Virus genome (UHGV): UHGV-0150885
Length of the DNA: 57,380 bases
Strand: one strand, 5' to 3'
Origin: a virus
Part shown: one piece after another, positions 1-57,380 of the stretch
How positions within the stretch are numbered: the first letter of the stretch is position 1
How the letters are laid out: the number at the start of each line of letters is the position of its first letter
Translations under genes and position numbers: made by a program
The notes under the pieces: generated by a model
Told to the model about the DNA's origin: nothing
Seen by the model: only the letters and a program-made list of their open reading frames with translations
The model's database searches: none

Positions 1-11
1 GATGTCTTAGG

Positions 12-45
12 GTCTCGTGGGCTCGGAGATGTGTATAAGAGACAG
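12..45. other. Illumina Nextera adapter (Tn5 mosaic end) - technical contaminant at contig end
   Basis: Exact match to GTCTCGTGGGCTCGG + AGATGTGTATAAGAGACAG (Nextera read-2 adapter with 19-bp ME). Confidence 0.9.
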
Positions 46-262
46 ATGTAATAATTTGTTATTAGATGAAAAAACACTTTTTTATTAATCAGTTATGGGC
101 AATTGAGGATGAAAAAAATTCTATTTACGTCACCCCTGATGAAATTTCTATAAGTATAGACGGCGATAACTTAAAGTTGCCATATTAGGAATATGGGAAA
201 GAACACGGTGCGCCGATTTTTTGCACTAAATAATTTACATTTTATGTTCAATAATTGATACT

Positions 263-470
263 AACATGTTGGATATTAAAGGTGAAATTATCACAACTGA
301 TGCGATGGGTTGCCAGAAAGATATTGCAGAGAAGATACAAAAACAGGGAGGTAATTATTTATTTGCTGTAAAAGGACATAAGGAGCGGATTAATAAAGCC
401 TTTGAGTGAAACTTCCGCTGAAAATTCAGATTAACCGCGTTCCATGCAAACAATTTTCAAATATTCATCA
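263..470 (+). pseudogene. ISAs1-family (H-repeat) transposase internal fragment, truncated at both ends and frameshifted
   Basis: Translation [38 protein letters not shown] matches conserved core of H-repeat/ISAs1 transposases; continues out of frame (KLPLKIQIN). Confidence 0.7.
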
Positions 471-486
471 ATAAATAAGGAGTTCC

Positions 487-953
487 ATGTTTATACGACC
501 AGTCAAACCTTCAGATGTTGAACCATTAATGGATATGCTGCTTGACAGGGATCAATTTGATCAAGATGGCCTTCATCATGTACAAAAAACACTAACACAT
601 TATTTCTCAGGTCAATCTGCCGATTTATGGTTTAGTGCAGAACACTTGGGACTGGCAGGGATTGCCTACTGTGCTTCTGAAATGATGACAAATGATGTCT
701 GAAATTTATTAATGCTCTGGATCAGTCCTTCCCATCAGCGCCAGGGAGTGAGACATCTGCTGATTAACGAAATAGAAAAGAGCTCACAATTAAACAGGCA
801 AGACTACTATTAGTAGAGACCGCCAGCCATATCGATTTTAGTGCCGCCCGCGCATTTTATACAAAACAGGGCTTTATCAATGAGGCGATAATACGCAATT
901 ACTATGATGTTGGTGAGGATAAATTAATCTTCACTAAAAATATGCAATCGTGA
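487..953 (+). pseudogene. GNAT-family N-acetyltransferase disrupted by at least two frameshifts
   Basis: 71-aa ORF then GNAT motif (WISPSHQRQGVRHLL) and C-terminal RAFYTKQGF in two other frames. Confidence 0.6.
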
Positions 954-1180
954 GATAAAATATGCTTTAACTCATATGGAAACATTGCTTAAACAACTTG
1001 GTTGCTGCATATGATTCTTTAGCCCGCGGTAACTCGCTTACCACTGGTAACAAACGTGCCAGCACCTAAATGATGCAACGTATTGAGCTTATCATCATCA
1101 AACTGCCAGCGGCCTTCGACAAATACCCGTGCGTCTGCCGCTGCTGATACCACTTCGCCAAAAAGGATCTCGCCTTGTTT

Positions 1181-1210
1181 ATTCGCGTTCATTCGCGTTC
1201 ATCCCTGTTC
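1181..1210. repeat. Tandem 10-bp direct repeats (ATTCGCGTTC x2 plus degenerate third) upstream of int; candidate arm/att-associated sites
   Basis: attcgcgttc attcgcgttc atccctgttc read directly. Confidence 0.5.
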
Positions 1211-1339
1211 ACTAATCCCTATCAAAAACAACAGCTTAGATTATTTTTTAGCCGTAGTGTGTCTTCTTACGTACATTGCTGTTAATATCCGTTTAACGAA
1301 AAGTGTGTACCAAAACGTGACCAAAACGAAGGGGGAAAC

Positions 1340-2533
1340 ATGTTGTCTGATACGAAATTACGAGCCATCGCCGGGAAGGCGTACACCGGGCCGGATGAAC
1401 TGGCGGACGCTGGCGGACTATCAGCCAGGGTAAGTGCGAAGGGGAAAATTACATTCCAGTACCGCTATCGTTTCAATGGTAAACCAGTGCGCTTGAAGCT
1501 GGGCGACTATGGCATCATGTCGCTAAAAGAAGCCCGCGCGGCGGTGGCAGAATGCAAGGAGATACTCGCGGAGGGGAAGAATCCGGCAACAGTATTGAAG
1601 CAGCGGATAGAAGGGGAGAAGGAGAAGAAGACGATCAGTGATGTGATTGATGATTATCTCTCAATGACCAACGTCAAAAAACTTGTTAACTACAGGGATA
1701 TTAAAAGTTTTCTACAACGCTATGTAGTGAAAGACTACGGTTTTTATATCGTTGACGATATAACGACGCGTCAATGGATGGATATATTTTCGAAGATAAC
1801 GGAGGCGGGCTACCCCGTACAGGCCGGAATAGTGTTAAAGCGAATGAAGATCGTAATTGATAACGCCATCAGGCGAGATATGGTTACAAGCCAGTCAATA
1901 AAAAATGTTCGCGTTATTGATATTGGAAACACGCCCGGCGTCGGTGAGCGGTATTTATCAACGGATGAAATTGTGGAGTTCTGGCGTGCCGTGGAAAGGT
2001 CGAGGATCTACAGCCTGCATAAGTACGCGCTTAAATTGCTGTTACTTACTGGTTGCCGTGTCATTGAATTGAGGGATGCAAAGAGATCGCATTTTGATTT
2101 AGACAATGGTGTGTGGACGGTCCCGGCTGAAATATCAAAAACCCGGCGACTGATTAGAAGGGGATTATCTGATTACGCCGTCTCTTTATTGCGTGAAATT
2201 ATGGCGGCGCATGATAAAGAGCACCTGTTACCCCCTGCGAGATCACAGGAAGATAAGCCAGCGTGTAAAACCGTAATCAAGAAAGCGGCGCTATCCGTTT
2301 ACAGCATAATGAATTGTGAGGCATGGTCATGTCATGACTTGCGCCGGACATGCCGCACTCATTTAGCAGCTATAGGAGTAGCACCGCACATAGCGGAGAA
2401 AGTATTAGGCCACGCCCTATCAGGCGTGTTAGCCGTTTATGATAAATATGACTACATTGATGAGCAAAAAGAAGCGATGAATAAGTGGGCTGATTATGTT
2501 TTATCCCTGGTTGAGATTAAGCCGCGCTCATGA
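1340..2533 (+). CDS. int: P4-type tyrosine integrase
   Basis: 397 aa; N-terminal arm-binding-like domain (LSDTKLRAIAGKAY...GKPVRLKLGDYGIMSLKEAR); C-terminal HDLRRT...H..Y catalytic motifs. Confidence 0.9.
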   Translation: MLSDTKLRAIAGKAYTGPDELADAGGLSARVSAKGKITFQYRYRFNGKPVRLKLGDYGIMSLKEARAAVAECKEILAEGKNPATVLKQRIEGEKEKKTISDVIDDYLSMTNVKKLVNYRDIKSFLQRYVVKDYGFYIVDDITTRQWMDIFSKITEAGYPVQAGIVLKRMKIVIDNAIRRDMVTSQSIKNVRVIDIGNTPGVGERYLSTDEIVEFWRAVERSRIYSLHKYALKLLLLTGCRVIELRDAKRSHFDLDNGVWTVPAEISKTRRLIRRGLSDYAVSLLREIMAAHDKEHLLPPARSQEDKPACKTVIKKAALSVYSIMNCEAWSCHDLRRTCRTHLAAIGVAPHIAEKVLGHALSGVLAVYDKYDYIDEQKEAMNKWADYVLSLVEIKPRS

Positions 2534-2736
2534 AAAAACCGCATAACGTCCTGATAGCGGTAAAGGTGGTTACATCCGGGGAAGGGGAGAGCAGCGGGCG
2601 CGGGGAATGGTGTTCCGCTGTTCTTCCACGCTTTACGCCACTTGTAAAACGTTCCCCGGCTAATGCCACCTAACATCTTACAGATATTTTCCGTCGTGAT
2701 TAGTATCGTCGTTTCCTTATCGCTGATCATATTCAT
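2494..2736 (-). CDS. xis: Excisionase/AlpA-like DNA-binding protein
   Basis: Start MNMISDK with GGGGA SD; motif ICKMLGGISRGTFYKWRK typical of AlpA/Xis HTH; adjacent and convergent to int. Confidence 0.6.
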   Translation of the reverse strand: MNMISDKETTILITTENICKMLGGISRGTFYKWRKAWKNSGTPFPAPAALPFPGCNHLYRYQDVMRFFHERGLISTRDKT

Positions 2737-3389
2737 TTCCCCGTGTATTCGACGTGTCCGATACATCCATCAATAATAGCTTGCGCCATGTTGCGATAAT
2801 CGTGTGAAAACTCATTGTCGCGGTTAAAATTAATTTCTTTTGCTGCGTCTTCACCGATAACCTTAGTGGCAAGTGCAAACGCAATTTCAGCCAGTATTTT
2901 TTCTTTCGGATCTACATACAACTTATGAGCGAAAGGCTTCCATTCCCCGGCTTGTTCAAAATCAGGCGCATCCATTTCTACAAAAAGAGCAAGGCGATCA
3001 CTTATATACTTGTATTTCAGAATAACATATTTCCGACCATCGACAGGATCTAGAAGCTCAAGCCATACTCCGCATGGCGGCTTTTCTCCTGCCATCCATT
3101 CCGTAACTTCTGGCGTATCGCAATCATGCCGCTCATCTTCGATTAATTCGTCAATGATTTCACTTTCTTTATTCATGCCATCATCATCTTTATTAGATAA
3201 ATTGGCATATTTATCAAACTTCCAGCTTGCCGCCATAACAGAATAAGTGCCGCGAGTATCAGCGCGGACACCAACTAAATAGCATGATCCAAAATTATAT
3301 TCTTCCCTGCATGTCGATACTTCGAACGATGGGTAGCATTCAGGGTTAGTGCGATGGCTAATTATACCGATTACTTTTGATTTATTCAT
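2733..3389 (-). CDS. Hypothetical protein (218 aa, acidic)
   Basis: ORF track; start chosen at ATG with GAGGA SD; no recognisable domain. Confidence 0.5.
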   Translation of the reverse strand: MNKSKVIGIISHRTNPECYPSFEVSTCREEYNFGSCYLVGVRADTRGTYSVMAASWKFDKYANLSNKDDDGMNKESEIIDELIEDERHDCDTPEVTEWMAGEKPPCGVWLELLDPVDGRKYVILKYKYISDRLALFVEMDAPDFEQAGEWKPFAHKLYVDPKEKILAEIAFALATKVIGEDAAKEINFNRDNEFSHDYRNMAQAIIDGCIGHVEYTGK

Positions 3390-3403
3390 TTGCTTATCCT
3401 CAG

Positions 3404-3580
3404 TCACGCCACGGTTACATTGTCAACCTTGATATAATATTCAGGGTTGTTTTCTATTTCAGATTTAAACTTAGAAAAACATTCACGCCATTCATTTGCT
3501 GGTCTACTAAAATAATAAACTGTATGGTTTTCTATTTTGTACAGGATACCAGTAACCTTAGCTTTGTAATAACTAACCAT
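3404..3580 (-). CDS. Small hypothetical protein (~57 aa)
   Basis: ATG overlapping ninB stop (TAATG); MVSYYKAKVTGILYKIENHTVYYFSRPANEWRECFSKF... Confidence 0.3.
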   Translation of the reverse strand: MVSYYKAKVTGILYKIENHTVYYFSRPANEWRECFSKFKSEIENNPEYYIKVDNVTVA

Positions 3581-4011
3581 TATTGCCCCCAGCGTTTTAT
3601 AAATTCCTCGTTTAATTTCGTATCACCTGACCACTGAACGCCATGCTCCGCGCCGAACGAATAAATCAATTCGATTAGTTCGCTGAATTCTGATTTACTC
3701 ATTCGACTGGTGGATGTTCCCAATACAACGAAGCCGGATTTATCCAGATTGGGGACGACGCCATATTTCTTAAGCCCGGCAGTAAATACTGCTTTCCAGT
3801 CTTCCGGCGACAGCTTCTTGCCGTACCAGTTAACCTGATCGCTAACATCGGTTAGTAGCGCCCATAACAACGCATTTTGACTCAGTGAGCGGGTTTTCTC
3901 CTGAATGGTAATTATCAGCGGGCTTTTGCTATCAGGCTGGATCTCCCTTATCTGCCTGATAGCATTTTCTTTCACGGCGTCGTTAACTATCTCAAATCTA
4001 ATTTGCCTCAT
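3580..4011 (-). CDS. ninB: NinB/Orf recombination protein
   Basis: 143 aa; near-colinear with lambda NinB (ITIQEKTRSLSQNALLWALLTDVSDQVNWYGKKLSPEDWK vs lambda VVTIQERNRSLDQNRKLWACLGDVSRQVEWHGRWLD). Confidence 0.85.
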   Translation of the reverse strand: MRQIRFEIVNDAVKENAIRQIREIQPDSKSPLIITIQEKTRSLSQNALLWALLTDVSDQVNWYGKKLSPEDWKAVFTAGLKKYGVVPNLDKSGFVVLGTSTSRMSKSEFSELIELIYSFGAEHGVQWSGDTKLNEEFIKRWGQ

Positions 4012-4205
4012 AATACACCGTTGCTATTTTTCCATTGTGCGCGCGCGTACATAATCGCCTGCAAAGAAATTAGCCGCGAGCTTGTCATAAAAGCGCCTTT
4101 TAAATATTCCATATCAACCGTAACAGGCATATCAGGATCACCGCGGCGCTTGTATTCCGCAATAGTGCTTAAATCCTCCACGGTCAATTCTAAATCCTTG
4201 TTCAT
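4008..4205 (-). CDS. Hypothetical protein (65 aa)
   Basis: ORF track; start overlaps downstream gene (operon coupling). Confidence 0.4.
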   Translation of the reverse strand: MNKDLELTVEDLSTIAEYKRRGDPDMPVTVDMEYLKGAFMTSSRLISLQAIMYARAQWKNSNGVL

Positions 4206-4214
4206 AACTCCCCC

Positions 4215-4421
4215 TTACACAATCCGCATTGTGTTTCTTAATTCCCCACGCAGCGCCCGCAACGCCTCACGAATTGGAACGAAAGCCCAGCTAAATCTTA
4301 CGTGTCTGTATTTGCGCATTAGCGGAGGTGTATAAACCATTGCGCCACAAGAATTGCATGGAAAACGGAAATGTGATTCATCAATGAATGTTTCAACTGA
4401 ATAAAAGATTACCCGTCTCAT
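4215..4421 (-). CDS. Hypothetical Cys-containing small protein (68 aa)
   Basis: ORF track; CNSCGAMVYTPP motif; coupled to neighbours. Confidence 0.4.
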   Translation of the reverse strand: MRRVIFYSVETFIDESHFRFPCNSCGAMVYTPPLMRKYRHVRFSWAFVPIREALRALRGELRNTMRIV

Positions 4422-4945
4422 AATTCTAACCCCGTTTCACCGTTAAGTTTTTCGATTTCAAATGCTGGTTTATCCGGTAACAAGCCGTTATTTTTCCGGT
4501 ATTCGTTCAGGCGGCTGTTAAATTCAAATACGATAGGACTTGAACAACCATAGAAGCGAGCTGATCTAAAAAAATATTTCCCGTCAAATTTATTGACAGT
4601 TAATAAATTTTCACTACCTAACATCTTTAAAACCCGACAGATTTTTCTCTGTTTTATTTCGAGTTTTAATTTCTTCTTAACATCCTCAGCAGAAAAATAA
4701 TCGCTACTATTCAGAAATAAAGGCATGATTTTTTTTATTGCCATTTCGCGCACTGACTTCAAGCAATATGATAACCGTGGTCCTCCCATTTCCACAGGAA
4801 TAATAGCGCCGTCAGAAACCATATCACGCAAACTGTTAACAATCTCGATTTCAGGACCTGGAATAGATTTAATGATTGTTGCTTCACCCGCGACAGTAGC
4901 ATCCTGTAAAAAATTCGCTATTTGTGTTTTATAAGTGGTTTTCAT
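4418..4945 (-). CDS. Hypothetical protein (~175 aa) in AT-rich segment
   Basis: Start MKTTYKTQ with GAGG SD; local A+T richness suggests acquired moron. Confidence 0.5.
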   Translation of the reverse strand: MKTTYKTQIANFLQDATVAGEATIIKSIPGPEIEIVNSLRDMVSDGAIIPVEMGGPRLSYCLKSVREMAIKKIMPLFLNSSDYFSAEDVKKKLKLEIKQRKICRVLKMLGSENLLTVNKFDGKYFFRSARFYGCSSPIVFEFNSRLNEYRKNNGLLPDKPAFEIEKLNGETGLEL

Positions 4946-5024
4946 TGTTTTTAGCCTCGATTTAAGCGCGAAAACAGCCACCAGAAAGCGGTCAGCTTTC
5001 CGGTAAGCCGTTTACTCAAGTTAA

Positions 5025-6446
5025 TTAAAAGGATGAGTTATTCTGGTTGTTTCGTGGGGAGAATCGGCTTGCCGCCGGACGTTGTTGCATTGACTGGATG
5101 CAAGCGGACGCCGCGCGGGCCTGGTCACATGGTAAGATATTGCCGTTGTCGTCAAACCGCTGGTAAACAGTGCCCGTTTTCCCGTGACGGTTTTTTGAAA
5201 CGATGATCTCCATATATTCGCGGGCAACAGATTGTTCGTTGTAGTAGCCATCACGGTAGACCATGATGATCCGGTCCGCATCTTGCTCCAGATTACCGGA
5301 ATCACGCAGATCAGAATTGTTCGGGCGCTTGTTCGGTCGTTCCTCAACGCGGCGGGATAATTGCGCCAGCGCCGCCACTGGTACGCGCAATTCCTTCGCC
5401 ATCATTTTCAATGACCGCGACAATTGCCCTACGGCAAGATCATGACGTTCGGCCTTAGCCAGCTTCATTAACCCGATGTAGTCAATCATTACCATTCCCA
5501 GGTTGGGATGGTCCTGTTTCATACGTTCGGTGGTGGCGCGTATTTCCTCGACCGTTAACTGCGATGCGTCAACAATCCATACGTCGAGATCGGCGAGGGC
5601 GCTCATACCCTGGGCGACGTGCGCCCACCCCTCATCGTCAAGTTTTACCGGATTACGCAAACAATCCGTTGATAAATTCCCCGCACCAGCGATGGCCCGC
5701 TCAGTTATTTGATCGAGCGACATTTCAAGCGTAAAGAGCAAAACACCGACACGATTTCCTTCGCCGCCAGGGTAAGGTCTCTCAGCCGCCGCGCGGGCAA
5801 TTGCCAACGCTAACGCCGATTTACCAGATCCCGGACGTCCGGCGATGAGCACTAAATCAGTGGCGTTAATGCCGCCTAACATTTCGTCGAGTGGGTCAAT
5901 CCCTGTTTTGATGTTGTCGGAGTTTACGCCGCATTCCATGCGCTTACTTAGCACTTCCGTGTATTCCTGCACCGCGTCGCGCAACAGCACCGGGAGGATT
6001 TCGCCTTTCGTTACTTTTAATTTTGAATACCGGGAATCAAAATCTTTCATCGTTTCCCTGACAACTTCAAGCGTACCCGTTTCCAGTTTGTAGCGAATAT
6101 CTTCTATCAGGTCCAACATTTGCCGCCGCTGGTGTTCTTCCTGCAATAATTCGGCATACCCTTTCAGGTTGGCAGCCGAAGGACACGATCGCGCCGTTTG
6201 CATCAGCGGTATGAAGTTTTCGTTACCGATTTCATCGCCAACCAATAACGCATCGATGAGATTTCTGTTTCTGGCTTGCGCCCGGATAATTTCGAACGCC
6301 CGTCTGTATAGCGGAATAGTGAAAACTTCTGGATCGAGTGTAGCAAGAACATCTTGCGCGTTAGGGGTAAGCCCGCCTAACAGAAGTCCACCAATAACCG
6401 CCGATTCCCTTTCTTGCCGCAATGAGTTTACTTGCTCAGTTATCAT
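5025..6446 (-). CDS. dnaB: Replicative DNA helicase, DnaB family
   Basis: 473 aa; Walker A GRPGSGKSALAL, DnaB N-terminal and RecA-like core motifs; strong GGAGG SD. Confidence 0.9.
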   Translation of the reverse strand: MITEQVNSLRQERESAVIGGLLLGGLTPNAQDVLATLDPEVFTIPLYRRAFEIIRAQARNRNLIDALLVGDEIGNENFIPLMQTARSCPSAANLKGYAELLQEEHQRRQMLDLIEDIRYKLETGTLEVVRETMKDFDSRYSKLKVTKGEILPVLLRDAVQEYTEVLSKRMECGVNSDNIKTGIDPLDEMLGGINATDLVLIAGRPGSGKSALALAIARAAAERPYPGGEGNRVGVLLFTLEMSLDQITERAIAGAGNLSTDCLRNPVKLDDEGWAHVAQGMSALADLDVWIVDASQLTVEEIRATTERMKQDHPNLGMVMIDYIGLMKLAKAERHDLAVGQLSRSLKMMAKELRVPVAALAQLSRRVEERPNKRPNNSDLRDSGNLEQDADRIIMVYRDGYYNEQSVAREYMEIIVSKNRHGKTGTVYQRFDDNGNILPCDQARAASACIQSMQQRPAASRFSPRNNQNNSSF

Positions 6447-6464
6447 TATGGCGTCGCCTCCGGT

Positions 6465-7583
6465 TTACAAAATGGAATATTCAGGGTAATAAACAAAGCG
6501 CCCGATTTCCCCATAATCCGGGCTGTAAATTATCACCGCCGCCAGCCGCCGCGACCGCCAACCGCCATTCGTTGAATAAGCGTCTTTACCCGCTAACGTG
6601 CCGTGGTGCTCAACGATCCCTAATGATGTTTCTACGACAGATTGATGATGCAGATGCCCCGTGTGAGCGTAAACCGCCGCCGACTTGCCGAAGTCCTCCC
6701 GCCAGTCAGAAACACAGGCAGCTAACAAATTTTCGGGTTTTTTGATGGTGTGCCCGTGATGATAAGCAAGGAATGTTTTACCGTACTGCGTGTGGTGGAC
6801 GATAGCAGGTGATACATCAACCGTTACGCGCGGTTCATCCTCGTAAAAAGCCGCCAGCGCCGCACGTAGCCAGATCATCCCCGACTGATCGTGATTGCCG
6901 GATAACACTTGTATCTCGACGTCCTTATGGTTTAACAACATTTTCCCCACCGCACGCCGGACCGACCGGATCGCCACATAAACAAGTTTTGCGTAGCGGC
7001 TATCCTGATCAAGAATATGCCCGCTTGTCGGTGTAACCGGGATCATCCCGTCAGAGTGAAGTAGATCGCCTCCGAGAAGCAAAACAGCCTTCTCAGACGT
7101 TGGTGCAGCGCCTACCGCGTAGTCGAAGAAGTCATTTAGCACGCGTTCGGCGATCCCGGTGTCGTAGCTTTCTCCGCATTCAGCTTTATGTGCAAGCGCC
7201 CCGATATGCAGATCGAATACCGGATAAAGGGCCAGGCTTTTTTGGAAATCAATTTCCGGCACTGGCACTACCTCCGCGCGTGGTATTTCTTCCGTGAATG
7301 CGTCGCAAGCCGCTTGCGTTAGCCTTTCCATTTCCTCACGGTCACGGGCCGTTTTAATCCAGCGCATGATTACATTGCCATCCTTATCAACGAGCAATGA
7401 TTCACCGTTAACACCGAAGCCAGGAGCGCGGCGCGTGGATATTAAACCGCGCTTAGCCAGCCGTGCGCCCAGGCGTTCGACGTTGCGTTTTGCCATTCCA
7501 TATTCTTCGGCTATTTGCTTGTAAGTCTTCCCCTTGTTGTACTCAGCGATCAGTTGCTCATCGCTGATCTTTCTCTGTGACAT
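6465..7583 (-). CDS. HTH domain + calcineurin-like metallophosphoesterase protein
   Basis: 372 aa; N-term YKQIAEEYGMAKRNVERL HTH; DLHIG, GGDLLHSDG, LSGNHD, GHLHH phosphoesterase motifs. Confidence 0.7.
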   Translation of the reverse strand: MSQRKISDEQLIAEYNKGKTYKQIAEEYGMAKRNVERLGARLAKRGLISTRRAPGFGVNGESLLVDKDGNVIMRWIKTARDREEMERLTQAACDAFTEEIPRAEVVPVPEIDFQKSLALYPVFDLHIGALAHKAECGESYDTGIAERVLNDFFDYAVGAAPTSEKAVLLLGGDLLHSDGMIPVTPTSGHILDQDSRYAKLVYVAIRSVRRAVGKMLLNHKDVEIQVLSGNHDQSGMIWLRAALAAFYEDEPRVTVDVSPAIVHHTQYGKTFLAYHHGHTIKKPENLLAACVSDWREDFGKSAAVYAHTGHLHHQSVVETSLGIVEHHGTLAGKDAYSTNGGWRSRRLAAVIIYSPDYGEIGRFVYYPEYSIL

Positions 7584-7616
7584 AACGTTATTTCCTCCGG
7601 TTTACGGAATGTATAC

Positions 7617-8387
7617 TCATTCAGAAAAAATAATATTCAATAACTCTTTAAATCTTGATTCATAAAAATGCGGCTGTGTTTCTCTCTGATTAGATGGGTT
7701 GGTTATATTTTTTCCGTATCGCAGACCATACACAGTTACATTCCAGAATCTTTTTTCTCCGCATTTTGCTTTACGATACTTGCGATCGACAATGCCTTTG
7801 CGTTCAAGGATTGGGTAAACTTCACGCGCAGTCATGCCAACGTTATTTTCTTCTAACAATGCTGTCAGTGATTTGGTCACGCGGCTTGATCCGTCCACAG
7901 CATCAGAAGGAGCGTCAATAGCGTAATGCGGAAGGATAGGAGGAATATTATATTCCTTCTCAATCTTCTGTAGCATACCTAACTTACCTGAATTACTCAT
8001 ATTCAGCATTCGGCCCGCCGTTTCAGCAAAAGCAAGAACATTACTGATCTGTGTGTTACCGTAATTTGGAACAGCATTTTGCCGGACTGCGTTTTCAAGT
8101 TCCTGCCAGCGGTCAACGATCCGCGCCGTAAGTTCAGGGCAAAGCTGTGCGACCACAATAATACTATCTCGCTTGCCTTCCTCCCCTTCAAAAACGTAAG
8201 CGTCCACGCCACGAATCAATCCTAAGTTATTGATTTTTCCGAAAACCTCAATTTGAGGAAGTCGGATAATCCCATTATTAGCAAGCGTCTCGATAGTGCG
8301 TTTTACGTTATCATGACGCTTACCAACCAACTCTGAAATTTCAATACTATTCATTTTAACGTTATCAAAAACCATTAATTCAGACAT
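7617..8387 (-). CDS. Rha-family phage regulatory protein/antirepressor
   Basis: Start MSELMVF with GGAG SD; N-terminal Rha/Bro-N-like domain (VFDNVKMNSIEISELVGKRHDNVKR). Confidence 0.7.
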   Translation of the reverse strand: MSELMVFDNVKMNSIEISELVGKRHDNVKRTIETLANNGIIRLPQIEVFGKINNLGLIRGVDAYVFEGEEGKRDSIIVVAQLCPELTARIVDRWQELENAVRQNAVPNYGNTQISNVLAFAETAGRMLNMSNSGKLGMLQKIEKEYNIPPILPHYAIDAPSDAVDGSSRVTKSLTALLEENNVGMTAREVYPILERKGIVDRKYRKAKCGEKRFWNVTVYGLRYGKNITNPSNQRETQPHFYESRFKELLNIIFSE

Positions 8388-8519
8388 TGTAATTTCTCCG
8401 TAAAACGCGCTACAACGCAAAAATCCCACCGCGTAACCCGTTTGCACAGGTTGCAGTGTCTTATTGCGTCAGAAACGCTATCAGGTGGCTAATTTTCGAT
8501 TTACAGACTGGTAGGTAGG

Positions 8520-8621
8520 TTATGGATTGACTAGAAGGAACAAACCGCCGAACAAGGCGACGTTAACAGCGATTGCCGCAGCGATGGCAAAAGCCAGGGC
8601 GAAAACGTGTTTACCGTCCAT
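8520..8621 (-). CDS. Tiny hydrophobic peptide (33 aa)
   Basis: MDGKHVFALAFAIAAAIAVNVALFGGLFLLVNP; AGAGAGG-like SD; below ORF-track cutoff. Confidence 0.25.
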   Translation of the reverse strand: MDGKHVFALAFAIAAAIAVNVALFGGLFLLVNP

Positions 8622-8745
8622 TTTAAAATCCTCTCTGTAACGCTCTCTGACGAGCTAATCGCAAAAAGGTAAGCAAGTGTAGCACCCAATGCGATTTAGC
8701 TCGCTGGTGAGCTTGTTTTGTGGGTAATTTTGGATTTTTGGTAAT

Positions 8746-9858
8746 TCATGATGGTATATGTTGGAAGTTACGCGTCTTGCGGAGCGTTTCCGGCTTCAAC
8801 AGAAAATCTATATCAGCCAGCCAGCCGCTTTCATTCTCACCGAAATAGAAGTTCGGCGCATCAGCTTTAAATTTCTGGAAGTAAGCAATAAAGCTGTCAA
8901 CGCTTTTGTCTTTCAGGTAGTCAGATAGCGAATGGATCTTACGTTCAATATCCCGATCCAGTTCGGCAGGTGGTAACAGGCCGTCAAACGTGCTGTTAAA
9001 TGCTTCCACCACGTCGGCAGCGTTTACAGTAGCTGACAGCTTGCGCCATTGTTCAGCATCAGCCAGATACCCATCAAACTTAGTTACCCGGCAAATGTTA
9101 ACAGGCTTAGGCACTCCACCACGGCTACGCCATTGCGTCAAAGCCCACTCAATTACTAATGTGATCTCATCCTCCGTGTATGCCTTACGTGTTTTTGTTT
9201 CTGTCAGTAGTTCGATGAATGGCTTAGTATCACGACATTTGCATCCTGCCTTTTCGTTGTAGAAAGCCAGGCAACGCAATGCAGATTCGCTTATCTGAAA
9301 GTCACCGTCCTGATTGACTTCTTTTCTTTTTATATTTTTCTTTTCTTCTTCTGTTTCTATTTCTTCTTCTACTTCTACTTCTAATCCATGGTTGTGCCAT
9401 GGTTGTGCCATGGCTGCATCATGGTTGTGCCATGGTTTTTCTTTTTCTGTATCTGGTGAATTATTTACTTCCACTAAAGGATTATCTAACTTTTTATTTT
9501 TTTTGACGTTTAGCCTTTTAATTGCCTCTCTAAATTCGCTTTTTGACGAAGCCATTGATTGATCAAGTCTTTTTGCTAACGACAGGCATCTTACAACGCC
9601 ATGTGAGCAGTCGAACAAGCCAACTTCGATGAAGTATCTCATCATTTCTTCTACACGTTTCGGACTTGATCCTACGTTCCGGGCAATGATTCTTGCATCG
9701 TGTTTTAGTTCGAATGTCAGATTATGTTGATCTACTTCGTAGGCTATTAACTCGATGCAATACCAATAAAGCCCGTATCCTTCCAGGCCATAATCAAGCA
9801 AAACGTTTTGAAGTTTTTCATCGCGGTTCGCATCGCTATCATGCTTAAACCACTTCAT
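8746..9858 (-). CDS. Replication initiation/replisome organiser protein (O-like)
   Basis: 370 aa; N-terminal WFKHDSDANRDEKLQNVLLDYGLEGYGLYWYCIEL replisome-organiser-like domain; iterons inside; upstream of helicase. Confidence 0.65.
   Translation of the reverse strand: MKWFKHDSDANRDEKLQNVLLDYGLEGYGLYWYCIELIAYEVDQHNLTFELKHDARIIARNVGSSPKRVEEMMRYFIEVGLFDCSHGVVRCLSLAKRLDQSMASSKSEFREAIKRLNVKKNKKLDNPLVEVNNSPDTEKEKPWHNHDAAMAQPWHNHGLEVEVEEEIETEEEKKNIKRKEVNQDGDFQISESALRCLAFYNEKAGCKCRDTKPFIELLTETKTRKAYTEDEITLVIEWALTQWRSRGGVPKPVNICRVTKFDGYLADAEQWRKLSATVNAADVVEAFNSTFDGLLPPAELDRDIERKIHSLSDYLKDKSVDSFIAYFQKFKADAPNFYFGENESGWLADIDFLLKPETLRKTRNFQHIPS
9387..9435. repeat. Iteron-like 11-bp tandem repeats (CATGGTTGTGC x4.5) with adjacent pyrimidine-rich tract; candidate origin inside initiator gene
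   Basis: catggttgtgc catggttgtgc catggctgcat catggttgtgc catgg; encodes MAQPWHNH repeats. Confidence 0.6.
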
Positions 9859-9860
9859 TT

Positions 9861-10115
9861 CTATTCCTCCGGCAGCATTACCAGGTAAACGTCATTTACC
9901 GGGTAAGGGTTACAAATAAATCCTTTGTGTGTTAATCCGTTGATAGCAAGTATCACCGTACTTACAGGAATTTCACACATTTTTGCGATTTCTTGGTGTG
10001 ATACCCTGGCGTGGCGGCGATTATCTGCCTTTTCAGCCAGAGCCATTAAGACAAGTTTTTGAATCGGGCTGTTAAGTTCCACTTTCCAAGCCTCATTCAT
10101 CATGTGCATACTCAT
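9861..10115 (-). CDS. HTH DNA-binding protein (Cro/CII-like regulator or O N-terminal-like)
   Basis: 84 aa; VSHQEIAKMCEIPVSTVILAINGL HTH; AGGAG SD; first gene of leftward operon. Confidence 0.55.
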   Translation of the reverse strand: MSMHMMNEAWKVELNSPIQKLVLMALAEKADNRRHARVSHQEIAKMCEIPVSTVILAINGLTHKGFICNPYPVNDVYLVMLPEE

Positions 10116-10223
10116 TGTGTTTCTCCTATGGTTAAAATGAACGCGCGGGCGGGTATCCCATTAGCATTAGGTAGCAGTGATTGACCGCTCAACAGATCCC
10201 GCCGTTGCGTGATATTTGTTTTT

Positions 10224-10255
10224 CGCTTCGCAGCGACACCAGGTTTTTAAAGAGC
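10224..10255 (-). promoter_or_regulatory. nutR-like site (boxA GCTCTTTAAAAA + boxB hairpin CGCTGCGAAGCG) on leftward transcript
   Basis: Reverse complement reads GCTCTTTAAAAACC...CGC-TGCGAA-GCG; same boxA as two + strand nut sites. Confidence 0.4.
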
Positions 10256-10335
10256 TTTTAAGGTATGCGCCTTTTTGTGCTATTCCCTCATCTTTTTTCT
10301 TGCGTCTTTGCAAGTCCGGCTTTACCTTGTCTGCA

Positions 10336-10363
10336 AGTTTACAGAATGGTGTTTTTCGGTCAA
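10336..10363 (-). promoter_or_regulatory. Candidate PR promoter (TTGACC -16- TAAACT) for leftward early operon
   Basis: Hexamers on - strand between cI start and first leftward gene. Confidence 0.4.
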
Positions 10364-10422
10364 GGCTTGAAAAATACATTTTGTGACTTGCATCAAACTT
10401 TTTAGGGCGATAGGGTAGCGAT

Positions 10423-11070
10423 ATGAAAACAAAATGGTATGACTTAGCAAAACAACTCATGCGGGCGCAAGGCATGAGCCAGGATTCATTGGCGGATCTC
10501 ATGGGGATCACAAAAGGCGGCTTATCTCACTGGCTGAATGGTCGCCGCGAGCCAAATCTTGAAGATATTGCGCGGATTATGCGGGCGCTTGGTCGTCGGC
10601 AGTTTACGGTCACTCATGACGGGATGGTTATCGATGATTCAGTTTCAAATACGTTGCCGGGAGCGCCGCCGCTCGACGTGGGACGTTATCCGGTTATTGA
10701 CTGGAAAGACGCAGGAAACTACATGGAAGAAGCAAAACGCGCATTACTACCACACGTTAACACGAGCGTGATTTGTTCGGATGATAGTTATTGGCTGGTC
10801 GCAAAAGGTGAGTCAATGAACGCACCGCAGGGATTAAGTATCCCGGCAGGGACGATGATACTTGTCGATCCGCACGCGCCAGCTATTGACGGCAAACTGG
10901 TTATAGCCCAACTGGAGGAAGGGCAAACGCCGACGTTTAAACAGTTAATCATTGATGGAGGTCAAAGGCTTTTACGTTCGCTTAATCCGCTGTACCCACC
11001 AATCCCGCTAAACCCTGAATCAAAAATTATTGGCGTGGTGGTGGATGCAAAGATCGTAAACCTGCCATAA
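10423..11070 (+). CDS. cI: CI-like repressor, HTH-XRE + LexA-like peptidase S24 domain
   Basis: 215 aa; N-term HTH (QDSLADLMGITKGGLSHWLNG); C-term S24 motifs (KGESM ... TFKQL). Confidence 0.85.
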   Translation: MKTKWYDLAKQLMRAQGMSQDSLADLMGITKGGLSHWLNGRREPNLEDIARIMRALGRRQFTVTHDGMVIDDSVSNTLPGAPPLDVGRYPVIDWKDAGNYMEEAKRALLPHVNTSVICSDDSYWLVAKGESMNAPQGLSIPAGTMILVDPHAPAIDGKLVIAQLEEGQTPTFKQLIIDGGQRLLRSLNPLYPPIPLNPESKIIGVVVDAKIVNLP

Positions 11071-11075
11071 ACATT

Positions 11076-11100
11076 AGCCGCCGGATGGCGGCTTTTCTTT
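11076..11100 (+). terminator. Rho-independent terminator after cI
   Basis: AGCCGCC-GGAT-GGCGGCT hairpin followed by TTTCTTT. Confidence 0.6.
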
Positions 11101-11180
11101 GCCCGGAAAGCACCAAAACGTAAACCGAAAACAGTTTTTATTGTTTGAATATCAATGAGATAGAAAATATTTTAAAAAAG

Positions 11181-11222
11181 TATACAAAATGGATTGACTC
11201 AACATATCACGGGGCGTATATT
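11181..11222 (+). promoter_or_regulatory. Candidate PL promoter: TATACAAAATGG box, -35 TTGACT, 17 bp, -10 TATATT
   Basis: Near-consensus sigma70 hexamers with 17-bp spacer upstream of nutL and N-like gene. Confidence 0.5.
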
Positions 11223-11267
11223 GCGAGTCAAAGGAGGGAAGGCAGTAGAAAAAAGGAAGTTTGAAAA

Positions 11268-11302
11268 TGCTCTTTAACAATCCGGTTGCACTGAAATGTG
11301 CA
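11268..11302 (+). promoter_or_regulatory. nutL-like site: boxA TGCTCTTTAACAA + boxB hairpin TGCAC-TGAAAT-GTGCA
   Basis: rrn-type boxA followed 7 nt later by 5-bp stem/6-nt loop hairpin, 30 bp upstream of N-like gene. Confidence 0.55.
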
Positions 11303-11332
11303 GACATAAATTTCAACTAAGGAAATAAGATT

Positions 11333-11623
11333 ATGAATGCGAAAATTACTTACGGTAACTGTGAGAGCAAACTTAACGCCCGCGCCCGCCGACGGATGAA
11401 ACGGGCAGCAGAGCAAGATGAAGGCCCGCACATACAGAAGGTTGATAGAGTGGAAAAAGCTATTCGCTTTGCAAATGAGGAAAAATGCGAACCAAATAGC
11501 GTTAAAGGACGTCGCAAGGGAGCAACAAAATGGTATCAGGAAAATGAAAGCGGCAACTACTTTCACGCAACGCAGCCGCGCCAGCTTGGGGAAAAACCCC
11601 TCGATAAAGTCCGATACCATTAA
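11333..11623 (+). CDS. N-like transcription antitermination protein
   Basis: 96 aa; N-terminal arginine-rich motif NARARRRMKRAAEQ like lambda/P22 N ARM; first gene after PL and nut. Confidence 0.6.
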   Translation: MNAKITYGNCESKLNARARRRMKRAAEQDEGPHIQKVDRVEKAIRFANEEKCEPNSVKGRRKGATKWYQENESGNYFHATQPRQLGEKPLDKVRYH

Positions 11624-11653
11624 TACATAACGTAAACAACAGGAGGTGACATT

Positions 11654-11776
11654 ATGGTTATCCAGGCGCTTCAATTCAAACTGGCGGTAGCGGAAATGCT
11701 TCACGATGCCGAAATGTGGAGCGCCGCGAATAAAGCCTTGTATGTGGTATTAACAGCGAAGGAGATTAAAGGGTGA
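11654..11776 (+). CDS. Small hypothetical protein (40 aa)
   Basis: Strong SD AGGAGGT 7 nt upstream; stop overlaps erf start (GTGA). Confidence 0.4.
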   Translation: MVIQALQFKLAVAEMLHDAEMWSAANKALYVVLTAKEIKG

Positions 11777-12414
11777 AAACAGAGCTACACAAGAAACTGT
11801 GGACGATTCAGCAGACGCTTAACGCGCCTAAGAATCAGCGTAATAACTTCGGGGGTTATAGCTATCGTTCAGCGGAGGATATTCTGGAAGCGGTTAAACC
11901 GCTACTTCAAAATGTCACACTAACGCTGAATGATGAAATTATCCTGATTGGTGAGCGTTATTACGTTAAAGCCACTGCGACATTAAGCGACGGCGAGGAC
12001 GCAATAGCGGTAACTGCTTACGCAAGGGAGGAAGAAAACAAGCGCGGTATGGATGCAAGCCAGCTAACAGGAGCAACATCAAGTTACGCGCGGAAATATG
12101 CCTTGAACGGTTTATTCTGCATAGACGACGCGAAAGACGCTGATACTGATGCTTATGCTAAACAGACAAATCAACAGCCACGCCAGCAGAAAAACCCGCC
12201 AAAACAACAACCGCAGCAGCAGAAAGCGCCACCAAATCCTGATGAAGTGTTAGCACGTTTCTGTGATGCGGCAGCGAAAGCGCCGGACGCGAACAAATTG
12301 CGCGAGATCTTCGGCAAGTGCTGGAAGCTACTGCCTAAAGATTCAGAACAACAACAAAAAGCGAAAGACGTTTATGACATTCGCTTAAAAGAGCTTAACG
12401 GGGAGATTAATTAA
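11773..12414 (+). CDS. erf: Erf-family single-strand annealing protein
   Basis: 213 aa; colinear with P22 Erf (NAPKNQ..YRSAEDILEAVKPLL, ERYYVKATAT, TGATSSYARKYALNGLF). Confidence 0.85.
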   Translation: MKTELHKKLWTIQQTLNAPKNQRNNFGGYSYRSAEDILEAVKPLLQNVTLTLNDEIILIGERYYVKATATLSDGEDAIAVTAYAREEENKRGMDASQLTGATSSYARKYALNGLFCIDDAKDADTDAYAKQTNQQPRQQKNPPKQQPQQQKAPPNPDEVLARFCDAAAKAPDANKLREIFGKCWKLLPKDSEQQQKAKDVYDIRLKELNGEIN

Positions 12415-12833
12415 TGAGTTTAAATTCAATCACGCTGGGCGGAAATATCGGAAACGACATGGAAATTCGCTACACGCAAAACGGAAAAGCGATTGGTAGT
12501 TTCTCGTTAGCTGTAACGAATGGCTACGGCGATAATAAGCGGACAATGTGGATCACTTGCCTGGTATTTGGTGAGCGTGCGGAAAAATTAGCGCCGCATA
12601 TCCGCAAGGGCGGAAAGATAGTGGTAAGCGGTCGCCTGGATGTTCGGCAATATGACCGGAACGACGGCACGAAGGGAACGGCTGTAGAAGTAGCGGTCAG
12701 TGAATTCGAATTCATGAACGTTAACCAGCAGGGCCAGCAGCAAGGCCAGCAGCAGAAAGCGCCGCCGCAGCAGCAGAATAATAACGGGAACAATCCTCCG
12801 CCGATGGACTTCGACGACGATATTCCTTTTTAG
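12414..12833 (+). CDS. ssb: Single-stranded DNA-binding protein
   Basis: 139 aa; OB-fold SSB motifs, Gln/Pro-rich tail ending DFDDDIPF. Confidence 0.85.
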   Translation: MSLNSITLGGNIGNDMEIRYTQNGKAIGSFSLAVTNGYGDNKRTMWITCLVFGERAEKLAPHIRKGGKIVVSGRLDVRQYDRNDGTKGTAVEVAVSEFEFMNVNQQGQQQGQQQKAPPQQQNNNGNNPPPMDFDDDIPF

Positions 12834-12849
12834 AATCAATAGGTTAGCG

Positions 12850-13128
12850 ATGGGTGATTATTTAAAACCGCCACCGCCGCCACGAACAAAAGAGCAAGTA
12901 TTAAAAGAAGCCCGCGATCAAATCGATCGGGGGCTTTTTTTATGTGGCACGGCAGCGGAACGAATGGCGAAAAGATTTAGTGACCTGTACGCAAAGCAAA
13001 TCTGGTTTGACAACTGGCAAGCGAGTTTTTACCCGCTGCAAAGAAAACCGGATATGCAGTGGCCTGAATATGTCGATCCACGTATGCGCAAATATCGCGG
13101 GCGTATGGGCCAGGTTATTAACGATTAA
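12850..13128 (+). CDS. Hypothetical protein (92 aa)
   Basis: ORF track; same-strand operon context. Confidence 0.5.
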   Translation: MGDYLKPPPPPRTKEQVLKEARDQIDRGLFLCGTAAERMAKRFSDLYAKQIWFDNWQASFYPLQRKPDMQWPEYVDPRMRKYRGRMGQVIND

Positions 13129-13140
13129 TGAGGTATCGAA

Positions 13141-13394
13141 TCATGACAGCTACAACATTAAGCGAAAATAACGGCAGAGGTTTTCAGAGGACTGCGGAAA
13201 GTCTTGATGATAGTGACGTCTTTATTGATTTCGGCGGCGGTAACTATGAATTCGAAACGTCTGCGGGGTGGGTGGATAAATGGCCTTTCCCTACTCGCCA
13301 GGAATTAAGTAACCGTAAATCATTTGGCGAAGACGCCGAACGTCTGGCGAATAATAAATGGCTTGATAAATTCATTGCGGAGGGTGGCAAATGA
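13141..13394 (+). CDS. Hypothetical protein (~84 aa)
   Basis: Start MTATTLSEN with GAGGTA SD. Confidence 0.5.
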
Positions 13395-13504
13395 ATCTCG
13401 CAAAAATTGCCGCATTGCTCGCGGCGGTAGCAGTGGCGGTGCTGTATCTCAGTGTTTCGCTTTATATCACGGTGGCGATCATCAAACTGATTACTAATAT
13501 GTGA
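13391..13504 (+). CDS. Tiny hydrophobic peptide (37 aa)
   Basis: MNLAKIAALLAAVAVAVLYLSVSLYITVAIIKLITNM; ATGA start/stop overlap with upstream gene. Confidence 0.4.
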   Translation: MNLAKIAALLAAVAVAVLYLSVSLYITVAIIKLITNM

Positions 13505-13512
13505 GGCCAATT

Positions 13513-13632
13513 ATGAAAGTCGGTAAGGATATTGTAAGGGTTGCGTTTTGCGTTATTTGCTTCCTGTTTACGGTTGTGTTTTGCGGCGCACTGGCGGCGG
13601 TGATTAGCTTTATTGGTAAGGGGTTAATGTGA
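13513..13632 (+). CDS. Tiny hydrophobic peptide (39 aa)
   Basis: MKVGKDIVRVAFCVICFLFTVVFCGALAAVISFIGKGLM; stop overlaps next ORF start. Confidence 0.4.
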   Translation: MKVGKDIVRVAFCVICFLFTVVFCGALAAVISFIGKGLM

Positions 13633-13904
13633 TGATGATTTGGGATGCAAAGGCGGGTGATCTCGTTGTTTTGCCTGCATATCGTAGTGATCCTGGCCTG
13701 GTCGTGCTGAATAAAACATGTAGCGATCTTGAACGACCGTTACTTGTTCAATATTTAGATGGCACGCTGATCGAGCCGCGCTACTTCGATAGTATCGTAC
13801 TAACGGCCCGCAATGTTCGTGTTAAGCCGTTCCGGGCTTATGTTGAAAACCACTGGCGGCGGTTGTTCGCTGGTCTAAATGGGATGTTCGGCGTATGGCT
13901 ATAA
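13629..13904 (+). CDS. Hypothetical protein (91 aa)
   Basis: ORF track; coupled to neighbours. Confidence 0.5.
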   Translation: MMMIWDAKAGDLVVLPAYRSDPGLVVLNKTCSDLERPLLVQYLDGTLIEPRYFDSIVLTARNVRVKPFRAYVENHWRRLFAGLNGMFGVWL

Positions 13905-14077
13905 AATTGGTGAAGGTTAAAGACCTGAAAGGCGGTGAGAAGATCCGCGCGTGGTGGGGATATGAATTTATTGCTACTGCCTTTTATTTCGGGCCAGGGG
14001 GTCAGGTAACAATATTCGATGAAGATTACGACGAGGTAGGCCAATGGCATCTTGAACAATATGTCGAGGTGTTATAA
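13895..14077 (+). CDS. Hypothetical protein (60 aa)
   Basis: ORF track. Confidence 0.45.
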   Translation: MAIKLVKVKDLKGGEKIRAWWGYEFIATAFYFGPGGQVTIFDEDYDEVGQWHLEQYVEVL

Positions 14078-14410
14078 ATGAAAATTAAATTCCACAAAGC
14101 GTATGACGCTAACACAAACAAGCTATCTCTATTCATTGAATTCGAACGCCGGATCGTGTGTGTGCCGTGGGCGCGTCGCTTCAATGATGCTGGCGGGCGG
14201 CGACAATTTGCGGTAGATATGCTGTTACGTGGCTGTGGCCTTATGCGTCCGCTATCTGATTTAAAACGAATGATGCCGGGATCGTTCGGTCAGATTGACG
14301 AAATGGAAATAAGCCCGGAAGAACTGAAACGGGAGCGTGATTTATTCCTTTCAAGCGAAGGAAACCCGTTCAATCCAGAAACTGAAATGAAATGGCATCA
14401 TCCACTATAA
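14078..14410 (+). CDS. Hypothetical protein (110 aa)
   Basis: ORF track. Confidence 0.5.
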   Translation: MKIKFHKAYDANTNKLSLFIEFERRIVCVPWARRFNDAGGRRQFAVDMLLRGCGLMRPLSDLKRMMPGSFGQIDEMEISPEELKRERDLFLSSEGNPFNPETEMKWHHPL

Positions 14411-14421
14411 GGATAAATATT

Positions 14422-15042
14422 ATGAACAATATCAAAACAGCTTATTCACTCGGCAGCGACGGCATGTTAATCACTCGCTACGCGGAGGACGCAAGTTTTC
14501 ATGAAGTGGAAACGAAGGATTATCACGAAGTATTAAAAGATATGAACGCTGGCGCGTATGACGCCGATTTAAACCTGGCGCTACAGATTGTTGATATTAT
14601 GATGGATGCATCAATCCGCGATTACGTTGATTTAAGCCTGGAAGAAAAAACAGATATTGCGCGTTATGTGTTCTGCCTTTCTTTTGTAAAACGCATGGAG
14701 GAAGAATTCGGACGCGTACCAGTACCGGAGGAAGTTGATCCGCTCGCGTTCGGAAGTGCTGTTATTTTCCCGTTAAGTAAGGATCAGTTCGGTAGTGCTT
14801 CACTGCATTGTATGCGCGAACTGATGAAAGGCATCTTTGAGGTTAAGATGTTACAGAAATTTGTTGAGGAAGGACACGAAGAAGTGAACGTTAAGGCGTT
14901 TATTCCGGTGCTTTACGGAAATTTCGTTGGCGATGATATGCGAGCTAATGAATTAGGCGTACAGGCGGCTATCGCTGTGCTTAATGATGCACGGAAAAAC
15001 GCACAGCCTATTCATGAGCCGGAAAAACGCGTACTTCATTAA
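14422..15042 (+). CDS. Hypothetical protein (~206 aa)
   Basis: ORF track; start MNNIKTAY. Confidence 0.55.
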   Translation: MNNIKTAYSLGSDGMLITRYAEDASFHEVETKDYHEVLKDMNAGAYDADLNLALQIVDIMMDASIRDYVDLSLEEKTDIARYVFCLSFVKRMEEEFGRVPVPEEVDPLAFGSAVIFPLSKDQFGSASLHCMRELMKGIFEVKMLQKFVEEGHEEVNVKAFIPVLYGNFVGDDMRANELGVQAAIAVLNDARKNAQPIHEPEKRVLH

Positions 15043-15141
15043 CAGCGTGATTGCGATCACATAAATATACATTTTGTCTTGTCCTGCTGTATCCGTTTTG
15101 TAAACTTAAATCGAAAGGTATACAGAACGGAGGGCGGGAAA

Positions 15142-15324
15142 ATGACAAACTTTGAACGTAACCACAAAAGCAAACTAAACCCGCACTTCATCATTGAGCG
15201 CACGTTAGGCGGACTATTCGCGATTCTGGTCCCGGCGGCGGCTGTAATGCTCGTTTACATGATCATTGACCTGATTATCAAAGCCTTCAACAACGGGATC
15301 TGTATGTACGCGGTTTGCTATTAG
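15142..15324 (+). CDS. Small membrane protein (60 aa)
   Basis: Start MTNFERN with GGAGGG SD; one TM helix (LGGLFAILVPAAAVMLVYMII). Confidence 0.45.
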   Translation: MTNFERNHKSKLNPHFIIERTLGGLFAILVPAAAVMLVYMIIDLIIKAFNNGICMYAVCY

Positions 15325-15328
15325 CGGG

Positions 15329-15553
15329 GTGGATATGGAAAACCAAATCATGCTGCATTGCGTAGAGGGTGGCGTAGGTCCGGGCGCTTACGTCGCCGGG
15401 CGGAAATATCCGGCAAACGAAGTGTTAAGCCACGAACAATGGCGGGAGGACGCTTATCACGTAACTGTATGGGGCGCGGAAGTCCAGGGTGTCGAGATGA
15501 TTGGTATCGAGCAATATCTTGGAAAATTCGATTATGGCTTACTGGAGGCGTGA
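15329..15553 (+). CDS. Hypothetical protein (74 aa)
   Basis: ORF track. Confidence 0.45.
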   Translation: MDMENQIMLHCVEGGVGPGAYVAGRKYPANEVLSHEQWREDAYHVTVWGAEVQGVEMIGIEQYLGKFDYGLLEA

Positions 15554-15555
15554 TT

Positions 15556-15654
15556 ATGTGGCTGATTGATTTAATCCTGGGTTGTTGGTTGTTCGCCCTG
15601 GTTGGCTTTGTTTGTTATTTCGCCTGGGAAGAAGGAAAACACAATGGACGCTGA
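15556..15654 (+). CDS. Tiny hydrophobic peptide (32 aa)
   Basis: MWLIDLILGCWLFALVGFVCYFAWEEGKHNGR; GGAGG SD. Confidence 0.35.
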   Translation: MWLIDLILGCWLFALVGFVCYFAWEEGKHNGR

Positions 15655-15733
15655 ATTGATGTTTATGGCTTGTTGCTGGGGGATCGTAATGGTCGGTTTG
15701 TTTCTCCGCTGGGTGATTGAAAAATATTTGTGA
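15644..15733 (+). CDS. Tiny hydrophobic peptide (29 aa)
   Basis: MDAELMFMACCWGIVMVGLFLRWVIEKYL; overlaps previous ORF end. Confidence 0.35.
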   Translation: MDAELMFMACCWGIVMVGLFLRWVIEKYL

Positions 15734-15741
15734 GGCTGAAT

Positions 15742-15936
15742 ATGAAAAAGGTTGGTGGCTATACATTACCGGACAACGCCAAATTAGCCGGGATTGGTTT
15801 TAGTGGCTGTTATTACTACAACAATATAGGCGATGTTTATTGCGTGCGCTTTGTCGATGGTGTACAGCATTTTCGCAGGCTACCAGATGTTGAATTGAGC
15901 AAACTTATCCGGGAGGTATCGTTACATGCGGTTTAA
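15742..15936 (+). CDS. Hypothetical protein (64 aa)
   Basis: ORF track; start MKKVGG with GAGG SD. Confidence 0.45.
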   Translation: MKKVGGYTLPDNAKLAGIGFSGCYYYNNIGDVYCVRFVDGVQHFRRLPDVELSKLIREVSLHAV

Positions 15937-16129
15937 ACATTACAGAGAATGGAAAATTCCAGAAGCAGCAACAAAGGCCGCACCTGGTAATTTTTCGGGC
16001 GTTTATTTTTACATGGATGGCAAATGGTATTTCGGCAGCAGGCCGGATCACTATTATCAGGAAATGTGTATGCCTCATGTGTGGGATATTAAAGAGCGCG
16101 TGAAAGGCGGGGTGATTGAGGACGTTTAA
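15926..16129 (+). CDS. Hypothetical protein (67 aa)
   Basis: ORF track. Confidence 0.45.
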   Translation: MRFKHYREWKIPEAATKAAPGNFSGVYFYMDGKWYFGSRPDHYYQEMCMPHVWDIKERVKGGVIEDV

Positions 16130-16366
16130 ATGTTAAGAGAACTGTTTCATTTCTTGGGGGCGTGGCTTTTAGCCGCGCTTTTTGTTTTCCTGGGGTGCAC
16201 TGTCATTATTGCTGTTTTGATTGTCGGTGCAATGTTTATCACATGGTCGCTTCCTGATATTCGACCGTGGGCGGAATTGTTTTTTGGTGTACGCGTGCTA
16301 ATCGCTTTTAGTGTTTTCATGGGTTTTTGTTGGGCTGCCGCACCTGATTGGGATGATCCGTGGTGA
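16130..16366 (+). CDS. Small membrane protein (78 aa, 2 TM helices)
   Basis: ORF track; hydrophobic throughout. Confidence 0.45.
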   Translation: MLRELFHFLGAWLLAALFVFLGCTVIIAVLIVGAMFITWSLPDIRPWAELFFGVRVLIAFSVFMGFCWAAAPDWDDPW

Positions 16367-16370
16367 TTAT

Positions 16371-16604
16371 ATGGCTTTATTCAACCTGTCAGAGCCGCAA
16401 TTTAACGCCGTTAAAACTGCTGCCCGCGCGGCGCTTTCTGCCTGCAAAGCGGAGGTAGAAAGAAACGGCTATAGCGATAAAGCCACGCGGCTGATACTCG
16501 ATAGGCATTATCGCAAGGTCGCCCCGCTAATCAGTATTGAGCGGTTTGTGTGGTTGGTGGGGTATTTAAACAACCGCTGGGGGACGGAACAGGATTATTT
16601 TTAA
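16371..16604 (+). CDS. Hypothetical protein (~77 aa)
   Basis: ORF track; start MALFNLSEPQ. Confidence 0.45.
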   Translation: MALFNLSEPQFNAVKTAARAALSACKAEVERNGYSDKATRLILDRHYRKVAPLISIERFVWLVGYLNNRWGTEQDYF

Positions 16605-16613
16605 GGGGGTATA

Positions 16614-17147
16614 ATGAAAAATGATTACGGCGGCAGCCACACGCCGAAGGAAATTAAGGATCTCTGGCAAACGCCGAAGCCCGTATTTAGAGGAATGGAT
16701 CGGGAATTCGAATTCGTCGCCGATGTGGCGGCAAACAAGGCAAACGCATTAGTTCCGCGATATATAACCGAAGAAATGAACACACTACATTATCCGTGGG
16801 GAGCGGTGGCGATGCCTGGTGAGTATGTCTGGATGAATCCACCATATTCTAATCCGGGGCCATTCGTTGATAAGGCGGCACTTGAGCACCATCAAAATCA
16901 TATCGGATGTGTAATGTTATTGCCCGCTGATATTTCTGTTAACTGGTTTATGAACGGCCTGGAAACGGCAAACGAATGTCGCTTGATCACGCGCGGGCGG
17001 CTGGCGTTTATTAATGCTGCGACTGGTAAGCCAGCGAGCGGGAACAATAAGGGTAGCTTGTTCTTGATCTGGCATCCACGATGCAGGCATGAATGTATTT
17101 TCACGCAGATAACACGTAAAGAGCTATATGCAAGAGGTGCAGAATAA
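16614..17147 (+). CDS. dam: Phage DNA N6-adenine methyltransferase (Dam-like)
   Basis: 177 aa; catalytic NPPY motif (WMNPPYS) and overall phage Dam-family layout. Confidence 0.8.
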   Translation: MKNDYGGSHTPKEIKDLWQTPKPVFRGMDREFEFVADVAANKANALVPRYITEEMNTLHYPWGAVAMPGEYVWMNPPYSNPGPFVDKAALEHHQNHIGCVMLLPADISVNWFMNGLETANECRLITRGRLAFINAATGKPASGNNKGSLFLIWHPRCRHECIFTQITRKELYARGAE

Positions 17148-17638
17148 TGACTAAGGCAGCAGATTTATTAAGACTCGCAGCGGAAACCATAGAGCAAAGA
17201 GGTAAGCAAAACGGCTACGACAAAAAAGAGGAAAAATCAGCGCCAAAAATAGCCACTATTTACAACGCTAAGAAGGGAGCCGATTTAACCCCGCTTGATG
17301 TATGGGATCTACTGATTTGCCTCAAAGAAGCGCGTTTAGGGGCCATTTTAAGCAACGGAACAGATCCGACAGACACGTTGATTGATTTGATTAGCTATAA
17401 CGCGCTAAAAGCAGAGCAAATATTAACGGATCGGGAGGAAGAACAAAGTAAGAAACAGGCTGTTTTTGATATGCCGTTAAATTGCGGCTGTAAAAAAACC
17501 TCGATACCAGGCGACCTGATCGCTAGTGGCGAAGTAATAATGAATGGTAGCCTCCAGCTTGGTAACGGCTGGCGGTTTAATAAAGAGGCTTTATTGTATT
17601 CACCGAAGGATCATAAAAATGAAAAGGGTGACAATTGA
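17147..17638 (+). CDS. Hypothetical protein; N-terminal domain resembles MazG-like/dNTP pyrophosphohydrolase-associated phage domain
   Basis: 163 aa; ETIEQRGKQNGYD...LTPLDVWDLLICLKEARL pattern; assignment from memory only. Confidence 0.5.
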   Translation: MTKAADLLRLAAETIEQRGKQNGYDKKEEKSAPKIATIYNAKKGADLTPLDVWDLLICLKEARLGAILSNGTDPTDTLIDLISYNALKAEQILTDREEEQSKKQAVFDMPLNCGCKKTSIPGDLIASGEVIMNGSLQLGNGWRFNKEALLYSPKDHKNEKGDN

Positions 17639-18122
17639 CAGGTTATTAGCCTGCGTTTATGTCGCCGTTTTTGTGATCATCAATCTTATTGTTAACCATT
17701 GCGGCCCGTGGGTAATTCCAGTCACCACGGTAGCCGCTGTGTGTGTCAATATGATGATCCGTGACTTCCTGTTATATGACGGCGGCCTGAAATGGTCGGC
17801 TACAACATGCGCTATAGCTGGCGCGATCACGGTGCTGATAAATTACGACGCCGGAATGGTGGCGATCGCGTCGTTTGTCGCGGTTGTTTCCGGTGCGCTT
17901 ATTTCTGGCGGCGTTTACCGGGTTTTACCTGGTGATTTCGATTCTAAACGCTGGCCTGCAAATATAGCGTCCGCCATTGGTGATGCGTTAATTTTTCCTA
18001 CGCTATCGTTTGTGGCATTTATGCCGGAAATATCAGCTATGCAATTCATCTCAAAAATGGCAGCGGTAACGGTGATTACTATCATCATGCGCCGCTATTT
18101 TACGTTTGAGGGCAGGAAATGA
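17619..18122 (+). CDS. Integral membrane protein (~167 aa, 4-5 TM helices)
   Basis: Start MKRVTIDR; multiple hydrophobic helices. Confidence 0.5.
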   Translation: MKRVTIDRLLACVYVAVFVIINLIVNHCGPWVIPVTTVAAVCVNMMIRDFLLYDGGLKWSATTCAIAGAITVLINYDAGMVAIASFVAVVSGALISGGVYRVLPGDFDSKRWPANIASAIGDALIFPTLSFVAFMPEISAMQFISKMAAVTVITIIMRRYFTFEGRK

Positions 18123-18883
18123 AAGGGCTTAGAAATTGGGTTGTGTGGTCGCTGTACGACGGCAGCGGGTACGCCGTTAAGGATTGGGCGGAAGCTGGAT
18201 ATAAGTGCTATTGCTTCAACTATGACGGCGCTAATCACGGCGATTACGAAGGCGTAAAAATCATTCATCCGAATATCGAATACGTTAACGTATGGATTGA
18301 CAGCCATTTCCTGGTAATGTTCTCCCCTGAATTGTCTGTTTATCCAGATCCTGACATTATCCTGGGCTTTCCTCCGTGCGACGATCTCGCGGTATCCGGC
18401 GCTCGCTGGTTTGCTGATAAGCGGAAGAAAGATCCTTACTTTCAGCAGAAAGCAGCGTACAACGCAAAGTTAGTAGAAATGCTGGCGAGTATGTATAACG
18501 TCCCGTGGATGGTGGAAAATCCGGTAGGCGCACTGTCAACGTTATGGCGTAAACCGGATTTTATCTTTAATCCGTGCGCTTACGGTGGCTACCTGCCGGA
18601 AGATGATAAACATCCTGCTTTCCCGGAATACATCGCCGACCGCGACGCCTACACGAAGAAAACATGTATCTGGTGTGGGAATGGATTTAAACAGCCGCTA
18701 TTCCGGCCTGTACCGATGCCGGATGAATGGGAAGATAGTAAGCAGCACGCGAAGTTGGGCGGAAAGTCGAAGCGCACTAAGATGATCCGCTCACTAACGC
18801 CGCGCGGCTTTGCCCGTGCTGTATTCCTGGCTAACGACCGGGCAATCACTCGCACTACGCTTAACCGTGTTTTACCGGATTGA
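18119..18883 (+). CDS. C5-cytosine methyltransferase-like protein, compact, with atypical PCD motif
   Basis: 254 aa; motif I-like LYDGSGYAVKDWAEAGY, motif IV-like GFPPCDDLAVSGA (PCQ to PCD), motif VI-like MVENPVGAL. Confidence 0.6.
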   Translation: MKGLRNWVVWSLYDGSGYAVKDWAEAGYKCYCFNYDGANHGDYEGVKIIHPNIEYVNVWIDSHFLVMFSPELSVYPDPDIILGFPPCDDLAVSGARWFADKRKKDPYFQQKAAYNAKLVEMLASMYNVPWMVENPVGALSTLWRKPDFIFNPCAYGGYLPEDDKHPAFPEYIADRDAYTKKTCIWCGNGFKQPLFRPVPMPDEWEDSKQHAKLGGKSKRTKMIRSLTPRGFARAVFLANDRAITRTTLNRVLPD

Positions 18884-18885
18884 TG

Positions 18886-18964
18886 TTTACAAAATGGCGT
18901 CATTGTGTGATGAGCGTCACATAATGGCGCTTTTCATCTTGTCCGGGCGTATCCATTTTGTATA
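18886..18964. promoter_or_regulatory. Regulatory region: inverted TTTACAAAATGG / CCATTTTGTATA boxes flanking a perfect CRP-consensus-like palindrome TGTGATGAGCGTCACA
   Basis: Palindrome at 18906-18921; boxes at 18886-18897 and 18953-18964. Confidence 0.4.
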
Positions 18965-18979
18965 CTGCAATCAAACGAA

Positions 18980-19013
18980 ATGCTCTTTAAAAACCTGGCC
19001 CCGCTGAAATGCG
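18980..19013 (+). promoter_or_regulatory. Second + strand nut-like site: boxA TGCTCTTTAAAAA + boxB hairpin CCGC-TGAAAT-GCGG
   Basis: Same boxA and identical loop TGAAAT as nutL; upstream of ninG-rusA-Q block. Confidence 0.5.
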
Positions 19014-19046
19014 GAAATATATCACCTGACAGAAGGAGAATAAATC

Positions 19047-19223
19047 ATGAACGATGATAGGTACGCGTGGCATGACGACTACGAGCGCGAATGCGTAATG
19101 CGGGCAATGTGCAATTTATGTAACCCCGACAAAGGAGATTGTAACGAGTGCAACAAATGCGTAGATCATTGGCTAAGGGCCGGAGCCGCCGCAAAGCCGA
19201 ACGAAATCGAATATCGAAAATAA
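19047..19223 (+). CDS. Small cysteine-rich protein (58 aa), NinF-like position
   Basis: GAAGGAG SD; CxxC pairs (CNLCNP..CNECNKC); immediately upstream of ninG. Confidence 0.45.
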   Translation: MNDDRYAWHDDYERECVMRAMCNLCNPDKGDCNECNKCVDHWLRAGAAAKPNEIEYRK

Positions 19224-19237
19224 TTGGGGTGGACTTT

Positions 19238-19843
19238 ATGCAAAACCCTAAAAAACCCATAAGACGCCGTTGCAAGTGCTGCGGCGTTTTTTTTGAGCCT
19301 AAATATCACAACCAGACGTGGTGCAGTGACGAATGCCTGGAAGAATTGAAATTTGACCAGCTATGCCGCGACCGTGAGAAGGCTATGAAGGCTATGGAAC
19401 GGAAGAAACGCCGTGATAGCCAGCGGGAAGAACGCAACCGGAAGCGTAAACAGTTAAATCCGCGTAGTTATTGGATCAAACAAGTTCAAAATGTATTCAA
19501 TGCCTATATCCGCGAACGTGATGCGCGGTTGCCGTGTATATCCTGCGGGACTTACTACGGTGAGCAATGCGGGTGGGATGCAGGCCACTACAGAACGGTT
19601 GCCGCCGCCGGACACCTTCGCTTTAACGAGGATAATTGCCATAAACAATGCAGGCACTGCAACCAGACATTAGACGGAAACATAGGAGGGTATCGCCCGG
19701 CACTGATTCGAAAAATTGGCCTCGCTAGGGTGGTAGCACTGGAGAACAACAACGATACGCATAAATGGACGATCGCAGAATGTAAGGAGTTAATAAACAT
19801 CTATCAGGCGAAATTGGACGCCTTAAGGAGAAAGGCAGCATGA
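19238..19843 (+). CDS. ninG: NinG/Rap recombination protein
   Basis: Colinear with lambda NinG (RRRCK..C..F.P....WCS.EC, PRSYWIKQ, LPCISCGT, WDAGHYRT, LRFNE, HKQC..CNQ, RWTI.ECK). Confidence 0.85.
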   Translation: MQNPKKPIRRRCKCCGVFFEPKYHNQTWCSDECLEELKFDQLCRDREKAMKAMERKKRRDSQREERNRKRKQLNPRSYWIKQVQNVFNAYIRERDARLPCISCGTYYGEQCGWDAGHYRTVAAAGHLRFNEDNCHKQCRHCNQTLDGNIGGYRPALIRKIGLARVVALENNNDTHKWTIAECKELINIYQAKLDALRRKAA

Positions 19844-20247
19844 ATGAATATACTTTTAGCCTGCCTTACCCGCCATCCAATAACCGCTATTACAGGCATT
19901 CGCGCGGTTTTCACTATATCAGCAAAGTGGGGAAGGAGTACCGGGAGCAAGTAAAAGACATTATCGAGCTATTGAATTTAAATATTAACCTATCTTGCCG
20001 ACTGGCAATCGCCATTTATGCCGCGCCGCCGGATAACCGGACCAGGGATCTCGATAATCTCCCTAAATGCCTTTTTGATAGCCTTACTTATGCCGGATTC
20101 TGGAAAGATGATGGACAAATCGACGCAATAAAAATTGTACGCTGCCGGAAGGTAAAAGGCGGGCGATTGTTTATTAAGGTACGCGAACGCGGCGACCTGC
20201 TACCGGATATTGACGAATACGCGACTAATATGTGGGGTGAGCAATGA
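19840..20247 (+). CDS. rusA: RusA Holliday-junction resolvase
   Basis: 135 aa; PPSNNRYYRH, RDLDNL.K...D.LT.AGFW.DD motifs match RusA. Confidence 0.9.
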   Translation: MNEYTFSLPYPPSNNRYYRHSRGFHYISKVGKEYREQVKDIIELLNLNINLSCRLAIAIYAAPPDNRTRDLDNLPKCLFDSLTYAGFWKDDGQIDAIKIVRCRKVKGGRLFIKVRERGDLLPDIDEYATNMWGEQ

Positions 20248-20426
20248 AAAACGAAATTAAAGATCTGCAAATAGATATTCAGCGTGAGGAACATGATTTA
20301 GAAACAATCCGACAAATCCAGGCTTTTCATATGCGCGAATTGCTTGCGCTAAAAGAGCTTGAGCGAAAGATGGTGCAATCCATTTCTGACCGTAAACACC
20401 TGGCGGCGCGTTACGGGGGTAAATAA
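20244..20426 (+). CDS. Hypothetical coiled-coil protein (60 aa)
   Basis: ORF track; coupled between rusA and Q. Confidence 0.45.
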   Translation: MKNEIKDLQIDIQREEHDLETIRQIQAFHMRELLALKELERKMVQSISDRKHLAARYGGK

Positions 20427-21148
20427 TGAATTTAGAATCCATTCTAAAATTCCACTTTCCTAAATCACCGCGATTGTCAGACGAAAGCCGGGGAACATCC
20501 CCGGATGCGCTTAATACGACGGATGCACTTACCGCCGCTGGTATGGCGCAATCGCGCGTAGAGCTTGGCTATAGCGCTTTTTTAGGGAAGATGGAACTAT
20601 CGCAAGCCGAAAAACACAAGGCCGTAGTATTGCTTACAGAGCGTTTAAGGGCTATGGCAAAAGATTACGAATACGTCATGGAGTTAAACGAGGATCAGCG
20701 CAATGGACTTATTATTCTTGTTGCCGTTTTCGCGTTTAGGGATTATTGCCAAAGCGCCGCTACGGAAAAAACTTGTATGGAGTGCGGCGGATATAAATTT
20801 ACGTTTGACGACTACGGGGAAAAACACCTTTGCAAAAAATGCAAGGGGCATGGGAAAGTTCGCAACCATTGTAAACAATGCAAAGGGCGCGGCGAGATAC
20901 CGGATAAAGCAGCCAGCAACGCGGCGGAAATGCCAGTTTTCAAAACGTGCCAGCACTGCGGCGGGCGTGGGTACTCACGTTTCCCGGTAGATCTTGTTCG
21001 GCAGGCGGTTAATCAGCTTGTTTTTCCGGTAAGCCGATCAACGTGGTGGAAAAAATATCGGGTTTTCTATGAGGACGCCATAGCGGAGCTATTCAAAGAG
21101 GAAGCCCGCGCGGAAAGCGAAATCAAGCGAGTGACACGGGGTGAATAA
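20426..21148 (+). CDS. Q: Late-gene antiterminator Q (phage 82/21 type)
   Basis: 240 aa; N-terminus LESILKFHFPKSPRLSDESRG like Q82 (LESVAKFHSPKSPMMSDSPRA); Cys-rich zinc-finger region. Confidence 0.85.
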   Translation: MNLESILKFHFPKSPRLSDESRGTSPDALNTTDALTAAGMAQSRVELGYSAFLGKMELSQAEKHKAVVLLTERLRAMAKDYEYVMELNEDQRNGLIILVAVFAFRDYCQSAATEKTCMECGGYKFTFDDYGEKHLCKKCKGHGKVRNHCKQCKGRGEIPDKAASNAAEMPVFKTCQHCGGRGYSRFPVDLVRQAVNQLVFPVSRSTWWKKYRVFYEDAIAELFKEEARAESEIKRVTRGE

Positions 21149-21348
21149 TGGATAAGCTGGAAATAAACGATCAGTTCGCTGTTATCTTGTTCGAAGATAA
21201 AACAGGCGGCGCATGGTGTAAGAAAGTCACTGGTACAGAAGCGCATTTAATTTTGAAAATAGCAAGCGCGTTACACGACGGCGAGTTACCTGCCATCCCT
21301 GTTAAGCCAGTCCATATTTACAAACGGGGTGACGATGATGAAGCCTAA
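21148..21348 (+). CDS. Hypothetical protein (66 aa)
   Basis: ORF track; first gene of tightly packed array downstream of Q. Confidence 0.45.
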   Translation: MDKLEINDQFAVILFEDKTGGAWCKKVTGTEAHLILKIASALHDGELPAIPVKPVHIYKRGDDDEA

Positions 21349-21607
21349 ATTAAAAGAACATCTTTTTGCAAAACTTGTTAATGACCTGACGTTATCAGCG
21401 CGGTTGTGTGGTGATACACAACAATTACGGGCGTGGATAGCAAGGGATTTGAAAAAATATATTGAGCCTGGCGGGCCGGGTGACGAAATGACGATGGACA
21501 AGGCCATCAAGCGCCGGACTGCTGAATGGTCAGTAAGTAATACCGGATTAACCGGATATATTGAAGGCTATAACGACTGTTTACAGGATCATAGCGATGG
21601 CAAGTAA
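21329..21607 (+). CDS. Hypothetical protein (92 aa)
   Basis: ORF track. Confidence 0.45.
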   Translation: MTMMKPKLKEHLFAKLVNDLTLSARLCGDTQQLRAWIARDLKKYIEPGGPGDEMTMDKAIKRRTAEWSVSNTGLTGYIEGYNDCLQDHSDGK

Positions 21608-21911
21608 AGATCTACATTTAAACCTGAAAGGAGAATACTTTTACGCCATCCGGGCGGGAAAGAAGGTGGAGGAATACCGGCTTTATAATGACTATTGGCG
21701 CAAGCGCCTGGAGGGGCGGGAATATGAACGCCTGATTATTAAGCTGGGGTATCCAGCCAGCCACGAAGCGCACCGGATCATAAACCTTCCTTATTTTGGG
21801 TATGAAGTGAAAATTATCACACATCCATTATTCGGCCCTGATCCGGTGAAAGTATTCGCAATTAAATGTGATGTGAATTGGATGTTAAGGTGGGGGAGCG
21901 ATGAAAAGTAA
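21597..21911 (+). CDS. Hypothetical protein, possible ASCH/PUA-like fold
   Basis: Start MASKDLHL; LKGEYFYAIRAGKKVEEYR resembles ASCH N-terminal strand pattern (weak). Confidence 0.4.
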   Translation: MASKDLHLNLKGEYFYAIRAGKKVEEYRLYNDYWRKRLEGREYERLIIKLGYPASHEAHRIINLPYFGYEVKIITHPLFGPDPVKVFAIKCDVNWMLRWGSDEK

Positions 21912-22113
21912 CCGTAAACGCCTGGTAAGGGCGTATGACAAAGCGTTAAAGGCTTTTGATGATCTGCGACACAATAAGCGCCAGCGCCGCAAGTGGGCGC
22001 GATTTTTTGTTAGTGAATGGCATGATGATGATTTCTTCCTGGAAGCGCGGCATATGACGCAGGAAGACGCCGACGCATTAGCTGATGATAACATTTACTA
22101 TATGATGTGGTGA
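21901..22113 (+). CDS. Hypothetical protein (70 aa)
   Basis: ORF track. Confidence 0.45.
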   Translation: MKSNRKRLVRAYDKALKAFDDLRHNKRQRRKWARFFVSEWHDDDFFLEARHMTQEDADALADDNIYYMMW

Positions 22114-22117
22114 TAAT

Positions 22118-22483
22118 ATGCAAATAATCATTGATTACCTTTGCCATGTATTCAATACAATTTTTGGCTTTTATCAACAACCATTTCTTAAAGAATGGGA
22201 TTCGATGCTAAACGATATTCTCGATAAAGGATTAATAATGGAGGTTGACGAGCTTACAATCAAATTTAATTATGAGGGTGAAATTTATCTAATTTGGGTC
22301 GGGAATAGATGGTATGCATACGGTCATATTTATTCAATTGGCGATAAATACATTAAAAGGGGTCAAGAATTCCGACCACGCTTCCGCACAATGCGCCGCC
22401 TGCATAACCTGCATATGAATCTCTTTGAAGACCAGGAAGCACGGGAATTATTTAAAATTTACGGAGGTAAATCATGGAGCTAA
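22118..22483 (+). CDS. Hypothetical protein (121 aa)
   Basis: ORF track. Confidence 0.45.
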   Translation: MQIIIDYLCHVFNTIFGFYQQPFLKEWDSMLNDILDKGLIMEVDELTIKFNYEGEIYLIWVGNRWYAYGHIYSIGDKYIKRGQEFRPRFRTMRRLHNLHMNLFEDQEARELFKIYGGKSWS

Positions 22484-22704
22484 AGATCTGGCGTGCTATC
22501 GACGTAGTTGACAATGAGTTAAGTATGTTTGCCACTGATGGAAAGCGCGTAGTGATCGCTACATGGACGCATAACCATGATGATATTGTTTTTCGTCGCA
22601 AAGCTGCGGAGTGGCTTTTCTCTGACGATGGCTACACGATGAACATCGCCCAGCTTGCCAGAATGAAAGATGAAATATTAACCGACAGCTACACAACTGC
22701 ATAG
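22474..22704 (+). CDS. Hypothetical protein (76 aa)
   Basis: ORF track. Confidence 0.45.
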   Translation: MELKIWRAIDVVDNELSMFATDGKRVVIATWTHNHDDIVFRRKAAEWLFSDDGYTMNIAQLARMKDEILTDSYTTA

Positions 22705-22708
22705 CGGG

Positions 22709-22948
22709 GTGAATATGCGTATCTATGAGCACAAGCGGGATAAAACCCGCTTTTTTGTTCGTGCTGGCGTGGCGTACCAGTATCACGACTGCGGGTATAT
22801 TGAGGCGCTTGCTTACGACCTGGATTTCGAGCAAGAAAAGGAGTGGTTTGATTTCAAGATTTACCGGAAGCGCAAACCGACGCACGACGAGCGCCACGCT
22901 ATCCGTGATTTTTTAATCAGCATTGACCGCTGGGAGGCAGAGGAATGA
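22709..22948 (+). CDS. Hypothetical protein (79 aa)
   Basis: ORF track. Confidence 0.45.
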   Translation: MNMRIYEHKRDKTRFFVRAGVAYQYHDCGYIEALAYDLDFEQEKEWFDFKIYRKRKPTHDERHAIRDFLISIDRWEAEE

Positions 22949-23238
22949 AAACGAAGAAAGCAGCAGATAAGAAAGCGTTGGTTATCGCCACAACGGATGT
23001 ATCGTTATTCACGAAGGGTGAAGAAATAGATCTTAAATTGCTTTTTGGTATGTTTGAACCACACGAAAAGCCGTGGTTTGTTCATGAAGATAAACAGGGA
23101 AATATGCGTGTCGTAGTGCCGGACAAAAACAGCGACATATTTTTTGCTATTCCAGATCCGTTACATGACGGTGAAATGTTGGCGGTATTGTTGATCGCTG
23201 ATGCTGTTACTTATAAGGGTAAAAAATATGAAAGTTAA
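22945..23238 (+). CDS. Hypothetical protein (97 aa)
   Basis: ORF track; overlapping stop/start. Confidence 0.45.
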   Translation: MKTKKAADKKALVIATTDVSLFTKGEEIDLKLLFGMFEPHEKPWFVHEDKQGNMRVVVPDKNSDIFFAIPDPLHDGEMLAVLLIADAVTYKGKKYES

Positions 23239-23455
23239 ATTCCTGCATGACCACGGATACCCATCATTAAAACGCGTAGTAGGGGAAGTGGTAGACGTAG
23301 TTCATTCTGATGATGTGACCTGCGTCATTATGGGTAAAGACCTCATCGCTCATGGTGCTGATGATCACTACATTAACCCGGCGTGGTCGTATACATTCAG
23401 CCTGGGGGATTTCGTAGGTGATAAGGGGCGCGGCCTGCAAGTAGTCGAGGGTTAA
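23228..23455 (+). CDS. Hypothetical protein (~75 aa)
   Basis: ORF track; start MKVKFLHD. Confidence 0.45.
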   Translation: MKVKFLHDHGYPSLKRVVGEVVDVVHSDDVTCVIMGKDLIAHGADDHYINPAWSYTFSLGDFVGDKGRGLQVVEG

Positions 23456-23459
23456 TATC

Positions 23460-23675
23460 ATGGACGTTTACGAGGATTTATACCTACAGACGAATACCCA
23501 CACCTTTTATTTTCTGAAAAACGGCGTCGTATGCCGCAGTGACGACGGGGTGATAATGAAGGAGTGGTTATTCAAGCGTAAAGACCTACTTGATGATCTG
23601 GTTTTTGCCGGGATATTCCGTAAACGTCCGGCTAACCTGGAAGAAGAAATGTTGATCGACGAGGTATTGAAATGA
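23460..23675 (+). CDS. Hypothetical protein (71 aa)
   Basis: ORF track. Confidence 0.45.
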   Translation: MDVYEDLYLQTNTHTFYFLKNGVVCRSDDGVIMKEWLFKRKDLLDDLVFAGIFRKRPANLEEEMLIDEVLK

Positions 23676-23923
23676 AAATGAAAGTGAATTATTTCAGAGC
23701 GAAAGATAAAGCAACAGGAAAGCGTGTGGCTATCCTGGTTAATGAAGCAAATTATATGTTTGTTCTCCAGCCGTGGTGCATGGCTGACTATAACGATGAT
23801 TATCGTCGTCACGCTGCGCGCGGCGCGGTCGGGATGAAAGGTTGGCAACCGCGCGACATGCTTAATTATTGCGACTGGAATCTGATAGCAAAATACACGG
23901 TCGATTATAAGGGAATATTCTGA
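23672..23923 (+). CDS. Hypothetical protein (83 aa)
   Basis: ORF track. Confidence 0.45.
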   Translation: MKMKVNYFRAKDKATGKRVAILVNEANYMFVLQPWCMADYNDDYRRHAARGAVGMKGWQPRDMLNYCDWNLIAKYTVDYKGIF

Positions 23924-24207
23924 TGGAAAGCTATTTTGATCGGATGTTTTGCCGCACAACTTGTAACGAATATAAATTTACCACGGGGCAGGCGTACACA
24001 ATTCACAGATTGCGCAATGCGACTACTGACCCGATGGTATTCGTTGCGAGTGATAACGAAGGGGTAATGTATCAGGTATTCTACTGCGGCGATCTTGATT
24101 ATGCACTGGTGAAAAACATTACCGGACAATGGTTAGCGCAATTTTCCAGATACCCGGCTGATGTTGATGTAAAAAATTATTTAAAGGTGGCTGATAATGC
24201 AGGTTAA
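23923..24207 (+). CDS. Small protein, member of tandem paralogue family (94 aa)
   Basis: Shares F-x-x-G-x-x-Y ... D-x-x-G-x-[WY]-x-[FY] pattern with next four ORFs. Confidence 0.5.
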   Translation: MESYFDRMFCRTTCNEYKFTTGQAYTIHRLRNATTDPMVFVASDNEGVMYQVFYCGDLDYALVKNITGQWLAQFSRYPADVDVKNYLKVADNAG

Positions 24208-24409
24208 ATGTTCATACTCAAGCAATGACAGCGTTTTCACGATTGGGCGAATTTATGACGTTCACATCGTTTATGGCAATGAAAATCACACAATGAATAA
24301 CTGCCTCGCCTTAATTGATAACCATGATGAGATCTGGATGTTCAGGCCAAGCTATCAGGGCGGCGAAATATCCGGCGTGGGTTTTGTTGCCAGCTTCGAA
24401 CGTTATTAA
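24197..24409 (+). CDS. Small protein, tandem paralogue family (70 aa)
   Basis: FTIGRIYDVHIVYG...IDNHDEIWMF. Confidence 0.5.
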   Translation: MQVKCSYSSNDSVFTIGRIYDVHIVYGNENHTMNNCLALIDNHDEIWMFRPSYQGGEISGVGFVASFERY

Positions 24410-24419
24410 AGGGGTAACC

Positions 24420-24671
24420 ATGAAACATTTATATTTTGAGGTAGTACAGACGCGCGATCGCGACATATTCGAAGAAGGAAAGATTTATTGCGGCGTTCAA
24501 ATCCACGGTGCACCGGGCGGTGAGGCGATGGCGATAACTGGCGATGATGATAAGGTTTATTTTGCTTATGTCACACGCTTTCCACACACTGACAAGGTTT
24601 ATTATCGCATCGTGCATGACTTCCAGGGCGTAGCTGTATTTTGTGACCGCGAAGGCAGTAAACCGGAATAG
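24420..24671 (+). CDS. Small protein, tandem paralogue family (~83 aa)
   Basis: FEEGKIYCGVQIHG...ITGDDDKVYFAY; AAAGGGG SD. Confidence 0.5.
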   Translation: MKHLYFEVVQTRDRDIFEEGKIYCGVQIHGAPGGEAMAITGDDDKVYFAYVTRFPHTDKVYYRIVHDFQGVAVFCDREGSKPE

Positions 24672-24680
24672 GTGGTTGTT

Positions 24681-24920
24681 ATGAGTCGGAATCACAGGTA
24701 TCAATGCACGTATTCACGATGCAGCGCGTTTTTTAAGAATGGCAAGATCTACGAAGTCAGCGCGGCATTGGTTGACGCGAAGGATCAGGAATATATCCAC
24801 GCCATTACTGACGACCAGGGCCAGCTATGGCGCTTTTATAAGATGGGGTGTGGCACGGCGCTTGTTTATGCGCGTACTGGTGGCGGCGCTTTTGCTGCAT
24901 TTTCGTATGTGGGGGTATGA
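24681..24920 (+). CDS. Small protein, tandem paralogue family (~79 aa)
   Basis: FKNGKIYEVSAALV...ITDDQGQLWRFY. Confidence 0.5.
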   Translation: MSRNHRYQCTYSRCSAFFKNGKIYEVSAALVDAKDQEYIHAITDDQGQLWRFYKMGCGTALVYARTGGGAFAAFSYVGV

Positions 24921-24922
24921 TA

Positions 24923-25141
24923 ATGACTATTTTAACGTGTCACGGATCTGATCTTGATTGTTTCGAGGACGGTTGCCAGTACGAAGCGGAAAAGCCAGGC
25001 GGATTACCGAAAAATCCGTTTTTAGTCGTCACAGATGCTTACGGTCACTTATGGTATGCAGCGCCCAGCAAGGCGCGTGGCTGGTGGCTGATTCAGAATG
25101 ACGATCGCGCGGTTGTAGTGGCCTTTAAGCAGGATGAATAA
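24923..25141 (+). CDS. Small protein, tandem paralogue family (~72 aa)
   Basis: FEDGCQYEAEKPG...VTDAYGHLWYA. Confidence 0.5.
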   Translation: MTILTCHGSDLDCFEDGCQYEAEKPGGLPKNPFLVVTDAYGHLWYAAPSKARGWWLIQNDDRAVVVAFKQDE

Positions 25142-25163
25142 AAGCGTGATCTACCCCGCAAAG

Positions 25164-25206
25164 TTTACAAAATGGCATTGTTCCGGCAGTGCCGTTTTGT
25201 TATATA
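25164..25206 (+). promoter_or_regulatory. Candidate late promoter PR' (TTTACAAAATGG box, -35 TTGTTC, 17 bp, -10 TATATA)
   Basis: Promoter-like hexamers about 175 bp upstream of tR'-like terminator and lysis genes. Confidence 0.45.
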
Positions 25207-25380
25207 TAAGTCAAGGAAAGACGGAAGGGGAGATAAGAAAATGAAACGCGAATATGTAAACACCATCAAAGGCATCGAAGCGGACCTGGCGCAAGGTTGG
25301 TGATTTGTAGCTATAAGCCGTGTTTGTATAGGTTAAACAAACGGATTAAAATATTTCCTAACAATGCGAAATTGTATTCA

Positions 25381-25405
25381 CCCGGCCCCGCGCCGGGTTT
25401 TTGCT
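25381..25405 (+). terminator. Rho-independent terminator (tR'-like) just upstream of holin
   Basis: CCCGGC-CCCGC-GCCGGG hairpin followed by TTTTTGCTTTG. Confidence 0.65.
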
Positions 25406-25420
25406 TTGTTGGGGGAATAA

Positions 25421-25633
25421 ATGATCGCCACGTTAATTACGCGAACAAGGGAGGCCGCAAGCTATGTAGCTGGTATTCTGACAACCATAATTGGCGGTTT
25501 ATCCCTGAATGACATAGCCGTGATAGTTGGTATCGGGTGCACGATAGGCACTTTCGCGGTTAACTGGTATTACAAGCGACAGGAGAATAAGCGGGAGCAG
25601 GAAAGGCACAACCTGGAGATGAAAAAATTATGA
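25421..25633 (+). CDS. Holin (two-TM, pinholin-like)
   Basis: 70 aa; two hydrophobic helices, charged C-tail; ATGA overlap with endolysin. Confidence 0.7.
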
Positions 25634-34169: not shown

Positions 34170-35219
34170 ATGTACTTTACTAAAGAAAATTTAGCCGCTA
34201 ATAGCCGCCTTCAAGCGCATTGGGCTGAACTGTGGGCGCAACGTAATATCTTCAACGTTCAGCATAACGCCATGATTGCAGCTAACAAAGCAAACATGAC
34301 CACTGAAATGTTGGCATGTAACGCCGTCGGCGGCTTCGAGAAAGAATTCTGGAAAGAAATCGATAACCAGATCATCGAACTGAACACCGAAGAAATCGGT
34401 ATCGAGATCGTCAACGACCTGATGGCTGTACAAACCGTACTGCCTATCGGTAAAACGCTGAAAATGTACAGCGTGGCTGGCGATATTAACGATGAGGTCG
34501 TAATGTCTATGGACGGTCAAGTTCCGCATGGCTTCGACCACACCGAATACGGTAGCGATGGCGACCCGATCCCGATGTTCGCAGCGGGTTACGGTGTTAA
34601 CTGGCGTCATGCCGCTGGCCTGAATACCGTAGGCATTGACCTTGCACTGGATAGCCAGCGCCTGAAACTGAAAAAATTCAACAAAGCACGCGTCGATTTT
34701 TATCTGAACGGCAATGAACGCATGGTTGTTGATGGTCATAAAGCAATGGGCCTGAAAAACCACAAAAACACTCAACAGCTTACTTTGACCATTGACCTGA
34801 CTACCGCAGGCTTTGAAGAGATTATCGATTTCTTCACCGTTGGTGAATTCGGTGTACTGGCCCGCAACAACTTCGTTGCTAAATACGATCGTCTGTGGGT
34901 ATCCCCGGAAATCATGGCTAACCTGGCACGTCCGCACATCGTTAACGGTGCTATCGTTGGTAGTGTTCTGGATATTATCAAACCGTTTGCCCCGGTTGGT
35001 GAAATTACTCAGACCTTCGCCCTGAAAGGCAACGAAATTCTCGGCTATCAACGCCGTAAAGATGTAGTTACCCCACTGATCGGTATGACTACTGGTGTAG
35101 TACCGCTGCCGCGTATGATGCCGACCGACAACTATAACTTCCGCATCATGTCAGCAGAAGGTTTACAAATCACTTCCGACATGCTGGGCCGTTCCGGTGT
35201 CGTTTACGGTCACGAATAA
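34170..35219 (+). CDS. Major capsid protein
   Basis: 349 aa; position after scaffold-like gene; followed by strong terminator; good SD. Confidence 0.65.
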   Translation: MYFTKENLAANSRLQAHWAELWAQRNIFNVQHNAMIAANKANMTTEMLACNAVGGFEKEFWKEIDNQIIELNTEEIGIEIVNDLMAVQTVLPIGKTLKMYSVAGDINDEVVMSMDGQVPHGFDHTEYGSDGDPIPMFAAGYGVNWRHAAGLNTVGIDLALDSQRLKLKKFNKARVDFYLNGNERMVVDGHKAMGLKNHKNTQQLTLTIDLTTAGFEEIIDFFTVGEFGVLARNNFVAKYDRLWVSPEIMANLARPHIVNGAIVGSVLDIIKPFAPVGEITQTFALKGNEILGYQRRKDVVTPLIGMTTGVVPLPRMMPTDNYNFRIMSAEGLQITSDMLGRSGVVYGHE

Positions 35220-35239
35220 TCTATCTGTTTCCTGTAACT

Positions 35240-35267
35240 CCCCGGCGCGATGCCGGGGATTTTTTTT
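35240..35267 (+). terminator. Strong Rho-independent terminator after major capsid gene
   Basis: CCCCGGC-GCGAT-GCCGGGG hairpin followed by T8. Confidence 0.7.
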
Positions 35268-35285
35268 GTATGTGGAGCAAACAAA

Positions 35286-35672
35286 ATGGTCACTACAGAA
35301 CAGGCGCGGGAATATCTTGAAAGCCAGGGTATTGACCTGCCAGACATTATCTTGTCTTTGATGGTGGAGCAGGCTAACAGCGTTAATGAATGCCTTGATG
35401 CCAATTATCCGGCCTCCACTGCAACATTGATCCAACTTTACCTGATTGGCCTGTTAGGACTCACGCAGGCGAATAAATACGTTTCCTCACACACAGGCCC
35501 GAACGGCGCAAGCCAGTCTTACCGCTACGTTGATTTCAATAAAAAATGGAAGGCAGCTTGCTCGTTGCTTCGCTCAATTGACAAACATAATTGCACAGCC
35601 GAACTAATCCCGGCAGATCCCGAAGCTACCGCGCACGCCGGACTATGGATTGGTAAAAGCGGGAGGATGTAA
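35286..35672 (+). CDS. Head-tail connector/completion protein (putative)
   Basis: 128 aa; position in head-tail joining block. Confidence 0.45.
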   Translation: MVTTEQAREYLESQGIDLPDIILSLMVEQANSVNECLDANYPASTATLIQLYLIGLLGLTQANKYVSSHTGPNGASQSYRYVDFNKKWKAACSLLRSIDKHNCTAELIPADPEATAHAGLWIGKSGRM

Positions 35673-35674
35673 CC

Positions 35675-35860
35675 ATGTGGAATGACCTAACGTTACCGAA
35701 TCCGGTATTACCGAAGCTGTTTACCCGCGTATGGGTGAAGACTGACACCGGGCGACAGGTGGCGGCCTACCTCAATGATGCTGGTCAGTGGGTAATTCTT
35801 TGCCCGCGCGTGGCGAAAACCCATCCAAAAATTGTTAAGTGGAGCTATGGTTATGAGTAA
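35675..35860 (+). CDS. Hypothetical structural-module protein (61 aa)
   Basis: ORF track. Confidence 0.4.
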   Translation: MWNDLTLPNPVLPKLFTRVWVKTDTGRQVAAYLNDAGQWVILCPRVAKTHPKIVKWSYGYE

Positions 35861-36221
35861 GATCGCGCGATTCAGCTACAAGGCATTAGCCACCATTTAC
35901 CCCGTGACGCATGACGACTGGACAAACTCCGATGTATACGGTGAGCCGTACCTGGTTAACTGTGCATGGGAGCGCACCGACGGCACAGCGACTGACTCAA
36001 ACGGCAACGAGGTTAGCAATACGATAACCGTGTTTACCGAACTGCTTTACAATATGCAGCCAGTACAGCGCCCGGAAAAAGGCTGGATGATTGCCACTGG
36101 CGACACTACTGATATTCTCGATCCGCTGGCGGCTGGGGCCAATATTATTACCGGAATTGTTGAATGGGACATGAGCATGTTTAACGACACACCGGATTAT
36201 AAAATTGTGACAGGGGGTTAA
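35853..36221 (+). CDS. Head-tail adaptor-like protein (putative)
   Basis: Start MSKIARF with GGAG SD; head-tail joining block. Confidence 0.45.
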   Translation: MSKIARFSYKALATIYPVTHDDWTNSDVYGEPYLVNCAWERTDGTATDSNGNEVSNTITVFTELLYNMQPVQRPEKGWMIATGDTTDILDPLAAGANIITGIVEWDMSMFNDTPDYKIVTGG

Positions 36222-36223
36222 TT

Positions 36224-36688
36224 ATGCCGATTAAGGGAGTGAAGCGCGTAAGGGAGCGATTGAAGCAGGAATTAAAGGAAATAACCGACAAGAAGACGCA
36301 TGAGGTTTTATGGCGTGTCGGTATGCTGGCTGGTGGCTTTGCTGCGAATATGACGCCAGTCGATACGGGTTTTTTAATCAACAGCCAGTTCCAATATATA
36401 GGCAAGACGGCGGAAGGCTTGCAATTGCGCCTGGGGTATACGGCCCGCTACGCCGAATGGGTGCATGATATGCCGGGCACATTAAAAGGCCAGCCGCGCG
36501 AAGATTTCGGTAAAACAAATAACCTTTCAGATTTCGGACCGAAACAGGTAATTAGTTTCGGCGGCGGTACTGGCAAGGATAAATATTGGGACCCAAACGC
36601 GGAGCCTGGATTTTTGCGTAAGGCATTCGAAGATCCTAACCACGCTGATGATATTTATAAAGAGATTGTAGAAGGTTACAAAGTATGA
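36224..36688 (+). CDS. HK97 gp10-like head-tail joining protein (putative)
   Basis: 154 aa; LAGGFAANMTPVDTGFLINS resembles gp10-family TG.L..S motif. Confidence 0.5.
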   Translation: MPIKGVKRVRERLKQELKEITDKKTHEVLWRVGMLAGGFAANMTPVDTGFLINSQFQYIGKTAEGLQLRLGYTARYAEWVHDMPGTLKGQPREDFGKTNNLSDFGPKQVISFGGGTGKDKYWDPNAEPGFLRKAFEDPNHADDIYKEIVEGYKV

Positions 36689-37071
36689 AGCGCAGCGAAG
36701 TCTACGACAATGTAAGGGATTGGATACAATCCCACGGATACGATGAGGGCTATATTTTGCAGGCCCGTTTCTGGAATGAGCGAAGTAATTCGAATAATGA
36801 CAGATACATCGTAATCCAACAGAACGGCGGCGCACCGGGAGAGGAAGCCATTACCCGCGACTATTTTCGCATACTGGTTATTTCTGCGCGTAATGACGCA
36901 AATATCAGTGAAGTGGAAGACCTGGCGGACGCCATCCGGCAAAGTATGTTAAGTGAATTTAAAACTGATAAAATTACACTCATGAAGCCAACAGGCGCTA
37001 TTCCGGTGATGCAGACAAGGGAAGGGCGCTTTATTTTCACAGTAGCTTTTCAGACCATCATATCTAGATAA
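36685..37071 (+). CDS. Tail completion/terminator-like protein (putative)
   Basis: 128 aa; immediately upstream of major tail protein. Confidence 0.45.
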   Translation: MKRSEVYDNVRDWIQSHGYDEGYILQARFWNERSNSNNDRYIVIQQNGGAPGEEAITRDYFRILVISARNDANISEVEDLADAIRQSMLSEFKTDKITLMKPTGAIPVMQTREGRFIFTVAFQTIISR

Positions 37072-37084
37072 GAGGTAAAATAAC

Positions 37085-37597
37085 ATGTCTCAAACTTGCG
37101 AAAAAGGCACATTTACAGGCCGCGACGTCGCGGTATTCTTCGCTATTGCTTGCCCGAATGCGAAGCCAGCCGATGAGGAATACCAGGCATTAGGCATGAT
37201 GCGCGGTAAAACGCTTTCCGTTGAATGGGAAACTGCCGACGCCACCGCTGATAAATCAGCAGATTACACAAAGGAATCAATGGTAACTTACAAATCTGTT
37301 ACCTTCTCCGGTGATGGCGTATCCCGTACCGAAGAAATCCATAACCAGAAGGCACTAAAACGTCACGTAATGACGCCAGGCGAGGCCACTGGTAATCAGC
37401 CGTATGTGTGGTTGAAAATTGTTTCCCCGCTTGATGTGACCGAAGGCCCATTTCTTTGCACCAGCTTTGAAGAGGAAAATCCTCACGATGATGTTTCTAC
37501 CTGGTCTATTGAATGTTCAAGCGCCGGACAAGTAGGCGTTGATGATCTTCCGGTAGAAGAAGACGCCGGAACAGAAGAAGAACAGCAAACCGAATAA
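37085..37597 (+). CDS. Major tail (tube) protein (putative)
   Basis: 170 aa; strong SD; followed by terminator; position before chaperone/tape measure. Confidence 0.55.
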   Translation: MSQTCEKGTFTGRDVAVFFAIACPNAKPADEEYQALGMMRGKTLSVEWETADATADKSADYTKESMVTYKSVTFSGDGVSRTEEIHNQKALKRHVMTPGEATGNQPYVWLKIVSPLDVTEGPFLCTSFEEENPHDDVSTWSIECSSAGQVGVDDLPVEEDAGTEEEQQTE

Positions 37598-37605
37598 CAT
37601 TTGAT

Positions 37606-37629
37606 GGGGCCATCCGGCCCCTTTCTTTT
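37606..37629 (+). terminator. Rho-independent terminator after major tail gene
   Basis: GGGGCC-ATCC-GGCCCC hairpin + TTTCTTTT. Confidence 0.6.
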
Positions 37630-37632
37630 AGG

Positions 37633-38319
37633 GTGATAATTATGATTCATGTTCGTACCGGACAATTTGCGGCGGTGGTGGATAATAAACGCTACGTGTT
37701 TAACCCCTGCTTCGCTGCAATGGCGAAAATTGGCGGCGATCGTGAGCTTGTCCAGTTATTCGCAACCATTCACGGTAGCAAGTATCCCTCCCGCCTGCCT
37801 AACGATCCAGACCTCCGTAATCGCATTCTGGCGCGGTGTTATGGTGAGATAGTGCAATCGTCCATCCATATCCTGAAATGTTGCTCTGACGACGATATAA
37901 CAGACCTGGTGGGCGAATGTCGATTTACTCCTGCGGGCAAGCTACGACAGAAACCCGGATTAATGCCAACCGAAGATATTATCACGCTGGCACAGCATTG
38001 CATGTACCACGGTCTAATCGGTGACGGGCCGGAAGAAGACGCCGGAGAGATCCCGGAAGGGGAATATAAGCCAGCCTTTAACGTGCTGGAATTCGTTTAT
38101 TCTGCCGTTGCTCACCTGGGATTATCTGAATCGGAAGCATGGGCCATGACCATGACCGGATATAGGGCCGCTGTACGCGCTAAAATGCCGCCAGACGCGA
38201 AAAACGAGAAAGCTAAACCAAACGTTCAGATAAATAAACAGGTTTATGACGAGCGAATGGAGGCCGCTAGAAAGGCACTGGAAAGAATGAAAAATCGCAG
38301 GCAGAAAAAAGCCCGGTAG
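37633..38319 (+). CDS. Tail assembly chaperone-like protein (putative)
   Basis: 228 aa; located between major tail and tape measure; Lys-rich C-terminus. Confidence 0.4.
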   Translation: MIIMIHVRTGQFAAVVDNKRYVFNPCFAAMAKIGGDRELVQLFATIHGSKYPSRLPNDPDLRNRILARCYGEIVQSSIHILKCCSDDDITDLVGECRFTPAGKLRQKPGLMPTEDIITLAQHCMYHGLIGDGPEEDAGEIPEGEYKPAFNVLEFVYSAVAHLGLSESEAWAMTMTGYRAAVRAKMPPDAKNEKAKPNVQINKQVYDERMEAARKALERMKNRRQKKAR

Positions 38320-38336
38320 ATCCGGGCGTTTTGTTT
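38305..38336. terminator. Bidirectional Rho-independent terminator between convergent genes
   Basis: A6-GCCCGG-TAGAT-CCGGGC-GTTTTGTTT. Confidence 0.6.
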
Positions 38337-38337
38337 A

Positions 38338-38691
38338 TTAGGCCGCGCCAGCGTTGATTCTGTTATGGATTGCGTGCCCCTTTATTTCTCCATGTCTGAA
38401 CACTTCCGCGACTTCGGGATCTTTATTTTCCGCTTTCAATGCTTCGTATTTTTCGTGTATTTTTCTTGCTTTAACTATTTCCTTGTCAAGAAATGGTATT
38501 AAGGCTTTTTGTTTACACGCCATGTCAAAAATAATTTCTTTATACCCCGTACCGTCACCGTGTCTTATGTCGTACAGGTGCGCGGCGTGAGCGCATTCAT
38601 AAATAGCCTTATCCATTTTATCGTCGGCGTGGGCGTTAAATGCAAAACCAACCAGCGCCACCATCATTACTACTTTCGCTAACCGTTTCAT
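38338..38691 (-). CDS. Secreted/periplasmic moron protein with signal peptide
   Basis: 117 aa; MKRLAKVVMMVALVGFAFNAHA signal peptide; reverse orientation inside tail operon. Confidence 0.55.
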   Translation of the reverse strand: MKRLAKVVMMVALVGFAFNAHADDKMDKAIYECAHAAHLYDIRHGDGTGYKEIIFDMACKQKALIPFLDKEIVKARKIHEKYEALKAENKDPEVAEVFRHGEIKGHAIHNRINAGAA

Positions 38692-38702
38692 AAAACACCC
38701 CG

Positions 38703-38927
38703 TTAAATATCAGCAATTTTTACAATGTTTTTGTCTTTAATGATTCTATTGCCGACTTGAAACCCTTTAACTAATCTCAACCAGGCTTCCTTTTGTGCTG
38801 GGTGATCAATGTGCTCCCATTCCTTGTTATTGTTTCTCCCGGCGTACACTTCGCCGTCGATGATTTTAAATTGTTCGCCTTTGTGGAAGCCACCAATTTT
38901 TTCATAGATACCATCATAACGTTTCAT
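38703..38927 (-). CDS. Moron protein (74 aa), hypothetical
   Basis: Same 5' translation-initiation sequence (GGGGTGTTTTATGAAACG) as downstream gene. Confidence 0.5.
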   Translation of the reverse strand: MKRYDGIYEKIGGFHKGEQFKIIDGEVYAGRNNNKEWEHIDHPAQKEAWLRLVKGFQVGNRIIKDKNIVKIADI

Positions 38928-38979
38928 AAAACACCCCCACTTAATTGTTTTGTTTAACTATCTTTTCCTTTGACTTCCT

Positions 38980-39021
38980 TATACAAAATGGAGTCGGTAA
39001 AGTAAAGCCATTTTGTATAAA
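38980..39021. promoter_or_regulatory. Palindromic divergent promoter unit: TATACAAAATGG -16- CCATTTTGTATA, with TATAAA/TATAAG -10 hexamers in both orientations
   Basis: Perfect 12-bp inverted repeat; each box sits 24 nt upstream of a -10-like hexamer on its strand. Confidence 0.45.
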
Positions 39022-39058
39022 ATAGAGGCACAGATCACATTTTGTATGAGGTTAAATC

Positions 39059-41401
39059 ATGGCTACCAGTTTAGGTACAATTTATTACGAGATCGACGCC
39101 AAAACAGGGCAACTCCTTGTCGTACAGCGACAGGCCGATCAGACATTCGACAGTATCGAGCGCGGCGCAAAACGTGCTGACCGCCAGGTTAATACACTGA
39201 AAACATCAATCAAAGCACTGACCAGGGTTATCCACCTGTTAGTCGCAGCGGAGGCCGTGCGCCAGTTTATTGACATGGCAGAGCAGGCAAAACAGCTACG
39301 CATAAAAATCAAAATGCTGACAGGTGACGCAGAAAGCGCAAACCGGGTTTTTGATGGCCTTAAATCTATCGCTCACCAGACCGGGCAAAGTATTAAAGAT
39401 ACAACCGACCTATGGCAAGGTTTAGCCATCTCATTAAAAAATACATCTGCCACCGAAGGGCAGATCCTTAATCTGGTAGGCACGCTTCAAAAAATGGGGG
39501 CGTTAGGCGGGGCATCAGCCGAACAAATGTCTAACTCCATGCGCCAATTCCGGCAGGCGGTTGACGGCGGCGTACTGCGTGCGGAAGAATTTAACAGTTT
39601 ACTGGAAAACACCCCAACCATCGTACAAACAATGGCAAAACAAATGGGGTTATCAATGGGCCAGTTCCGCGCCGAAATGCTGGAAGGTAAGATCACCGCT
39701 GAAAGAATGGTCAACGCTATCCAGGCGGCAACGAAAGAAACAAACGAGCAATTTGAACAACTCCCGCGCACGTCCGGCGTTGCGTTCAATTCGCTAAAAA
39801 TCGAAGTCATGGGACTGGTTGAAAAACTCGATGATCTATTAGGCGTGTCAGACAGAGTGGTCACTATCCTGGATAATACTGCCACTGGTGGACGATGGCT
39901 GGGCGAAAAAGTGAGTTTTGCAGCTAACTGCTTTAATACATTGAAGCGCGCTGGAGGTGAGTTTATCGACATGTTTGATGATGTTGCGGTTAAGGCTAAG
40001 GAGGTTGCCGACAAGATCATCGAAATGGTGACGCCAATTAAGGCAATGATGGATGCTTATAAGTGGGCGAAGGAATTGGTCGGAAAAAGCAAGGATGAAT
40101 ATAACAGCGATCCGTTCAAGAAATACGGTAAACGCTTAGGTTGGGCGATGTTAGCATGGGAAGACCATCAAGGAATGCTTAAACGCACAGAAGAAGCGCA
40201 GAAGGAAGAACAAGCCTCAAATAATGATGGCAGTATCACCGGATTTGACAAACCAGTTGGCAAGCCGAAAAAACAGAAGAAAGCGAAAAAATCAGACTAT
40301 GACCGCTTAGGCGATCAGGGTATCAGTGTTTCCGACCAGTACAACAAAGACGCCGCCGCCATGCGCAAAGCATTAAAGAGCGGCATGGCCATTGATGCTG
40401 CCTTCGCCCAGGGCAAAATCACGCTCCTTGAATACAAAGGCGCTATGAAGGGCATAAGAGAAGAAAGGGATCGCACGCTGGCTGGACTTGAAGCCGAAGC
40501 CTTGCAAGATAAATGGGATAACATGATTAATCCTATGGATAAACTCAAAGGGCAAGTAGATCCCATTCAGCAGGCGCAAAATGAATGGGCCATCCGTAAG
40601 CAAATGTTGTTAGATCTGAACGCCTCAGAGGCACAAATCCGGGCTGAACAACTCCAGCATGAGCAAACCATCGCCAACCTGAAGTGGGAACAATGGCAGG
40701 CGCAAAGCGATACTAACGCCCTAATAGGCGATTGCGTCAGCGGCTTAAAAGGCGGCATGAGCAACGCTATCACCGGATTATTGAACGGTACGCAATCCCT
40801 CAGTGAGATGTTTGCTAACCTGGGAAGCAATATACTCGGTACGGTGGGTAACAGGCTTGCCGACATTGCCGGGAACTGGATAGCCGATCAAATCATGATG
40901 GAAAGTCAGAGTAAGGCAACGCAAGCCAGCACCACGGCTGGCGCGGTAGCGGCGCAAGGTCAGATTGCAGCGGCAGCGGCCCCGGCGGCAGCGGCGACAG
41001 CGGCGTCAACTGGCGGTAGCTGGGCGGCGGCTGGCGCGGCGGCACTATCCGCGATCATGTCACTGGCGACGTCGATTTTCGGCGGCGGGCGCTACAACGG
41101 CGGCGCGGTTAACGGTGGCAATCTTTACAGGGTTGGTGAGCACGGTATACCAGAACTGTTTACTACCACTGGCGGGAAACAGTACATGATCCCCGGTGAA
41201 GGTGGGCGTGTTACACCAGGCCGCGACCTGGGCGGCAGCGGTGGCATCAACATGCCTGTCAGTATCACAGTTCAAACGACAAACGGTTTTAGTGATGATG
41301 ATAGCCGCAGACTTGAAGACACAATGAAGCGCGTAGCTATGAGTGTAGTCAGAGAACAAAGCACGCGTCCTGGCGGCATATTGCAACCACGCCGCAAATA
41401 A
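39059..41401 (+). CDS. H: Tail tape measure protein
   Basis: 780 aa; long helical protein with Gly/Ala-rich C-terminal segment; position before gpM. Confidence 0.85.
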   Translation: MATSLGTIYYEIDAKTGQLLVVQRQADQTFDSIERGAKRADRQVNTLKTSIKALTRVIHLLVAAEAVRQFIDMAEQAKQLRIKIKMLTGDAESANRVFDGLKSIAHQTGQSIKDTTDLWQGLAISLKNTSATEGQILNLVGTLQKMGALGGASAEQMSNSMRQFRQAVDGGVLRAEEFNSLLENTPTIVQTMAKQMGLSMGQFRAEMLEGKITAERMVNAIQAATKETNEQFEQLPRTSGVAFNSLKIEVMGLVEKLDDLLGVSDRVVTILDNTATGGRWLGEKVSFAANCFNTLKRAGGEFIDMFDDVAVKAKEVADKIIEMVTPIKAMMDAYKWAKELVGKSKDEYNSDPFKKYGKRLGWAMLAWEDHQGMLKRTEEAQKEEQASNNDGSITGFDKPVGKPKKQKKAKKSDYDRLGDQGISVSDQYNKDAAAMRKALKSGMAIDAAFAQGKITLLEYKGAMKGIREERDRTLAGLEAEALQDKWDNMINPMDKLKGQVDPIQQAQNEWAIRKQMLLDLNASEAQIRAEQLQHEQTIANLKWEQWQAQSDTNALIGDCVSGLKGGMSNAITGLLNGTQSLSEMFANLGSNILGTVGNRLADIAGNWIADQIMMESQSKATQASTTAGAVAAQGQIAAAAAPAAAATAASTGGSWAAAGAAALSAIMSLATSIFGGGRYNGGAVNGGNLYRVGEHGIPELFTTTGGKQYMIPGEGGRVTPGRDLGGSGGINMPVSITVQTTNGFSDDDSRRLEDTMKRVAMSVVREQSTRPGGILQPRRK

Positions 41402-41405
41402 ACAA

Positions 41406-41436
41406 AACCCCGGTACAATGCCGGGGTTATCTTTTA
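41406..41436. terminator. Bidirectional terminator after tape measure gene
   Basis: CCCCGG-TACAATG-CCGGGG hairpin + TTATCTTTTATT. Confidence 0.6.
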
Positions 41437-41616
41437 TTCAACTTCGTCGTTTTTAAATTCGTTGTTTACATAAAGCTGTAATGCTTTTATTAGTTCGGCG
41501 GCTTGCTTTTTGTCTATTACGATAAGTTCGCAGTCGCTTTCAAGCCATAATCTTTCGTCATACTCAATGCTAAGAGTGATTCGCCTACATTCTTCCGTTT
41601 CATTAATAATCATCAT
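41434..41616 (-). CDS. Moron protein (60 aa), hypothetical
   Basis: ORF track; last gene of reverse-oriented 3-gene cassette. Confidence 0.45.
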   Translation of the reverse strand: MMIINETEECRRITLSIEYDERLWLESDCELIVIDKKQAAELIKALQLYVNNEFKNDEVE

Positions 41617-41723
41617 TTACCCCTATAATCGACCATTCCGCGCGACATATCCCCTTCCGAAAATCACCTGCCAAATATTCCAGATCTCCCGCCATGTAAA
41701 TTTATCATCTTCCATATCCCACC

Positions 41724-41978
41724 TCACTTATGGCAACCGCGCACGCCGCATAATTCATTGTATTTGTGGTGTTCAACAATTAACCAAACCTTTAAGTCCT
41801 GACTGTAAAGCCGCCAGTCGGGGTTAATATCCATTTTGTAGCCGTATCCATCGCGTAATTTTTTGGGGTAGGCTTCTTTTCTCAGGAAAGCGTTTAATAA
41901 AGCCTTACCTTTTTTGATGATCCGGTCCTGTGCGTTTTTCTGTGCTTTCAGGTTTTTATCAATCGCTACCAGTTTCAT
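41724..41978 (-). CDS. Moron protein (84 aa), basic, hypothetical
   Basis: ORF track. Confidence 0.5.
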   Translation of the reverse strand: MKLVAIDKNLKAQKNAQDRIIKKGKALLNAFLRKEAYPKKLRDGYGYKMDINPDWRLYSQDLKVWLIVEHHKYNELCGVRGCHK

Positions 41979-41997
41979 AGCCCACCCCCATCATCCT

Positions 41998-42165
41998 TAG
42001 TTGACCGCTTTCAGGTAGAAATCCCGATATTCGTTTGCTTTCACGTTCATGTAGAACTGGCCCATTTTGAACGCATCATCGAAGCCTTTAACAATCGCTA
42101 CTTCTACTTGTTCGAATGCGTCGTTAAGCATTACGACTGCGTAGTGTTTATCGTTGCCTTTCATC
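41998..42165 (-). CDS. Moron protein (55 aa), hypothetical
   Basis: MKGNDKHYAVVMLNDAFEQVEVAIVKGFDDAFKMGQFYMNVKANEYRDFYLKAVN; strong SD AAGGAGG. Confidence 0.45.
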
Positions 42166-42205
42166 TTGGGCCTCCTTTGTTGGTACTGCTTTCTTCTTGC
42201 TTTCT

Positions 42206-42247
42206 ATATACATCTTGTTGCGTCCTGTGTGAAGCCATTTTGTAAAC
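42206..42247 (-). promoter_or_regulatory. Candidate promoter for reverse cassette 2 (TTTACAAAATGG box, 24 nt, -10 TATATA)
   Basis: Same box-to--10 spacing as the other promoter-family members. Confidence 0.45.
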
Positions 42248-42332
42248 TGGTTATAATTCTTGTGATGAATATCTCATTTTTCGCGTAGCAACGCGTAAAG
42301 ATGTACACAAAATGTAACTTATAGGGGGAAGT

Positions 42333-42686
42333 ATGCCGGAAGTGTTTACCTGGACGCCGCAGCGAAGCTACAGCGTAACCAGGGAGCCAAACGTATCGGT
42401 CGTCAAGCTGGGTGATGGTTATGAGCAACGCCAGGTTAAGGGGATTAATCCCTTGCTCGACGACTACAGCGTGGTTTTTAAAGGTTCGAGCGCCGGATGT
42501 GGTGACGCTGGCAATCCAGCGGTCCAGGCAGAGGCGTTTTTACGGGCGCGCGGCGCGGTCGAGGCGTTTTACTGGACACCATCAATGGATGGGGAGCAAA
42601 GGCTTTTTGTCTGCCGAAAATGGAACATGACGAAAGACGGCCCTGTATACACGCTAACCGCGACATTTGAACAAGTTATCAATTAA
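42333..42686 (+). CDS. M: Minor tail protein M
   Basis: 117 aa; colinear with lambda gpM (VKLGDGYEQRQ, FYWTP, ATFEQVIN vs lambda RFGDGYSQRA, FLWTPP, AEFEQVVN). Confidence 0.85.
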   Translation: MPEVFTWTPQRSYSVTREPNVSVVKLGDGYEQRQVKGINPLLDDYSVVFKGSSAGCGDAGNPAVQAEAFLRARGAVEAFYWTPSMDGEQRLFVCRKWNMTKDGPVYTLTATFEQVIN

Positions 42687-42695
42687 GGGGGCAAC

Positions 42696-42881
42696 ATGTA
42701 CGGGATGTGCGTTAAGACGGGCGATGAATCATTTACGCTATTCGAAGACTATCAGATCGATAACCTCACGGTAGTGAGTGACAAGGGCGACACCTGGTAT
42801 CTGCATGACTACGGCGACGGGTATGTGGGATGCAGATCATACGAAGGGAAGGAGTATTTATTTCTGATTGAGGGCGTTTAA
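42696..42881 (+). CDS. Hypothetical protein (61 aa)
   Basis: ORF track; SD AAGGGGG; inserted between M and L. Confidence 0.45.
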   Translation: MYGMCVKTGDESFTLFEDYQIDNLTVVSDKGDTWYLHDYGDGYVGCRSYEGKEYLFLIEGV

Positions 42882-42882
42882 T

Positions 42883-42969
42883 ATGCTGATTGATGGTTTA
42901 GTAATGGTATTCATTATCGCGGTAGGTATGGCTATTTTTTACGAAATCGATAGCCGGAACGACAAATAA
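42883..42969 (+). CDS. Tiny hydrophobic peptide (28 aa)
   Basis: MLIDGLVMVFIIAVGMAIFYEIDSRNDK. Confidence 0.35.
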   Translation: MLIDGLVMVFIIAVGMAIFYEIDSRNDK

Positions 42970-42976
42970 AATAACA

Positions 42977-42998
42977 CCCCGCCGGAGCGGGGTTTTTC
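42977..42998 (+). terminator. Rho-independent terminator
   Basis: CCCCGC-CGGA-GCGGGG + TTTTTCG. Confidence 0.6.
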
Positions 42999-43002
42999 GT
43001 GT

Positions 43003-43140
43003 TAGAAGTTCATGTGCATCAATCCCATTGGGTGAGCGTGTGCCATATTCTCAGCTATTGCGCACCAGTCCAAATCCGCAGCGTGTACGCCAAATACTAT
43101 CAATCCCATTGCTATTAGTGCTAAAACTTCGATTTTCATG
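43003..43140 (-). CDS. Small secreted peptide with signal sequence (45 aa)
   Basis: MKIEVLALIAMGLIVFGVHAADLDW... Confidence 0.35.
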
Positions 43141-43150
43141 ATTCACTCCG

Positions 43151-43231
43151 TTAATTCAGAAAGGCATAAACAATGGCGATTGCGCCAGCCACTACCAGAA
43201 CATTTTCAATTACTTCGTCCACTCTATTCAT
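43151..43231 (-). CDS. Tiny hydrophobic peptide (26 aa)
   Basis: MNRVDEVIENVLVVAGAIAIVYAFLN. Confidence 0.25.
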   Translation of the reverse strand: MNRVDEVIENVLVVAGAIAIVYAFLN

Positions 43232-43435
43232 TTAAGGCAACTCCACTTCGTTGAATGTAACAAGCACCCCTTGATTTTCTTTGTTAATGATTATGAAAGA
43301 ATTAATTGAGGGTAAGTATTTTTCTACTCGGTAAACATCGCCAATATCTAAGCTAAAATATTCTGTTAGCTCCTTATTGTTCCCCTTAGTAAAACCAGTA
43401 AACCTGACTGTTTCTTGCCCGTCGTACTTTAACAT
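43232..43435 (-). CDS. Moron protein (67 aa), hypothetical
   Basis: ORF track. Confidence 0.45.
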   Translation of the reverse strand: MLKYDGQETVRFTGFTKGNNKELTEYFSLDIGDVYRVEKYLPSINSFIIINKENQGVLVTFNEVELP

Positions 43436-43443
43436 ATGCGGTC

Positions 43444-43692
43444 CTACAGGTTATCACGCAGATAATTAACGCCCTTGTCAGTGACGAATGAATGATTAAC
43501 CTGGTTTTCATCCGTCATGATGATGAATAACTTTTCCTGCAAATATTTCGCTTTCGGGTACAGCGTTAAACAGACCTGGTACAAAATCCCGCGCTCAATC
43601 AGCAAATCAATAAATTCGTGCTCATGATAACCGATAAGGCGGGCGGCTTGTTTCAACGTGTATACATAGTCTCCGTGATTACGCCGCGCCAT
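43444..43692 (-). CDS. Moron protein (82 aa), possible DNA-binding
   Basis: ORF track; YTLKQAARLIGYHEHEFIDLLIERGIL HTH-like segment. Confidence 0.5.
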   Translation of the reverse strand: MARRNHGDYVYTLKQAARLIGYHEHEFIDLLIERGILYQVCLTLYPKAKYLQEKLFIIMTDENQVNHSFVTDKGVNYLRDNL

Positions 43693-43701
43693 ACTGCCAC
43701 C

Positions 43702-44052
43702 TTATTTATTGAAAGCGCCCAGGTTATCGATGCAGAAATCTTTTGCCGCTTTTTCGTATTCCTGTTTTGCTTTCGGGTCGTCTGCCGGGAAACCGTGCGC
43801 GTGTATTTCCGGGCAAGATTGATCCATAGAATCCGCAAGGTTTTCTTTAAAACAAGCATTGTTATCAATATCGTATTTCATATCTTCCACCTTTTCCGCT
43901 ATTTGTACTGGAGTGACCACATAGTCGCGGGCATTAGACCAACATCGCAGCAGTTCTCGCCCTTCCGTATGTGCTTTAACGTCTGTGTCATATAAACCTA
44001 TACATTCCCAATTGCACCGATCCGTAAACACTTCGAGCTTATATTTTTGCAT
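43702..44052 (-). CDS. Moron protein (~116 aa), Cys-containing, hypothetical
   Basis: ORF track, start chosen at MQKYKLEV; N-terminal extent uncertain. Confidence 0.45.
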   Translation of the reverse strand: MQKYKLEVFTDRCNWECIGLYDTDVKAHTEGRELLRCWSNARDYVVTPVQIAEKVEDMKYDIDNNACFKENLADSMDQSCPEIHAHGFPADDPKAKQEYEKAAKDFCIDNLGAFNK

Positions 44053-44270
44053 CCTACTGATCCCCGTTTTTAATCGGTTTAATCCGGTAGCCCAGGACGC
44101 GATCATCTTTTTCTGACAGGTCGAGAGCTGTTTCCAATGCGTCGCTGGGATTATCGAATTCAGCCTCAACATCACGCCCGCTACTCATAAACAAGGTTAG
44201 CCGCCATAGCTTATCGTTCATCCCGTACCCCTTTTATGCCGTTTTGTTAACTTCCCCTTCGTTTGAGTAA

Positions 44271-44309
44271 AATATACATATTGTAAAAATCGCGATCAAT
44301 CCATTTTGG
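44271..44309 (-). promoter_or_regulatory. Candidate promoter for reverse cassette 3 (CCAAAATGG box, -35 ATTGATC, 17 bp, -10 TATATT)
   Basis: Nearly identical architecture to candidate PL. Confidence 0.45.
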
Positions 44310-44353
44310 CGCGATTTAGCGTGACGCAGATCACAAAATCGAAAGGTGAGAAA

Positions 44354-45058
44354 ATGCGCAATATACCTACAGAGATGATTATTGATTCCGTCGATGCGGG
44401 AGTCGGCGCAATCATTGACTTGTTCGAACTGGACCTTACGCCCCTGGGAGGCGAGGTTATCCGCTTCCATTCCGGCGCGAACGGCTATTACGGCCCGGTT
44501 ATCTGGAAGGGCGTAGCTTACAACAGCTACCCGATCGAGGCGACAGGCTTCGAAATGAAAAACGAGGGTGTTTATTCACGGCCCCAAATGGCTGTAGCCA
44601 ACATTGAAGGGCTTATTACCGGAATGAACACCGATTACAACGACCTTCGGGGGATGAAGGTAACGCGCCGCCAGGTGGAGGTAAAATATCTGGATGCCAT
44701 TAACTTCCCTAATGGCAATCCCGATGCAGATCCATCTATTGAAGCGGTATCGGTTTACGTCATTGAAGCTATGAGCGAAGAAACCGCCGACCAGGTGCAA
44801 TATGAACTGGCAACGCCAATTGATGAAGATAAAGCCATTATCCCTGGCCGCACCATTCTTGCGGACGTTTGCCAGTGGCAATACAAAGGTGATGGATGTG
44901 GTTACGCTGGCGGGCCAGTTGCAACAGACAAAGACGTTCCGACTAATGATCCAACATTAGATCGGTGCAGCCACCGCTTGAGCGGTTGCCGTTTACGTTT
45001 CCCGCGCCCGGCGGCACTGCCAATCTCCTGTTTTCCGGGGTCCAGTAAGGTAGGTTAA
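44354..45058 (+). CDS. L: Minor tail protein L
   Basis: Colinear with lambda gpL (IDLTPLGGEV, PIEATGFEM, VTRRQV..YLDAINF, CQWQYKGDGCGYAG, CSHRLSGCRLRF). Confidence 0.9.
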   Translation: MRNIPTEMIIDSVDAGVGAIIDLFELDLTPLGGEVIRFHSGANGYYGPVIWKGVAYNSYPIEATGFEMKNEGVYSRPQMAVANIEGLITGMNTDYNDLRGMKVTRRQVEVKYLDAINFPNGNPDADPSIEAVSVYVIEAMSEETADQVQYELATPIDEDKAIIPGRTILADVCQWQYKGDGCGYAGGPVATDKDVPTNDPTLDRCSHRLSGCRLRFPRPAALPISCFPGSSKVG

Positions 45059-45060
45059 TC

Positions 45061-45792
45061 ATGGCGATGGAAGACAAAATGTTGCGTTATGCCGCCGCAC
45101 ACCCGCTTGAGGAAGTATGCGGACTGGTGATAGATGATGAATATTTTTTTTCGTGCGCTAACGTGTCTGAAACGCCGTACAACAGCTTTAAGATTTCGCC
45201 GGACGATTACATCAAAGCGGACGAATTGGGCGTTATAACCGCCGTTTTCCACTCCCACGTTGATGATATTCCGGTATTGTCGGCACGGGATCGACAACAG
45301 CAAGTTATTTCCGGGCTACCCTGGTTTTTGTGTTCCGGCGGCAGGATTAAAAGATTTCGCCCGGTGGCGCACCTGTTAGGCCGTAAGTTTGTGCACGGCG
45401 TAACGGATTGTTACACGCTTTTCCGGGATGCCTATCACCTTTGTGGTGTGGATCTACCGGACTTCGAGCGCCTTGATGGCTGGTGGTTGCGCGGTGAAAA
45501 CCTGTATTTAAAAAACTTGCCGCTAAACGGGTTTTTCCAGGTTGACGCGCAAAACATCCAGCCGGGTGATGTGATTATCAGGCAACCATTTAAAGGCGCG
45601 GACCCATGTCACGCGATGGTTTACCTGGGTGATAACACGGTTTTGCATCATGACCATGCCGGACTATTGAGCCGCCGCGAGCAAATGCGGCCCGCATATG
45701 TTCGACAAACGCATTCAATATGGAGATCTGATAAATGCTCAAATTTAGATTTACGGGCAATCTTCGAAGATATTTCAGCAAGGTGTGTTTAA
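45061..45792 (+). CDS. K: Tail assembly protein K (JAB/MPN + NlpC/P60-like)
   Basis: 243 aa; AAHPLEEVCGLV and HSHVD motifs as in lambda gpK. Confidence 0.85.
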   Translation: MAMEDKMLRYAAAHPLEEVCGLVIDDEYFFSCANVSETPYNSFKISPDDYIKADELGVITAVFHSHVDDIPVLSARDRQQQVISGLPWFLCSGGRIKRFRPVAHLLGRKFVHGVTDCYTLFRDAYHLCGVDLPDFERLDGWWLRGENLYLKNLPLNGFFQVDAQNIQPGDVIIRQPFKGADPCHAMVYLGDNTVLHHDHAGLLSRREQMRPAYVRQTHSIWRSDKCSNLDLRAIFEDISARCV

Positions 45793-46265
45793 ACGTCAAT
45801 ACACCTGCGCAGGGGCTTCGCTTATTGACCGCGCAGAATCAGGAATTTAAACGGGCGTTTTTAAGTACGCCATTACGGTTACGGATTGCCGGAAAGGATT
45901 ACGACGCGAAAACCGCGCCAGCCGCCGTTAATAATGAATATCCCGACGGAACAACAATTATTGTTGCGCCAGTGGTAGAAGGTGGTATTGCAGGGATTGG
46001 GGTGGTTGGCTGGCTGTTAATTGGCCTTTCCGTTGCGAGTATTGCGTTTTCAATTTTTATGGCCCGAAACATGAAAGTGAAAACATCAGCAGAAAGTGCG
46101 CAGGATAACAGCATTACAAACAACAGTTACACCAGTGTAGAAAACAGAGTAGGGCAAGGCCGACCCGTACCAATTTTACTTGGCGAAATGAAAATCGGGT
46201 CGAACGTTGGATCGTTGGGTATTGATACAACCAACAATAAAGACGCCTTAGACGTTGTAAGTTAA
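45735..46265 (+). CDS. I: Tail assembly protein I
   Basis: 176 aa; ubiquitin-like N-domain and Gly/Ala-rich hydrophobic C-terminal region as in lambda gpI; overlaps K end. Confidence 0.8.
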   Translation: MLKFRFTGNLRRYFSKVCLNVNTPAQGLRLLTAQNQEFKRAFLSTPLRLRIAGKDYDAKTAPAAVNNEYPDGTTIIVAPVVEGGIAGIGVVGWLLIGLSVASIAFSIFMARNMKVKTSAESAQDNSITNNSYTSVENRVGQGRPVPILLGEMKIGSNVGSLGIDTTNNKDALDVVS

Positions 46266-46277
46266 TAGGGGGTTATT

Positions 46278-49200
46278 ATGGGCGGCGGCGGTGGTAAAGC
46301 AAAAACACCAACATTAATAAACGACAATTTATTTCATAAGCAATTTTACCGGGTTCTGGATATATTGAGTGAAGGGCCGATTTACGGTCCGGTCAATACC
46401 GCTGCCCCGTTAAACTGCGTAATGCTTAATGACACACCTGTTACGGATGCCGTGGGTAATACCAGTATCCCAGGCGTTAGCGTCGCCTGGCGTCCGGGTA
46501 CTGCCGACCAGTCACCGATCAACGGCTTCAACGCCATTGAATCTACGGTAATGGTTAACGCGCAGGTGAAATATGACACGCCACTGGTAAGGACGGTATC
46601 AGATCCGAACGTGACGCGCGTCCGGTTGAATATTGGCGTGGATTCACTGGTGGAAAGTGACAGCGAATCAAACCAGCATGAAACATCAGTTTTTATGGCG
46701 ATTGATGTAAAACCATCATCATCATCAATCTGGTCGGCGATTAAGGCCGTGCAAATCGGTCCGGGTAAGATTAGCGGTGAATATCTGGAATCACACATCA
46801 TTGATGCGCCGGACGAAAAACCGTTCGATATTCGCGTTCGCCGCATAACACCTGACAGCACGGGCGATCTATTGCAGAATGATACCCGCTGGAATAGCTA
46901 CAGTGAAATTATCGACGATAACTTGTCTTATCCTCACACCGCTGTAGCGGGCGCGGTGATTGATCATGACCAGTATACCGACACGCCGACACGCACTTAT
47001 CACATGCGTGGCCTGATTGTTGATGTACCGGATAACTACGATCCGGAAACGCGCACTTATTCCGGTTTATGGCTGGGCGGGATGAAACAGGTGTACACCA
47101 ATAACCCAGCGTGGATCTTCCGGTATCTGGTTAAAAACGAGCGTTTTGGCCTTGCCCGCCATGCTGGTTATATTGACGTTGACGACGGCGCATTATACAC
47201 GCTTTCCCAATACTGCGATCAGTTGGTTGACGATGGTTATGGCGGCCTTGAGCCGCGCGTGACGCTTAATGCATACATTACGGAGCAAATGAGCGCCCGC
47301 GACTTACTGGACAACATTGCCGGAATGTTCCGGGGGATTGCGTTATGGGACGGTCAAACACTTACTGTAATGCTCGATGCACCGCAAGATCCGATTGCAA
47401 CCATCACAAACGCAAACGTCGTTGATGGTGCATTCACCCGTTCAAGCATTGCGCGTGCGGAATGTTACAACGCCGTGATTGTATCCTGGACTGATCCGGA
47501 AAACGGCTGGGAGCAATCAAAAGAGTATGTAGCGGATGATGAGCTAATCGCCCGCGATGGTTACAATGAAACCACACTGGAGGCGTTCGGCTGTACATCA
47601 CGCGGGCAAGCGTACCGCGCGGGCAAATGGCTGATAGAAACAGCAAAACGCGAGCCGTCGAAATTCACGTTTAAAATGGCCCGTGACGCGATTCACTTTA
47701 CACCAGGGGATATTATCGAGATTCTCGATAATAACCGTGCTGGCGCGCGTTTAGGCGGTCGTATCGTGGCGAATAACGGGAACGTGATAACGGTTGATAA
47801 GGTTGATAGCGAGTACATTACGGCAGGCGACACCATCAGCTTGCTCGATAGCGATGGTAAATTTAAAAAACACCAGATCACCGGAGTGAATGGAAACGAG
47901 ATCACCTTAGCGGCGGCCCCGGCATGGATTCGGAACGGTACTGTATTTGCTGTATCAACCGAAGCGGCAAAACCCGTTTTATGTCGAATCACTAGCGTAG
48001 CCGAAACCGAAAATAACAGCGTATACACCATTGAGGCCGCGCAGCACGATCCGAACAAGCAAGCGGTTGTCGATGAGGGCGCAATCTTTGAGGTTAACAG
48101 CGACACGCTGAATCACTTCCGTGTACCGAACATCGAAAACCTGAAAGTGATAAACATTGGATCGGAAACAGTTCAATGCCGCGCCACCTGGGAAACTCAA
48201 ACCACTACCCGCGCATTAACCTTTGAGATCCGCATTTATGACACCGACGGGCGCGTGGTGGCGAGCTACGAAACGCAAAATTACCGGTATGACTTTTTCG
48301 GCCTTGAGTGCGGTAATTATTCGCTTGGTATTCGTGGGCGCAATGACACCGGGATGAAGGGAGCGGAAACACTGGTAGATCTTATTGTTGGTGCGCCTGC
48401 CGCGCCGACTGGTGTTAATTGGGTGCCAGGTGTTTTTCAGGCGACTGTTTACCCGATCAGCAACAGCACGCTAACGACTGATACTACTTACGAATTCTAT
48501 TACGCTGGAGAAAACCAGATTACTGACTTCTCACTGGTAACAACATCAGCGCAATTTTCCGGGCGCGGCTATCAGTGGACTTTTGGCGGGATGGCAACGG
48601 GCCACACGTATTACGTTTACGTGCGCACAAAAAACGCTTTCGGCGTATCTGACTTTATCGAAGCCAGTGGTAAGCCGTCCGAAAACTTCGAAGAAATCAC
48701 GGATGCCGTGCTGAATGAAGTTATGGAGGGTGAGCAATTTCAGGACATGATTAAAGAAACCATCGACGAGGTAACAGGCGGCTTGATGGGCGATGTGGAA
48801 GAACTGAAACAAACCACGGTAGATATTGACCAGGCTGTTACCGATCTGAAAGAATCGACCGCAGACCTGGAAGAACGCGTGAAAAACAATGAGGATGGAA
48901 TTGGAGAACATGAAAGCCAGATCAACGAAATCAGCGTCGAGTTAACTGAACAGGAAAATGAACTAATCCAGACACGCGCCAGCCTGCAAAACGCAGCTAT
49001 TGCGCTTATGAATAACTCACTGGCTAACACCAGCACGCGCACCACGTTGACGGCACAGTATAAAAACCAGAAAGCAGAAACGAAGGCGGAGATTGAGCGC
49101 ATCGACACTGTGATCGCTACAGAGAAAGAAGCGACCGCGCAGGCGCTTACGACACTCGAAAGCAAGGTCAATGACGAAATCAGCGCCAACGTAACCGAAC

Positions 49201-50255
49201 TGCAACAAACCATTGCAACGCTTGAAAGTTCGACAAGCCAGTCGATCGAAAAATTAGAAAGCCAGGTCAACGAAGATATTCAGGCAAGCATAACGGAGAT
49301 TAACCAGACGATCACCGATCTGGAATCATCCACATCTGAATCTATTAGCAACCTTGAGGCTAAAGTAGATGGTGATATATCGTCAGCAATAAGCAACATG
49401 GAGCAAGCACTCGCTACCCACGAAAAAGCCAACGCTACGCAGTTTAATAGCCTGCAAAGTCAGATTGATGAGAATGAGGCTGCAATCACTGAAACTAATC
49501 AGACGATCGCAACCAATGAACAAGCAACCGCGCAGAAGCTGGAGCAACTACAGGCGCAAATAGACGACGATGTGGCGGCAGCTATTACCGAAATGCAATC
49601 CGCGCTTGCCACCCATGAACAAGCTAATGCTACTCAGTTTGCGGAAATTAGCGCATCGCTGGAAGCAAACGAGGCGTCGATCACGGAGTGGAGCGAAGCG
49701 TTTACAACCTATAAGGAATCGACCGCCACGCAGATTGAAAGTATTACGGCGTCAATCGAGGGGCAATCGGTATCAATTGAGGAAAATAAAACCGCCATCG
49801 CTGGCCTTGAAACCGACATGTCGGCAACGTGGAGCGTTAAGATCGCCGCAGACAACAACGGCATGAAATATTTTTCCGGGATCTCGCTTGGCTTGACTGG
49901 CAGCGGTACGAGTACGCAATCGCAATGTATTTTCCTTGCTGACCGCTTTGTATTAATGACAGCGGCAAACGGCACATATACAACGCCTTTCTATGTCACA
50001 AATGGTGCAATGTATGTGCGCGAAGCGTTTATTAAAGACGCCTCAATCACTAACGCGAAAATTGGATCTTACATCCAGTCAAATAACTATGTTTCCGGTA
50101 GTACTGGCTGGAAGCTGGATAAATCCGGTACATTCGAAAACTACGGATCAGTAAGCGGTGAAGGAGCGATGAAATGGACGAACACAACAATCTCTGTCAG
50201 AGATGGAAATAGCGTGTTACGCGTCCAGATTGGGCGAATTACCGGATCATGGTAA
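46278..50255 (+). CDS. J: Host specificity protein J (central tail fibre) with coiled-coil repeat insertion
   Basis: 1325 aa; long colinear blocks with lambda J (FGCTSRGQAYRAGKWLIETAK, RVRRITPDSTGDLLQNDTRWNSYSEIID). Confidence 0.95.
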   Translation: MGGGGGKAKTPTLINDNLFHKQFYRVLDILSEGPIYGPVNTAAPLNCVMLNDTPVTDAVGNTSIPGVSVAWRPGTADQSPINGFNAIESTVMVNAQVKYDTPLVRTVSDPNVTRVRLNIGVDSLVESDSESNQHETSVFMAIDVKPSSSSIWSAIKAVQIGPGKISGEYLESHIIDAPDEKPFDIRVRRITPDSTGDLLQNDTRWNSYSEIIDDNLSYPHTAVAGAVIDHDQYTDTPTRTYHMRGLIVDVPDNYDPETRTYSGLWLGGMKQVYTNNPAWIFRYLVKNERFGLARHAGYIDVDDGALYTLSQYCDQLVDDGYGGLEPRVTLNAYITEQMSARDLLDNIAGMFRGIALWDGQTLTVMLDAPQDPIATITNANVVDGAFTRSSIARAECYNAVIVSWTDPENGWEQSKEYVADDELIARDGYNETTLEAFGCTSRGQAYRAGKWLIETAKREPSKFTFKMARDAIHFTPGDIIEILDNNRAGARLGGRIVANNGNVITVDKVDSEYITAGDTISLLDSDGKFKKHQITGVNGNEITLAAAPAWIRNGTVFAVSTEAAKPVLCRITSVAETENNSVYTIEAAQHDPNKQAVVDEGAIFEVNSDTLNHFRVPNIENLKVINIGSETVQCRATWETQTTTRALTFEIRIYDTDGRVVASYETQNYRYDFFGLECGNYSLGIRGRNDTGMKGAETLVDLIVGAPAAPTGVNWVPGVFQATVYPISNSTLTTDTTYEFYYAGENQITDFSLVTTSAQFSGRGYQWTFGGMATGHTYYVYVRTKNAFGVSDFIEASGKPSENFEEITDAVLNEVMEGEQFQDMIKETIDEVTGGLMGDVEELKQTTVDIDQAVTDLKESTADLEERVKNNEDGIGEHESQINEISVELTEQENELIQTRASLQNAAIALMNNSLANTSTRTTLTAQYKNQKAETKAEIERIDTVIATEKEATAQALTTLESKVNDEISANVTELQQTIATLESSTSQSIEKLESQVNEDIQASITEINQTITDLESSTSESISNLEAKVDGDISSAISNMEQALATHEKANATQFNSLQSQIDENEAAITETNQTIATNEQATAQKLEQLQAQIDDDVAAAITEMQSALATHEQANATQFAEISASLEANEASITEWSEAFTTYKESTATQIESITASIEGQSVSIEENKTAIAGLETDMSATWSVKIAADNNGMKYFSGISLGLTGSGTSTQSQCIFLADRFVLMTAANGTYTTPFYVTNGAMYVREAFIKDASITNAKIGSYIQSNNYVSGSTGWKLDKSGTFENYGSVSGEGAMKWTNTTISVRDGNSVLRVQIGRITGSW

Positions 50256-50262
50256 AATCAAG

Positions 50263-50292
50263 GGGCCGACTTGTTCGGCCTCAGTTTTATTA
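50263..50292 (+). terminator. Rho-independent terminator after J
   Basis: GGGGCCGA-CTTGT-TCGGCCTC hairpin + AGTTTTATT. Confidence 0.6.
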
Positions 50293-50305
50293 AGGAGGTG
50301 AAATT

Positions 50306-50617
50306 ATGGCTACTTTCGGCATAGCGACCTGGGACGCCAACGGCAATCCTAATAACTATGGAATCAAACCTTCCGTCGTGGTTGGCTATATTTCCTTGTC
50401 TTCCGGGCAAGTATCCGGCACATATTCTTTTACCGTTCCAACCGGGTGCAAATTATCTTATGGCGTGGCGCTTGATTATGGTACAACATCGTCAACGCGC
50501 AGAAAGATTAGTATTTCCGGCGGCACTGTTTCCATTTCCTCAGCAGGGGATACGGTAGGGGCTGATATATGGCCCGCATCACAATGTGACCTGATTATTT
50601 TTACGGAGATTGCATAA
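50306..50617 (+). CDS. Hypothetical tail-region protein (103 aa), MATFG family
   Basis: ORF track; N-terminus MATFGIATWDANGN paralogous to next gene. Confidence 0.5.
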   Translation: MATFGIATWDANGNPNNYGIKPSVVVGYISLSSGQVSGTYSFTVPTGCKLSYGVALDYGTTSSTRRKISISGGTVSISSAGDTVGADIWPASQCDLIIFTEIA

Positions 50618-51216
50618 TGGCTACTTTTGGCGCTTATTTACGCCTGGATAATGGCAATATTTTTGTGACGCCGGATTCTACCCCGATGTGTTTATATTCG
50701 CGGGTGGCCTTAAATTCCAGCCAGCAACAAACGATCGCTGTACCCGACGGCAAGCCTGTAATGGTATTCATCAAAAACACCGACGACACCGCCACGGGGC
50801 TTGCTTATCGCGCATCATCATCTACGGTAGTGATCCCGCCTGGTAACGGGTATGCGTATATATTCAGCATCTTCCCGCCATCGCTGCCGAGATGGGGGAT
50901 GGCTATCTGGAACGCTTCCGGGGAATTGGTACTGACCAATGAATCAAAAATATTAACCGACCTTGTTACAGTAGGCACGGCGGGATCGAGCGGGGGGATT
51001 TATATCGATCAAACATTATCAGGATCTTATGCGGTAGTGCCTCAGATATTAGGGGCCGTTGTAGGTATGGGTTCTGCAACAATATATACAGAGGCATACT
51101 ACAACGGCAGCACTACACGAATTCGCGGAAAACAGGTTGGTAGCTTGCAGCAGGCTTACAGCTACATTAACCACGGGAACGCTATCACCGCCATTAAAAC
51201 CGACGCCTATGATTAA
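50617..51216 (+). CDS. Hypothetical tail-region protein (199 aa), MATFG family
   Basis: ORF track; N-terminus MATFGAYLRLDNGN. Confidence 0.5.
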   Translation: MATFGAYLRLDNGNIFVTPDSTPMCLYSRVALNSSQQQTIAVPDGKPVMVFIKNTDDTATGLAYRASSSTVVIPPGNGYAYIFSIFPPSLPRWGMAIWNASGELVLTNESKILTDLVTVGTAGSSGGIYIDQTLSGSYAVVPQILGAVVGMGSATIYTEAYYNGSTTRIRGKQVGSLQQAYSYINHGNAITAIKTDAYD

Positions 51217-51452
51217 TTCAGTTCCGGGCAATCCGTTTTCTTGAAGTGGTCAACGCTCACCCATTGGAAATTGAACGGATACCCGGCCTTAACCATTTTG
51301 TGACCGCCAACATCTGCAACGCCAAAGACTGCAACCGCATATTCATTACCGCCAGTTTGATAGATTGCTGTACATTCACGTTTTGGCATATCAGCACAAC
51401 CAACCAGACCAGCAACCATTGCAGCGATAGCGATATTTTTTAAACCTTTCAT
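51213..51452 (-). CDS. Small lipoprotein, Cor-like candidate
   Basis: MKGLKNIAIAAMVAGLVGC lipobox; GGAGGG SD; reverse-oriented between J and tail-fibre genes. Confidence 0.6.
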   Translation of the reverse strand: MKGLKNIAIAAMVAGLVGCADMPKRECTAIYQTGGNEYAVAVFGVADVGGHKMVKAGYPFNFQWVSVDHFKKTDCPELN

Positions 51453-51611
51453 TGTCTTACCCTCCGTTGTTTCGTTGGTTGTAGTATCCATAAACCGCAT
51501 TTTTACAACATTGATGTAAATCAACAAACACATTTTGTATAAACCAGAAATGTAACATAGATCACAAAATGGTAGAATTATTCCGTTAATTAACATAATG
51601 GAGTCATTGCA

Positions 51612-57380: not shown

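What the first reader, a model, noticed from the sequence alone, without database searches (positions are those of the whole stretch)
2494..2533. Convergent int and xis with overlapping 3' ends
int (+) and the AlpA/Xis-like gene (-) converge and overlap by about 40 nt, with xis at the end of the leftward early operon. This differs from the lambda arrangement where int and xis are co-oriented, and implies int expression from its own promoter near attL with possible antisense interference.
Basis: seen in the sequence. Interest (0 to 1): 0.25.

Follow-up and report, generated by a model that had tools for sequence, protein, structure and literature searches.

The report
Convergent, overlapping integrase and excisionase genes
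At the left end of an E. coli prophage, the integrase gene and a small DNA-binding gene (probably the excision factor) point at each other and share 40 bases; the layout is real and conserved, but an experimentally studied Shiga-toxin phage already has it, so it is ordinary.

Summary

The window is an E. coli contig. It carries a prophage of the mEpimmI group (mEp021-like) inserted in yddH.

The overlap is not chance. All 38 related loci with an intact int and enough downstream DNA, and five of the sequenced phages examined (mEp021, mEp554, mEp013, Oslo, Pm34), have a convergent 3' overlap of 25-61 nt. Every length is 1 mod 3.

The arrangement is already known. In Stx phage Phi24B a P4-type int (35% identical to this one) and an experimentally validated xis converge and overlap by 17 nt. 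There, int runs from its own RACE-mapped promoter outside CI control, and xis sits on pL.

The small protein does not match Pfam Phage_AlpA. It is a probable distant relative of Phi24B Xis (hhalign 79%, E 1.5e-5) with a MerR/excisionase-like winged-helix model.

The overlap consists of weakly constrained protein tails. No conserved terminator or RNA structure was found. Antisense interference remains untested.

Verdict: a new member of a known kind, of low interest.

The parts
1019..1162 (-). Host DNA up to the attL crossover: the 3' part of yddH. Identity to an uninterrupted yddH locus (E. coli UPEC 536) ends at 1162. The core (crossover) sequence lies at or just left of this point.
1163..1339 (+). 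Phage arm of attL and the int regulatory region. Direct repeats phased at 10 nt: GCGTTCA at 1185 and 1195, CTGTTCA at 1205; a further CCGTTTA at 1289. These are candidate Int arm-type or RDF binding sites. An extended -10-like TGnTAATAT lies at 1280-1288, conserved in mEpimmI relatives. GGGGG ribosome-binding site at 1331-1335.
   Evidence: The motif was defined after inspecting the data, so its enrichment P value is inflated. Promoter function is inferred, not shown.
1340..2533 (+). int: a P4-type tyrosine integrase, 397 aa (Arm-DNA-bind_3 + Phage_integrase). It is 35% identical to Phi24B Int.
2494..2533 (.). The 40-nt 3' overlap. It encodes Int residues 385-397 (DYVLSLVEIKPRS*) on the + strand and residues F68-T80 of the small protein (FHERGLISTRDKT*) on the - strand. 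Third codon positions of the two frames face each other.
2494..2730 (-). Small winged-helix HTH gene, the probable excisionase (RDF), 78 aa. An alternative start at 2736 gives 80 aa; the 90-aa ORF starting at 2766 is too long.
2733..3407 (-). Upstream cistron (224 aa, homologue of mEp021 gp03). Its stop overlaps the 2736 ATG as ATGA. Nucleotide identity to the other mEp phages is higher from this gene onward than across the int-HTH cassette.
2494..10115 (-). Leftward early operon: MarR-like HTH, O-like replication protein, Ant/KilAC-like protein, exonuclease, DnaB, several small genes, NinB, and finally the HTH gene as the last cistron.
10336..10363 (-). Promoter-like site (TTGACC-16-TAAACT) in the intergenic region ahead of the leftward operon: a candidate PL.
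   Evidence: consensus match only
10423..11070 (+). CI-like repressor gene, divergent from the leftward operon, followed by a terminator-like hairpin at 11076-11093.

Best explanation
This is the integration/excision cassette of an mEpimmI-group prophage, and it is built like the cassette of Stx phage Phi24B. A P4-type integrase gene lies next to attL and reads into the prophage from its own promoter in the attL arm. A small winged-helix protein, the probable recombination directionality factor, is the last cistron of the repressor-controlled leftward early operon and reads towards int.

**Proposed working (inferred).**
- In a lysogen the repressor silences the leftward operon, so Int can be made without the RDF and the prophage stays in.
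- On induction the RDF is made and, with Int, drives excision.

**The overlap itself.** The two genes are packed so tightly that their weakly constrained C-terminal tails run into each other. The most likely reading is that the overlap is a frozen by-product of this compaction. Once two coding regions overlap, only in-frame changes are tolerated, so the phase stays locked and only the stop codons drift. A side-effect is that int and its cognate RDF cannot be separated by recombination, so they travel as one cassette.

**Shown here:** gene coordinates, the overlap, its conservation, and the homology of Int. **Inferred:** RDF function, the int promoter, and the regulatory logic.
For: **The genes and the overlap.**
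- Coordinates and the overlap.
- Int domains, and 35% identity to Phi24B Int, E 2e-72.
- Phi24B int 236..1405 (+) and validated xis 1389..1571 (-) overlap by 17 nt. Function, the RACE-mapped pInt and CI-independence are described in PMC3064807.

**The small protein as RDF.**
- Its family profile matches the Phi24B Xis family profile at 79% probability, E 1.5e-5 over 52 columns.
- PHROG excisionase family, E 4e-6.
- The AF2 model (pLDDT 79) is beta-alpha-alpha-wing-alpha. Its best PDB matches are lambda gpNu1 DNA-binding domain, BldC, RacA, the GIsul2 excisionase and a putative excisionase.
- The gene occupies the classical xis slot, last in the early-left operon, in three unrelated phage backbones: mEpimmI, Oslo and Pm34.

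**Cassette behaviour.**
- Identity matrices of the small protein and Int co-vary (Spearman 0.80 against the catalytic half).
- The int-HTH cassette is 64-68% identical in nucleotides to the other mEp phages, against 88-89% for ninB. blastn identity to mEp013 reappears at 88% exactly at 2733.

**The overlap as neutral packing.**
- Overlap length varies from 25 to 61 nt.
- L018 and L008 have 98% identical Int but overlaps of 37 and 61 nt.
- All lengths are 1 mod 3, so wobble positions face each other.
- The overlap is 82.5% identical to the closest relative, against 89-92% for the flanks.
- The last 9 residues of the small protein fall outside the modelled secondary structure, and the last 3 have pLDDT <50.
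Against: - No experiment has tested the small protein. Pfam Phage_AlpA is not hit, and HTH_17 is below threshold at 18 bits against a cut-off of 27.
- Foldseek matches all have E>0.04.
- The hhalign probability of 79% suggests homology but does not prove it.
- The mEpimmI paper names no excisionase.
- Four related loci carry a homologue of the small protein with no adjacent int.
- The int promoter is only a conserved sequence element. The consensus scan reported no promoter between 1163 and 1339.
- Universal retention of an overlap would equally fit selection for a regulatory role, which sequence data cannot exclude.
Confidence: 0.68

Rival explanations
1. The overlap is a selected regulatory device. 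With no terminator between the genes, the Gp17 (N-like) antiterminated leftward transcript reads through the xis-like gene into antisense int. Meanwhile the int transcript reads into antisense xis. Polymerase collision, or RNase III cleavage of the complementary 3' ends, would then set the Int:Xis ratio, as a functional analogue of lambda sib retroregulation.
For: - Every lineage with an intact module keeps an overlap, and none has evolved a spacer.
- No canonical intrinsic terminator lies in or near the overlap on either strand.
- mEpimmI phages have an N-like antiterminator and a nutL site beside the repressor gene. This would make leftward transcription resistant to termination; that step is inference.
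- Phi24B has a similar overlap in a different phase, 17 nt, which could reflect convergence.
Against: - The overlap is no better conserved than flanking coding sequence (82.5% against 89-92%).
- Its length varies 25-61 nt, and changes between near-identical integrases.
- No conserved RNA structure follows the int stop across 12 lineages; z-scores range from +1.5 to -3.7.
- No Rfam family matches.
- Persistence of an overlap is expected without selection, because undoing it needs a duplication.
- No expression data exist.
Confidence: 0.17
2. The small HTH protein is not the excision factor. It is a transcription regulator, for example an AlpA-like activator or a TorI/Vis-like repressor of int, or a regulator of other genes. 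The real RDF would be encoded elsewhere, or Int would need none.
For: - The Pfam hits are generic HTH families (HTH_23, HTH_28, HTH_29); Phage_AlpA and the excisionase families are not reached.
- The best PHROG is 'DNA binding protein', E 1.9e-11.
- Some homologues occur without int.
- Known RDFs such as TorI also regulate transcription, so the two roles are not exclusive.
Against: - The position, co-variation and physical linkage with int hold across at least 6 lineages and 3 phage backbones.
- The profile matches the validated Phi24B Xis family.
- Fold matches include excisionases.
- No Pfam excisionase or AlpA family turned up among the leftward-operon proteins scanned. The rest of the prophage was not scanned.
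Confidence: 0.13
3. The overlap is an annotation artefact: one of the two ORFs is not a real gene, or it ends earlier.
For: - The longest-ORF call for the small gene (90 aa) is too long at its 5' end.
- The deposited annotations of mEp554 and Oslo lack the full ORF.
Against: - Stop codons fix both 3' ends, and neither can end earlier.
- Both proteins are conserved to within a few residues of their C-termini across lineages with 38-63% identity.
- The Int domain hits are strong.
Confidence: 0.02

Closest known systems
Recombination module of Stx2 phage Phi24B (vB_EcoP_24B, HM208303; Fogg et al., Nucleic Acids Res 2011, PMC3064807)
   Same: - P4-type integrase at the genome/prophage end, 35% identical to this Int, in 'inverted' orientation relative to lambda.
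- A small winged-helix Xis encoded on the opposite strand immediately 3' of int, as the last gene of the leftward pL operon.
- The two genes overlap at their 3' ends.
- There, int has its own promoter outside CI control and xis is CI-controlled.
   Different: - The overlap is 17 nt there and 40 nt here, in a different codon phase (2 against 1 mod 3).
- Phi24B Xis is 60 aa and matches Pfam HTH_17. The protein here is 78 aa, has an insertion between helix 2 and the wing, is related only at profile level, and matches only generic HTH families.
- The phage backbone differs: lambdoid Stx phage against mEpimmI, whose leftward operon carries the replication genes.
- RDF activity is shown for Phi24B and not here.
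mEpimmI phages (mEp021, mEp554, mEp515, mEp010, mEp013, mEp044; Negrete-Mendez et al., Front Microbiol 2025, PMC11893012)
   Same: - Same gene order, with 84-90% nucleotide identity in ninB, dnaB and neighbouring genes.
- int at the left end, with a convergent overlapping HTH gene (gp02 in mEp021), overlapping by 61 or 43 nt.
   Different: - The int-HTH cassette here is a different allele (63% and 59% protein identity to mEp021).
- It targets yddH, which is not among the sites reported (ydaM, abgT, mppA).
- The paper discusses neither an excisionase nor the overlap.
KplE1/HK620/Sf6 recombination module (Panis et al., PLoS Genet 2010, PMC2951348)
   Same: [quoted passage not shown]
- int and RDF transcription are uncoupled.
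- Protein-binding repeats overlap the promoter.
   Different: In KplE1 the RDF gene (torI) is the last gene at the other end of the prophage, so attP lies between it and int. The genes are neither adjacent and convergent nor overlapping.
Lambda int-xis
   Same: - A tyrosine integrase plus a small winged-helix RDF.
- The RDF is expressed from the repressor-controlled, N-antiterminated leftward operon.
   Different: In lambda, xis and int are co-oriented and co-transcribed from PL, with PI inside xis and sib retroregulation downstream of int. Here the genes converge.

Membership tests
P4-type tyrosine integrases (Arm-DNA-bind_3 + Phage_integrase) | N-terminal arm-DNA-binding domain PF13356 and C-terminal catalytic domain PF00589, both above the Pfam gathering score | tested here: met
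   PF13356 65.9 bits (cut-off 27); PF00589 68.7 bits (cut-off 27.1); phrog_1 integrase E 3e-65
Pfam Phage_AlpA (PF05930) | Match to the family HMM at or above the gathering score | tested here: not met
   The family is not listed for the window protein or any of 12 homologues, even at E<=1
Pfam HTH_17 (PF12728; MerR-like excisionase-type HTH) | Match to the family HMM at or above the gathering score (27 bits) | tested here: not met
   18.0-18.3 bits, E 0.003, covering only the first 24 profile positions; 6 of 13 family members give a sub-threshold hit. The Phi24B Xis family does carry PF12728.
Winged-helix excisionase / MerR-like fold | Strand-helix-turn-helix followed by a beta wing, with structural similarity to solved excisionases | tested here: inconclusive
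   AF2 model with pLDDT 79: E12-14, H15-21, H27-40, E58-60, H61-71. Foldseek top hits are gpNu1 DNA-binding domain, BldC, RacA, GIsul2 excisionase 8c3t and putative excisionase 2kvv, but all have E>=0.047 and TM 0.35-0.48.
Phi24B-type recombination module | Integrase homologous to Phi24B Int | tested here: met
   35% identity over 388 aa, E 2e-72
Phi24B-type recombination module | int next to the att site and opposite in orientation to the leftward early operon; small HTH gene convergent with int and immediately 3' of it | tested here: met
Phi24B-type recombination module | 3' ends of int and xis overlap | tested here: met
   40 nt here against 17 nt in Phi24B, in a different codon phase
Phi24B-type recombination module | Small protein homologous to Phi24B Xis | tested here: inconclusive
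   hhalign family against family: probability 79%, E 1.5e-5, 29% identity over 52 columns. No hit by tblastn.
Phi24B-type recombination module | The small protein is required for Int-mediated excision; int promoter is independent of the CI repressor | not testable with these tools
   Needs excision assays and transcript mapping. Only a conserved TGnTAATAT at 1280-1288 is seen.
mEpimmI phage group | Synteny and sequence similarity with mEp021-type genomes | tested here: met
   Same gene order; 84-90% nucleotide identity across ninB, dnaB and neighbours
mEpimmI phage group | Integrase type and site among those described (types I-III at ydaM, abgT, mppA; type IV with unknown site) | tested here: not met
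   Insertion is in yddH, and yddH is not mentioned in the paper. Whether this Int equals type IV (ctx8n3) could not be checked, because that record is not in the collection.
KplE1/HK620-type module | RDF gene at the opposite prophage end from int, with attP between them | tested here: not met
   Here the candidate RDF abuts int at the same end, whereas torI is the last gene and intS the first in KplE1
Lambda-type int-xis | xis and int co-oriented and co-transcribed | tested here: not met
   The genes are on opposite strands

The most novel reading that the evidence does not exclude
The phase-locked 3' overlap, kept in every lineage of this integrase/HTH cassette, may be a functional switch and not just tight packing. 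Gp17-antiterminated leftward transcription would run antisense through int while int transcription runs antisense through xis. Polymerase collision, or RNase III cleavage of the complementary 3' ends, would then make Int and Xis expression mutually antagonistic. This would be a convergent-gene equivalent of lambda's sib retroregulation.
Probability: 0.15. Interest if true: 0.5.

Novelty: new member of a known kind. Interest (0 to 1): 0.2.

Why it matters
The finding has mostly practical value.

- **A candidate excisionase.** It points to the probable excisionase of the mEpimmI coliphages, a gut-prevalent group whose 2025 description names none. It ties that protein to the one experimentally studied convergent int-xis module, in Phi24B.
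- **A rarely annotated family.** The small-protein family is tiny: 27 representative clusters in 1.84 billion. It is regularly missed or mis-framed in deposited annotations.
- **A problem for prophage callers.** Its overlap with int appears to make prophage callers cut the element at the xis stop and drop the integrase.
- **Biology.** It adds more examples of a cassette in which Int is uncoupled from the lytic operon, a layout linked in Phi24B to constitutive Int and multiple lysogeny. It does not reveal a new mechanism.

Tried and rejected
- **Terminator or RNA structure in or beside the overlap.**
  - The consensus scan gave only weak sites at chance level.
  - Folding 2470-2560 on both strands gave z-scores of +0.9 and +0.1.
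  - A strong hairpin at about 2585-2628 (+ strand, z -2.5) has no U-tract. It is not conserved across 12 lineages and seems to arise from the GGAAC...TTCC complementarity of the G-T-P-F-P codons.
  - Rfam at E<=1 found nothing in 1-12000.
- **attR / direct repeat of the attL core.** It is not in the window. The window ends inside tail-fibre genes, and no repeat of 14 nt or more from 1100-1345 occurs elsewhere.
- **Sequence search of the PDB with the family profile.** It gave only a spurious similarity to glutamate decarboxylase.
- **Genome-contig scan with the family patterns.** It gave one irrelevant Patescibacteria hit.
- **Literature searches for convergent, overlapping int/xis.** They were unproductive until the Phi24B paper turned up. 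The Serratia phage paper and the dusA island paper were read and found not relevant to the arrangement.
- **Type IV integrase check.** ctx8n3 (BK020724) is not in the phage collection.
- **KplE1 as closest analogue.** Rejected as the closest match, because torI and intS lie at opposite prophage ends.

Full report
**1. What is in the sequence**

The window is an E. coli contig.
- Bases 12-45 are an Illumina Nextera adapter.
- Bases 46-1165 match E. coli chromosomes at up to 99.8% identity. They carry an ISAs1 transposase fragment, small ORFs and the 3' part of yddH.
- Aligned to the uninterrupted yddH locus of strain UPEC 536, identity is perfect up to base 1162. It then drops to a degenerate resemblance for about 25 nt. 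The attL crossover is therefore at or just left of 1162.
- No tRNA gene is present. attR lies beyond the end of the window, which stops in tail-fibre genes.

Gene calls around the finding:
- **int** is 1340..2533 (+), 397 aa, with Arm-DNA-bind_3 and Phage_integrase domains.
- **The small ORF** on the minus strand ends with TAA at 2496-2494. Its longest form starts at 2766 (90 aa). The homologues are 75-78 aa and begin at the position of M13. A GGGG ribosome-binding site lies 8 nt before the ATG at 2730. The ATG at 2736 overlaps the stop of the upstream gene as ATGA.
- The gene is therefore 2494..2730 (78 aa), or possibly 2494..2736.
- Either way the two genes share 2494..2533, exactly 40 nt.
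That cannot remove an overlap at the 3' ends.

**2. Context**

The prophage belongs to the mEpimmI group of Nus-dependent, non-lambdoid coliphages (archetype mEp021; PMC11893012).
- It has the same gene order as mEp021, mEp554 and mEp013, with 84-90% nucleotide identity in ninB, dnaB and neighbouring genes.
- From 10115 down to 2494 the minus strand carries a tightly packed run of genes. Many have overlapping stop and start codons. In order they are: MarR-like HTH, O-like replication protein, Ant/KilAC-like protein, exonuclease, DnaB, small genes, NinB, two more genes, and finally the small HTH gene.
- The run begins next to a divergent CI-like repressor gene (10423..11070) and a promoter-like site at 10363..10336.
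- The published work places an N-like antiterminator (Gp17) and a nutL site beside the repressor gene.
- 'Last gene of the leftward early operon' is therefore a fair description. In this phage group that operon is also the replication operon.

**3. Is the overlap more than chance?**

Yes.
- A pattern scan of IMG/VR with the small-protein alignment gave 80 loci.
- In all 38 loci with an intact int and enough downstream DNA (29 distinct sequence pairs), int is convergent and the 3' ends overlap by 25, 31, 37, 43, 55 or 61 nt.
- These loci fall into at least six lineages. Their small proteins are 42-59% identical and their integrases 38-63% identical.
- Sequenced phages show the same:

| Phage or locus | Overlap (nt) |
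|---|---|
| mEp021, mEp554 | 61 |
| mEp013 | 43 |
| Salmonella phage Oslo | 55 |
| Proteus phage Pm34 | 25 |
| L089 (closest relative, same chromosomal neighbourhood) | 40 |

- Exceptions are a disrupted int (L011), a truncated small gene (L028), one contig end, and four loci where a homologue of the small protein has no adjacent int.

**4. What the small protein is**

- Pfam gives only generic HTH families: HTH_23 at 30 bits, plus HTH_28 and HTH_29. HTH_17 is below threshold. Phage_AlpA is absent even at E<=1.
- PHROGs gives 'DNA binding protein' (E 1.9e-11) and an excisionase family (E 4e-6).
- The family is very small. The word-indexed search found 15 proteins. An exhaustive HMMER search of 1.84 billion representatives found 27. 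Public names are only 'helix-turn-helix domain-containing protein'.
- An AlphaFold model (pLDDT 79) shows strand, two helices, a long loop or wing, strand and a C-terminal helix. The best PDB matches are MerR-like winged helices: lambda gpNu1 DNA-binding domain, BldC, RacA, the GIsul2 excisionase and a putative excisionase. All have weak scores, E>=0.047.
- The most informative comparison is with Phi24B Xis, an experimentally validated excisionase. Profile against profile, hhalign gives 79% probability and E 1.5e-5 over 52 columns, almost the whole of Phi24B Xis. The matched signatures are GFPxP against GTPFPxP and YSRQAV against YRYQDV.
- The gene sits in the classical xis slot in three unrelated backbones.
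- Its divergence tracks that of Int (Spearman 0.80 with the catalytic half).
- The int-HTH pair behaves as a cassette. It is 64-68% identical in nucleotides to the other mEp phages, against 88-89% for ninB. blastn identity to mEp013 reappears at 88% exactly at 2733.

My conclusion is that it is probably the recombination directionality factor (about 0.7).

**5. The closest known system**

Phi24B (HM208303) has int at 236..1405 (+) and xis at 1389..1571 (-). These are convergent, overlap by 17 nt, and xis is the last gene of the leftward operon.

Fogg et al. (PMC3064807) showed four things:
- int is 'inverted' relative to lambda;
- it is transcribed from its own promoter, mapped by 5'-RACE;
- it is not repressed by CI;
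- the small ORF 3' of int is needed for excision and stays under pL/CI control.

The window's Int is 35% identical to Phi24B Int (E 2e-72).

KplE1/HK620 shares the principle that the int promoter lies in the attL arm and is uncoupled from the RDF. There, however, the RDF gene is at the other prophage end.

**6. The int promoter region**

- Between the crossover and the ATG (1163-1339), an alignment of ten mEpimmI relatives shows a conserved TGnTAATAT (1280-1288), an extended -10-like element about 50 nt upstream of the ATG.
- It also shows repeated (C/G)(C/T)GT(T/A)(C/T)A motifs.
- In the window these motifs lie at 1185, 1195 and 1205, exactly 10 nt apart, and at 1289. All four are on the + strand, against 0.26 expected. 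That statistic is post hoc.
- mEp021 and mEp554 show the same 10-nt phasing.
- The motifs are candidate Int arm-type or RDF sites. One abuts the putative -10, which would allow autoregulation of the KplE1 type. None of this is shown.
- The consensus promoter scan found nothing there.

**7. What the overlap itself means**

- It covers Int residues 385-397 (DYVLSLVEIKPRS) and residues F68-T80 of the small protein. That is the last turn of each protein's final helix plus tails outside the modelled secondary structure.
- All overlap lengths in the family are 1 mod 3, so the third codon positions of the two frames face each other. This is the least constraining antiparallel phase. Phi24B's 17 nt is in a different phase.
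- Lengths change through stop-codon drift. L018 and L008 have 98% identical Int but overlaps of 37 and 61 nt.
- Against the closest relative the overlap is 82.5% identical, while the flanking coding sequence is 89-92% identical.
- No canonical terminator, conserved hairpin or Rfam family was found.

The simplest reading is extreme compaction that became frozen. Once two coding regions overlap, only in-frame changes are tolerated, and undoing the overlap needs a duplication. A side-effect is unbreakable linkage of int with its cognate RDF.

A selected role in antisense or convergent-transcription control is not excluded. The lack of a terminator and the N-like antitermination of the leftward operon make read-through plausible. 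Nothing in the sequence argues for such a role, and I give it about 0.15-0.2.

**8. Verdict**

- The feature is a new member of a known kind, the Phi24B-type convergent int-xis cassette.
- Its main value is for annotation of mEpimmI phages and for prophage boundary calling.
- Interest: 0.2.

Noticed in passing
window 12-45: An Illumina Nextera transposase adapter (GTCTCGTGGGCTCGGAGATGTGTATAAGAGACAG) sits at the start of the contig. This is untrimmed library sequence, not biology.
   Followed up: partly
window 1019-1192 and junction at 1162: The prophage is inserted inside yddH (flavin reductase family), about 146 nt from its 3' end. Phage DNA beyond the junction is a degenerate copy of the displaced yddH segment, creating a 57-aa ORF (1019..1192, -). 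yddH is not among the integration sites (ydaM, abgT, mppA) reported for mEpimmI phages. The closest relative, L089, lies next to pptA in what appears to be the same neighbourhood.
   Followed up: partly
L004, L006, L007, L009, L013, L014, L016, L017, L019, L021 and about 30 more IMG/VR loci: Many IMG/VR prophage contigs end exactly at the stop codon of the small HTH gene, so the overlapping integrase and attL are cut off. The convergent overlap seems to mislead prophage boundary trimming.
   Followed up: no
L002 (mEp554, PP180005) 1340-1570; L086 (phage Oslo, NC_018279) 3001-3252: The deposited annotations miss the 76-81-aa HTH ORF and instead call short ORFs that do not span it (1390..1518 in mEp554; 2991..3104 in Oslo). 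The full ORF is intact in both.
   Followed up: yes
window 2585-2628 (+ strand): A strong hairpin (13 or more pairs; the 141-nt segment folds at -57.5 kcal/mol, z -2.5) lies inside the HTH gene, 50-95 nt past the int stop, with no U-tract. It overlaps the codons for the invariant GTPFP motif, whose GGAAC...TTCC codons are self-complementary. It is not conserved across lineages.
   Followed up: partly
L030 5635-5856 (-), also L027, L033, L053: Four IMG/VR loci (contigs of about 20-25 kb) carry a homologue of the small HTH protein with no adjacent integrase. L030 also encodes a canonical AlpA-like protein about 1.4 kb away. These may be a different element type or a decayed module.
   Followed up: partly
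window 2497-2736 (protein); PDB 7x4l: The family profile gives a spurious local hit (E 0.005) to a segment of glutamate decarboxylase (MLGG..WRKK..G.PF.P). This is a chance resemblance, and worth knowing when searching with this family.
   Followed up: no
window 46278-50255 and 51612-55589: Two large tail genes (a J-like tip protein and an Ala/Thr-rich fibre protein) are both exactly 1325 aa, although their sequences are unrelated. A small lipoprotein-like gene lies between them on the minus strand (51213..51596), possibly the Lpp superinfection-exclusion gene described for this phage group.
   Followed up: no

Follow-up and report, generated by a model that had tools for sequence, protein, structure and literature searches.

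Sequence comparisons indicate that an E. coli prophage of the mEpimmI phage group carries real but mostly unannotated genes for about fifteen predicted single-helix membrane peptides of 22-47 residues. Seven of these ORFs (A, B1, B2, C1, C2, D1 and D2) lie scattered outside a main array in virus genome UHGV-0150885, the 57,380-nucleotide stretch of DNA analysed here (the window). At a probability of roughly 80%, at least six of them, and probably all seven, are real genes for lineage-specific, single-pass inner-membrane micropeptides, putative modulators acting through helix-helix packing. Purifying selection operates on each of the seven in its own frame.

Short hydrophobic ORFs in an E. coli prophage

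The window is an E. coli prophage of the mEpimmI (mEp021-like) temperate coliphage group. The region is 83-87% identical to mEp phages and 35 E. coli prophages, and E. coli chromosome occupies positions 46-1165. The mEpimmI group is prevalent in the gut.

A preliminary description had listed the seven ORFs as single-transmembrane (TM) frames with SD sequences. Their coordinates (Table 1) and frames are correct, each with an ATG and a stop codon, and they encode 26-39 residues. A GGAG-, GAGG- or AGGA-type motif lies 5-13 nt 5' of all seven starts. The TM call is in line with a Kyte-Doolittle 19-residue mean above 2.0 in every ORF; summed Hessa dGapp is below 0 in 7 of 7, and uncharged runs extend over 16-27 residues. 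From these predictions the hydrophobic segment of each ORF should insert in the membrane, and an AlphaFold2 model of B2 gives a single long helix (residues 3-38, pLDDT 88).

Table 1 Positions of the short membrane-peptide ORFs and neighbouring features in the window
Feature	Positions	Strand	Size and peptide	Description
A	8520-8621	-	33 aa, MDGKHVFALAFAIAAAIAVNVALFGGLFLLVNP	putative leftward early (replication) operon
B1	13391-13504	+	37 aa, MNLAKIAALLAAVAVAVLYLSVSLYITVAIIKLITNM	putative rightward early operon, 3' of erf and ssb
B2	13513-13632	+	39 aa, MKVGKDIVRVAFCVICFLFTVVFCGALAAVISFIGKGLM	stop overlaps ATG of following gene
E1	15142-15324	+	60 aa	one central hydrophobic segment; rare accessory gene
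C1	15556-15654	+	32 aa, MWLIDLILGCWLFALVGFVCYFAWEEGKHNGR	GGAGG SD; rare accessory gene
C2	15644-15733	+	29 aa, MDAELMFMACCWGIVMVGLFLRWVIEKYL	near-core 29-32-aa family, motif C.G...LF.RW.IE
Holin	25421-25633			phage's own holin; lysozyme and spanins also encoded by phage
Main array	27413-28175	+	seven ORFs of 22-47 aa	hydrophobic; flanked by a 184-aa gene and the small terminase subunit
D1	42883-42969	+	28 aa, MLIDGLVMVFIIAVGMAIFYEIDSRNDK	closes rightward unit of M-like tail gene, 61-aa gene and D1
Terminator hairpin	42976-42993	both		bidirectional, rho-independent; separates convergent D1 and D3
D3	43002-43139	-	45 aa	N-terminal hydrophobic anchor/signal-like segment, His/Met-rich tail
D2	43151-43231	-	26 aa, MNRVDEVIENVLVVAGAIAIVYAFLN	begins right after preceding stop codon

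All of the ORFs but A are packed against same-strand neighbours. B1 overlaps the gene upstream of it at an ATGA and is separated from B2 by 8 nt; B2 in turn meets the next gene at a TGATG. C1 starts 2 nt past the preceding stop and overlaps C2 by 11 nt, the C2 stop codon falls within the SD of the following gene, and the gap to the preceding stop is 1 nt for D1 and 0 nt for D2. Such tight or overlapping packing fits polycistronic, translationally coupled expression. A is the only stand-alone ORF, with spacers of 124 nt and 72 nt between it and its flanking genes, one replication-initiator-like (8746-9858) and the other Rha-like (7617-8447).

The earlier count of more than fifteen membrane micropeptides is roughly right, as the seven scattered ORFs, D3 and the seven of the array make 15, or 16 with the 60-aa TM protein E1. 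Neither D3 nor E1 was on the original list. It is also essentially true that none of the peptides is visible in an ORF track cut at 60 aa, except that C1 ends a spurious 98-aa TTG ORF (15358-15654) that the track does contain.

Distribution, annotation and frame-specific selection

Four of the seven, A, B1, B2 and C2, are near-core in the mEpimmI group. Their presence in nearly all relatives, together with array peptides conserved within subsets of relatives (the last array ORF, 28092-28175, was found in 45 loci), agrees with the suggestion that such peptides are a general property of the phage. The A peptide pattern occurs in 40 IMG/VR contigs, mEpimmI-type without exception, and the exact B1 peptide in 451 public contigs, where it is labelled 'hypothetical protein'. 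B1 and B2 always co-occur, and B2 is unbroken at every homologous locus; it forms 47 clusters of 37-40 aa, the named ones all from E. coli or phage, and a profile search of 1.84e9 proteins returned 3 real representatives only. The C2 motif is kept in 36 of 38 relatives, with 0 broken copies in 39 loci. C1 and D1 are rare accessories: each is present in 3 IMG/VR contigs, D1 also in 2 of 5426 E. coli genomes, and in STEC308 a mosaic junction replaces the 5' half of C1. The E1 peptide is kept in 6 loci as 3 peptide versions, and D2 is variable.

These genes had also been called under-annotated. This holds for RefSeq/PGAP, which annotates 0 of the 7 in Ecol_244, RM9245, STEC308 and KKa019, but not for other callers and records: most of the seven are called, as hypothetical proteins, by Prodigal, PHANOTATE and a TPA record. 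On the UHGV-0150885 contig itself JGI called B1, B2, C1 and E1 but not C2, which PGAP also left uncalled in the relatives checked. PHANOTATE called A, B1, B2 and a C2 homologue in mEp010; A is gene mEp010_14 there and was left unannotated by PGAP in record L001. The TPA record includes B2, C1, C2, D3 and a 33-aa form of D1, and PGAP annotated D3 as 'hypothetical' in RM9245. Searches of Pfam, PHROGs, NCBIfam, PADLOC and Rfam gave no match for any of the seven, which belong to no described protein or RNA family.

Across related phages and prophages, all seven ORFs showed an excess of synonymous changes in the proposed frame (binomial P from 2e-4 to 4e-12) and no significant excess in shifted frames, with pN/pS of 0.10-0.42 in frame vs 0.5-6 shifted. 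A lack of frame-specific conservation, which the preliminary description had named as the refuting outcome, is not what we found, because the excess was restricted to the proposed frame in 7 of 7 ORFs. A is preceded by an SD of its own (GAGAGGA), and its peptide combines an uncharged stretch of 27 residues with the invariant motifs VNV and LFGGL. For this ORF 25 distinct nucleotide versions encode 18 peptide versions, with 37 synonymous and 13 nonsynonymous codon variants (expected synonymous fraction 0.27, P=4e-12). Its variable columns amount to 22, 28 and 69% at codon positions 1, 2 and 3, and to 49-53% in the flanking spacers. Polymorphism at its positions 1 and 2 is three to five times lower than at position 3 or in the spacers.

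The synonymous/nonsynonymous counts were 45/23 for B1 (23 distinct nucleotide and 18 peptide versions, P=2e-11), 38/34 for B2 (29 and 26 versions, expected 0.24, P=2e-7) and 15/17 for C2 (23 and 15 versions, expected 0.17, P=8e-5). C1 gave 9/3 (P=2e-4) from four distinct sequences only, one of them the E. coli KKa019 copy at 78% identity, and D1 gave 11/3 from 4 distinct versions (P=9e-6). D3, the final gene of a leftward cassette (44470-43002), gave 29/17 over 9 nucleotide versions (P=5e-10). Hydrophobic character survives both substitutions and indels, and the ATG and SD are conserved among homologues, D2 losses apart. Conservation was tested for helical periodicity and none was significant, which makes a conserved interaction face hypothetical.

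Among the seven, the case is weakest for D2. Of 14 homologous loci, 8 carry an intact copy, with either of two N-termini (MNRVDEV... and MD[EK]V...), and the other 6 have lost the ATG, alone or with a 1-nt deletion. The hydrophobic segment of D2 covers 16-17 residues, which is short for crossing a bilayer. Counting intact copies only, synonymous changes outnumber nonsynonymous ones by 14 to 3 (P=6e-7). At the other end of the D locus, homology with relatives stops directly after the D1 stop codon, where a different terminator comes next; the hairpin in the window has a 7-bp stem (6 GC) followed by a T-run on either strand.

Candidate roles and alternative explanations

Gene order in records L001 and L003 and the mEpimmI operon context given in section 3.5 of PMC11893012 (nutR1, gp17, gp32 methylase, nutR2) suggest where the peptides would be expressed. 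A would belong to a leftward early/replication operon, and B1, B2, C1 and C2 to a rightward operon anti-terminated by the N-like Gp17, where they lie between repressor and cytosine methyltransferase, a placement by which all five would be made early in lytic growth. D1 probably ends the late tail-gene transcript; D2 and D3 probably end an oppositely oriented, moron-like cassette among the tail genes, with expression from the prophage possible. By analogy with YohP, the peptides may enter the membrane by SRP/YidC-type insertion and, without an enzymatic domain, could act through helix-helix packing in the inner membrane, either with host membrane proteins or with one another (B1 with B2). The early set might thereby re-tune host membrane functions in takeover, and the D cassette might interfere with incoming phage DNA or other envelope processes. 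SRP/YidC-type insertion has been demonstrated for the 27-aa E. coli YohP (PMC7549839), and reports on peptides this small offer precedent for insertion and activity (PMC7549839, PMC12719787, PMC12648545).

Small inner-membrane proteins of bacteria, up to 50 aa long (YohP, AcrZ, MgrB, MgtS and others; reviewed in PMC12648545), likewise consist of a single hydrophobic helix without further domains. Their genes often escape annotation, and they would be expected to act by binding or perturbing membrane components. The peptides in the window differ from these in being phage-encoded, in early or tail-region operons rather than the host core genome, and in resembling no described family in sequence. 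Small-gene families of phages and enterobacteria have reportedly been predicted computationally by Fremin et al. (2022, Cell Rep 39:110984). The predicted smORF families presented in 'The Cryptic Bacterial Microproteome' (PMC11188072) are similarly under purifying selection and mainly hydrophobic or transmembrane. Unlike catalogues of that design, our analysis goes gene by gene through one phage group, covering core or accessory status, operon position and junctions.

HK97 gp15, T4 Imm and P22 SieA are superinfection-exclusion or moron inner-membrane proteins. Like such proteins, D2 and D3 have a predicted membrane location and lie in an inverted cassette among tail genes with its own terminator, the classic moron position. 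Unlike them, D2 and D3 are far smaller (26-45 aa), with one helix and no lipobox or PHROG match, and A, B1, B2, C1 and C2 lie in putative early lytic operons outside any moron. mEpimmI phages are described as carrying Lpp exclusion lipoproteins (PMC11893012, section 3.7).

Rather unlikely, in our view, is that the peptides are self-assembling membrane-active agents resembling type I toxins, pinholins or viroporins, which would oligomerise, leak ions and depolarise the inner membrane, possibly to shut down host metabolism, block superinfection or tune lysis timing. Mid-helix Asn residues, GG pairs, Cys and Phe often drive helix oligomerisation; A has an invariant mid-helix Asn and GG pair, and B2 a conserved Cys and Phe. 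The constant co-occurrence of B1 and B2, the stand-alone position of A between two spacers and a promoter-like plus a terminator-like element antisense to B1 also speak for such agents. E. coli and its prophages encode type I toxins (Hok/Gef, TisB, Ibs, Ldr, ShoB), some of them prophage-borne, as short hydrophobic peptides of 18-50 aa with a single helix; in size and composition the seven match these and small depolarising proteins such as YohP (PMC12719787). However, toxin and holin family HMMs matched 0 of the 7 ORFs, and because 6 of the 7 overlap or abut neighbouring operon genes in a translationally packed arrangement, they do not form stand-alone toxin/antisense-RNA modules. The elements antisense to B1 are not conserved, as divergent B1 variants retain the peptide but have lost the hairpin, and promoter-like sites are rarer in the region than in shuffles. 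Holins and pinholins, too, are small phage membrane proteins able to oligomerise, but the scattered ORFs lie away from the endolysin, fall below every described holin class in length and match no holin family, and the phage already owns a canonical holin-endolysin-spanin cassette (25421-26579).

That the ORFs are no genes at all is very improbable. They would then be spacer or regulatory DNA in which a frame happens to be open, with base composition as the sole source of hydrophobicity; T-rich and GC(N)-rich short frames do readily stay open, the frame antisense to A is likewise open in all relatives, and D2 is broken in several relatives. Yet a uniform scan of the window (20-60 aa, ATG/GTG start, SD motif, KD17>=2.0) found 15 ORFs. 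In 100 dinucleotide shuffles the number was 1.08+/-0.98 (maximum 4), and phage lambda gave 4 under the same settings. Thirteen of the 15 occupy same-strand intergenic gaps, and the two antisense hits within larger genes are clearly spurious. Apart from the proposed frame, only the antisense frame with the same wobble positions shows a synonymous excess, a weaker one, and this is so for every ORF. In A, codon positions 1 and 2 vary far less than the flanking spacers do, length variants of B1 (a 6-nt deletion) and B2 (a 3-nt deletion) stay in frame, starts and SDs are conserved, and Rfam gave no matches. A non-gene reading of A, B1, B2, C1, C2 and D1 is largely refuted.

We give as little credence to the ORFs being coupling devices, upstream or relay ORFs whose translation feeds ribosomes to the next gene while the peptide itself is functionless. 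The junctions that follow B2, C1 and C2 would suit this, but relay ORFs are expected to lack amino-acid constraint, against the low in-frame pN/pS and invariant motifs seen here, and D1 and D3 each stand last before the terminator, leaving no downstream gene to couple to.

Least credible of all is that opposite-strand genes, such as 8527-8640(+) across A or 13244-13510(-) across B1, own the coding signal: the third positions of the sense frame are also those of the antisense '-1' frame, which shows a synonymous excess too, has 0 stops across A in 21 of 21 versions and stops across only 3 of 26 B2 and 2 of 7 C2 versions, but its signal lies below that of the sense frame (nearly equal for B2 by pN/pS, 0.40 sense against 0.42), stops interrupt every version across B1, D1, D2 and D3, the frame across A has only a TTG start in this window, its strand is contrary to that of every neighbouring gene, and the antisense translations are Arg/Lys/Pro-rich, resembling out-of-frame products. 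For B2 the strand was called from its ATG and SD, its indels, those antisense stops and the strand of the operon.

Small hydrophobic ORFs in an mEpimmI prophage

A preliminary description had placed seven tiny single-TM ORFs with SD sequences along the prophage, and all seven were confirmed at the positions tabulated below: each runs from an ATG to a stop codon, is preceded by a GGAG/GAGG/AGGA-type motif and contains a strongly hydrophobic stretch. We estimate a probability of about 0.8 that these ORFs are real membrane-micropeptide genes. Their junctions are those of packed phage operons. The ATG of B1 overlaps the stop codon of the upstream gene (ATGA), B1 and B2 are separated by 8 nt and the B2 stop overlaps the ATG of the next gene; C1 starts 2 nt past the upstream stop and overlaps C2 by 11 nt, and the distance from the upstream stop is 1 nt for D1 and 0 nt for D2. 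Only A is isolated, with spacers of 124 nt and 72 nt on its two sides.

Positions of the features discussed, with codon-variant counts for the micropeptides (window coordinates except in the last two lines; P, binomial)
Feature	Position (strand)	Length (aa)	Synonymous/nonsynonymous	P
E. coli chromosome, left flank	46-1165
A	8520-8621 (-)	33	37/13	4e-12
Non-hydrophobic ORF 5' of erf	11654-11776 (+)	40
B1	13391-13504 (+)	37	45/23	2e-11
GC-rich hairpin beside A-run, B1 codons 4-12	13400-13425
Terminator-like hairpin antisense to B1	13425-13409 (-)
Promoter-like site antisense to B1	13538-13510 (-)
B2	13513-13632 (+)	39	38/34	2e-7
Gene directly 3' of B2	13632-13904 (+)	90
TM gene travelling with C1	15142-15324 (+)	60
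C1	15556-15654 (+)	32	9/3	2e-4
C2 (family)	15644-15733 (+)	29	15/17	8e-5
Lysis cassette	25421-26579
Array of seven hydrophobic ORFs	27413-28175 (+)	22-47
Final array ORF	28092-28175 (+)
M-like tail gene	42333-42686 (+)
D1	42883-42969 (+)	28	11/3	9e-6
Bidirectional terminator	42976-42993
D3	43002-43139 (-)	45	29/17	5e-10
D2 (intact copies only)	43151-43231 (-)	26	14/3	6e-7
Six-gene cassette	44470-43002 (-)
L-like tail gene	44306-45058
First 1325-aa ORF	46278-50255 (+)	1325
Second 1325-aa ORF	51612-55589 (+)	1325
Unannotated ORF of phage lambda (NC_001416)	40567-40647 (+)	26
Duplicated A unit (IMGVR_UViG_3300045988_062505)	6840-7244

A uniform scan for ORFs of 20-60 aa with an ATG or GTG start, an SD motif and a Kyte-Doolittle 17-residue mean of at least 2.0 returned 15 ORFs in the window versus 1.08 ± 0.98 (maximum 4) in 100 dinucleotide shuffles; 13 of the 15 occupy gaps between same-strand genes. 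By the same scan phage lambda has 4 matches, Rz1 among them, and the initial 50 kb of phage mEp010 has 8. The density of such genes is unusually high, several-fold above that of lambda. An earlier count of more than fifteen putative membrane micropeptides was about right, since the seven-ORF array, D3 and the 60-aa TM gene bring the phage total to 15-16.

The array ORFs follow one another in the interval bounded by a 184-aa gene and the gene for the small terminase subunit; their peptides are conserved, with presence/absence mosaicism, and the final one was found in 45 related loci. The 60-aa protein, which has a single central hydrophobic segment, occurs in 6 fetched loci in 3 peptide versions and co-travels with C1 in the surveyed loci. 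Immediately 5' of erf, and overlapping it, is a 40-aa non-hydrophobic ORF (MVIQALQFKLAVAEMLHDAEMWSAANKALYVVLTAKEIKG) that is called by JGI and whose peptide is present in 63 fetched loci. In phage lambda itself, the ren-ninB gap is exactly filled by a hydrophobic ORF of 26 aa (MTIYITELITGLLVIAGLFIWGRGKS) that has an SD motif and is missing from the annotation.

The window contig is JGI metagenome contig Ga0495776_146573 (sample 3300045988). E. coli chromosome (yddH/ISAs1 region, 99.8% match) forms its left flank, and the prophage fills the remainder, integrase gene first. An 18-kb query matched seven mEp-type phages (Escherichia phages mEp010, mEp013, mEp044, mEp554, mEp515, mEp021 and MagusPhagus) and 35 E. 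coli prophages, the latter from 5,426 complete genomes, at 83-87% identity over 72-91% of its length, and the gene order is that of mEp010. By identity, gene order and E. coli flank, the prophage belongs to the mEpimmI (mEp021-like) group, Nus-dependent, non-lambdoid temperate coliphages of human faeces whose reported frequency in a human-faeces collection matches that of lambdoid phages (PMC11893012). The 48 published genomes, each with 106-128 PHANOTATE gene calls, are presented in that paper with no discussion of micropeptides (PMC11893012). Two ORFs of the window are exactly 1325 aa long; paralogy was ruled out (75 identities over a 350-column local alignment), and the first is the positional counterpart of the mEp010 gene annotated as host specificity protein J.

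Protein-level selection and distribution

To assemble related loci, we searched IMG/VR around the 13.6-kb, 42.3-kb and 28.2-kb genes and with peptide patterns, and added annotated E. coli and phage records and one metagenome scan. Copies of A, B1, C1, C2, D1 and D2 were located with DNA patterns, by BLAST against the fetched loci and by exact look-up. Selection was tested on distinct nucleotide versions only, counting codons with single-nucleotide variants and comparing them with the expected synonymous fraction. Across relatives, all seven ORFs (D2 from intact copies only) showed a synonymous excess in their own frame, in line with the coding role proposed for them, and by the same test the two shifted sense frames never showed a significant excess for any ORF. 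Pairwise pN/pS ranged from 0.10 to 0.42 in the proper frame, against 0.5-6 in shifted ones.

Frame-specific purifying selection with start, stop and frame kept was found for A, B1, B2, C1, C2 and D1, and only in part for D2, with intact copies at 8 of 14 loci. In A, 22%, 28% and 69% of columns vary at codon positions 1, 2 and 3, against 49-53% in the flanking spacers. Variants of B1 (108 nt) and B2 (117 nt) are in-frame deletions, diverged yet still hydrophobic. Homology of D1 to two relatives ends right after its stop codon and is followed by a different terminator.

Coding on the opposite strand was considered because of shared wobble positions. The wobble-sharing antisense frame ('-1') also has a synonymous excess, weaker than in the sense frame, and the frame opposite A is stop-free. 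We rejected antisense coding on the basis of antisense stops elsewhere, the weaker signal, the operon strand and the fact that, in this window, the frame opposite A offers only a TTG and no ATG as start. The conserved ATG and SD motif, the indels and the stops that interrupt the antisense frame elsewhere led us to assign the sense strand, as did the orientation of every neighbouring gene.

A, B1, B2 and C2 are near-core genes of the mEpimmI group. A was found on 40 IMG/VR contigs, every one mEpimmI-type; B1 and B2 are invariably found as a pair, both of them intact in essentially all relatives; and the C2 motif LF.RW.IE is present in 36 of 38 relatives, with 0 broken copies in 39 loci. One IMG/VR relative carries a tandem duplication of the A unit with a 235-nt period, in which both copies have ATT in place of ATG plus two non-conservative changes; the duplication, which lies at the end of the fetched stretch, may reflect decay or an assembly error.

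C1, D1 and D2 are accessory genes. C1 occurs on 3 IMG/VR contigs and in a few E. coli genomes, including an intact 78%-identical copy in strain KKa019 and a copy in STEC308 that has lost its 5' half to replacement at a recombination junction; D1 is on 3 IMG/VR contigs and in 2 of the 5,426 E. coli genomes. D2 was found in two upstream contexts. Every copy behind a KilAC-domain gene is intact and reads MD[EK]VIENV...; behind a 67-aa gene, the window's arrangement, three versions are intact and five others have lost the ATG, alone or along with a 1-nt deletion, which makes D2 the least secure of the set. Scanning metagenomes with the D2 pattern yielded 3 further loci, all of already known types.

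In these searches the families are narrow and lineage-specific: a B2 profile found just 3 true representatives among 1.84 billion proteins. For the 90-aa gene downstream of B2, a genome-contig scan of other species' representative genomes yielded no relative. This gene bears the PGAP name 'toxin-antitoxin system toxin subunit' in E. coli Ecol_244, and no Pfam or NCBIfam model matched it.

That the ORFs are under-annotated, as first described, holds for PGAP/RefSeq, which annotates 0 of 7 in Ecol_244, RM9245, STEC308 and KKa019 (D3 is annotated), but not for JGI, PHANOTATE and a TPA record, which between them call most. JGI gene calls on the window contig include B1, B2 and C1; PHANOTATE calls on mEp010 include A, B1, B2 and a C2 homologue; and the TPA Caudoviricetes record has exact B2, C1, C2 and D3 plus a 33-aa TTG-start version of D1. 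The exact B1 sequence is on 451 contigs, labelled 'hypothetical protein', and by exact look-up the A and D2 peptides were absent from every collection.

Predicted membrane character and candidate identities

At 26-39 aa, with one predicted helix and no other domain, the seven peptides fit the description of small single-pass membrane proteins (up to 50 aa). Uncharged runs span 26-27 residues in A, B1 and B2 and 16-19 in C1, C2, D1 and D2, and summed dGapp is negative in all seven; the 16-17-residue run of D2 is marginal for a membrane-competent helix. AlphaFold2 predicted B2 (47-sequence alignment) as a single helix over residues 3-38 with a pLDDT of 88. Invariant residues include K4, F7-A8, FAIA, VNV and LFGGL in A and K5-I6-A7, Y19, S23 and Y25 in B1, those of C2 form its LF.RW.IE motif, and C16, F17, F19 and G25 of B2 are invariant or near-invariant. 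Flanking charges gave no confident topology assignment. Fourier analysis of per-column entropy at 95-110 degrees detected no significant conserved helix face in A, B1, B2 or C1 and a marginal periodicity in C2 (p=0.035).

Searches of PHROGs v4 gave no significant match, the best E-values (0.03-0.5) being to families of unknown function, and nothing in Pfam or NCBIfam fell below E=0.001 for any peptide, the best chance-level matches being to unrelated families. PADLOC defence models had 0 matches for eight micropeptides and two D-cassette neighbours. Most flanking early genes also lack a Pfam family, and few functional clues could be drawn from the neighbours.

An identity as type I toxins (Hok, TisB, Ibs, Ldr, ShoB, DinQ) was rejected with no match to the toxin family models of Pfam and NCBIfam, and Rfam, antitoxin RNAs included, had no match in the window. 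The toxin/antisense architecture was ruled out, 6 of the 7 ORFs being operon-embedded, and no antisense element was found at the stand-alone A. The only antisense pair, opposite B1, consists of a promoter-like site and a terminator-like hairpin and is a weak consensus match; the hairpin is built from the Ala/Leu codons of KIAAL and is perfectly conserved in close relatives, synonymous sites included. As a conserved element this hairpin was rejected: it is gone in divergent B1 variants that retain the peptide. A holin or pinholin role was dismissed, as the lysis cassette (holin-lysozyme-spanin, in synteny with a PGAP-annotated E. coli relative) lies 9-17 kb from the scattered ORFs, which matched no holin family in Pfam or PHROG.

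Operon context and proposed roles

A, with a Lin1244_N-type replication initiator on one side and a Rha-like gene on the other, is upstream of a helicase, and we infer that it lies in the leftward early operon. B1, B2, C1 and C2 are flanked by the repressor/N-like region on one side and a cytosine methyltransferase on the other, a position that would fall inside the rightward early operon that Gp17 antiterminates, with nutR1 and nutR2 as its bounds. By their likeness to YohP-type bacterial small membrane proteins, the phage peptides most likely insert into the inner membrane; SRP-dependent insertion is described for the 27-aa YohP (PMC7549839; review PMC12648545). In the membrane they would either engage host or phage membrane proteins by helix-helix packing or assemble with one another. 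Partner binding is a tentative proposal, which we rate at somewhat below even odds. A self-assembling, depolarising role seems unlikely; depolarisation is described for YohP when abundant (PMC12719787). The early set (A, B1, B2, C1 and C2) might serve host takeover and the D cassette a lysogen-expressed envelope function such as exclusion.

A bolder proposal, and a long shot in our judgement, is that A, the obligate B1-B2 pair and C2 form an early 'membrane takeover kit' of a gut-prevalent coliphage family, in which each bare TM helix would dock onto a specific host inner-membrane machine or B1/B2 would make a viroporin-like channel. Candidate targets would be the divisome, a transporter, the FtsH/HflKC protease or a membrane-bound abortive-infection effector. 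If true, about 13% of phage genes, with the array at 27.4-28.2 kb, would be helix-only effectors, and the mEpimmI group would be a natural library of TM-helix inhibitors of E. coli membrane proteins.

The earlier interpretation is supported. The micropeptides are new, lineage-specific members of a recognised class, the small hydrophobic phage and prophage ORFs described as under purifying selection (PMC11188072; Fremin et al. 2022, cited there). Gene-level evidence for these families and their several-fold excess over lambda are new. RefSeq annotation of mEpimmI prophages misses a whole layer of conserved genes, and protein-level selection on ORFs of 26-39 aa is an argument for adding them. 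Sorting them into near-core and accessory genes provides a short candidate list for coliphage manipulation of the host inner membrane. The result contradicts nothing in current understanding and is solid as regards annotation and candidate genes.

The D cassette occupies a classic moron position. The M-like tail gene, a 61-aa gene and, last, D1 make up a rightward unit; opposing it is a six-gene leftward cassette that ends with D2 and D3 and separates the M-like tail gene from the L-like one. The two units converge on a bidirectional terminator. The cassette contains an 82-aa KilAC/ANT-domain protein, and its gene content is mosaic among relatives. Among the micropeptides only D2 and D3 have the character of an independently transcribed insert in the late or tail genes, the cassette promoter being only a weak consensus match. 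Insertion among tail genes with a terminator is shared with superinfection-exclusion morons (HK97 gp15-like). D3, a conserved ORF absent from the preliminary list, carries at its N-terminus a hydrophobic segment (...FGVHA|AD) of the anchor or signal type; behind it comes a tail rich in His and Met (NMAHAHPMGLMHMNF), which could be periplasmic and metal-binding. In relatives D3 has two alternative C-termini, giving 45-aa and 38-aa forms.

What the first reader, a model, noticed from the sequence alone, without database searches (positions are those of the whole stretch)
9337..9435. Iteron-like 11-bp repeats and pyrimidine-rich tract inside the replication initiator gene
Four and a half tandem copies of CATGGTTGTGC (11-bp period, about one helical turn) are preceded by a 50-bp pyrimidine-rich tract with CTTCTACTT repeats, all within the coding sequence of the O-like initiator, where they encode MAQPWHNH repeats and a poly-Glu linker. 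Lambda has its origin inside gene O; by analogy this is the likely prophage ori.
Basis: partly seen in the sequence, partly recalled or inferred. Interest (0 to 1): 0.5.

Follow-up and report, generated by a model that had tools for sequence, protein, structure and literature searches.

The report
Replication origin inside phage initiator gene
Inside the replication-initiator gene of this temperate coliphage lie five evenly spaced copies of a short palindrome followed by an easily melted purine-rich stretch, a layout also found in distant relatives and in phages lambda and SPP1, so it is very probably the phage's replication origin.

Summary
Five CCATGG-type cores lie exactly 11 bp apart at 9386-9441. 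CCATGG occurs nowhere else in the 57 kb window. Next to them is the most strand-asymmetric, low-stability tract of the window (9314-9386). Both sit in the part of gene 8746-9858 (- strand) that encodes a predicted disordered linker between a winged-helix Lin1244_N (DUF4373) domain and a C-terminal domain distantly related to SPP1 gp38.

Relatives support a DNA-level function:
- E. coli mEp021-group phages carry a different 11-bp array (GGGTCATGA x4) at the same spot.
- mEp021 itself has a different N-domain and four 23-bp repeats.
- In 17 of 27 diverse DUF4373 genes the strongest 11-bp periodicity of the locus falls just after the domain, followed by a purine tract.
- Cores are invariant while spacers and synonymous sites vary.
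- An 11-bp period cannot be a peptide repeat.
- SPP1 gene 38, whose internal oriL is experimentally established, shows an 11-bp repeat followed by an AT-rich repeat at the same relative position.

Best reading (about 0.75): this is the phage origin, with iterons bound by the gene's own product and an adjacent unwinding element. It is a new member of a known kind. No binding or replication was tested. The gene is not a lambda O family member.

The parts
8746..9858 (-). Replication initiator gene (370 aa): Lin1244_N winged-helix domain, disordered linker, C-terminal domain
   Evidence: ORF. Pfam Lin1244_N covers aa 3-85, 43 bits against a cutoff of 25. PHROG 20981 matches full length; PHROGs 428 and 345 ('replication initiation') match the C-terminal half.
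9505..9858 (-). Coding region for the N-terminal winged-helix (Lin1244_N) domain, aa 1-118; proposed origin-binding domain
9442..9535 (.). AT-rich flank on the N-domain side of the array (GC about 0.29-0.35)
   Evidence: Composition profile. 9436-9535 is the 4th least stable 100-mer of the window and 9460-9499 the 6th least stable 40-mer.
9386..9441 (.). Iteron array: five cores spaced exactly 11 bp (CCATGG at 9386, 9397, 9408, 9430; TCATGG at 9419); unit on the coding strand is GCACAACCATG
   Evidence: This is the only place in the window where CCATGG occurs. Relatives carry arrays at the equivalent position.
9314..9385 (-). Purine-rich (coding strand), AT-rich tract (GTAGAA/GAAGAA repeats) directly after the last iteron; proposed DNA-unwinding element; encodes LEVEVEEEIETEEEKKNIKRK
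   Evidence: TRF periods 6/12/18. 89% pyrimidine on the + strand, the top R/Y asymmetry of the window. 9325-9384 is the 5th least stable 60-mer and, unlike most of the others listed, is inside a gene. An AGAAGAGAA-type tract follows the array in most DUF4373 genes.
9310..9498 (-). Coding region for the predicted disordered inter-domain linker (aa 121-183), which contains the array and the tract
   Evidence: AF2 pLDDT is below 40 over aa 121-183. The peptide sequence here is not conserved between iteron types.
8746..9312 (-). Coding region for the C-terminal domain (aa 183-370), shared with HTH_36-type 'O' proteins of mEp021-like phages; proposed helicase/replisome-recruiting module
   Evidence: About 80% identical to mEp021, mEp554 and mEp010 'replication protein O' C-termini. 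Weak Phg_2220_C match, E 0.0094, 16.4 bits against a cutoff of 27. BLASTP aa 196-246 against SPP1 gp38 157-207, E 0.001. PHROGs shared with gp38.
9861..10115 (-). Small stand-alone HTH_36 gene (84 aa) immediately upstream; context only, probably not the iteron reader
   Evidence: Pfam HTH_36. Its sequence variants do not track iteron type. It is absent from L099, which still has the array.
5025..6446 (-). Phage-encoded DnaB-like replicative helicase (473 aa), the likely client of the initiator
   Evidence: Pfam DnaB_C 1.2e-76 and DnaB N-terminal domain 5.5e-12.

Best explanation
The segment 9314-9535 is the phage's origin of theta-type replication, embedded in the linker-coding part of its own initiator gene.

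Proposed mechanism, steps inferred unless marked otherwise:
1. The initiator is made from the early leftward operon.
2. Its N-terminal winged-helix region (Lin1244_N plus the following helix, aa about 1-135) binds the five palindromic CCATGG cores. The 11-bp spacing puts these on roughly one face of the helix, so a cooperative oligomer forms, analogous to the lambda O-some or the SPP1 gp38-oriL complex.
3. The strain melts the adjacent low-stability purine/pyrimidine tract (9314-9385). The AT-rich flank at 9442-9535 is a second candidate.
4. The C-terminal domain recruits the phage's own DnaB-like helicase (5025-6446), and through it the host primase and polymerase.

Shown here: the array, its uniqueness in the window, the low stability of both flanks, conservation of the position across the family, and the co-change of iteron sequence with the protein.

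Inferred only: binding, melting, helicase recruitment, and origin activity itself.
For: (1) The array and flanks are statistically exceptional in the window.

(2) Modular pattern as in lambdoid phages.
- Window, L004 and L005 carry GCACAACCATG units.
- mEp515, MagusPhagus and about 25 E. coli prophage variants carry nnGGGTCATGA x4 at the same spot with the same 11-bp period.
- mEp021 has an HTH_36 N-domain, four 23-bp repeats and the same C-domain.
- Recombination joints lie just 3' of the tract (L006, L016, L036).

(3) Family-wide conservation.
- In 17 of 27 non-redundant Lin1244_N genes from very different bacteria and phages, the strongest 11-bp periodicity of the roughly 5-kb locus falls at aa 106-143 of the gene. 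The chance is about 0.03 per locus.
- The array is followed by an AGAAGAGAA-type tract.

(4) Core sequence tracks protein subfamily: RLD.SMTSN with TCATGA, RTDEYTQK with TCCCGA/GTCGGGA, the window's RLDQSMASSKS with CCATGG. The natural chimera L099 places the linkage in aa about 101-135.

(5) DNA-level constraint.
- 11 is not a multiple of 3, so each copy is read in a different frame.
- Among 23 type-B alleles, 53% of third-codon positions upstream of the array vary, but 0 of 24 core positions do (0 of 7 third positions). All variation is in the spacers or in the degenerate third repeat.
- CCATGG is kept only here in a genome that avoids many 6-bp palindromes.

(6) The array and tract encode a predicted disordered linker flanked by two well-folded domains, and the N-domain has a winged-helix fold.

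(7) Precedent.
- Lambda ori (iterons plus an AT-rich tract) lies in the middle of gene O (PMC7466680, PMC6022878).
- SPP1 oriL (direct repeats plus an AT-rich unwinding element bound by gp38) lies within gene 38 (PMC6316719).
- Gene 38 shows an 11-bp repeat x4.6 at aa 120-137 followed by an AT-rich 9-bp repeat, and shares PHROGs and a weak C-domain match with the window protein.

(8) No other iteron-like array exists in the window.
Against: - No experiment: binding, unwinding and origin firing are untested.
- Protein-iteron co-variation amounts to a handful of independent events. It is confounded by phylogeny and by tight physical linkage, because aa 101-135 are encoded within about 100 nt of the array.
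- The chimera L099 shows that the winged-helix core of the window type works next to TCATGA-type iterons. The core domain is therefore not the sole specificity determinant, or specificity is loose around the shared CATG.
- The purine tract could be partly a by-product of selection for a charged E/K/R-rich linker.
- 10 of the 27 diverse family members did not place their top 11-bp periodicity at this position. For some of them (L044, L080, L090) TRF still finds the array.
- The Pfam match of the C-domain to Phg_2220_C is below threshold.
- No helicase-loader gene was identified.
Confidence: 0.75

Rival explanations
1. The array is an origin, but the repeats are read by another protein (the small upstream HTH_36 protein or a host factor) rather than by the Lin1244_N initiator.
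For: The 84-aa HTH_36 protein resembles the N-terminal DNA-binding domain of O-like initiators in PHROG and is encoded immediately upstream. The winged-helix core of type A coexists with type-B iterons in L099.
Against: Variants of the small HTH protein do not track iteron type: the window-like variant occurs with type-B iterons in L019 and L020, and two other variants also occur with type B. L099 has the array but no small HTH gene. Distant DUF4373 genes keep the array in many different contexts.
Confidence: 0.08
2. The repeats are initiator- or regulator-binding sites used for something other than initiation, such as autoregulation, a transcription roadblock or copy-number handcuffing. The true origin lies elsewhere.
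For: Iterons in plasmids also mediate autorepression and handcuffing (general knowledge). Other AT-rich low-stability regions exist in intergenic DNA at 11135-11194, 7609-7668 and 36-95.
Against: Those other regions have no repeat arrays. The fixed association of the array with a low-stability tract inside the linker region matches mapped origins in lambda and SPP1 (PMC7466680, PMC6316719). No DnaA-box cluster or other origin signature was found elsewhere.
Confidence: 0.08
3. The repeats are neutral products of slippage in low-complexity DNA that encodes a tolerant disordered linker, and have no DNA-level function.
For: The region encodes a linker with pLDDT below 40. Three window units are identical, including their spacers, as recent duplication would give. 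The purine tract is what E/K-rich peptides look like in DNA.
Against: - An 11-bp unit would frameshift unless gained three at a time.
- Position, period and copy number (3-6) are conserved across distant family members with different core sequences.
- Cores are invariant while spacers vary.
- An otherwise avoided palindrome is retained only here.
Confidence: 0.04
4. The array acts as a nucleic-acid structure, through hairpins or cruciforms formed by the tandem palindromes in mRNA or single-stranded DNA. Examples would be translational pausing, a primase or single-strand initiation signal, or an antisense terminator.
For: Both strands fold better than shuffles as ssDNA (z -3.7 and -4.0). The + strand has a terminator-like hairpin plus T-run at 9418-9436. 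Some relatives have inverted pairs such as GTCCCGAC-AGT-GTCGGGAC.
Against: Folding is an automatic consequence of tandem palindromes, and the minimum-energy structure is poorly defined (ensemble frequency 0.02-0.13). Many relatives have only direct repeats with no hairpin potential, for example L063 ACTCCCGA x5. What is conserved is the 11-bp phasing of the cores, not pairing. No + strand gene lies upstream that would need a terminator here.
Confidence: 0.05

Closest known systems
Bacillus phage SPP1 gp38 (replisome organiser) and oriL inside gene 38
   Same: - The origin lies inside the initiator's own gene, just after the N-terminal origin-binding domain.
- It consists of direct repeats followed by an AT-rich unwinding element (PMC6316719).
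- Gene 38 shows an 11-bp-period repeat x4.6 at aa 120-137, then an AT-rich 9-bp repeat.
- The linker and C-terminal halves fall in the same PHROGs (428, 20981, 1163, 345), with a weak direct match.
- A DnaB-type helicase is phage-encoded in both.
   Different: - The N-terminal DNA-binding domain differs: Lin1244_N here, while Pfam finds none in the gp38 N-terminus.
- The repeat sequence differs: GAAACGACAC-like versus palindromic CCATGG cores.
- The Phg_2220_C match of the window protein is below Pfam's threshold.
- No gp39-like loader and no second origin (oriR) were identified here.
Phage lambda O protein and ori-lambda (also Stx phages, P22 gene 18)
   Same: - The origin is in the middle of the initiator gene.
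- Iterons are followed, in the direction of transcription, by an AT-rich tract (PMC7466680, PMC6022878).
- The region encodes an inter-domain linker.
- The N-domain and iterons are exchanged as one module, and the C-domain as another.
- The gene sits in the early operon next to the cI-type repressor.
   Different: - No Phage_rep_O domain.
- Lambda iterons are four 19-bp imperfect inverted repeats (PMC7466680). Here there are five 6-bp palindromes at contiguous 11-bp spacing.
- Lambda uses P to hijack host DnaB, whereas this phage has its own DnaB-like helicase, as P22 does (my knowledge).
- The palindrome after the AT tract, present in most relatives, is missing in the window.
HTH_36-type initiators of the same phage group (mEp021 'replication protein') and Lactococcus phage TP901-1 Rep
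   Same: mEp021 has the same C-terminal domain and the same gene position, with four repeats in the linker-coding region. TP901-1 Rep is annotated 'replication protein, experimental'. To my knowledge, from Ostergaard et al. 2001 (not read here), its origin repeats lie inside the gene.
   Different: The N-domain is HTH_36 and the repeats are 23 bp in mEp021 and 15 bp in TP901-1. The TP901-1 C-domain is DnaB_2/DnaD-like.
Iteron plasmids (RepA, RepE, pi; WH1-WH2 initiators)
   Different: Plasmid iterons are about 17-22 bp, spaced about two helical turns, and lie outside rep (general knowledge). Here there is one turn per site and the sites are inside the gene. No sequence-family relationship was detected.

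Membership tests
Lambda O / Phage_rep_O initiators with ori-lambda-type origin | N-terminal origin-binding domain of the Phage_rep_O family | tested here: not met
   A Pfam scan at E up to 0.01, and of aa 1-127 at E up to 10, returns Lin1244_N and no Phage_rep_O.
Lambda O / Phage_rep_O initiators with ori-lambda-type origin | [quoted passage not shown] | tested here: met
   The array at 9386-9441 and the low-stability tract at 9314-9385 are inside ORF 8746-9858, between the two folded domains.
Lambda O / Phage_rep_O initiators with ori-lambda-type origin | Four (or six) 19-bp imperfect inverted-repeat iterons | tested here: not met
   There are five 6-bp palindromic cores at 11-bp spacing.
Lambda O / Phage_rep_O initiators with ori-lambda-type origin | Initiator binds the iterons, unwinds the AT-rich tract and supports replication | not testable with these tools
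   Requires EMSA or footprinting, KMnO4 or P1 probing, and origin-plasmid assays.
SPP1 gp38-type replisome organiser with gene-internal oriL | C-terminal Phg_2220_C domain | tested here: inconclusive
   The window C-domain matches Phg_2220_C at E 0.0094, 16.4 bits against a cutoff of 27. gp38 matches at 2e-20. BLASTP between the two gives E 0.001 over 51 aa. They share PHROGs 428, 20981, 1163 and 345. Some Lin1244_N proteins, such as P0183, have a significant Phg_2220_C match.
SPP1 gp38-type replisome organiser with gene-internal oriL | Direct repeats followed by an AT-rich element inside the gene, after the N-terminal domain | tested here: met
   The window array is at aa about 140-157 and the tract at about 158-182. 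SPP1 has the 11-bp repeat at aa 120-137 and the AT-rich repeat at 140-150.
SPP1 gp38-type replisome organiser with gene-internal oriL | N-terminal origin-binding domain homologous to that of gp38 | tested here: not met
   No shared Pfam domain. The profile comparison gave only a spurious match, probability 4.7%. The N-terminal PHROGs differ.
SPP1 gp38-type replisome organiser with gene-internal oriL | Accompanying DnaB-type helicase and a dedicated loader (gp40, gp39) | tested here: inconclusive
   A DnaB-like helicase is present at 5025-6446. No loader was recognised among the ORFs scanned, and ORFs 4418-4981 and 2733-3407 have no Pfam match.
Lin1244_N (DUF4373, PF14297) proteins | Pfam PF14297 match above the gathering score | tested here: met
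   43 bits against a cutoff of 25, aa 3-85.
Lin1244_N (DUF4373, PF14297) proteins | (Feature proposed here) 3-6 short cores at 11-bp spacing followed by a purine-rich tract in the DNA just 3' of the domain | tested here: met
   Present in the window. It is the locus-wide periodicity maximum in 17 of 27 non-redundant family members.
Iteron-plasmid Rep (WH1-WH2) replicons | Tandem WH1-WH2 initiator, with 17-22-bp iterons outside the rep gene | tested here: not met
   There is a single winged-helix domain plus an unrelated C-domain, and the sites are inside the gene at 11-bp spacing.

The most novel reading that the evidence does not exclude
DUF4373/Lin1244_N proteins would be a widespread, uncharacterised class of phage origin-binding initiators with a readable recognition code. 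The segment just after the wing (RLD.SMTSN, RTDEYTQK or RLDQSMASS) would specify the palindromic core (TCATGA, GTCNNGAC or CCATGG). The strict one-turn (11-bp) head-to-tail packing would mean the protein forms a continuous filament on one face of the DNA. That filament would extend onto one strand of the adjacent periodic purine tract, comparable to DnaA on DnaA-trios. As a corollary, the 'conserved' peptide motif HDxVMTxS in this family would be imposed by the DNA site being read in three frames, making it a clear case of an overlapping cis-element dictating protein sequence.
Probability: 0.25. Interest if true: 0.6.

Novelty: new member of a known kind. Interest (0 to 1): 0.4.

Why it matters
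- It locates the probable replication origin of the mEp021/mEpimmI group of gut coliphages. The group's genome paper does not mention an origin or iterons (PMC11893012).
- It gives a concrete, testable function to a domain of unknown function (DUF4373/Lin1244_N) found in many phages and prophages across bacterial phyla. The proposal is origin binding, with a predicted site, spacing and specificity region.
- Knowing the origin module helps with annotation, with predicting replication incompatibility or interference between co-resident prophages, and with building phage-derived replicons.
- It is not conceptually new. Origins embedded in initiator genes are textbook for lambda and established for SPP1.

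Tried and rejected
- Small HTH_36 protein as iteron reader: rejected, because its variants do not track iteron type and it is absent from L099.
- TP901-1 Rep as a Lin1244_N relative with a mapped in-gene origin: it turned out to be HTH_36 plus DnaB_2, so it is only an analogue.
- Profile comparison of the family alignment with gp38: spurious.
- DnaA boxes: none near the array and no enrichment.
- Sigma-70-like promoters and terminators in 8600-10500: not above shuffles. The + strand terminator-like hairpin is a by-product of the array.
- Literature searches for DUF4373, Lin1244 and mEp021 found no description of this origin. The library is incomplete, so prior description elsewhere cannot be excluded.
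- Depletion of CCATGG elsewhere as avoidance of off-target initiator sites: not needed, since many unrelated 6-bp palindromes are equally depleted.
Full report
**1. The observation**

The window region 9300-9560 lies inside a 370-aa ORF on the - strand (8746-9858).
- Tandem Repeats Finder gives an 11-bp array of 4.7 copies at 9386-9437, score 76. That is the highest-scoring tandem repeat in the whole 57-kb window.
- Exact CATGGTTGTGC units start at 9387, 9398 and 9420. A variant starts at 9409 and a partial unit at 9431.
- Read as cores, there are five hexamers exactly 11 bp apart: CCATGG at 9386, 9397, 9408 and 9430, and TCATGG at 9419.
- CCATGG occurs only four times in the window, all here, against about 8-12 expected. 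The only YCATGR pairs spaced 11 bp in the window are these. The 11-bp self-similarity is 34 of 44, against at most 27 in 200 shuffles.
- The adjacent tract 9318-9387 is 89% pyrimidine on the + strand, the most strand-asymmetric 70-mer in the window.
- Both flanks of the array (9322-9384 and 9436-9535) fall in the least stable roughly 0.1% of windows by nearest-neighbour energy, although they are coding.

The only overstatement is the peptide repeat: only PWHNH recurs, twice.

**2. The gene**

- Pfam finds Lin1244_N (DUF4373) at aa 3-85. It finds no Phage_rep_O.
- PHROG 20981 covers the whole protein. The C-terminal half matches PHROGs annotated as replication initiation proteins (428, 345).
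- An AlphaFold2 model built on a 111-sequence alignment gives three regions:
  - a confident N-domain, aa 14-118, with winged-helix topology;
  - a low-confidence, presumably disordered, stretch at aa 121-183;
  - a confident helical C-domain, aa 183-290.
- The disordered stretch is encoded by 9310-9498, which is exactly the array plus the tract.
- Gene context is a temperate-phage early region:
  - an S24/HTH cI-like repressor, transcribed divergently (10423-11070);
  - a small HTH_36 gene (9861-10115), followed by the initiator;
  - downstream, a Rha-like gene, an exonuclease, a DnaB-like helicase (5025-6446), NinB and an integrase;
  - ERF and SSB on the other arm.
- The phage belongs to the mEp021/mEpimmI group. 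It is identical over the stretch compared to an IMG/VR contig.

**3. Close relatives**

- mEp515, MagusPhagus and about 25 distinct E. coli prophage alleles have, at the same position, a different array with the same period: nnGGGTCATGA x4 on the coding strand. The same kind of GAA/GTA/TTA purine tract follows it.
- mEp021 and many E. coli prophages have the same C-domain (about 80% identity) joined to an HTH_36 N-domain. There the linker region carries four 23-bp repeats.
- L006, L016 and L036 join a type-B N-domain and array to the window-type downstream sequence. The recombination joints therefore lie just 3' of the tract.
- This is the modular pattern known from lambdoid O genes: DNA-binding domain plus iterons as one unit, C-domain as another.
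- The small upstream HTH_36 protein exists in at least three variants that do not track the array type. It is missing from L099, which keeps the array.
- L099/P0007 is a natural chimera. Its aa 1-100 are of the window type, while aa 101-135 and the array are type B. The array therefore travels with aa about 101-135. That may reflect a specificity determinant in the helix after the wing, or simply tight linkage.

**4. Distant relatives**

I fetched 53 loci with Lin1244_N genes. They came from viral contigs and from genomes of unrelated bacteria, including Helicobacteraceae, Bacteroidetes, Planctomycetes and spirochaetes.
- TRF finds an 11-bp or 22-bp repeat at aa about 110-127 in most of them, followed by an AG-rich tract at aa about 127-150.
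- After removing redundancy (less than 90% identity), the locus-wide maximum of 11-bp periodicity falls at aa 106-143 of the gene in 17 of 27 loci. The chance is about 0.03 per locus, so by my arithmetic the binomial probability is of order 1e-19, ignoring relatedness.
- The cores differ by subfamily: (A/G)GTCATGA(C), GTCCCGAC or its complement GTCGGGAC (both orientations occur), and AGTCAGGAG.
- Core type follows the motif just after the wing: RLD.SMTSN with TCATGA, RTDEYTQK with TCCCGA, and the window's RLDQSMASSKS with CCATGG.
- Because 11 is not a multiple of three, successive copies are read in different frames. The family's peptide motif HDxVMTxS is therefore a translation of the DNA repeat, and selection on a peptide repeat cannot explain the array.
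- Among 23 type-B alleles, 53% of third-codon positions upstream of the array are polymorphic. None of the 24 positions of the three good cores is. All variation in the array is in spacers or in the degenerate third repeat.

**5. Comparison with characterised systems**

- Lambda's origin, iterons plus an AT-rich tract, lies in the middle of gene O (PMC7466680, PMC6022878).
- SPP1 oriL, direct repeats plus an AT-rich unwinding element bound by gp38, lies within gene 38. Replication from it has been reconstituted with gp38, the loader gp39 and the DnaB-type helicase gp40 (PMC6316719).
- I found that gene 38 has an 11-bp-period repeat (4.6 copies) at aa 120-137, followed by an AT-rich 9-bp repeat.
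- The gp38 C-domain is Phg_2220_C (2e-20). The window protein matches that domain only weakly (E 0.0094, below threshold).
- The two proteins share PHROGs 428, 20981, 1163 and 345, and BLASTP aligns window aa 196-246 with gp38 aa 157-207 at E 0.001.
- The N-domains are not detectably related.
- SPP1 gp38/oriL is therefore the closest characterised system. Lambda O is an architectural analogue, not a family member.

**6. Mechanism proposed**

The initiator's winged-helix region binds the five cores. Spacing of about one helical turn places them on one face and favours a cooperative oligomer. The palindromic nature of the cores in all three specificities (CCATGG, TCATGA, GTCNNGAC) suggests two-fold symmetric recognition. 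The complex destabilises the adjacent purine/pyrimidine tract. The C-domain brings in the phage DnaB-like helicase. Only the sequence features and their conservation are shown; every biochemical step is inferred.

**7. Rivals**

- Another protein reads the repeats: 0.08.
- The repeats are binding sites with a non-origin role: 0.08.
- A nucleic-acid structure is the functional element: 0.05. Hairpin folding (z about -4) is an automatic result of tandem palindromes, and many relatives have only direct repeats.
- Neutral slippage in a linker: 0.04.
- The purine tract may owe part of its composition to the charged linker it encodes. However, relatives encode quite different peptides there (EEKRREEK, DKIRIDK, EVEVEEE, DVDVDVD) while keeping an AT-rich, repetitive DNA tract.

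**8. Novelty and interest**

Origins embedded in initiator genes are well known, so this is a new member of a known kind.
- New in detail: the assignment of an origin to the mEp021 group, whose genome paper does not mention an origin or iterons.
- Also new: the family-wide DNA signature that points to DUF4373/Lin1244_N as an origin-binding domain.
- Searches of the available literature found no prior description, but the library is incomplete.
- Interest is moderate (0.4). The result is useful and testable, but not surprising.

Noticed in passing
window 12-45: Exact Nextera read-2 adapter with Tn5 mosaic end (GTCTCGTGGGCTCGGAGATGTGTATAAGAGACAG) at the very start of the window. This is a library or assembly artefact at the contig end, not phage sequence.
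   Followed up: partly
whole window (counts outside 9380-9445): Strong avoidance of many 6-bp palindromes: TCCGGA 3 observed against 37 expected, GGCGCC 0 against 23, GATATC 0 against 18, AAGCTT 0 against 12.5, CCATGG 0 against 8.3. This is consistent with restriction-site avoidance. The iteron array is the only place where CCATGG is tolerated.
   Followed up: partly
L001, L002, L003, L005, L007-L043 about 20-40 nt 3' of the purine tract; absent at window about 9290-9320: A palindrome TACAC-NNN-GTGTA directly follows the AT/purine tract in most relatives, in both Lin1244_N-type and HTH_36-type genes. This is reminiscent of the inverted repeat beside lambda's AT-rich region (my recollection). 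In the window, L006, L016 and L036 it is replaced by an A-rich stretch encoding EEEKKNIKRK.
   Followed up: partly
window 9861-10115 (-): A stand-alone 84-aa HTH_36 protein matches only the N-terminal DNA-binding part of O-like initiators in PHROG. It occupies the position that cII holds in lambda. It occurs in at least three variants that recombine independently of the initiator, and it is absent from L099. Its function is unknown.
   Followed up: partly
L099 (Logan SRR28603152 contig) 1501-2547; protein P0007: A natural chimera has the winged-helix core (aa 1-100) of the window type, while aa 101-135 and the array are of the GGGTCATGA type. This suggests that iteron specificity, or at least linkage, maps to the helix after the wing.
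   Followed up: yes
L098 (SPP1) 7938-8027: Gene 38 of SPP1 has an 11-bp-period repeat (AGAAACGACAC-like, 4.6 copies) at aa 120-137 and an AT-rich 9-bp repeat (AACAATGAT x3.6) right after it. This is the same layout as in DUF4373 genes, even though the N-domain is unrelated.
   Followed up: partly
proteins P0015, P0024, P0025 (relatives): Some alleles replace the first part of the C-domain (window aa about 185-270) with an unrelated-looking segment (…VLDHYNNKFNSRHKEKKYFVKLLKETKTRSAYTEEDLIMVIDWIAETW…) while keeping the last 100 aa. The C-terminal half is therefore itself mosaic.
   Followed up: no
window 9418-9436 (+): A terminator-like hairpin plus T-run lies on the strand antisense to the initiator gene. 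It is formed by two iteron cores and the following T-rich flank. It is probably incidental, since no + strand gene lies upstream.
   Followed up: no
window 10336-10363 (-): A sigma-70-like site (TTGACC, 16-nt spacer, TAAACT) faces the early operon in the gap between the repressor gene and the early genes. It is a plausible PR-like promoter about 0.9 kb upstream of the array, but the number of promoter-like hits in the region is not above chance.
   Followed up: no

What the first reader, a model, noticed from the sequence alone, without database searches (positions are those of the whole stretch)
10224..19013. Three nut-like sites with rrn-type boxA and an N-like ARM protein
The motif (T)GCTCTTTAA[AC]AA, matching bacterial rrn boxA, occurs at 11268-11280 (+), 18980-18992 (+) and 10242-10255 (- strand). 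Each is followed within 6-10 nt by a short hairpin with a 6-nt loop (TGAAAT in both + strand sites, TGCGAA on the - strand). The gene 30 bp after the first site starts with an arginine-rich motif NARARRRMKRAAEQ like lambda/P22 N. The second + strand site lies 7.7 kb downstream, just before ninG-rusA-Q, suggesting a second antitermination entry point on the same strand.
Basis: partly seen in the sequence, partly recalled or inferred. Interest (0 to 1): 0.55.

Follow-up and report, generated by a model that had tools for sequence, protein, structure and literature searches.

The report
Known phage N-like antitermination system

Summary
GCTCTTTAAMAA occurs exactly three times (10255-10244 minus strand; 11269-11280 and 18982-18993 plus strand). 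Each copy is followed 6-7 nt later by a short hairpin.

- **Site count.** A covariance model built only from relatives finds exactly these three sites in 57 kb (50.6-59 bits; the next hit is 9.9 bits).
- **Hairpins.** Stems covary across 46 related loci. Loops are GNRA tetraloops (GAAA, GCGA) closed by U.U or U-A.
- **Identity of the phage.** The window is 84-86% identical to E. coli phages mEp021, mEp515 and others (the 'mEpimmI' group).
- **The protein.** The 96-aa protein at 11333-11623 is 72% identical to mEp021 Gp17, and all three sites are syntenic with mEp021 nutL, nutR1 and nutR2.
- **Prior publication.** PMC11893012, citing Valencia-Toxqui 2023, reports that Gp17 is the N-lambda-like early antiterminator acting on these three nut sites, conserved in 48 genomes. 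Those genomes include prophages carrying this window's allele.

Verdict: correct reading, already known, low interest.

Beyond the published account as far as I could read it:
- Gp17 is a remote homologue of P22 gp24.
- nutR2 sits 9 nt downstream of a conserved promoter-like element. That element shares a 14-bp motif (CCATTTTGTAWACT) with pL, so nutR2 may have its own promoter.

The parts
10336..10363 (-). pL-like early leftward promoter: TTGACC, 16 nt, TAAACT
   Evidence: Consensus scan. The -35 and -10 are invariant in 23 variants while the spacer varies. The -10 lies inside the motif CCATTCTGTAAACT.
10244..10255 (-). nutL boxA GCTCTTTAAAAA
   Evidence: Syntenic with mEp021 nutL.
10223..10236 (-). 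nutL boxB hairpin UCGCU-GCGA-AGCGA (GNRA tetraloop)
   Evidence: Relatives carry GUGA or GCAA loops.
8746..10115 (-). First genes of the leftward operon downstream of nutL: an HTH/replication-initiator N-terminal-domain protein (9861-10115) and a Lin1244-type replication protein (8746-9858)
   Evidence: Pfam HTH_36 and Lin1244_N. PHROG replication initiation protein. mEp021 gp14/gp13 annotation.
10423..11070 (+). CI-like immunity repressor (HTH_3 plus Peptidase_S24) lying between nutL and pR; context only
   Evidence: Pfam. mEp021 gp15 'putative repressor'. Function shown for Rep021 in PMC11893012.
11076..11093 (+). Terminator-like hairpin after the repressor gene, upstream of pR
   Evidence: Equivalent to mEp021 TERM_1.
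11194..11222 (+). pR-like early rightward promoter: TTGACT, 17 nt, TATATT (10 of 12)
   Evidence: The inferred start near 11229 places boxA about 40 nt downstream.
11269..11280 (+). nutR1 boxA GCTCTTTAACAA (with the preceding T, identical to rrn boxA)
11287..11302 (+). nutR1 boxB hairpin UGCAC-UGAAAU-GUGCA
   Evidence: Compensatory changes to GCUAC/GUAGC in L003 and L046.
11333..11623 (+). Gp17-like N-type antiterminator, 96 aa, ARM at residues 15-28
   Evidence: 72% identical to mEp021 Gp17. PHROG 271 'anti-termination protein N-like', E 3.8e-9. P22 gp24 pairwise E 2e-4.
16156..16182 (+). Terminator-like hairpin (12-bp stem plus T-run) inside the rightward operon between nutR1 and nutR2
   Evidence: It lies inside a possible small ORF, so function is uncertain.
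18896..18931 (+). t4-like hairpin after the methyltransferase gene; contains TGTGA-N6-TCACA at 18906-18921
   Evidence: Stem conserved and loop variable in 36 variants. Equivalent to mEp021 TERM_4.
18939..18966 (+). Candidate promoter immediately upstream of nutR2: TTGTCC, 16 nt, TATACT. The -10 lies inside CCATTTTGTATACT.
   Evidence: 9 of 12, not above chance on its own. The conservation pattern is promoter-like. Same motif as at pL and at starts of + strand units.
18982..18993 (+). nutR2 boxA GCTCTTTAAAAA
19001..19014 (+). nutR2 boxB hairpin CCGC-UGAAAU-GCGG
   Evidence: The first pair is C-G, A-U or G.U in relatives.
19047..21148 (+). Genes downstream of nutR2: ninF-like (19047-19223), ninG (to 19843), rusA (19840-20247) and the Q-type late antiterminator (20426-21148)
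   Evidence: Pfam NinG, RusA, Antiterm. PHROG 30170. mEp021 gp34-gp37.
19268..19286 (+). Terminator-like hairpin plus T8 downstream of nutR2, within the 5' end of ninG
   Evidence: Function not shown.
8544..8561 (-). Terminator-like hairpin in the leftward operon downstream of nutL (intergenic)
   Evidence: Function not shown.

Best explanation
This is the early, N-type processive antitermination system of an mEpimmI-group (mEp021-like) temperate coliphage.

**Proposed mechanism.**
1. Host RNA polymerase starts at the divergent early promoters pL (about 10330, minus strand) and pR (about 11229, plus strand).
2. It transcribes a nut site within 40-75 nt of each start. Each nut site is an rrn-type boxA (GCUCUUUAAMAA) followed 6-7 nt later by a short boxB hairpin with a GNRA tetraloop.
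3. The first gene of the pR transcript encodes the 96-aa Gp17-like protein.
4. Its arginine-rich motif (residues 15-28) binds the boxB loops, while boxA recruits host NusB/NusE.
5. With NusA and NusG this converts the polymerase into a termination-resistant form.

**Consequences.** Leftward, the modified polymerase reads into the replication genes. Rightward, it reads through the erf/ssb/methylase block. The third site, nutR2, lies 7.7 kb downstream just before ninF-ninG-rusA-Q. It loads or reloads the factor so that Q is made and late transcription follows.

**Shown here.** The sites, their count, their conservation and covariation, orthology of the protein and of all three sites to mEp021, and remote homology to P22 gp24.

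**Taken from the literature for the orthologue.** Gp17-dependent antitermination at the three sites and Nus dependence of the group.

**Inferred.** That the window's allele behaves the same way, which terminators are overridden, and how nutR2 is reached.
For: - **Sites.** There are exactly three boxA matches. There are exactly three boxA+boxB sites by covariance models, including one built without window sequences.
- **boxB.** Stems covary. Loops always fit GNRA: GAAA, GCGA, GUGA, GCAA.
- **Conservation.** The three sites are kept at syntenic positions in mEp021 and in 45 IMG/VR loci.
- **Relationship to mEp phages.** The window is 84-86% identical to mEp021, mEp515, mEp554, mEp044, mEp010 and mEp013 and has the same gene order.
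- **Protein.** 72% identical to Gp17, with R17, R19, R20 and R24 invariant. PHROG 271 'anti-termination protein N-like' at E 3.8e-9. Similarity to P22 gp24 covers the ITYG motif, the ARM and a DRVxKAI motif.
- **Nut similarity.** P22 nutL boxA is CGCTCTTTAAC and its boxB stem is GCGCU/AGCGC, which resemble the sites here.
- **Promoters.** pL and pR lie just upstream of nutL and nutR1.
- **Terminator-like hairpins** lie downstream of each site.
- **Literature.** PMC11893012 section 3.5 and Discussion report that Gp17 mediates early antitermination on nutL, nutR1 and nutR2, conserved in 48 genomes. That set includes the STEC306-308 and RM9245 prophages, which carry the window-type allele.
Against: - No experiment exists for this particular phage or allele.
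- Its ARM differs from mEp021 (ARARRRMKRAAEQ against ARERRRIKRENER), and its nutR1 boxB differs (UGAAAU loop against UGGAAGU in mEp021).
- Hairpin energies are unremarkable.
- The Pfam N_peptide match is below the gathering score (17.1 against 27.9 bits).
- No PDB relative was found by profile search.
- Several predicted terminators lie inside ORFs, so which ones matter is unknown.
- A promoter-like element between t4 and nutR2 means nutR2 need not be reached from pR.
- The primary paper (Arch Virol 168:92) could not be read.
Confidence: 0.9

Rival explanations
1. nutR2 is not, or not only, a reloading point for polymerases coming from pR. It belongs to a third self-contained promoter-nut module. 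A sigma-70-type promoter at 18939-18966 would start transcription about 9 nt upstream of boxA, so Q expression could begin at an internal, separately regulated promoter and still need Gp17.
For: - TTGTCC, 16 nt, TATACT lies at 18939-18966.
- Across 36 sequence variants the -35 (CTTGT) and GTATCCATTTTGTATACT are conserved. The 5' half of the spacer, the t4 loop and the linker between t4 and the -35 vary.
- The -10 sits inside CCATTTTGTAWACT, the motif that also contains the pL -10.
- The same motif recurs syntenically in mEp021 and the window at the starts of + strand units that follow reverse-oriented cassettes.
- The core TACAAAATGG is enriched: 22 matches against 5.5 expected.
- The pL, pR and candidate modules align as promoter, leader, boxA, boxB.
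- A terminator-like hairpin (t4) lies just upstream.
Against: - The number of promoter-like matches in the region is not above chance (19 against 22.6 expected).
- The motif could be a protein-binding site rather than a promoter.
- There are no transcript data.
- From my memory of the abstract of Valencia-Toxqui 2023, which I could not verify here, the authors conclude that polymerase reads through to nutR2 from upstream.
- The two routes are not mutually exclusive.
Confidence: 0.35
2. The sites work as rrn-type antiterminators using host factors only (NusA, NusB, NusE, NusG, SuhB on boxA). The hairpins and the arginine-rich protein would be irrelevant to them.
For: - nutR1 boxA with its leading T equals the rrn boxA consensus TGCTCTTTAACAA (consensus from established knowledge; sequence).
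- The boxA elements are better matches to rrn boxA than P22 nutR's CGCTCTTTACC, and, from memory, than lambda's CGCTCTTA.
Against: - The hairpin follows boxA, as in lambda and P22 nut. In rrn leaders it precedes boxA (established knowledge).
- The hairpin stems covary and the loops stay GNRA, so they are under selection.
- The adjacent gene is an N-like ARM protein.
- For mEp021 the literature reports that antitermination requires Gp17 (PMC11893012).
Confidence: 0.04
3. The Gp17-like protein is a Nun-type exclusion factor. It would bind boxB-like hairpins of competing phages to arrest their transcription, rather than promote the phage's own.
For: ARM proteins of the N family include HK022 Nun, which terminates instead of antiterminating (established knowledge). 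The gene is small and sits next to the immunity region.
Against: - The gene lies downstream of pR, behind the repressor-controlled early promoter region, not in the lysogenic transcript.
- The phage itself carries three cognate sites in front of essential operons.
- The literature reports an antitermination function for the orthologue.
Confidence: 0.02
4. Chance motif occurrences with no function.
For: Each hairpin alone is thermodynamically ordinary.
Against: - 0 of 100 shuffles reach the observed motif count.
- The three sites score 50-59 bits against 9.9 for the next hit, with an independent model.
- The sites are conserved with covariation in 46 loci.
Confidence: 0.01

Closest known systems
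mEp021 Gp17 with nutL, nutR1 and nutR2 (mEpimmI coliphages; Valencia-Toxqui et al. 2023, Arch Virol 168:92; PMC11893012)
   Same: - Orthologous 96-aa protein, 72% identical, with the same conserved arginines.
- The same three sites at the same syntenic positions.
- nutL boxB identical and nutR2 loop identical.
- Same flanking genes: repressor, erf, ssb, methyltransferases, ninF, ninG, rusA, Q.
   Different: - **N-terminal allele.** The first 40 residues, including the ARM flanks, are only about 55% identical (counted). This allele is shared with L002, L003 and L046 and with 5 of 5426 complete E. coli genomes.
- **nutR1.** Here it is a perfect rrn boxA with a UGAAAU-loop hairpin. mEp021 has GCTCATTAACAA and GCCGC-UGGAAGU-GCGGC.
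- **Missing insert.** The window lacks the roughly 215-bp insert (gp16 plus a boxA-like GCACTTTAAAAA) that mEp021 carries between pR and nutR1.
Salmonella phage P22 gp24 (N) with nutL and nutR
   Same: - Remote protein homology over the ITYG motif, the ARM (NAKTRRHERRRKLAIE against NARARRRMKRAAEQ) and DRVxKAI.
- boxA CGCTCTTTAAC followed by boxB.
- P22 nutL boxB stem GCGCU/AGCGC resembles nutL UCGCU/AGCGA here.
- P22 nutR has a C.C-closed loop, analogous to the U.U closure here.
   Different: - P22 boxB has GACAA pentaloops; here the loops are GNRA tetraloops.
- P22 has two nut sites, and gene 24 is in the leftward operon opposite to Q. Here there are three sites and the N-like gene is on the same strand as Q.
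- Similarity is too weak for BLAST against the phage collection. The nut model does not hit P22.
Phage lambda N with nutL and nutR
   Same: Same logic. An ARM protein binds a boxB hairpin that follows boxA on the nascent early transcripts. It depends on Nus factors and allows read-through to Q. (Established knowledge for lambda; the group's Nus dependence is from PMC11893012.)
   Different: - No significant sequence match: Pfam N_peptide is below threshold and there is no PDB hit.
- In lambda, cro precedes nutR and N is leftward. Here nutR1 directly precedes the N-like gene, with no cro-like gene between pR and nutR1.
- Three sites instead of two.
- rrn-type boxA instead of lambda's shorter boxA.
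E. coli rrn operon antitermination (boxB-boxA-boxC)
   Same: boxA sequence identical at nutR1 (TGCTCTTTAACAA; consensus from established knowledge). It is presumably the same NusB/NusE binding site.
   Different: The hairpin is downstream of boxA, not upstream. There is no rRNA context. A phage ARM protein is involved.

Membership tests
mEpimmI Gp17 / three-nut early antitermination system (archetype mEp021) | Gp17 orthologue of about 96 aa with an ARM in which R17, R19, R20 and R24 are conserved | tested here: met
   72% identity over 96 of 96 residues. N15, A16, R17, R20 and R24 invariant; R19 and R21 at least 90% conserved.
mEpimmI Gp17 / three-nut early antitermination system (archetype mEp021) | Three nut sites at fixed positions: nutL reading leftward upstream of the repressor gene, nutR1 just upstream of gp17, nutR2 between the cytosine methyltransferase gene and ninF/ninG | tested here: met
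mEpimmI Gp17 / three-nut early antitermination system (archetype mEp021) | Genome similarity and synteny with mEpimmI phages | tested here: met
   84-86% DNA identity to six mEp phages. About 75% of the first 25 kb is covered at 86-88% identity by E. coli prophages. 45 related IMG/VR loci, one of them with an identical protein.
mEpimmI Gp17 / three-nut early antitermination system (archetype mEp021) | Gp17-dependent read-through of terminators and dependence on host Nus factors | not testable with these tools
   Reported for mEp021 and the group in PMC11893012. Not tested for this allele.
Lambda/P22 N-nut processive antitermination | Small basic protein with an N-terminal arginine-rich RNA-binding motif | tested here: met
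   NARARRRMKRAAEQ at residues 15-28.
Lambda/P22 N-nut processive antitermination | nut site made of boxA followed by a boxB hairpin, transcribed shortly after an early promoter | tested here: met
   boxA, then 6-7 nt, then hairpin at all three sites. pL and pR lie 40-75 nt upstream of nutL and nutR1.
Lambda/P22 N-nut processive antitermination | boxB is a 5-bp stem with a pentaloop that folds like a GNRA tetraloop | tested here: not met
   Here boxB is a 4-5 bp stem with true GNRA tetraloops (GAAA, GCGA) closed by U.U or U-A. This is related to the pentaloop design but not the same. The three-dimensional fold was not tested.
Lambda/P22 N-nut processive antitermination | Sequence membership in the N protein family | tested here: inconclusive
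   PHROG 271 N-like at E 3.8e-9. P22 gp24 BLASTP E 2e-4 and hhalign E 3.6e-4 with probability 37%. Pfam PF25694 at 17.1 bits against a cut-off of 27.9, with 20 of 22 members hitting below threshold. No PDB hit.
Lambda/P22 N-nut processive antitermination | Two nut sites, with the N gene in the leftward operon, opposite to the operon that carries Q | tested here: not met
   Three sites. The N-like gene and Q are on the same strand, 9 kb apart.
Lambda/P22 N-nut processive antitermination | NusA-binding and RNA-polymerase-binding regions in the C-terminal two thirds | not testable with these tools
   The C-terminal 56 residues are highly conserved in the family (84% identical to mEp021, against about 55% for residues 1-40). 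This fits a host-interaction module but does not show one.
rrn operon antitermination | boxA consensus TGCTCTTTAACAA | tested here: met
   13 of 13 at nutR1; 12 of 13 at nutR2; 11 of 13 at nutL. The consensus is from established knowledge.
rrn operon antitermination | Hairpin upstream of boxA, boxC downstream, rRNA leader or spacer context, no phage protein needed | tested here: not met
   The hairpin is downstream of boxA. The context is a phage early region. No rRNA or any Rfam family was found in the window.

The most novel reading that the evidence does not exclude
Each of the three nut sites may be the leader of its own promoter. In that case nutR2 is not a mid-operon reloading site but part of a third early promoter-nut module (TTGTCC, 16 nt, TATACT at 18939-18966).

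The -10 of this candidate promoter lies inside a phage-wide 14-bp element, CCATTTTGTAWACT. The same element contains the pL -10 and also marks other transcription-unit starts. The candidate promoter is flanked by a second, inverted copy of the element. It also lies next to a palindrome with CRP half-sites (TGTGA-N6-TCACA, centred about 60 nt upstream of the inferred start).

If this is right, expression of the late activator Q would combine a separately regulated promoter with Gp17-dependent antitermination.
Probability: 0.3. Interest if true: 0.4.

Novelty: already known. Interest (0 to 1): 0.15.

Why it matters
It matters little as a discovery. The three-nut, Gp17-dependent antitermination system has been described experimentally for mEp021 and bioinformatically for 48 genomes of the group, including prophages with this allele.

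It is useful as annotation. RefSeq and GenBank call the gene 'hypothetical protein' in nearly all records.

Three modest points go beyond what I could read in the literature:
- Gp17 is remotely homologous to P22 gp24, and its nut sites resemble P22's, but with true GNRA tetraloops.
- The RNA-binding N-terminus and nutR1 travel together as an allelic cassette, while nutL and nutR2 stay constant.
- nutR2 lies directly behind a conserved promoter-like element shared with pL. This bears on why this phage group needs a third nut site.

Tried and rejected
- **Primary paper.** Arch Virol 168:92 (PMID 36795170) is not held. Its content is cited only through PMC11893012, or marked as memory.
- **Representative genomes.** Two scans of one genome per species for Gp17 relatives found nothing. 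The family is absent from representative genomes, and every source-named hit in the large protein set is from E. coli; the rest are unnamed metagenome or virus sequences (48 clusters).
- **Rfam.** No family at gathering score in the whole window, and only chance-level hits around the nut sites. No tRNA.
- **PDB.** A profile search with the Gp17 family gave no hit even at E 10.
- **tblastn against 50,697 phage records.** Only the seven mEp-type phages match; no P22 or lambda N.
- **Folding energies.** The three hairpins are not distinguishable from shuffles, so energy alone cannot support them. Covariation does.
- **First combined alignments.** A2 and A3 put some stems out of register. I re-aligned on the hairpin only (A4).
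- **Profile search of 1.84 billion representatives**. It found only the family itself, a fragment and one distant 115-aa relative (P0051). Two large HYR-repeat surface proteins (P0050, P0052) also matched. I regard these as spurious repeat or composition matches.
- **Specificity switch between Gp17 alleles.** I considered that allele and boxB type co-vary as a specificity switch and rejected it as a full explanation. Only nutR1 differs, and nutR1 is physically linked to the gene's 5' end. nutL and nutR2 are the same in both allele groups.
- **Structure prediction.** Not run. N-type proteins are largely disordered, so a model would not have been decisive.

Full report
**Observation.** The motif GCTCTTTAAMAA has exactly three perfect matches in the 57,380-base window: 10244-10255 on the minus strand, and 11269-11280 and 18982-18993 on the plus strand. 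At up to one mismatch there are 5 matches against 0.79 expected, and none of 100 shuffles reaches 5.

Reading the sequence gives three sites of the same design:
- nutL (minus strand): A-GCTCTTTAAAAA, spacer CCTGGTG, UCGCU-GCGA-AGCGA (10255 down to 10223).
- nutR1: T-GCTCTTTAACAA, spacer TCCGGT, UGCAC-UGAAAU-GUGCA (11268-11302).
- nutR2: T-GCTCTTTAAAAA, spacer CCTGGCC, CCGC-UGAAAU-GCGG (18981-19014).

Its minus-strand 'TGCGAA loop' is better read as a GCGA tetraloop closed by U-A. Otherwise the description is accurate.

The ORF at 11333-11623 starts 30 nt after the nutR1 hairpin and encodes 96 aa, with NARARRRMKRAAEQ at residues 15-28. Downstream of the third site lie a ninF-like ORF, NinG, RusA and a Q-type antiterminator (Pfam; PHROG).

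**Are the hairpins more than chance?** ViennaRNA predicts each hairpin, but the energies are ordinary (z -0.8 to -1.2). Comparative evidence decides the question.

I collected mEp021 (L001) and 45 IMG/VR loci that encode relatives of the protein. Every locus that reaches far enough has the three sites at the same relative positions.

On 16 distinct boxB variants aligned on the hairpin (A4):
- 4 of the 6 proposed pairs show changes on both sides.
- The outer core pair occurs as C-G, U-A, G.U, A-U and G-C.
- The covariation score is 0.349 against 0.108 +/- 0.029 in shuffles (0 of 500 reach it).
- Slid-partner controls are at most 0.099.

The four loop residues are GAAA, GCGA, GUGA or GCAA, all GNRA.

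A covariance model built only from relatives (A7, model R2) finds exactly three sites in the window at 59.0, 53.7 and 50.6 bits, with the next hit at 9.9 bits (E 0.3). A model that included the window rows gave the same picture. So there are three real, selected boxA-boxB sites, and no fourth.

**What the window is.** Positions 9800-12300 match six E. coli phages of the Mexican 'mEp' collection (mEp021, mEp515, mEp554, mEp044, mEp010, mEp013) and phage MagusPhagus at 84-86% identity. The first 25 kb match E. coli prophages at 86-88% over about 75% of the length. One IMG/VR contig encodes an identical protein with the same site spacing (L002).

The mEp021 annotation shows the same order. Leftward: HTH/replication genes. 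Then the CI-like repressor. Rightward: gp17, erf, ssb, other genes, methyltransferases, ninF, ninG, a Holliday junction resolvase and Q.

The window protein is 72% identical to mEp021 gp17 over all 96 residues.

**What is published.** PMC11893012 (Front Microbiol 2025; read) describes the 'mEpimmI' group. These are Nus-dependent, non-lambdoid temperate coliphages with a single immunity type.

Section 3.5 and the Discussion of that paper state, citing Valencia-Toxqui et al. 2023 (Arch Virol 168:92):
- Gp17 is an N-lambda-like protein responsible for early antitermination in mEp021.
- It acts on three nut sites: nutL upstream of the repressor gene, nutR1 upstream of gp17, and nutR2 downstream of the methyltransferase gene.
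- gp17 and the three sites are present at similar positions in all 48 genomes analysed.
- Arginines 17, 19, 20 and 24 are fully conserved.
- nutR1 is the most variable site.

Their genome set includes the STEC306-308 and RM9245 prophages. These are among the five complete E. coli genomes that carry the window-type gp17/nutR1 allele.

The primary 2023 paper is not in the held library. From memory of its abstract, it used nut-terminator-GFP constructs, ARM mutants, a gp17 deletion phage and nus mutant hosts. It concluded that polymerase reads through to nutR2 more than 7.9 kb downstream of nutR1. I could not verify this here.

**Mechanism.** The consensus scan finds pR (TTGACT, 17 nt, TATATT, 11194-11222) and pL (TTGACC, 16 nt, TAAACT, 10363-10336 on the minus strand). 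The hexamers are conserved and the spacers vary among relatives. This puts nutR1 about 40 nt and nutL about 75 nt into the early transcripts.

By analogy with lambda and P22 (established knowledge) and with mEp021 (literature):
- The ARM of the Gp17-like protein binds the boxB loops on nascent RNA.
- boxA binds NusB/NusE.
- With NusA and NusG the polymerase becomes termination-resistant.

Candidate intrinsic terminators downstream of the sites:
- Leftward: 8561-8544 and 5006-4978.
- Rightward: 16156-16182, 18896-18931 (the t4 equivalent), 19268-19286, 21984-22000 and 22733-22752.

Several of these lie in or at the edge of ORFs, and the mEp021 TERM_2 equivalent has lost its T-run here. Which terminators matter is therefore not established. 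Rho-dependent terminators cannot be predicted with these tools.

**Relation to classical N systems.**
- *Protein.* PHROG 271 'anti-termination protein N-like' matches residues 5-95 at E 3.8e-9. Pfam N_peptide matches 20 of 22 family members, always below threshold.
- *P22 gp24.* A direct comparison with P22 gp24, taken from BK000583, gives BLASTP E 2e-4 and hhalign E 3.6e-4. The aligned motifs are ITYG, the ARM and DRVxKAI.
- *P22 nut sites.* P22 nutL reads CGCTCTTTAAC-ttcgatgat-GCGCUGACAAAGCGC. P22 nutR has a C.C-closed GACAA loop. The boxA, the CGCU/AGCG stem and the non-canonical loop closure are therefore shared.
- *Differences.* The loops here are true tetraloops rather than pentaloops. 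There are three sites rather than two. The N-like gene lies on the same strand as Q, with no cro-like gene between pR and nutR1.
- *Breadth of the family.* It is very narrow: 48 clusters at 90% identity among 5.8 billion proteins, and every hit that carries a source name is from E. coli. None is found in one representative genome per species. A full HMMER pass over 1.84 billion representatives found one further distant relative (P0051, 115 aa).

**Variation within the family.** There are two main N-terminal alleles.
- MNAKI...AR[AKE]RRRMKRAAEQDEGP occurs in the window, L002, L003 and L046.
- M[TS]VTI...ARERRRIKRENERKSSP occurs in 41 loci, including mEp021.

Residues 1-40 are about 55% identical between the window and mEp021, and residues 41-96 about 84% (counted). 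The first allele always comes with a UGAAAU-loop nutR1 hairpin, and the second with GCCGC-UGGAAGU-GCGGC. nutL and nutR2 hairpins are the same in both groups.

nutR1 lies 30-90 nt from the gene's 5' end, so this is a linked cassette and not proof of a specificity change.

The window and L002 also lack a roughly 215-bp insert between pR and nutR1. In mEp021 and in L003/L046 that insert carries gp16 and a boxA-like GCACTTTAAAAA.

**How nutR2 is reached.** The 100 nt upstream of nutR2 look like a regulatory region and not a plain spacer. They contain:
- The t4-like hairpin (18896-18931).
- A promoter-like TTGTCC, 16 nt, TATACT (18939-18966), whose inferred start is about 9 nt before boxA.
- Two inverted copies of a 13-16 bp element, AGT[AT]TACAAAATGG(AT), at 18885-18897 and 18951-18966.

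In 36 sequence variants the hairpin stem, the -35 and GTATCCATTTTGTATACT are conserved. The hairpin loop, the linker and the 5' half of the spacer vary.

The reverse complement of the element, CCATTTTGTAWACT, contains the -10 hexamer. The same element contains the pL -10 and lies just upstream of the pR -35. In both mEp021 and the window it recurs syntenically upstream of + strand units that follow reverse-oriented cassettes in the tail region, and in divergent intergenic regions. Its core is enriched fourfold: 22 matches against 5.5 expected, with 0 of 100 shuffles reaching that. The pL, pR and candidate modules align as promoter, leader, boxA, boxB.

I therefore give about 0.35 to nutR2 having its own promoter, not excluding read-through from pR. 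The element could instead be an operator. The t4 palindrome also carries TGTGA-N6-TCACA, centred about 60 nt upstream of the inferred start. That is the class I position for CRP (established knowledge), but it may simply reflect the hairpin's symmetry. None of this is tested by transcript data.

**Verdict.** The system is the published Gp17 / nutL-nutR1-nutR2 antitermination system of mEpimmI coliphages, here in a minority allele. Novelty: already known. Interest: low (0.15). The open question worth a small experiment is whether nutR2 is fed by its own promoter.

Noticed in passing
window 6466-6475, 10337-10349, 10375-10387, 11179-11194, 15093-15102, 18885-18897, 18951-18966, 25166-25175, 38982-39046 (three copies), 41831, 42235-42244, 51530-51572 (two copies): A 13-16 bp element AGT[AT]TACAAAATGG (reverse complement CCATTTTGTAWACT, which contains a -10-like hexamer) is enriched: 22 matches at <=1 mismatch against 5.5 expected. 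It lies mostly in intergenic or promoter positions. These include pL, next to pR, before nutR2, and the junctions after reverse-oriented cassettes in the tail region. The copies are syntenic in mEp021. It could be a promoter class or an operator; this is not resolved.
   Followed up: partly
window 18906-18921: The t4-like hairpin upstream of nutR2 contains TGTGA-N6-TCACA, the CRP half-site consensus. It is centred about 60 nt upstream of the inferred start of the candidate promoter. GTGA...TCAC is kept in relatives while the 6-nt centre varies. It may be a CRP site or just the symmetry of the hairpin.
   Followed up: partly
window 11229-11332 compared with L001 10100-10452: The window (and L002) lacks a roughly 215-bp segment between pR and nutR1. 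In mEp021, L003 and L046 that segment carries a 37-aa ORF (gp16) and an extra boxA-like GCACTTTAAAAA. Only 5 of 5426 complete E. coli genomes match the window-type nutR1/gp17 segment over most of its length, and those matches are in two pieces.
   Followed up: partly
window 11333-11452 and nutR1 11287-11302; loci L001-L046: The Gp17 N-terminal third and the nutR1 hairpin form a linked allelic cassette. There are two main types, about 55% identical in residues 1-40. The C-terminal two thirds (KWYxENESGNYxHATQPRQLGEKPLDKVRYH) are nearly invariant, which fits a variable RNA-binding module joined to a conserved host-interaction module.
   Followed up: partly
window 10388-10425: TTGCAT, 17 nt, TAGGGT ends 7 nt before the ATG of the repressor gene (10423). 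The repressor mRNA may therefore be leaderless, as for lambda cI transcribed from pRM. This was read from the sequence only.
   Followed up: no
window 9861-10115 (minus strand): The first gene after nutL is an 84-aa HTH protein matching the N-terminal domain of phage replication initiators (PHROG 4617, E 2e-17), not a Cro. No cro-like gene lies between either early promoter and its nut site.
   Followed up: partly
protein P0051: P0051 is a 115-aa distant relative of Gp17 (E 1.4e-8). It has its own ARM (RAKHRRAMRRKELQRE) and the conserved C-terminal KWY...PLDRIRYN. It is the only other lineage found among 1.84 billion representatives. Its genomic context could not be looked up.
   Followed up: no
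window 13409-13425 and 16156-16182: Two terminator-like hairpins that correspond to terminators annotated in mEp021 lie inside small ORFs for hydrophobic peptides. The first has lost its T-run in the window (GGTAGC instead of TTTGTC).
   Followed up: partly

Follow-up and report, generated by a model that had tools for sequence, protein, structure and literature searches.

At the lambda operators OR and OL, dimers of the CI repressor bind cooperatively to 17-bp pseudo-palindromes lying about 24 bp apart. With respect to PR, OR2 is centred at -41 and OR1 at -17, and the operators used by CI in lambdoid phages are used by Cro as well. Phage P1 reportedly possesses more than 17 dispersed, asymmetric 17-bp operators for its C1 repressor, mycobacteriophage L5 is said to carry across its genome many short intergenic sites for its repressor gp71, named 'stoperators', and in the Streptomyces phage phiC31, conserved inverted repeats are bound by the c repressor.

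The window analysed here, a whole stretch of 57,380 nt (UHGV virus genome UHGV-0150885), is a prophage of E. coli and belongs to the mEp021 ("mEpimmI") group, reported by its describers as prevalent in the human gut. Rep021 has been shown to confer immunity (PMC11893012). The detailed published account of the group leaves the operators undefined, stating that the repressor "may recognise different operator sequences". We propose that a short box dispersed over the intergenic DNA of the window is the core of the operator for Rep, the lambda-CI-like immunity repressor of this prophage, and judging from the features of the sites and of the protein, we give this reading a probability of about 0.78. 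A previous description made from the letters of the window (hereafter, the sequence-only reading) had seen promoter-like units, and had considered the box as a UP-like element, a regulator-binding site to be probed by EMSA with cI, or a module boundary; the present data favour the second option and lend no support to the other two.

The proposed system resembles lambda by its homologous repressor and pseudo-palindromic sites, by operators at about -41 and -16/-17 of a repressed promoter and at -42 of the weak promoter of the repressor gene, and, in other lineages with the helix type of Rep, by three operators in the gap between cro-like and cI-like genes. However, the site of the mEp021 group is 13 bp long and of different sequence, the repressor gene is transcribed in the same direction as PR and divergently from PL, and the gap beside it harbours two sites 35 bp apart instead of three. 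Furthermore, the module is repeated about ten times genome-wide, including in the tail operon, whereas lambda operators are found beside the repressor gene only. As in P1, one immunity repressor would serve many scattered operons, with operators overlapping promoter hexamers in various registers, but C1 is not of the CI/LexA type and acts as a monomer on an asymmetric site, with no paired 25-bp arrangement. The isolated in-operon copies of the window (6471 and 42311) recall L5, and a roadblock role is conceivable for them, although stoperators are asymmetric, orientation-dependent and mostly away from promoters, whereas the window copies occur in mixed orientation and mostly at fixed promoter positions. 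An operator of the L5 or P1 C1 type was rejected, the repressor being CI-like and the sites pseudo-palindromic and variously oriented; only dispersal is shared. With phiC31, the likeness lies in palindromic repressor sites at many early promoters, but its repressor belongs to an unrelated family and its sites are confined to the early region, with none at late-operon antisense cassettes.

Distribution and architecture of the site

In the whole window, the exact 11-mer TTACAAAATGG is present in four copies versus 0.07 expected, and the 10-mer TACAAAATGG in nine, while ACAAAATG, with 20 copies, ranks among the commonest 8-mers. Allowing at most one mismatch, TTTACAAAATGG occurs ten times versus 0.58 expected, a number reached by none of 100 shuffles, and nearly all these copies (6464, 10338, 11181, 15093 on the minus strand, 18886, 18953 on the minus strand, 25164, 38980, and 39008 and 42235, both on the minus strand) lie in intergenic DNA. 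The motif frequency does not match chance, contrary to one of the two outcomes that were together to refute the sequence-only reading. Its box coordinates agree with ours within 1-2 nt, the copy at 15093 having been overlooked, and the inverted repeat that it described, with two perfect 12-bp arms around a 16-bp spacer, is real and located at 38980-39019; the copies that it listed at 44301, 51528 and 51561 do exist, but in degenerate form (CCATTTTGG, ACATTTTGTATA, CACAAAATGG).

Across the copies, the C and the TGG are invariant, and in about 45 related phages, whose orthologous regions were extracted by a BLAST-based method, the boxes are kept at orthologous positions. Late regions of relatives contain 69 exact boxes in 530 kb, versus none in 867 kb of 50 other siphophages with a minor tail protein 70-74% identical; judged by this comparison, the box is specific to the mEp021 group. 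Literature searches for the motif strings returned unrelated primers only. A scan for single 13-mer sites with at least 11/13 matches gave 23 occurrences versus 16 expected, close to background, and the genome-wide number of site pairs fitting the degenerate 13-mer consensus (8, versus a shuffle mean of 4.8) was not above shuffles; this pair count speaks against the operator reading and was excluded from the evidence for it.

The box forms the central part of a 13-bp pseudo-palindrome, ATACA-AAA-TG(G/T)AT, the putative target of a Rep dimer. The symmetry is imperfect in most copies of the window (ATACA / TGGAT), with a conspicuous and conserved asymmetry, while perfect palindromes (ATACA-TTT-TGTAT) exist in mEp021 and in two repressor loci from other prophages (L135 and L138, see below). 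The TGG half is invariant and always faces the -35, a feature that is unexplained by a simple dimer operator.

With regard to promoters, the sequence-only reading had noticed that the box recurs at early, late and moron promoters, and that a TATA-rich hexamer follows at a fixed distance of about 24 nt. We confirm that the box recurs at early promoters, before the lysis genes and at the cassettes. The fixed distance holds for eight of 14 copies, for which the top three predictions include a promoter with its -35-like and -10-like hexamers 1-2 nt and 23-25 nt past the box, respectively, but not for all: the highest-ranking promoter at 10340, 15093 and 18953 runs on the other strand, with the box overlapped by it, and at 6466 and 42306, promoter prediction gave no plausible promoter in the box to -35/-10 register. 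Moreover, the hexamer corresponds largely to the TGTAT half of a second 13-mer about 25 bp away, and is better read as a second, putative operator that provides, with its TGTAT half, the first bases of the -10. Relative to nine predicted sigma-70-like promoters, the operators are centred at -40 to -42 and -16/-17. A partner site (at least 10/13) is located 23-27 bp away for eight of 18 box sites, versus 3.4% of random positions; the pairs 24-25 bp apart are 15073/15097, 38987/39012, 42214/42239, 44280/44305 and 25171/25196. This spacing of about 2.3 helical turns, as expected of CI-type operators, would make cooperative binding possible. The -16 sites at PR, the lysis-side promoter and the lipoprotein promoter are weak (7-10 of 13).

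The promoter-like units would then represent operator-promoter modules built like lambda PR, with one operator centred near -41 and just overlapping the -35, and a second one about 25 bp downstream, near -16, overlapping the -10 via its TGTAT half, a distance that would let two dimers bind cooperatively. In the mEp021 group, about ten clusters would be of this kind, instead of the usual two operator regions next to the repressor gene: PL, PR, two internal early promoters (one of them followed by nutR2), the promoter before the lysis genes and four leftward cassettes of the tail operon. Rep is predicted to shut all of these promoters in the lysogen.

Predicted operators and promoters across the window

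The rep gene (10423..11070, plus strand) codes for a protein with HTH_3 and S24 peptidase domains (Pfam) that matches the lambda repressor structure PDB 3bdn with E=1.5e-20; Rep is a true homologue of lambda CI. It displays 92-100% identity across the mEp021 group, and harbours the recognition helix GITKGGLSHWLNGRREP and an N-terminal arm, MKTKW. Its gene is flanked by sites at 10339-10386 and 11182-11219, in keeping with lambda-CI-type operators, and the repressor genes of the homologue-bearing prophages that were fetched are flanked likewise. On the left side, the putative operator TTACAGAATGGTG (10339..10351, plus strand, centre 10345) overlaps, at a predicted -16, the -10 of the leftward promoter PL, which is predicted on the minus strand as TTGACC (10363..10358), 16 nt and TAAACT (10341..10336), with nutL downstream at about 10210-10259. 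This operator is also centred at -42 of a weak rightward promoter predicted for rep, P_rep (TTTTTC, 17 nt, TACATT). A second operator, ATACATTTTGTGA (10374..10386, plus strand, centre 10380), located at -51 of PL and conserved in 47 sources, overlaps the P_rep -10 (10375-10380) in a manner like lambda OR3. By analogy with CI at lambda PRM, Rep at -42 may stimulate the weak promoter of its own gene, and by analogy with OR3, the site over the P_rep -10 would hold Rep in check once its concentration is high. A lone dimer at -41 or -42 could repress or activate, either being compatible with the sequence.

On the right side, ATACAAAATGGAT (11182..11194, plus strand, centre 11188; 13/13) is placed at -41 of PR, predicted on the plus strand with TTGACT (11194-11199) as -35 and TATATT (11217-11222) as -10, and the last T of this operator is the first T of the -35. 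A degenerate second PR operator, TCACGGGGCGTAT (11207..11219, plus strand, centre 11213), with the dyad ACG-GGG-CGTAT, would lie at -16 and overlap the -10. It is nearly invariant in 46 sources, the spacer just upstream being variable, but its assignment is tentative because it scores only 7/13 against the consensus.

Further along the early region, the pair ATACATTTTGTCT (centre 15073) and ATCCGTTTTGTAA (centre 15097), 24 bp apart (15067..15103, plus strand), brackets at -40 and -16 a predicted rightward internal promoter, TTGTCC (15079), 16 nt, TAAACT (15101). The operator TTACAAAATGGCG (18887..18899, plus strand, centre 18893) abuts the terminator hairpin t4 (18896-18930), at the orthologous place of which TERM_4 is annotated in mEp021. 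It is followed by a 13/13 copy of ATACAAAATGGAT on the minus strand (18951..18963, centre 18957), which covers the -10 of a rightward promoter predicted as TTGTCC (18939), 16 nt, TATACT (18961), with nutR2 directly after (boxA at 18981); nutR2 has been placed at this locus previously (PMC11893012). Three of the predicted operator-controlled promoters are closely followed by nutL, nutR1 and nutR2, respectively, which are independent support for these promoters. Within the PL operon, the isolated site TTACAAAATGGAA (6465..6477, plus strand, centre 6471), between the gene for a 372-aa protein and the helicase gene, overlaps the upstream stop codon and is conserved in 43 sources, and no promoter fits there. 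The mEp021 genome has an insertion next to this site, an HNH endonuclease gene.

The promoter before the lysis genes, predicted as TTGTTC (25178), 17 nt, TATATA (25201), is flanked by the pair TTACAAAATGGCA (centre 25171, -42) and TGCCGTTTTGTTA (centre 25196, -17; only 8/13 versus the consensus) at 25165..25202 on the plus strand, and is followed by a terminator (25380-25398) and the holin gene (25421). The sequence-only reading had called it a late promoter; it does precede the lysis genes, but the label is uncertain, the segment orthologous to 25164 having been recovered in three fetched sequences only, and mEp021 having no exact box there.

In the tail region, a conserved block of three operators (38981..39047; centres 38987, 39012 and 39041, 25 and 29 bp apart) separates a leftward gene for a 117-aa protein (38338-38691) from the tape-measure gene, and the DNA to its left is highly variable. 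Its predicted leftward promoter, TTTACT, 17 nt, TATAAG, has operators at -41 and -16. In cassette 2, whose genes run leftward from 41978, the pair CAACAAGATGTAT (centre 42214, -16) and TTACAAAATGGCT (centre 42239, -41), at 42208..42245 on the minus strand, is carried by a predicted leftward promoter, TTCACA, 17 nt, TATATA. A single operator-like site, ACACAAAATGTAA (42305..42317, plus strand, centre 42311), stands 16 nt before the start of the minor-tail gene, where no promoter fits, and another, CTACAAAATGGAT (41829..41841, minus strand, centre 41835; 12/13), lies inside a cassette-2 ORF, at a position where the exact box recurs in many relatives. Like the site at 6471, both are without a promoter. 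An ANT/KilAC antirepressor-like gene (43444-43692) belongs to cassette 3, which has the pair TTACAATATGTAT (centre 44280, -16) and CGCCAAAATGGAT (centre 44305, -41) at 44274..44311 on the minus strand, around a predicted leftward promoter, TTGATC (44299..44294), 17 nt, TATATT (44276..44271), as well as a weaker site at 44237-44249. Finally, ACACATTTTGTAT (centre 51534), TCACAAAATGGTA (centre 51568) and a weak site (centre 51509) are found at 51503..51574, between a leftward lipoprotein gene (about 51213-51452) and a rightward tail-fibre gene (51612). Here, the promoter is assigned with uncertainty; mEp021 has a perfect palindrome, ATACATTTTGTAT, at the equivalent place and a lipoprotein promoter that is laid out differently. 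The term moron, applied to the cassettes by the sequence-only reading, implies expression in the lysogen, the opposite of the repression that the operator geometry predicts.

Sites beside related repressors in other prophages

Repressor homologues with 38-56% identity retain the recognition helix x-G-x-x-x-HWLNGRRxP. Three 13-mers of the form (A/G)TACA-N3-YGTAY, with spacings of about 33 and 26 bp, are present between cro and cI in six groups of fetched loci from independent prophage lineages: L135 (Enterobacter), L136/137 (Citrobacter), L138 (metagenome), L139 (a Tatumella lambdoid with cro-cII-O-DnaB), L140 and L141 (Shewanella). Most of these prophages are not mEp021-like, and what they visibly share is a repressor with the same recognition helix. 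Adjacent sites with a 25-26 bp spacing are also present in other prophages, an operator pair is found just downstream of the repressor gene as well in L135 and L136, and a second triplet further downstream in L138 and L139. In 20-kb Citrobacter loci, box-like matches flank the repressor gene only.

The exact-box scan was negative for the loci of a 38%-identity homologue (L049-L051), in which a relaxed palindrome search revealed three looser sites at similar spacing. A homologue with a P22 C2-type helix and a similar C-terminal domain had no such sites, and had P22-type operators instead. Over the range of 38% to 100% identity, the 13-mer family is present in all cases in which the repressor retains the HWLNGRR-type helix, as expected if the operator follows the helix. 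In the mEp021-like phages L132-134, with a Rep 56% identical and an identical helix, dispersed boxes are again numerous, some of them at different loci. When one-genome-per-species contigs were scanned with Rep, nothing was found. Since immunity modules move as units, co-occurrence of site and repressor would also be expected of any cis element of the module.

Alternative explanations and regulatory consequences

A different phage regulator might bind the box, either a Cro-like protein or early activator, for instance the HTH_36 protein for which the PL operon codes in its first gene (9861-10115, minus strand), or the Rha-like protein, and so switch the dispersed promoters on or off in lytic growth. 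Several further DNA-binding candidates are encoded in the window, and a box at -41/-42 would suit a class II activator; shared sites are moreover expected, given that Cro and CI use the same operators in lambdoid phages. However, what the group has in common with the triplet-bearing prophages is a repressor with this conserved helix, whereas the first gene to the left codes in those prophages for an unrelated HTH_3 Cro-type protein or something else, and in L132-134, the boxes persist although an HTH_3 protein replaces the HTH_36 protein. We regard this explanation as unlikely. We find it quite improbable that the box is a UP-like proximal subsite for the C-terminal domain of the RNA polymerase alpha subunit, in promoters copied from one strong ancestral promoter. 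The invariant C and TGG are absent from any UP consensus, the box overlies the -10 and spacer of opposite-strand promoters at 10340, 15093, 18953 and 38982, some copies are located where no promoter fits (6466 and 42306), and neither the approximate dyad symmetry nor the cro-cI triplets of other prophages would be expected, even though a -35-like hexamer starts within 1-2 nt of the end of the box in eight of 14 copies, positions -45 to -38 match seven of nine positions of the proximal UP consensus, AAAAAARNR, and the region upstream of PR is A/T-rich and conserved. The UP-like option of the sequence-only reading fails on the invariant positions and on the copies lying over a -10 or without a promoter.

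Its other option, in which the boxes are module-boundary or recombination sequences for cassette exchange and resemble promoters secondarily, appears highly improbable. Clusters do lie at the edges of variable tail-region cassettes, with the conserved 38981-39047 block next to highly variable DNA on its left and, in mEp021, an HNH endonuclease gene beside the 6471 site, but general homologous recombination needs a longer identity than 10-13 bp, there is no evident dedicated recombinase, and the fixed -41/-16 register, the approximate dyad symmetry and the triplets beside repressor genes elsewhere are left unexplained. With regard to host factors (IHF, Fis, CRP, TyrR, CpxR, OmpR, MarA box and DnaA), only a half Fis-like and a partial UP-like match were obtained, and both were rejected, the invariant positions being explained by neither. 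An alternative sigma factor or a T4-late-type promoter did not fit. RNA pairing of inverted boxes around terminators is possible at 18888/18953, but the spacings vary from 26 to 72 bp.

The operator reading provides the first concrete operator and promoter map for the mEp021 group. Under this reading, a single CI-type repressor is predicted to exert direct control over about ten promoter regions, including the antisense cassettes of the tail operon and the promoter before the lysis genes; we know of no such direct CI control of these two kinds of promoter in lambda-type phages. The accessory genes would have to be reread as silent in lysogens and switched on early once the prophage is induced. 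Furthermore, the (A/G)TACA-N3-YGTAY operator family is defined as common to prophages of several other bacterial genera, and exact coordinates are supplied for tests, for which the existing plasmid pRep021 can serve as the repressor source.

More speculatively, and with a rather low probability, the CI-like repressor could be viewed as a prophage-wide regulator, the module having been copied to bring the cassettes and the lysis-side promoter under immunity control, in which case loops formed by repressor oligomers might silence the whole prophage and the leftward genes of the tail operon would be repressor-controlled early genes instead of genes active in the lysogen. Looping oligomers might bridge the ten or so clusters plus the isolated intragenic sites. 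The captured cassettes would include an antirepressor-like gene and the exclusion lipoprotein.

Recurrence, conservation and promoter register of the box

The left ~1165 bases of the window correspond to the E. coli chromosome next to yddH (99.8% match), and the remainder is a prophage sharing 81-87% identity with the E. coli phages mEp021, mEp010, mEp013, mEp044, mEp515, mEp554 and MagusPhagus, and matched by prophages in 35 complete E. coli genomes. Negrete-Mendez et al. (2025, PMC11893012) named this group "mEpimmI", showed that immunity is conferred by the repressor Rep021 and placed three nut sites; operators and phage promoters are not named there, the sole "promoter" mentioned being the vector Ptac, and no description of the operator was found in the literature searched. 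The integrase gene starts at 1340, beyond the chromosomal yddH-side DNA (1-1165), and yddH, absent from the integration sites named for the group (ydaM, abgT and mppA; PMC11893012), may represent a different one.

The dispersed box noticed in the sequence-only reading is truly recurrent: allowing one mismatch at most, TTTACAAAATGG is found in 10 copies versus 0.58 expected, the 10-mer TACAAAATGG has 9 exact copies, and ACAAAATG, with 20 copies, ranks among the most frequent 8-mers in the window. The positions assigned to it were correct within 1-2 bases, and the inverted repeat at 38980-39019 was confirmed, with perfect 12-bp arms separated by 16 bp, but the 15093(-) copy had been overlooked and three of those listed are degenerate. 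Orthologous positions keep the box in ~45 relatives. It is specific to the mEp021 group: the late regions of relatives (530 kb) contain 69 exact copies, whereas 867 kb of sequence from 50 other siphophages, whose minor tail proteins show 70-74% identity, contain none. A single-site scan requiring at least 11/13 matches stayed near background, and a genome-wide count of pairs with a degenerate consensus was not above shuffles. An exact TACAAAATGG within the portal coding sequence of mEp021 (L001 30125) and mEp010 (L003 31403), absent there in the window, is probably a coding coincidence.

Promoters were predicted with a simple sigma-70 scoring matrix, keeping the three best predictions for each of 14 copies. 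In 8 of them, a -35-like hexamer lies 1-2 nt past the box and a -10-like hexamer 23-25 nt past it, in agreement with the TATA hexamer proposed ~24 nt downstream; at 10340, 15093 and 18953, however, the best promoter is on the opposite strand, with its spacer and first -10 bases under the box (CCATTTTG+TAWACT). Box 38982 likewise covers a leftward promoter, the same as that counted for box 39008. The bases preceding the downstream hexamer are typically TG (ttgTATAAA, atgTATATA, atgTATATT), and this hexamer can be explained by TGTAT, which would form the outer half of a second operator and supply the start of the -10. Of 18 box sites, 8 have a partner with at least 10/13 matches at 23-27 bp, versus 3.4% of random positions. 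The window copies share a conserved asymmetry, their invariant TGG half always being directed toward the -35. Several of the sites centred at -16 are weak, and the isolated sites 6471, 41835 and 42311 have no promoter.

Relationship of the box to the Rep repressor family

The immunity repressor Rep (10423-11070) harbours HTH_3 and S24 peptidase domains and aligns lengthwise with lambda CI (3bdn, E=1.5e-20). A protein search returned homologues (38-56% identity) in which the pattern of the recognition helix is retained (ITKGGLSHWLNGRREP or a close variant of it), and the DNA around several of them was fetched. Three contigs (L132-134) belong to a divergent mEp021-like phage, whose Rep is 56% identical with an identical helix, and carry many dispersed boxes, partly at other loci. 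Most other loci are not from mEp021-like phages: an Enterobacter prophage remnant (L135), a Citrobacter prophage with a DEAD-helicase and primase replication module (L136/137), a Tatumella lambdoid with cro-cII-O-DnaB (L139), two metagenomic phages (L138, L140), a Shewanella phage (L141) and three viral contigs (L049-51). In L135 to L141, the gap between the cro-like and repressor genes contains three (A/G)TACA-N3-YGTAY 13-mers spaced by ~33 and 26 bp, several of which are perfect palindromes (e.g., ATACATTTTGTAT); L049-51 have three looser sites with similar spacing. An operator pair directly downstream of the repressor gene in L135 and L136, and a second triplet farther downstream in L138 and L139, recall lambda OL. 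In the 20-kb Citrobacter loci, box-like matches only flank the repressor gene. The site type follows the helix type; L142, which encodes a similar C-terminal domain with a P22 C2-type helix, has P22-type operator repeats and no site of the (A/G)TACA-N3-YGTAY type.

The window box ATACAAAATGGAT (ATACA-AAA-TGGAT) matches the middle operator of the Citrobacter-type triplets, ATACAAAATGG(A/T)A, and we therefore read it as an operator of the Rep family, in line with the regulator-binding site envisaged among the initial possibilities. As immunity modules travel as units, any cis element inside them is expected to co-occur with the repressor gene; the argument for an operator is thus drawn jointly from co-occurrence, dyad symmetry, triplet spacing, promoter overlap and the P22-helix control. 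That a different phage regulator is the sole binder of the box is unlikely. One candidate is the HTH_36 protein encoded by the first PL-operon gene, a distant homologue of which is, along with a few other early-region stretches, also common to L049-51 and the window; in L132-134, however, it is swapped for another protein and the boxes persist, and the visible common element between the window phage and the lineages outside the mEp021-like phages is the repressor. The replacing gene in these Logan contigs (9649-9876) codes for a 75-residue HTH_3 protein of the Cro type, and tandem boxes lie upstream of their Rha/ANT gene (8557, 8596).

The two other initial proposals fare less well. An UP-like element fails to account for the invariant C and TGG, the symmetry and the copies over -10 hexamers. 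A recombination or module boundary leaves the promoter register unexplained, even if the repetition of modules may, as a side effect, promote the exchange of cassettes.

Proposed operator-promoter modules and their predicted regulation

In the following, +1 is set 7 nt past the predicted -10, and operators are given by their centres. PR (TTGACT-17-TATATT, predicted +1 11229) has a site at 11188 (-41) and a weak ACG-GGG-CGTAT dyad at 11213 (-16). The leftward PL (TTGACC-16-TAAACT, predicted +1 10329), with nutL downstream, shares its sites at 10345 (-16) and 10380 (-51) with the weak rightward promoter of the repressor, P_rep (TTTTTC-17-TACATT, predicted +1 10387), where they fall at -42 and -7. 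An internal rightward promoter (TTGTCC-16-TAAACT, predicted +1 15113) has sites at 15073 (-40) and 15097 (-16), and another, located after terminator t4 and followed by nutR2 (TTGTCC-16-TATACT, predicted +1 18973), at 18957 (-16) and 18893 (-80). The lysis-side promoter (TTGTTC-17-TATATA, predicted +1 25213; sites 25171, -42, and 25196, -17) precedes a terminator (25380-25398) and the holin gene; this module was recovered in only three fetched sequences, and mEp021 has no exact box at its position.

Four leftward cassettes embedded in the tail operon are similarly equipped: cassette 1 (38981-39047; TTTACT-17-TATAAG, predicted +1 38971; sites 38987, -16, 39012, -41, and 39041, -70), cassette 2 (42208-42245; TTCACA-17-TATATA, predicted +1 42198; 42214, -16, and 42239, -41), cassette 3 (44274-44311; TTGATC-17-TATATT, predicted +1 44264; 44280, -16, and 44305, -41) and, with an uncertain assignment, the lipoprotein cassette (51503-51574; TTTGTT-17-TAAAAA, predicted +1 ~51493; 51509, -16, weak, 51534, -41, and 51568, -75). 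In mEp021, the palindrome at the lipoprotein promoter is perfect, but its register differs.

We propose that Rep dimers bind these 13-mers, cooperatively at sites ~25 bp apart, and would block RNA polymerase at the -35 and -10. In the lysogen, Rep would silence PL, PR, the two internal early promoters, the lysis-side promoter and the four tail-region cassettes. The dimer over the PL -10, lying at -42 of P_rep, may stimulate the latter, and the weaker site, located over the -10 of P_rep, would set an upper limit to Rep levels. What the analysis establishes is the presence of the sites, with their conservation, symmetry, geometry and association with the helix type; Rep binding, the sign of its regulation and the start sites are inferred. 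Lipoprotein exclusion was tested with plasmids only (PMC11893012), which says nothing about lipoprotein synthesis in lysogens and so leaves the predicted repression uncontradicted.

In lambda, OR2 is centred at -41 and OR1 at -17 of PR, with OR2 at -42 of PRM. The window modules reproduce this OR2/OR1 layout, and the system is of the lambda type in kind. Dispersed immunity operators are also known for P1 C1, mycobacteriophage L5 gp71 and phiC31, but there the repressors are unrelated and the site architectures differ. New here are the operator-family sequence and, above all, its dispersal: each genome carries about ten operator-promoter modules of the PR type, some of them at antisense cassettes inside the tail operon.

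The nutL (10210-10259(-)), nutR1 (11266-11300(+)) and nutR2 (18981-19015(+)) sites, composed of boxA GCTCTTTAA and a small hairpin, each lie closely downstream of a predicted operator-controlled promoter, so that nutR2 may serve its own promoter besides read-through from PR. The t4 stem (18896-18930) starts with the GG of the neighbouring operator and includes a perfect CRP-consensus palindrome, TGTGA-N6-TCACA (18906-18921). Within the first Rep codons (M-K-T-K-W-Y, ATGAAAACAAAATGGTAT), an operator-like AAACAAAATGGTA (10428-10440) followed by TATGACT resembles the PR box and -35 (26 nt, 77% identity); it could have arisen by chance from the coding sequence or serve as an additional site of autoregulation. 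Another operator-like sequence, ATACATAACGTAA (11623-11635), directly after the N-like gene and ahead of the ribosome-binding site of a small gene, closely resembles ATACATAACGTAC, the outer operator in the Citrobacter triplet, and mEp021 and mEp010 were found to have a corresponding pair of sites. Beside the isolated site upstream of the helicase gene (6465-6477), mEp021 has an inserted HNH endonuclease gene (L001 6063-6583), absent from the window and MagusPhagus.

The commonest 8-mers of the window, GCCGCCGC and GGCGGCGG (~30 occurrences), may be repeat units within tail-fibre proteins. Two tail ORFs, the host-specificity J-like one (46278-50255) and that of a second tail-fibre protein (51612-55589), both encode 1325 residues; sequence comparison detected no similarity between them, and their equal length is a coincidence.
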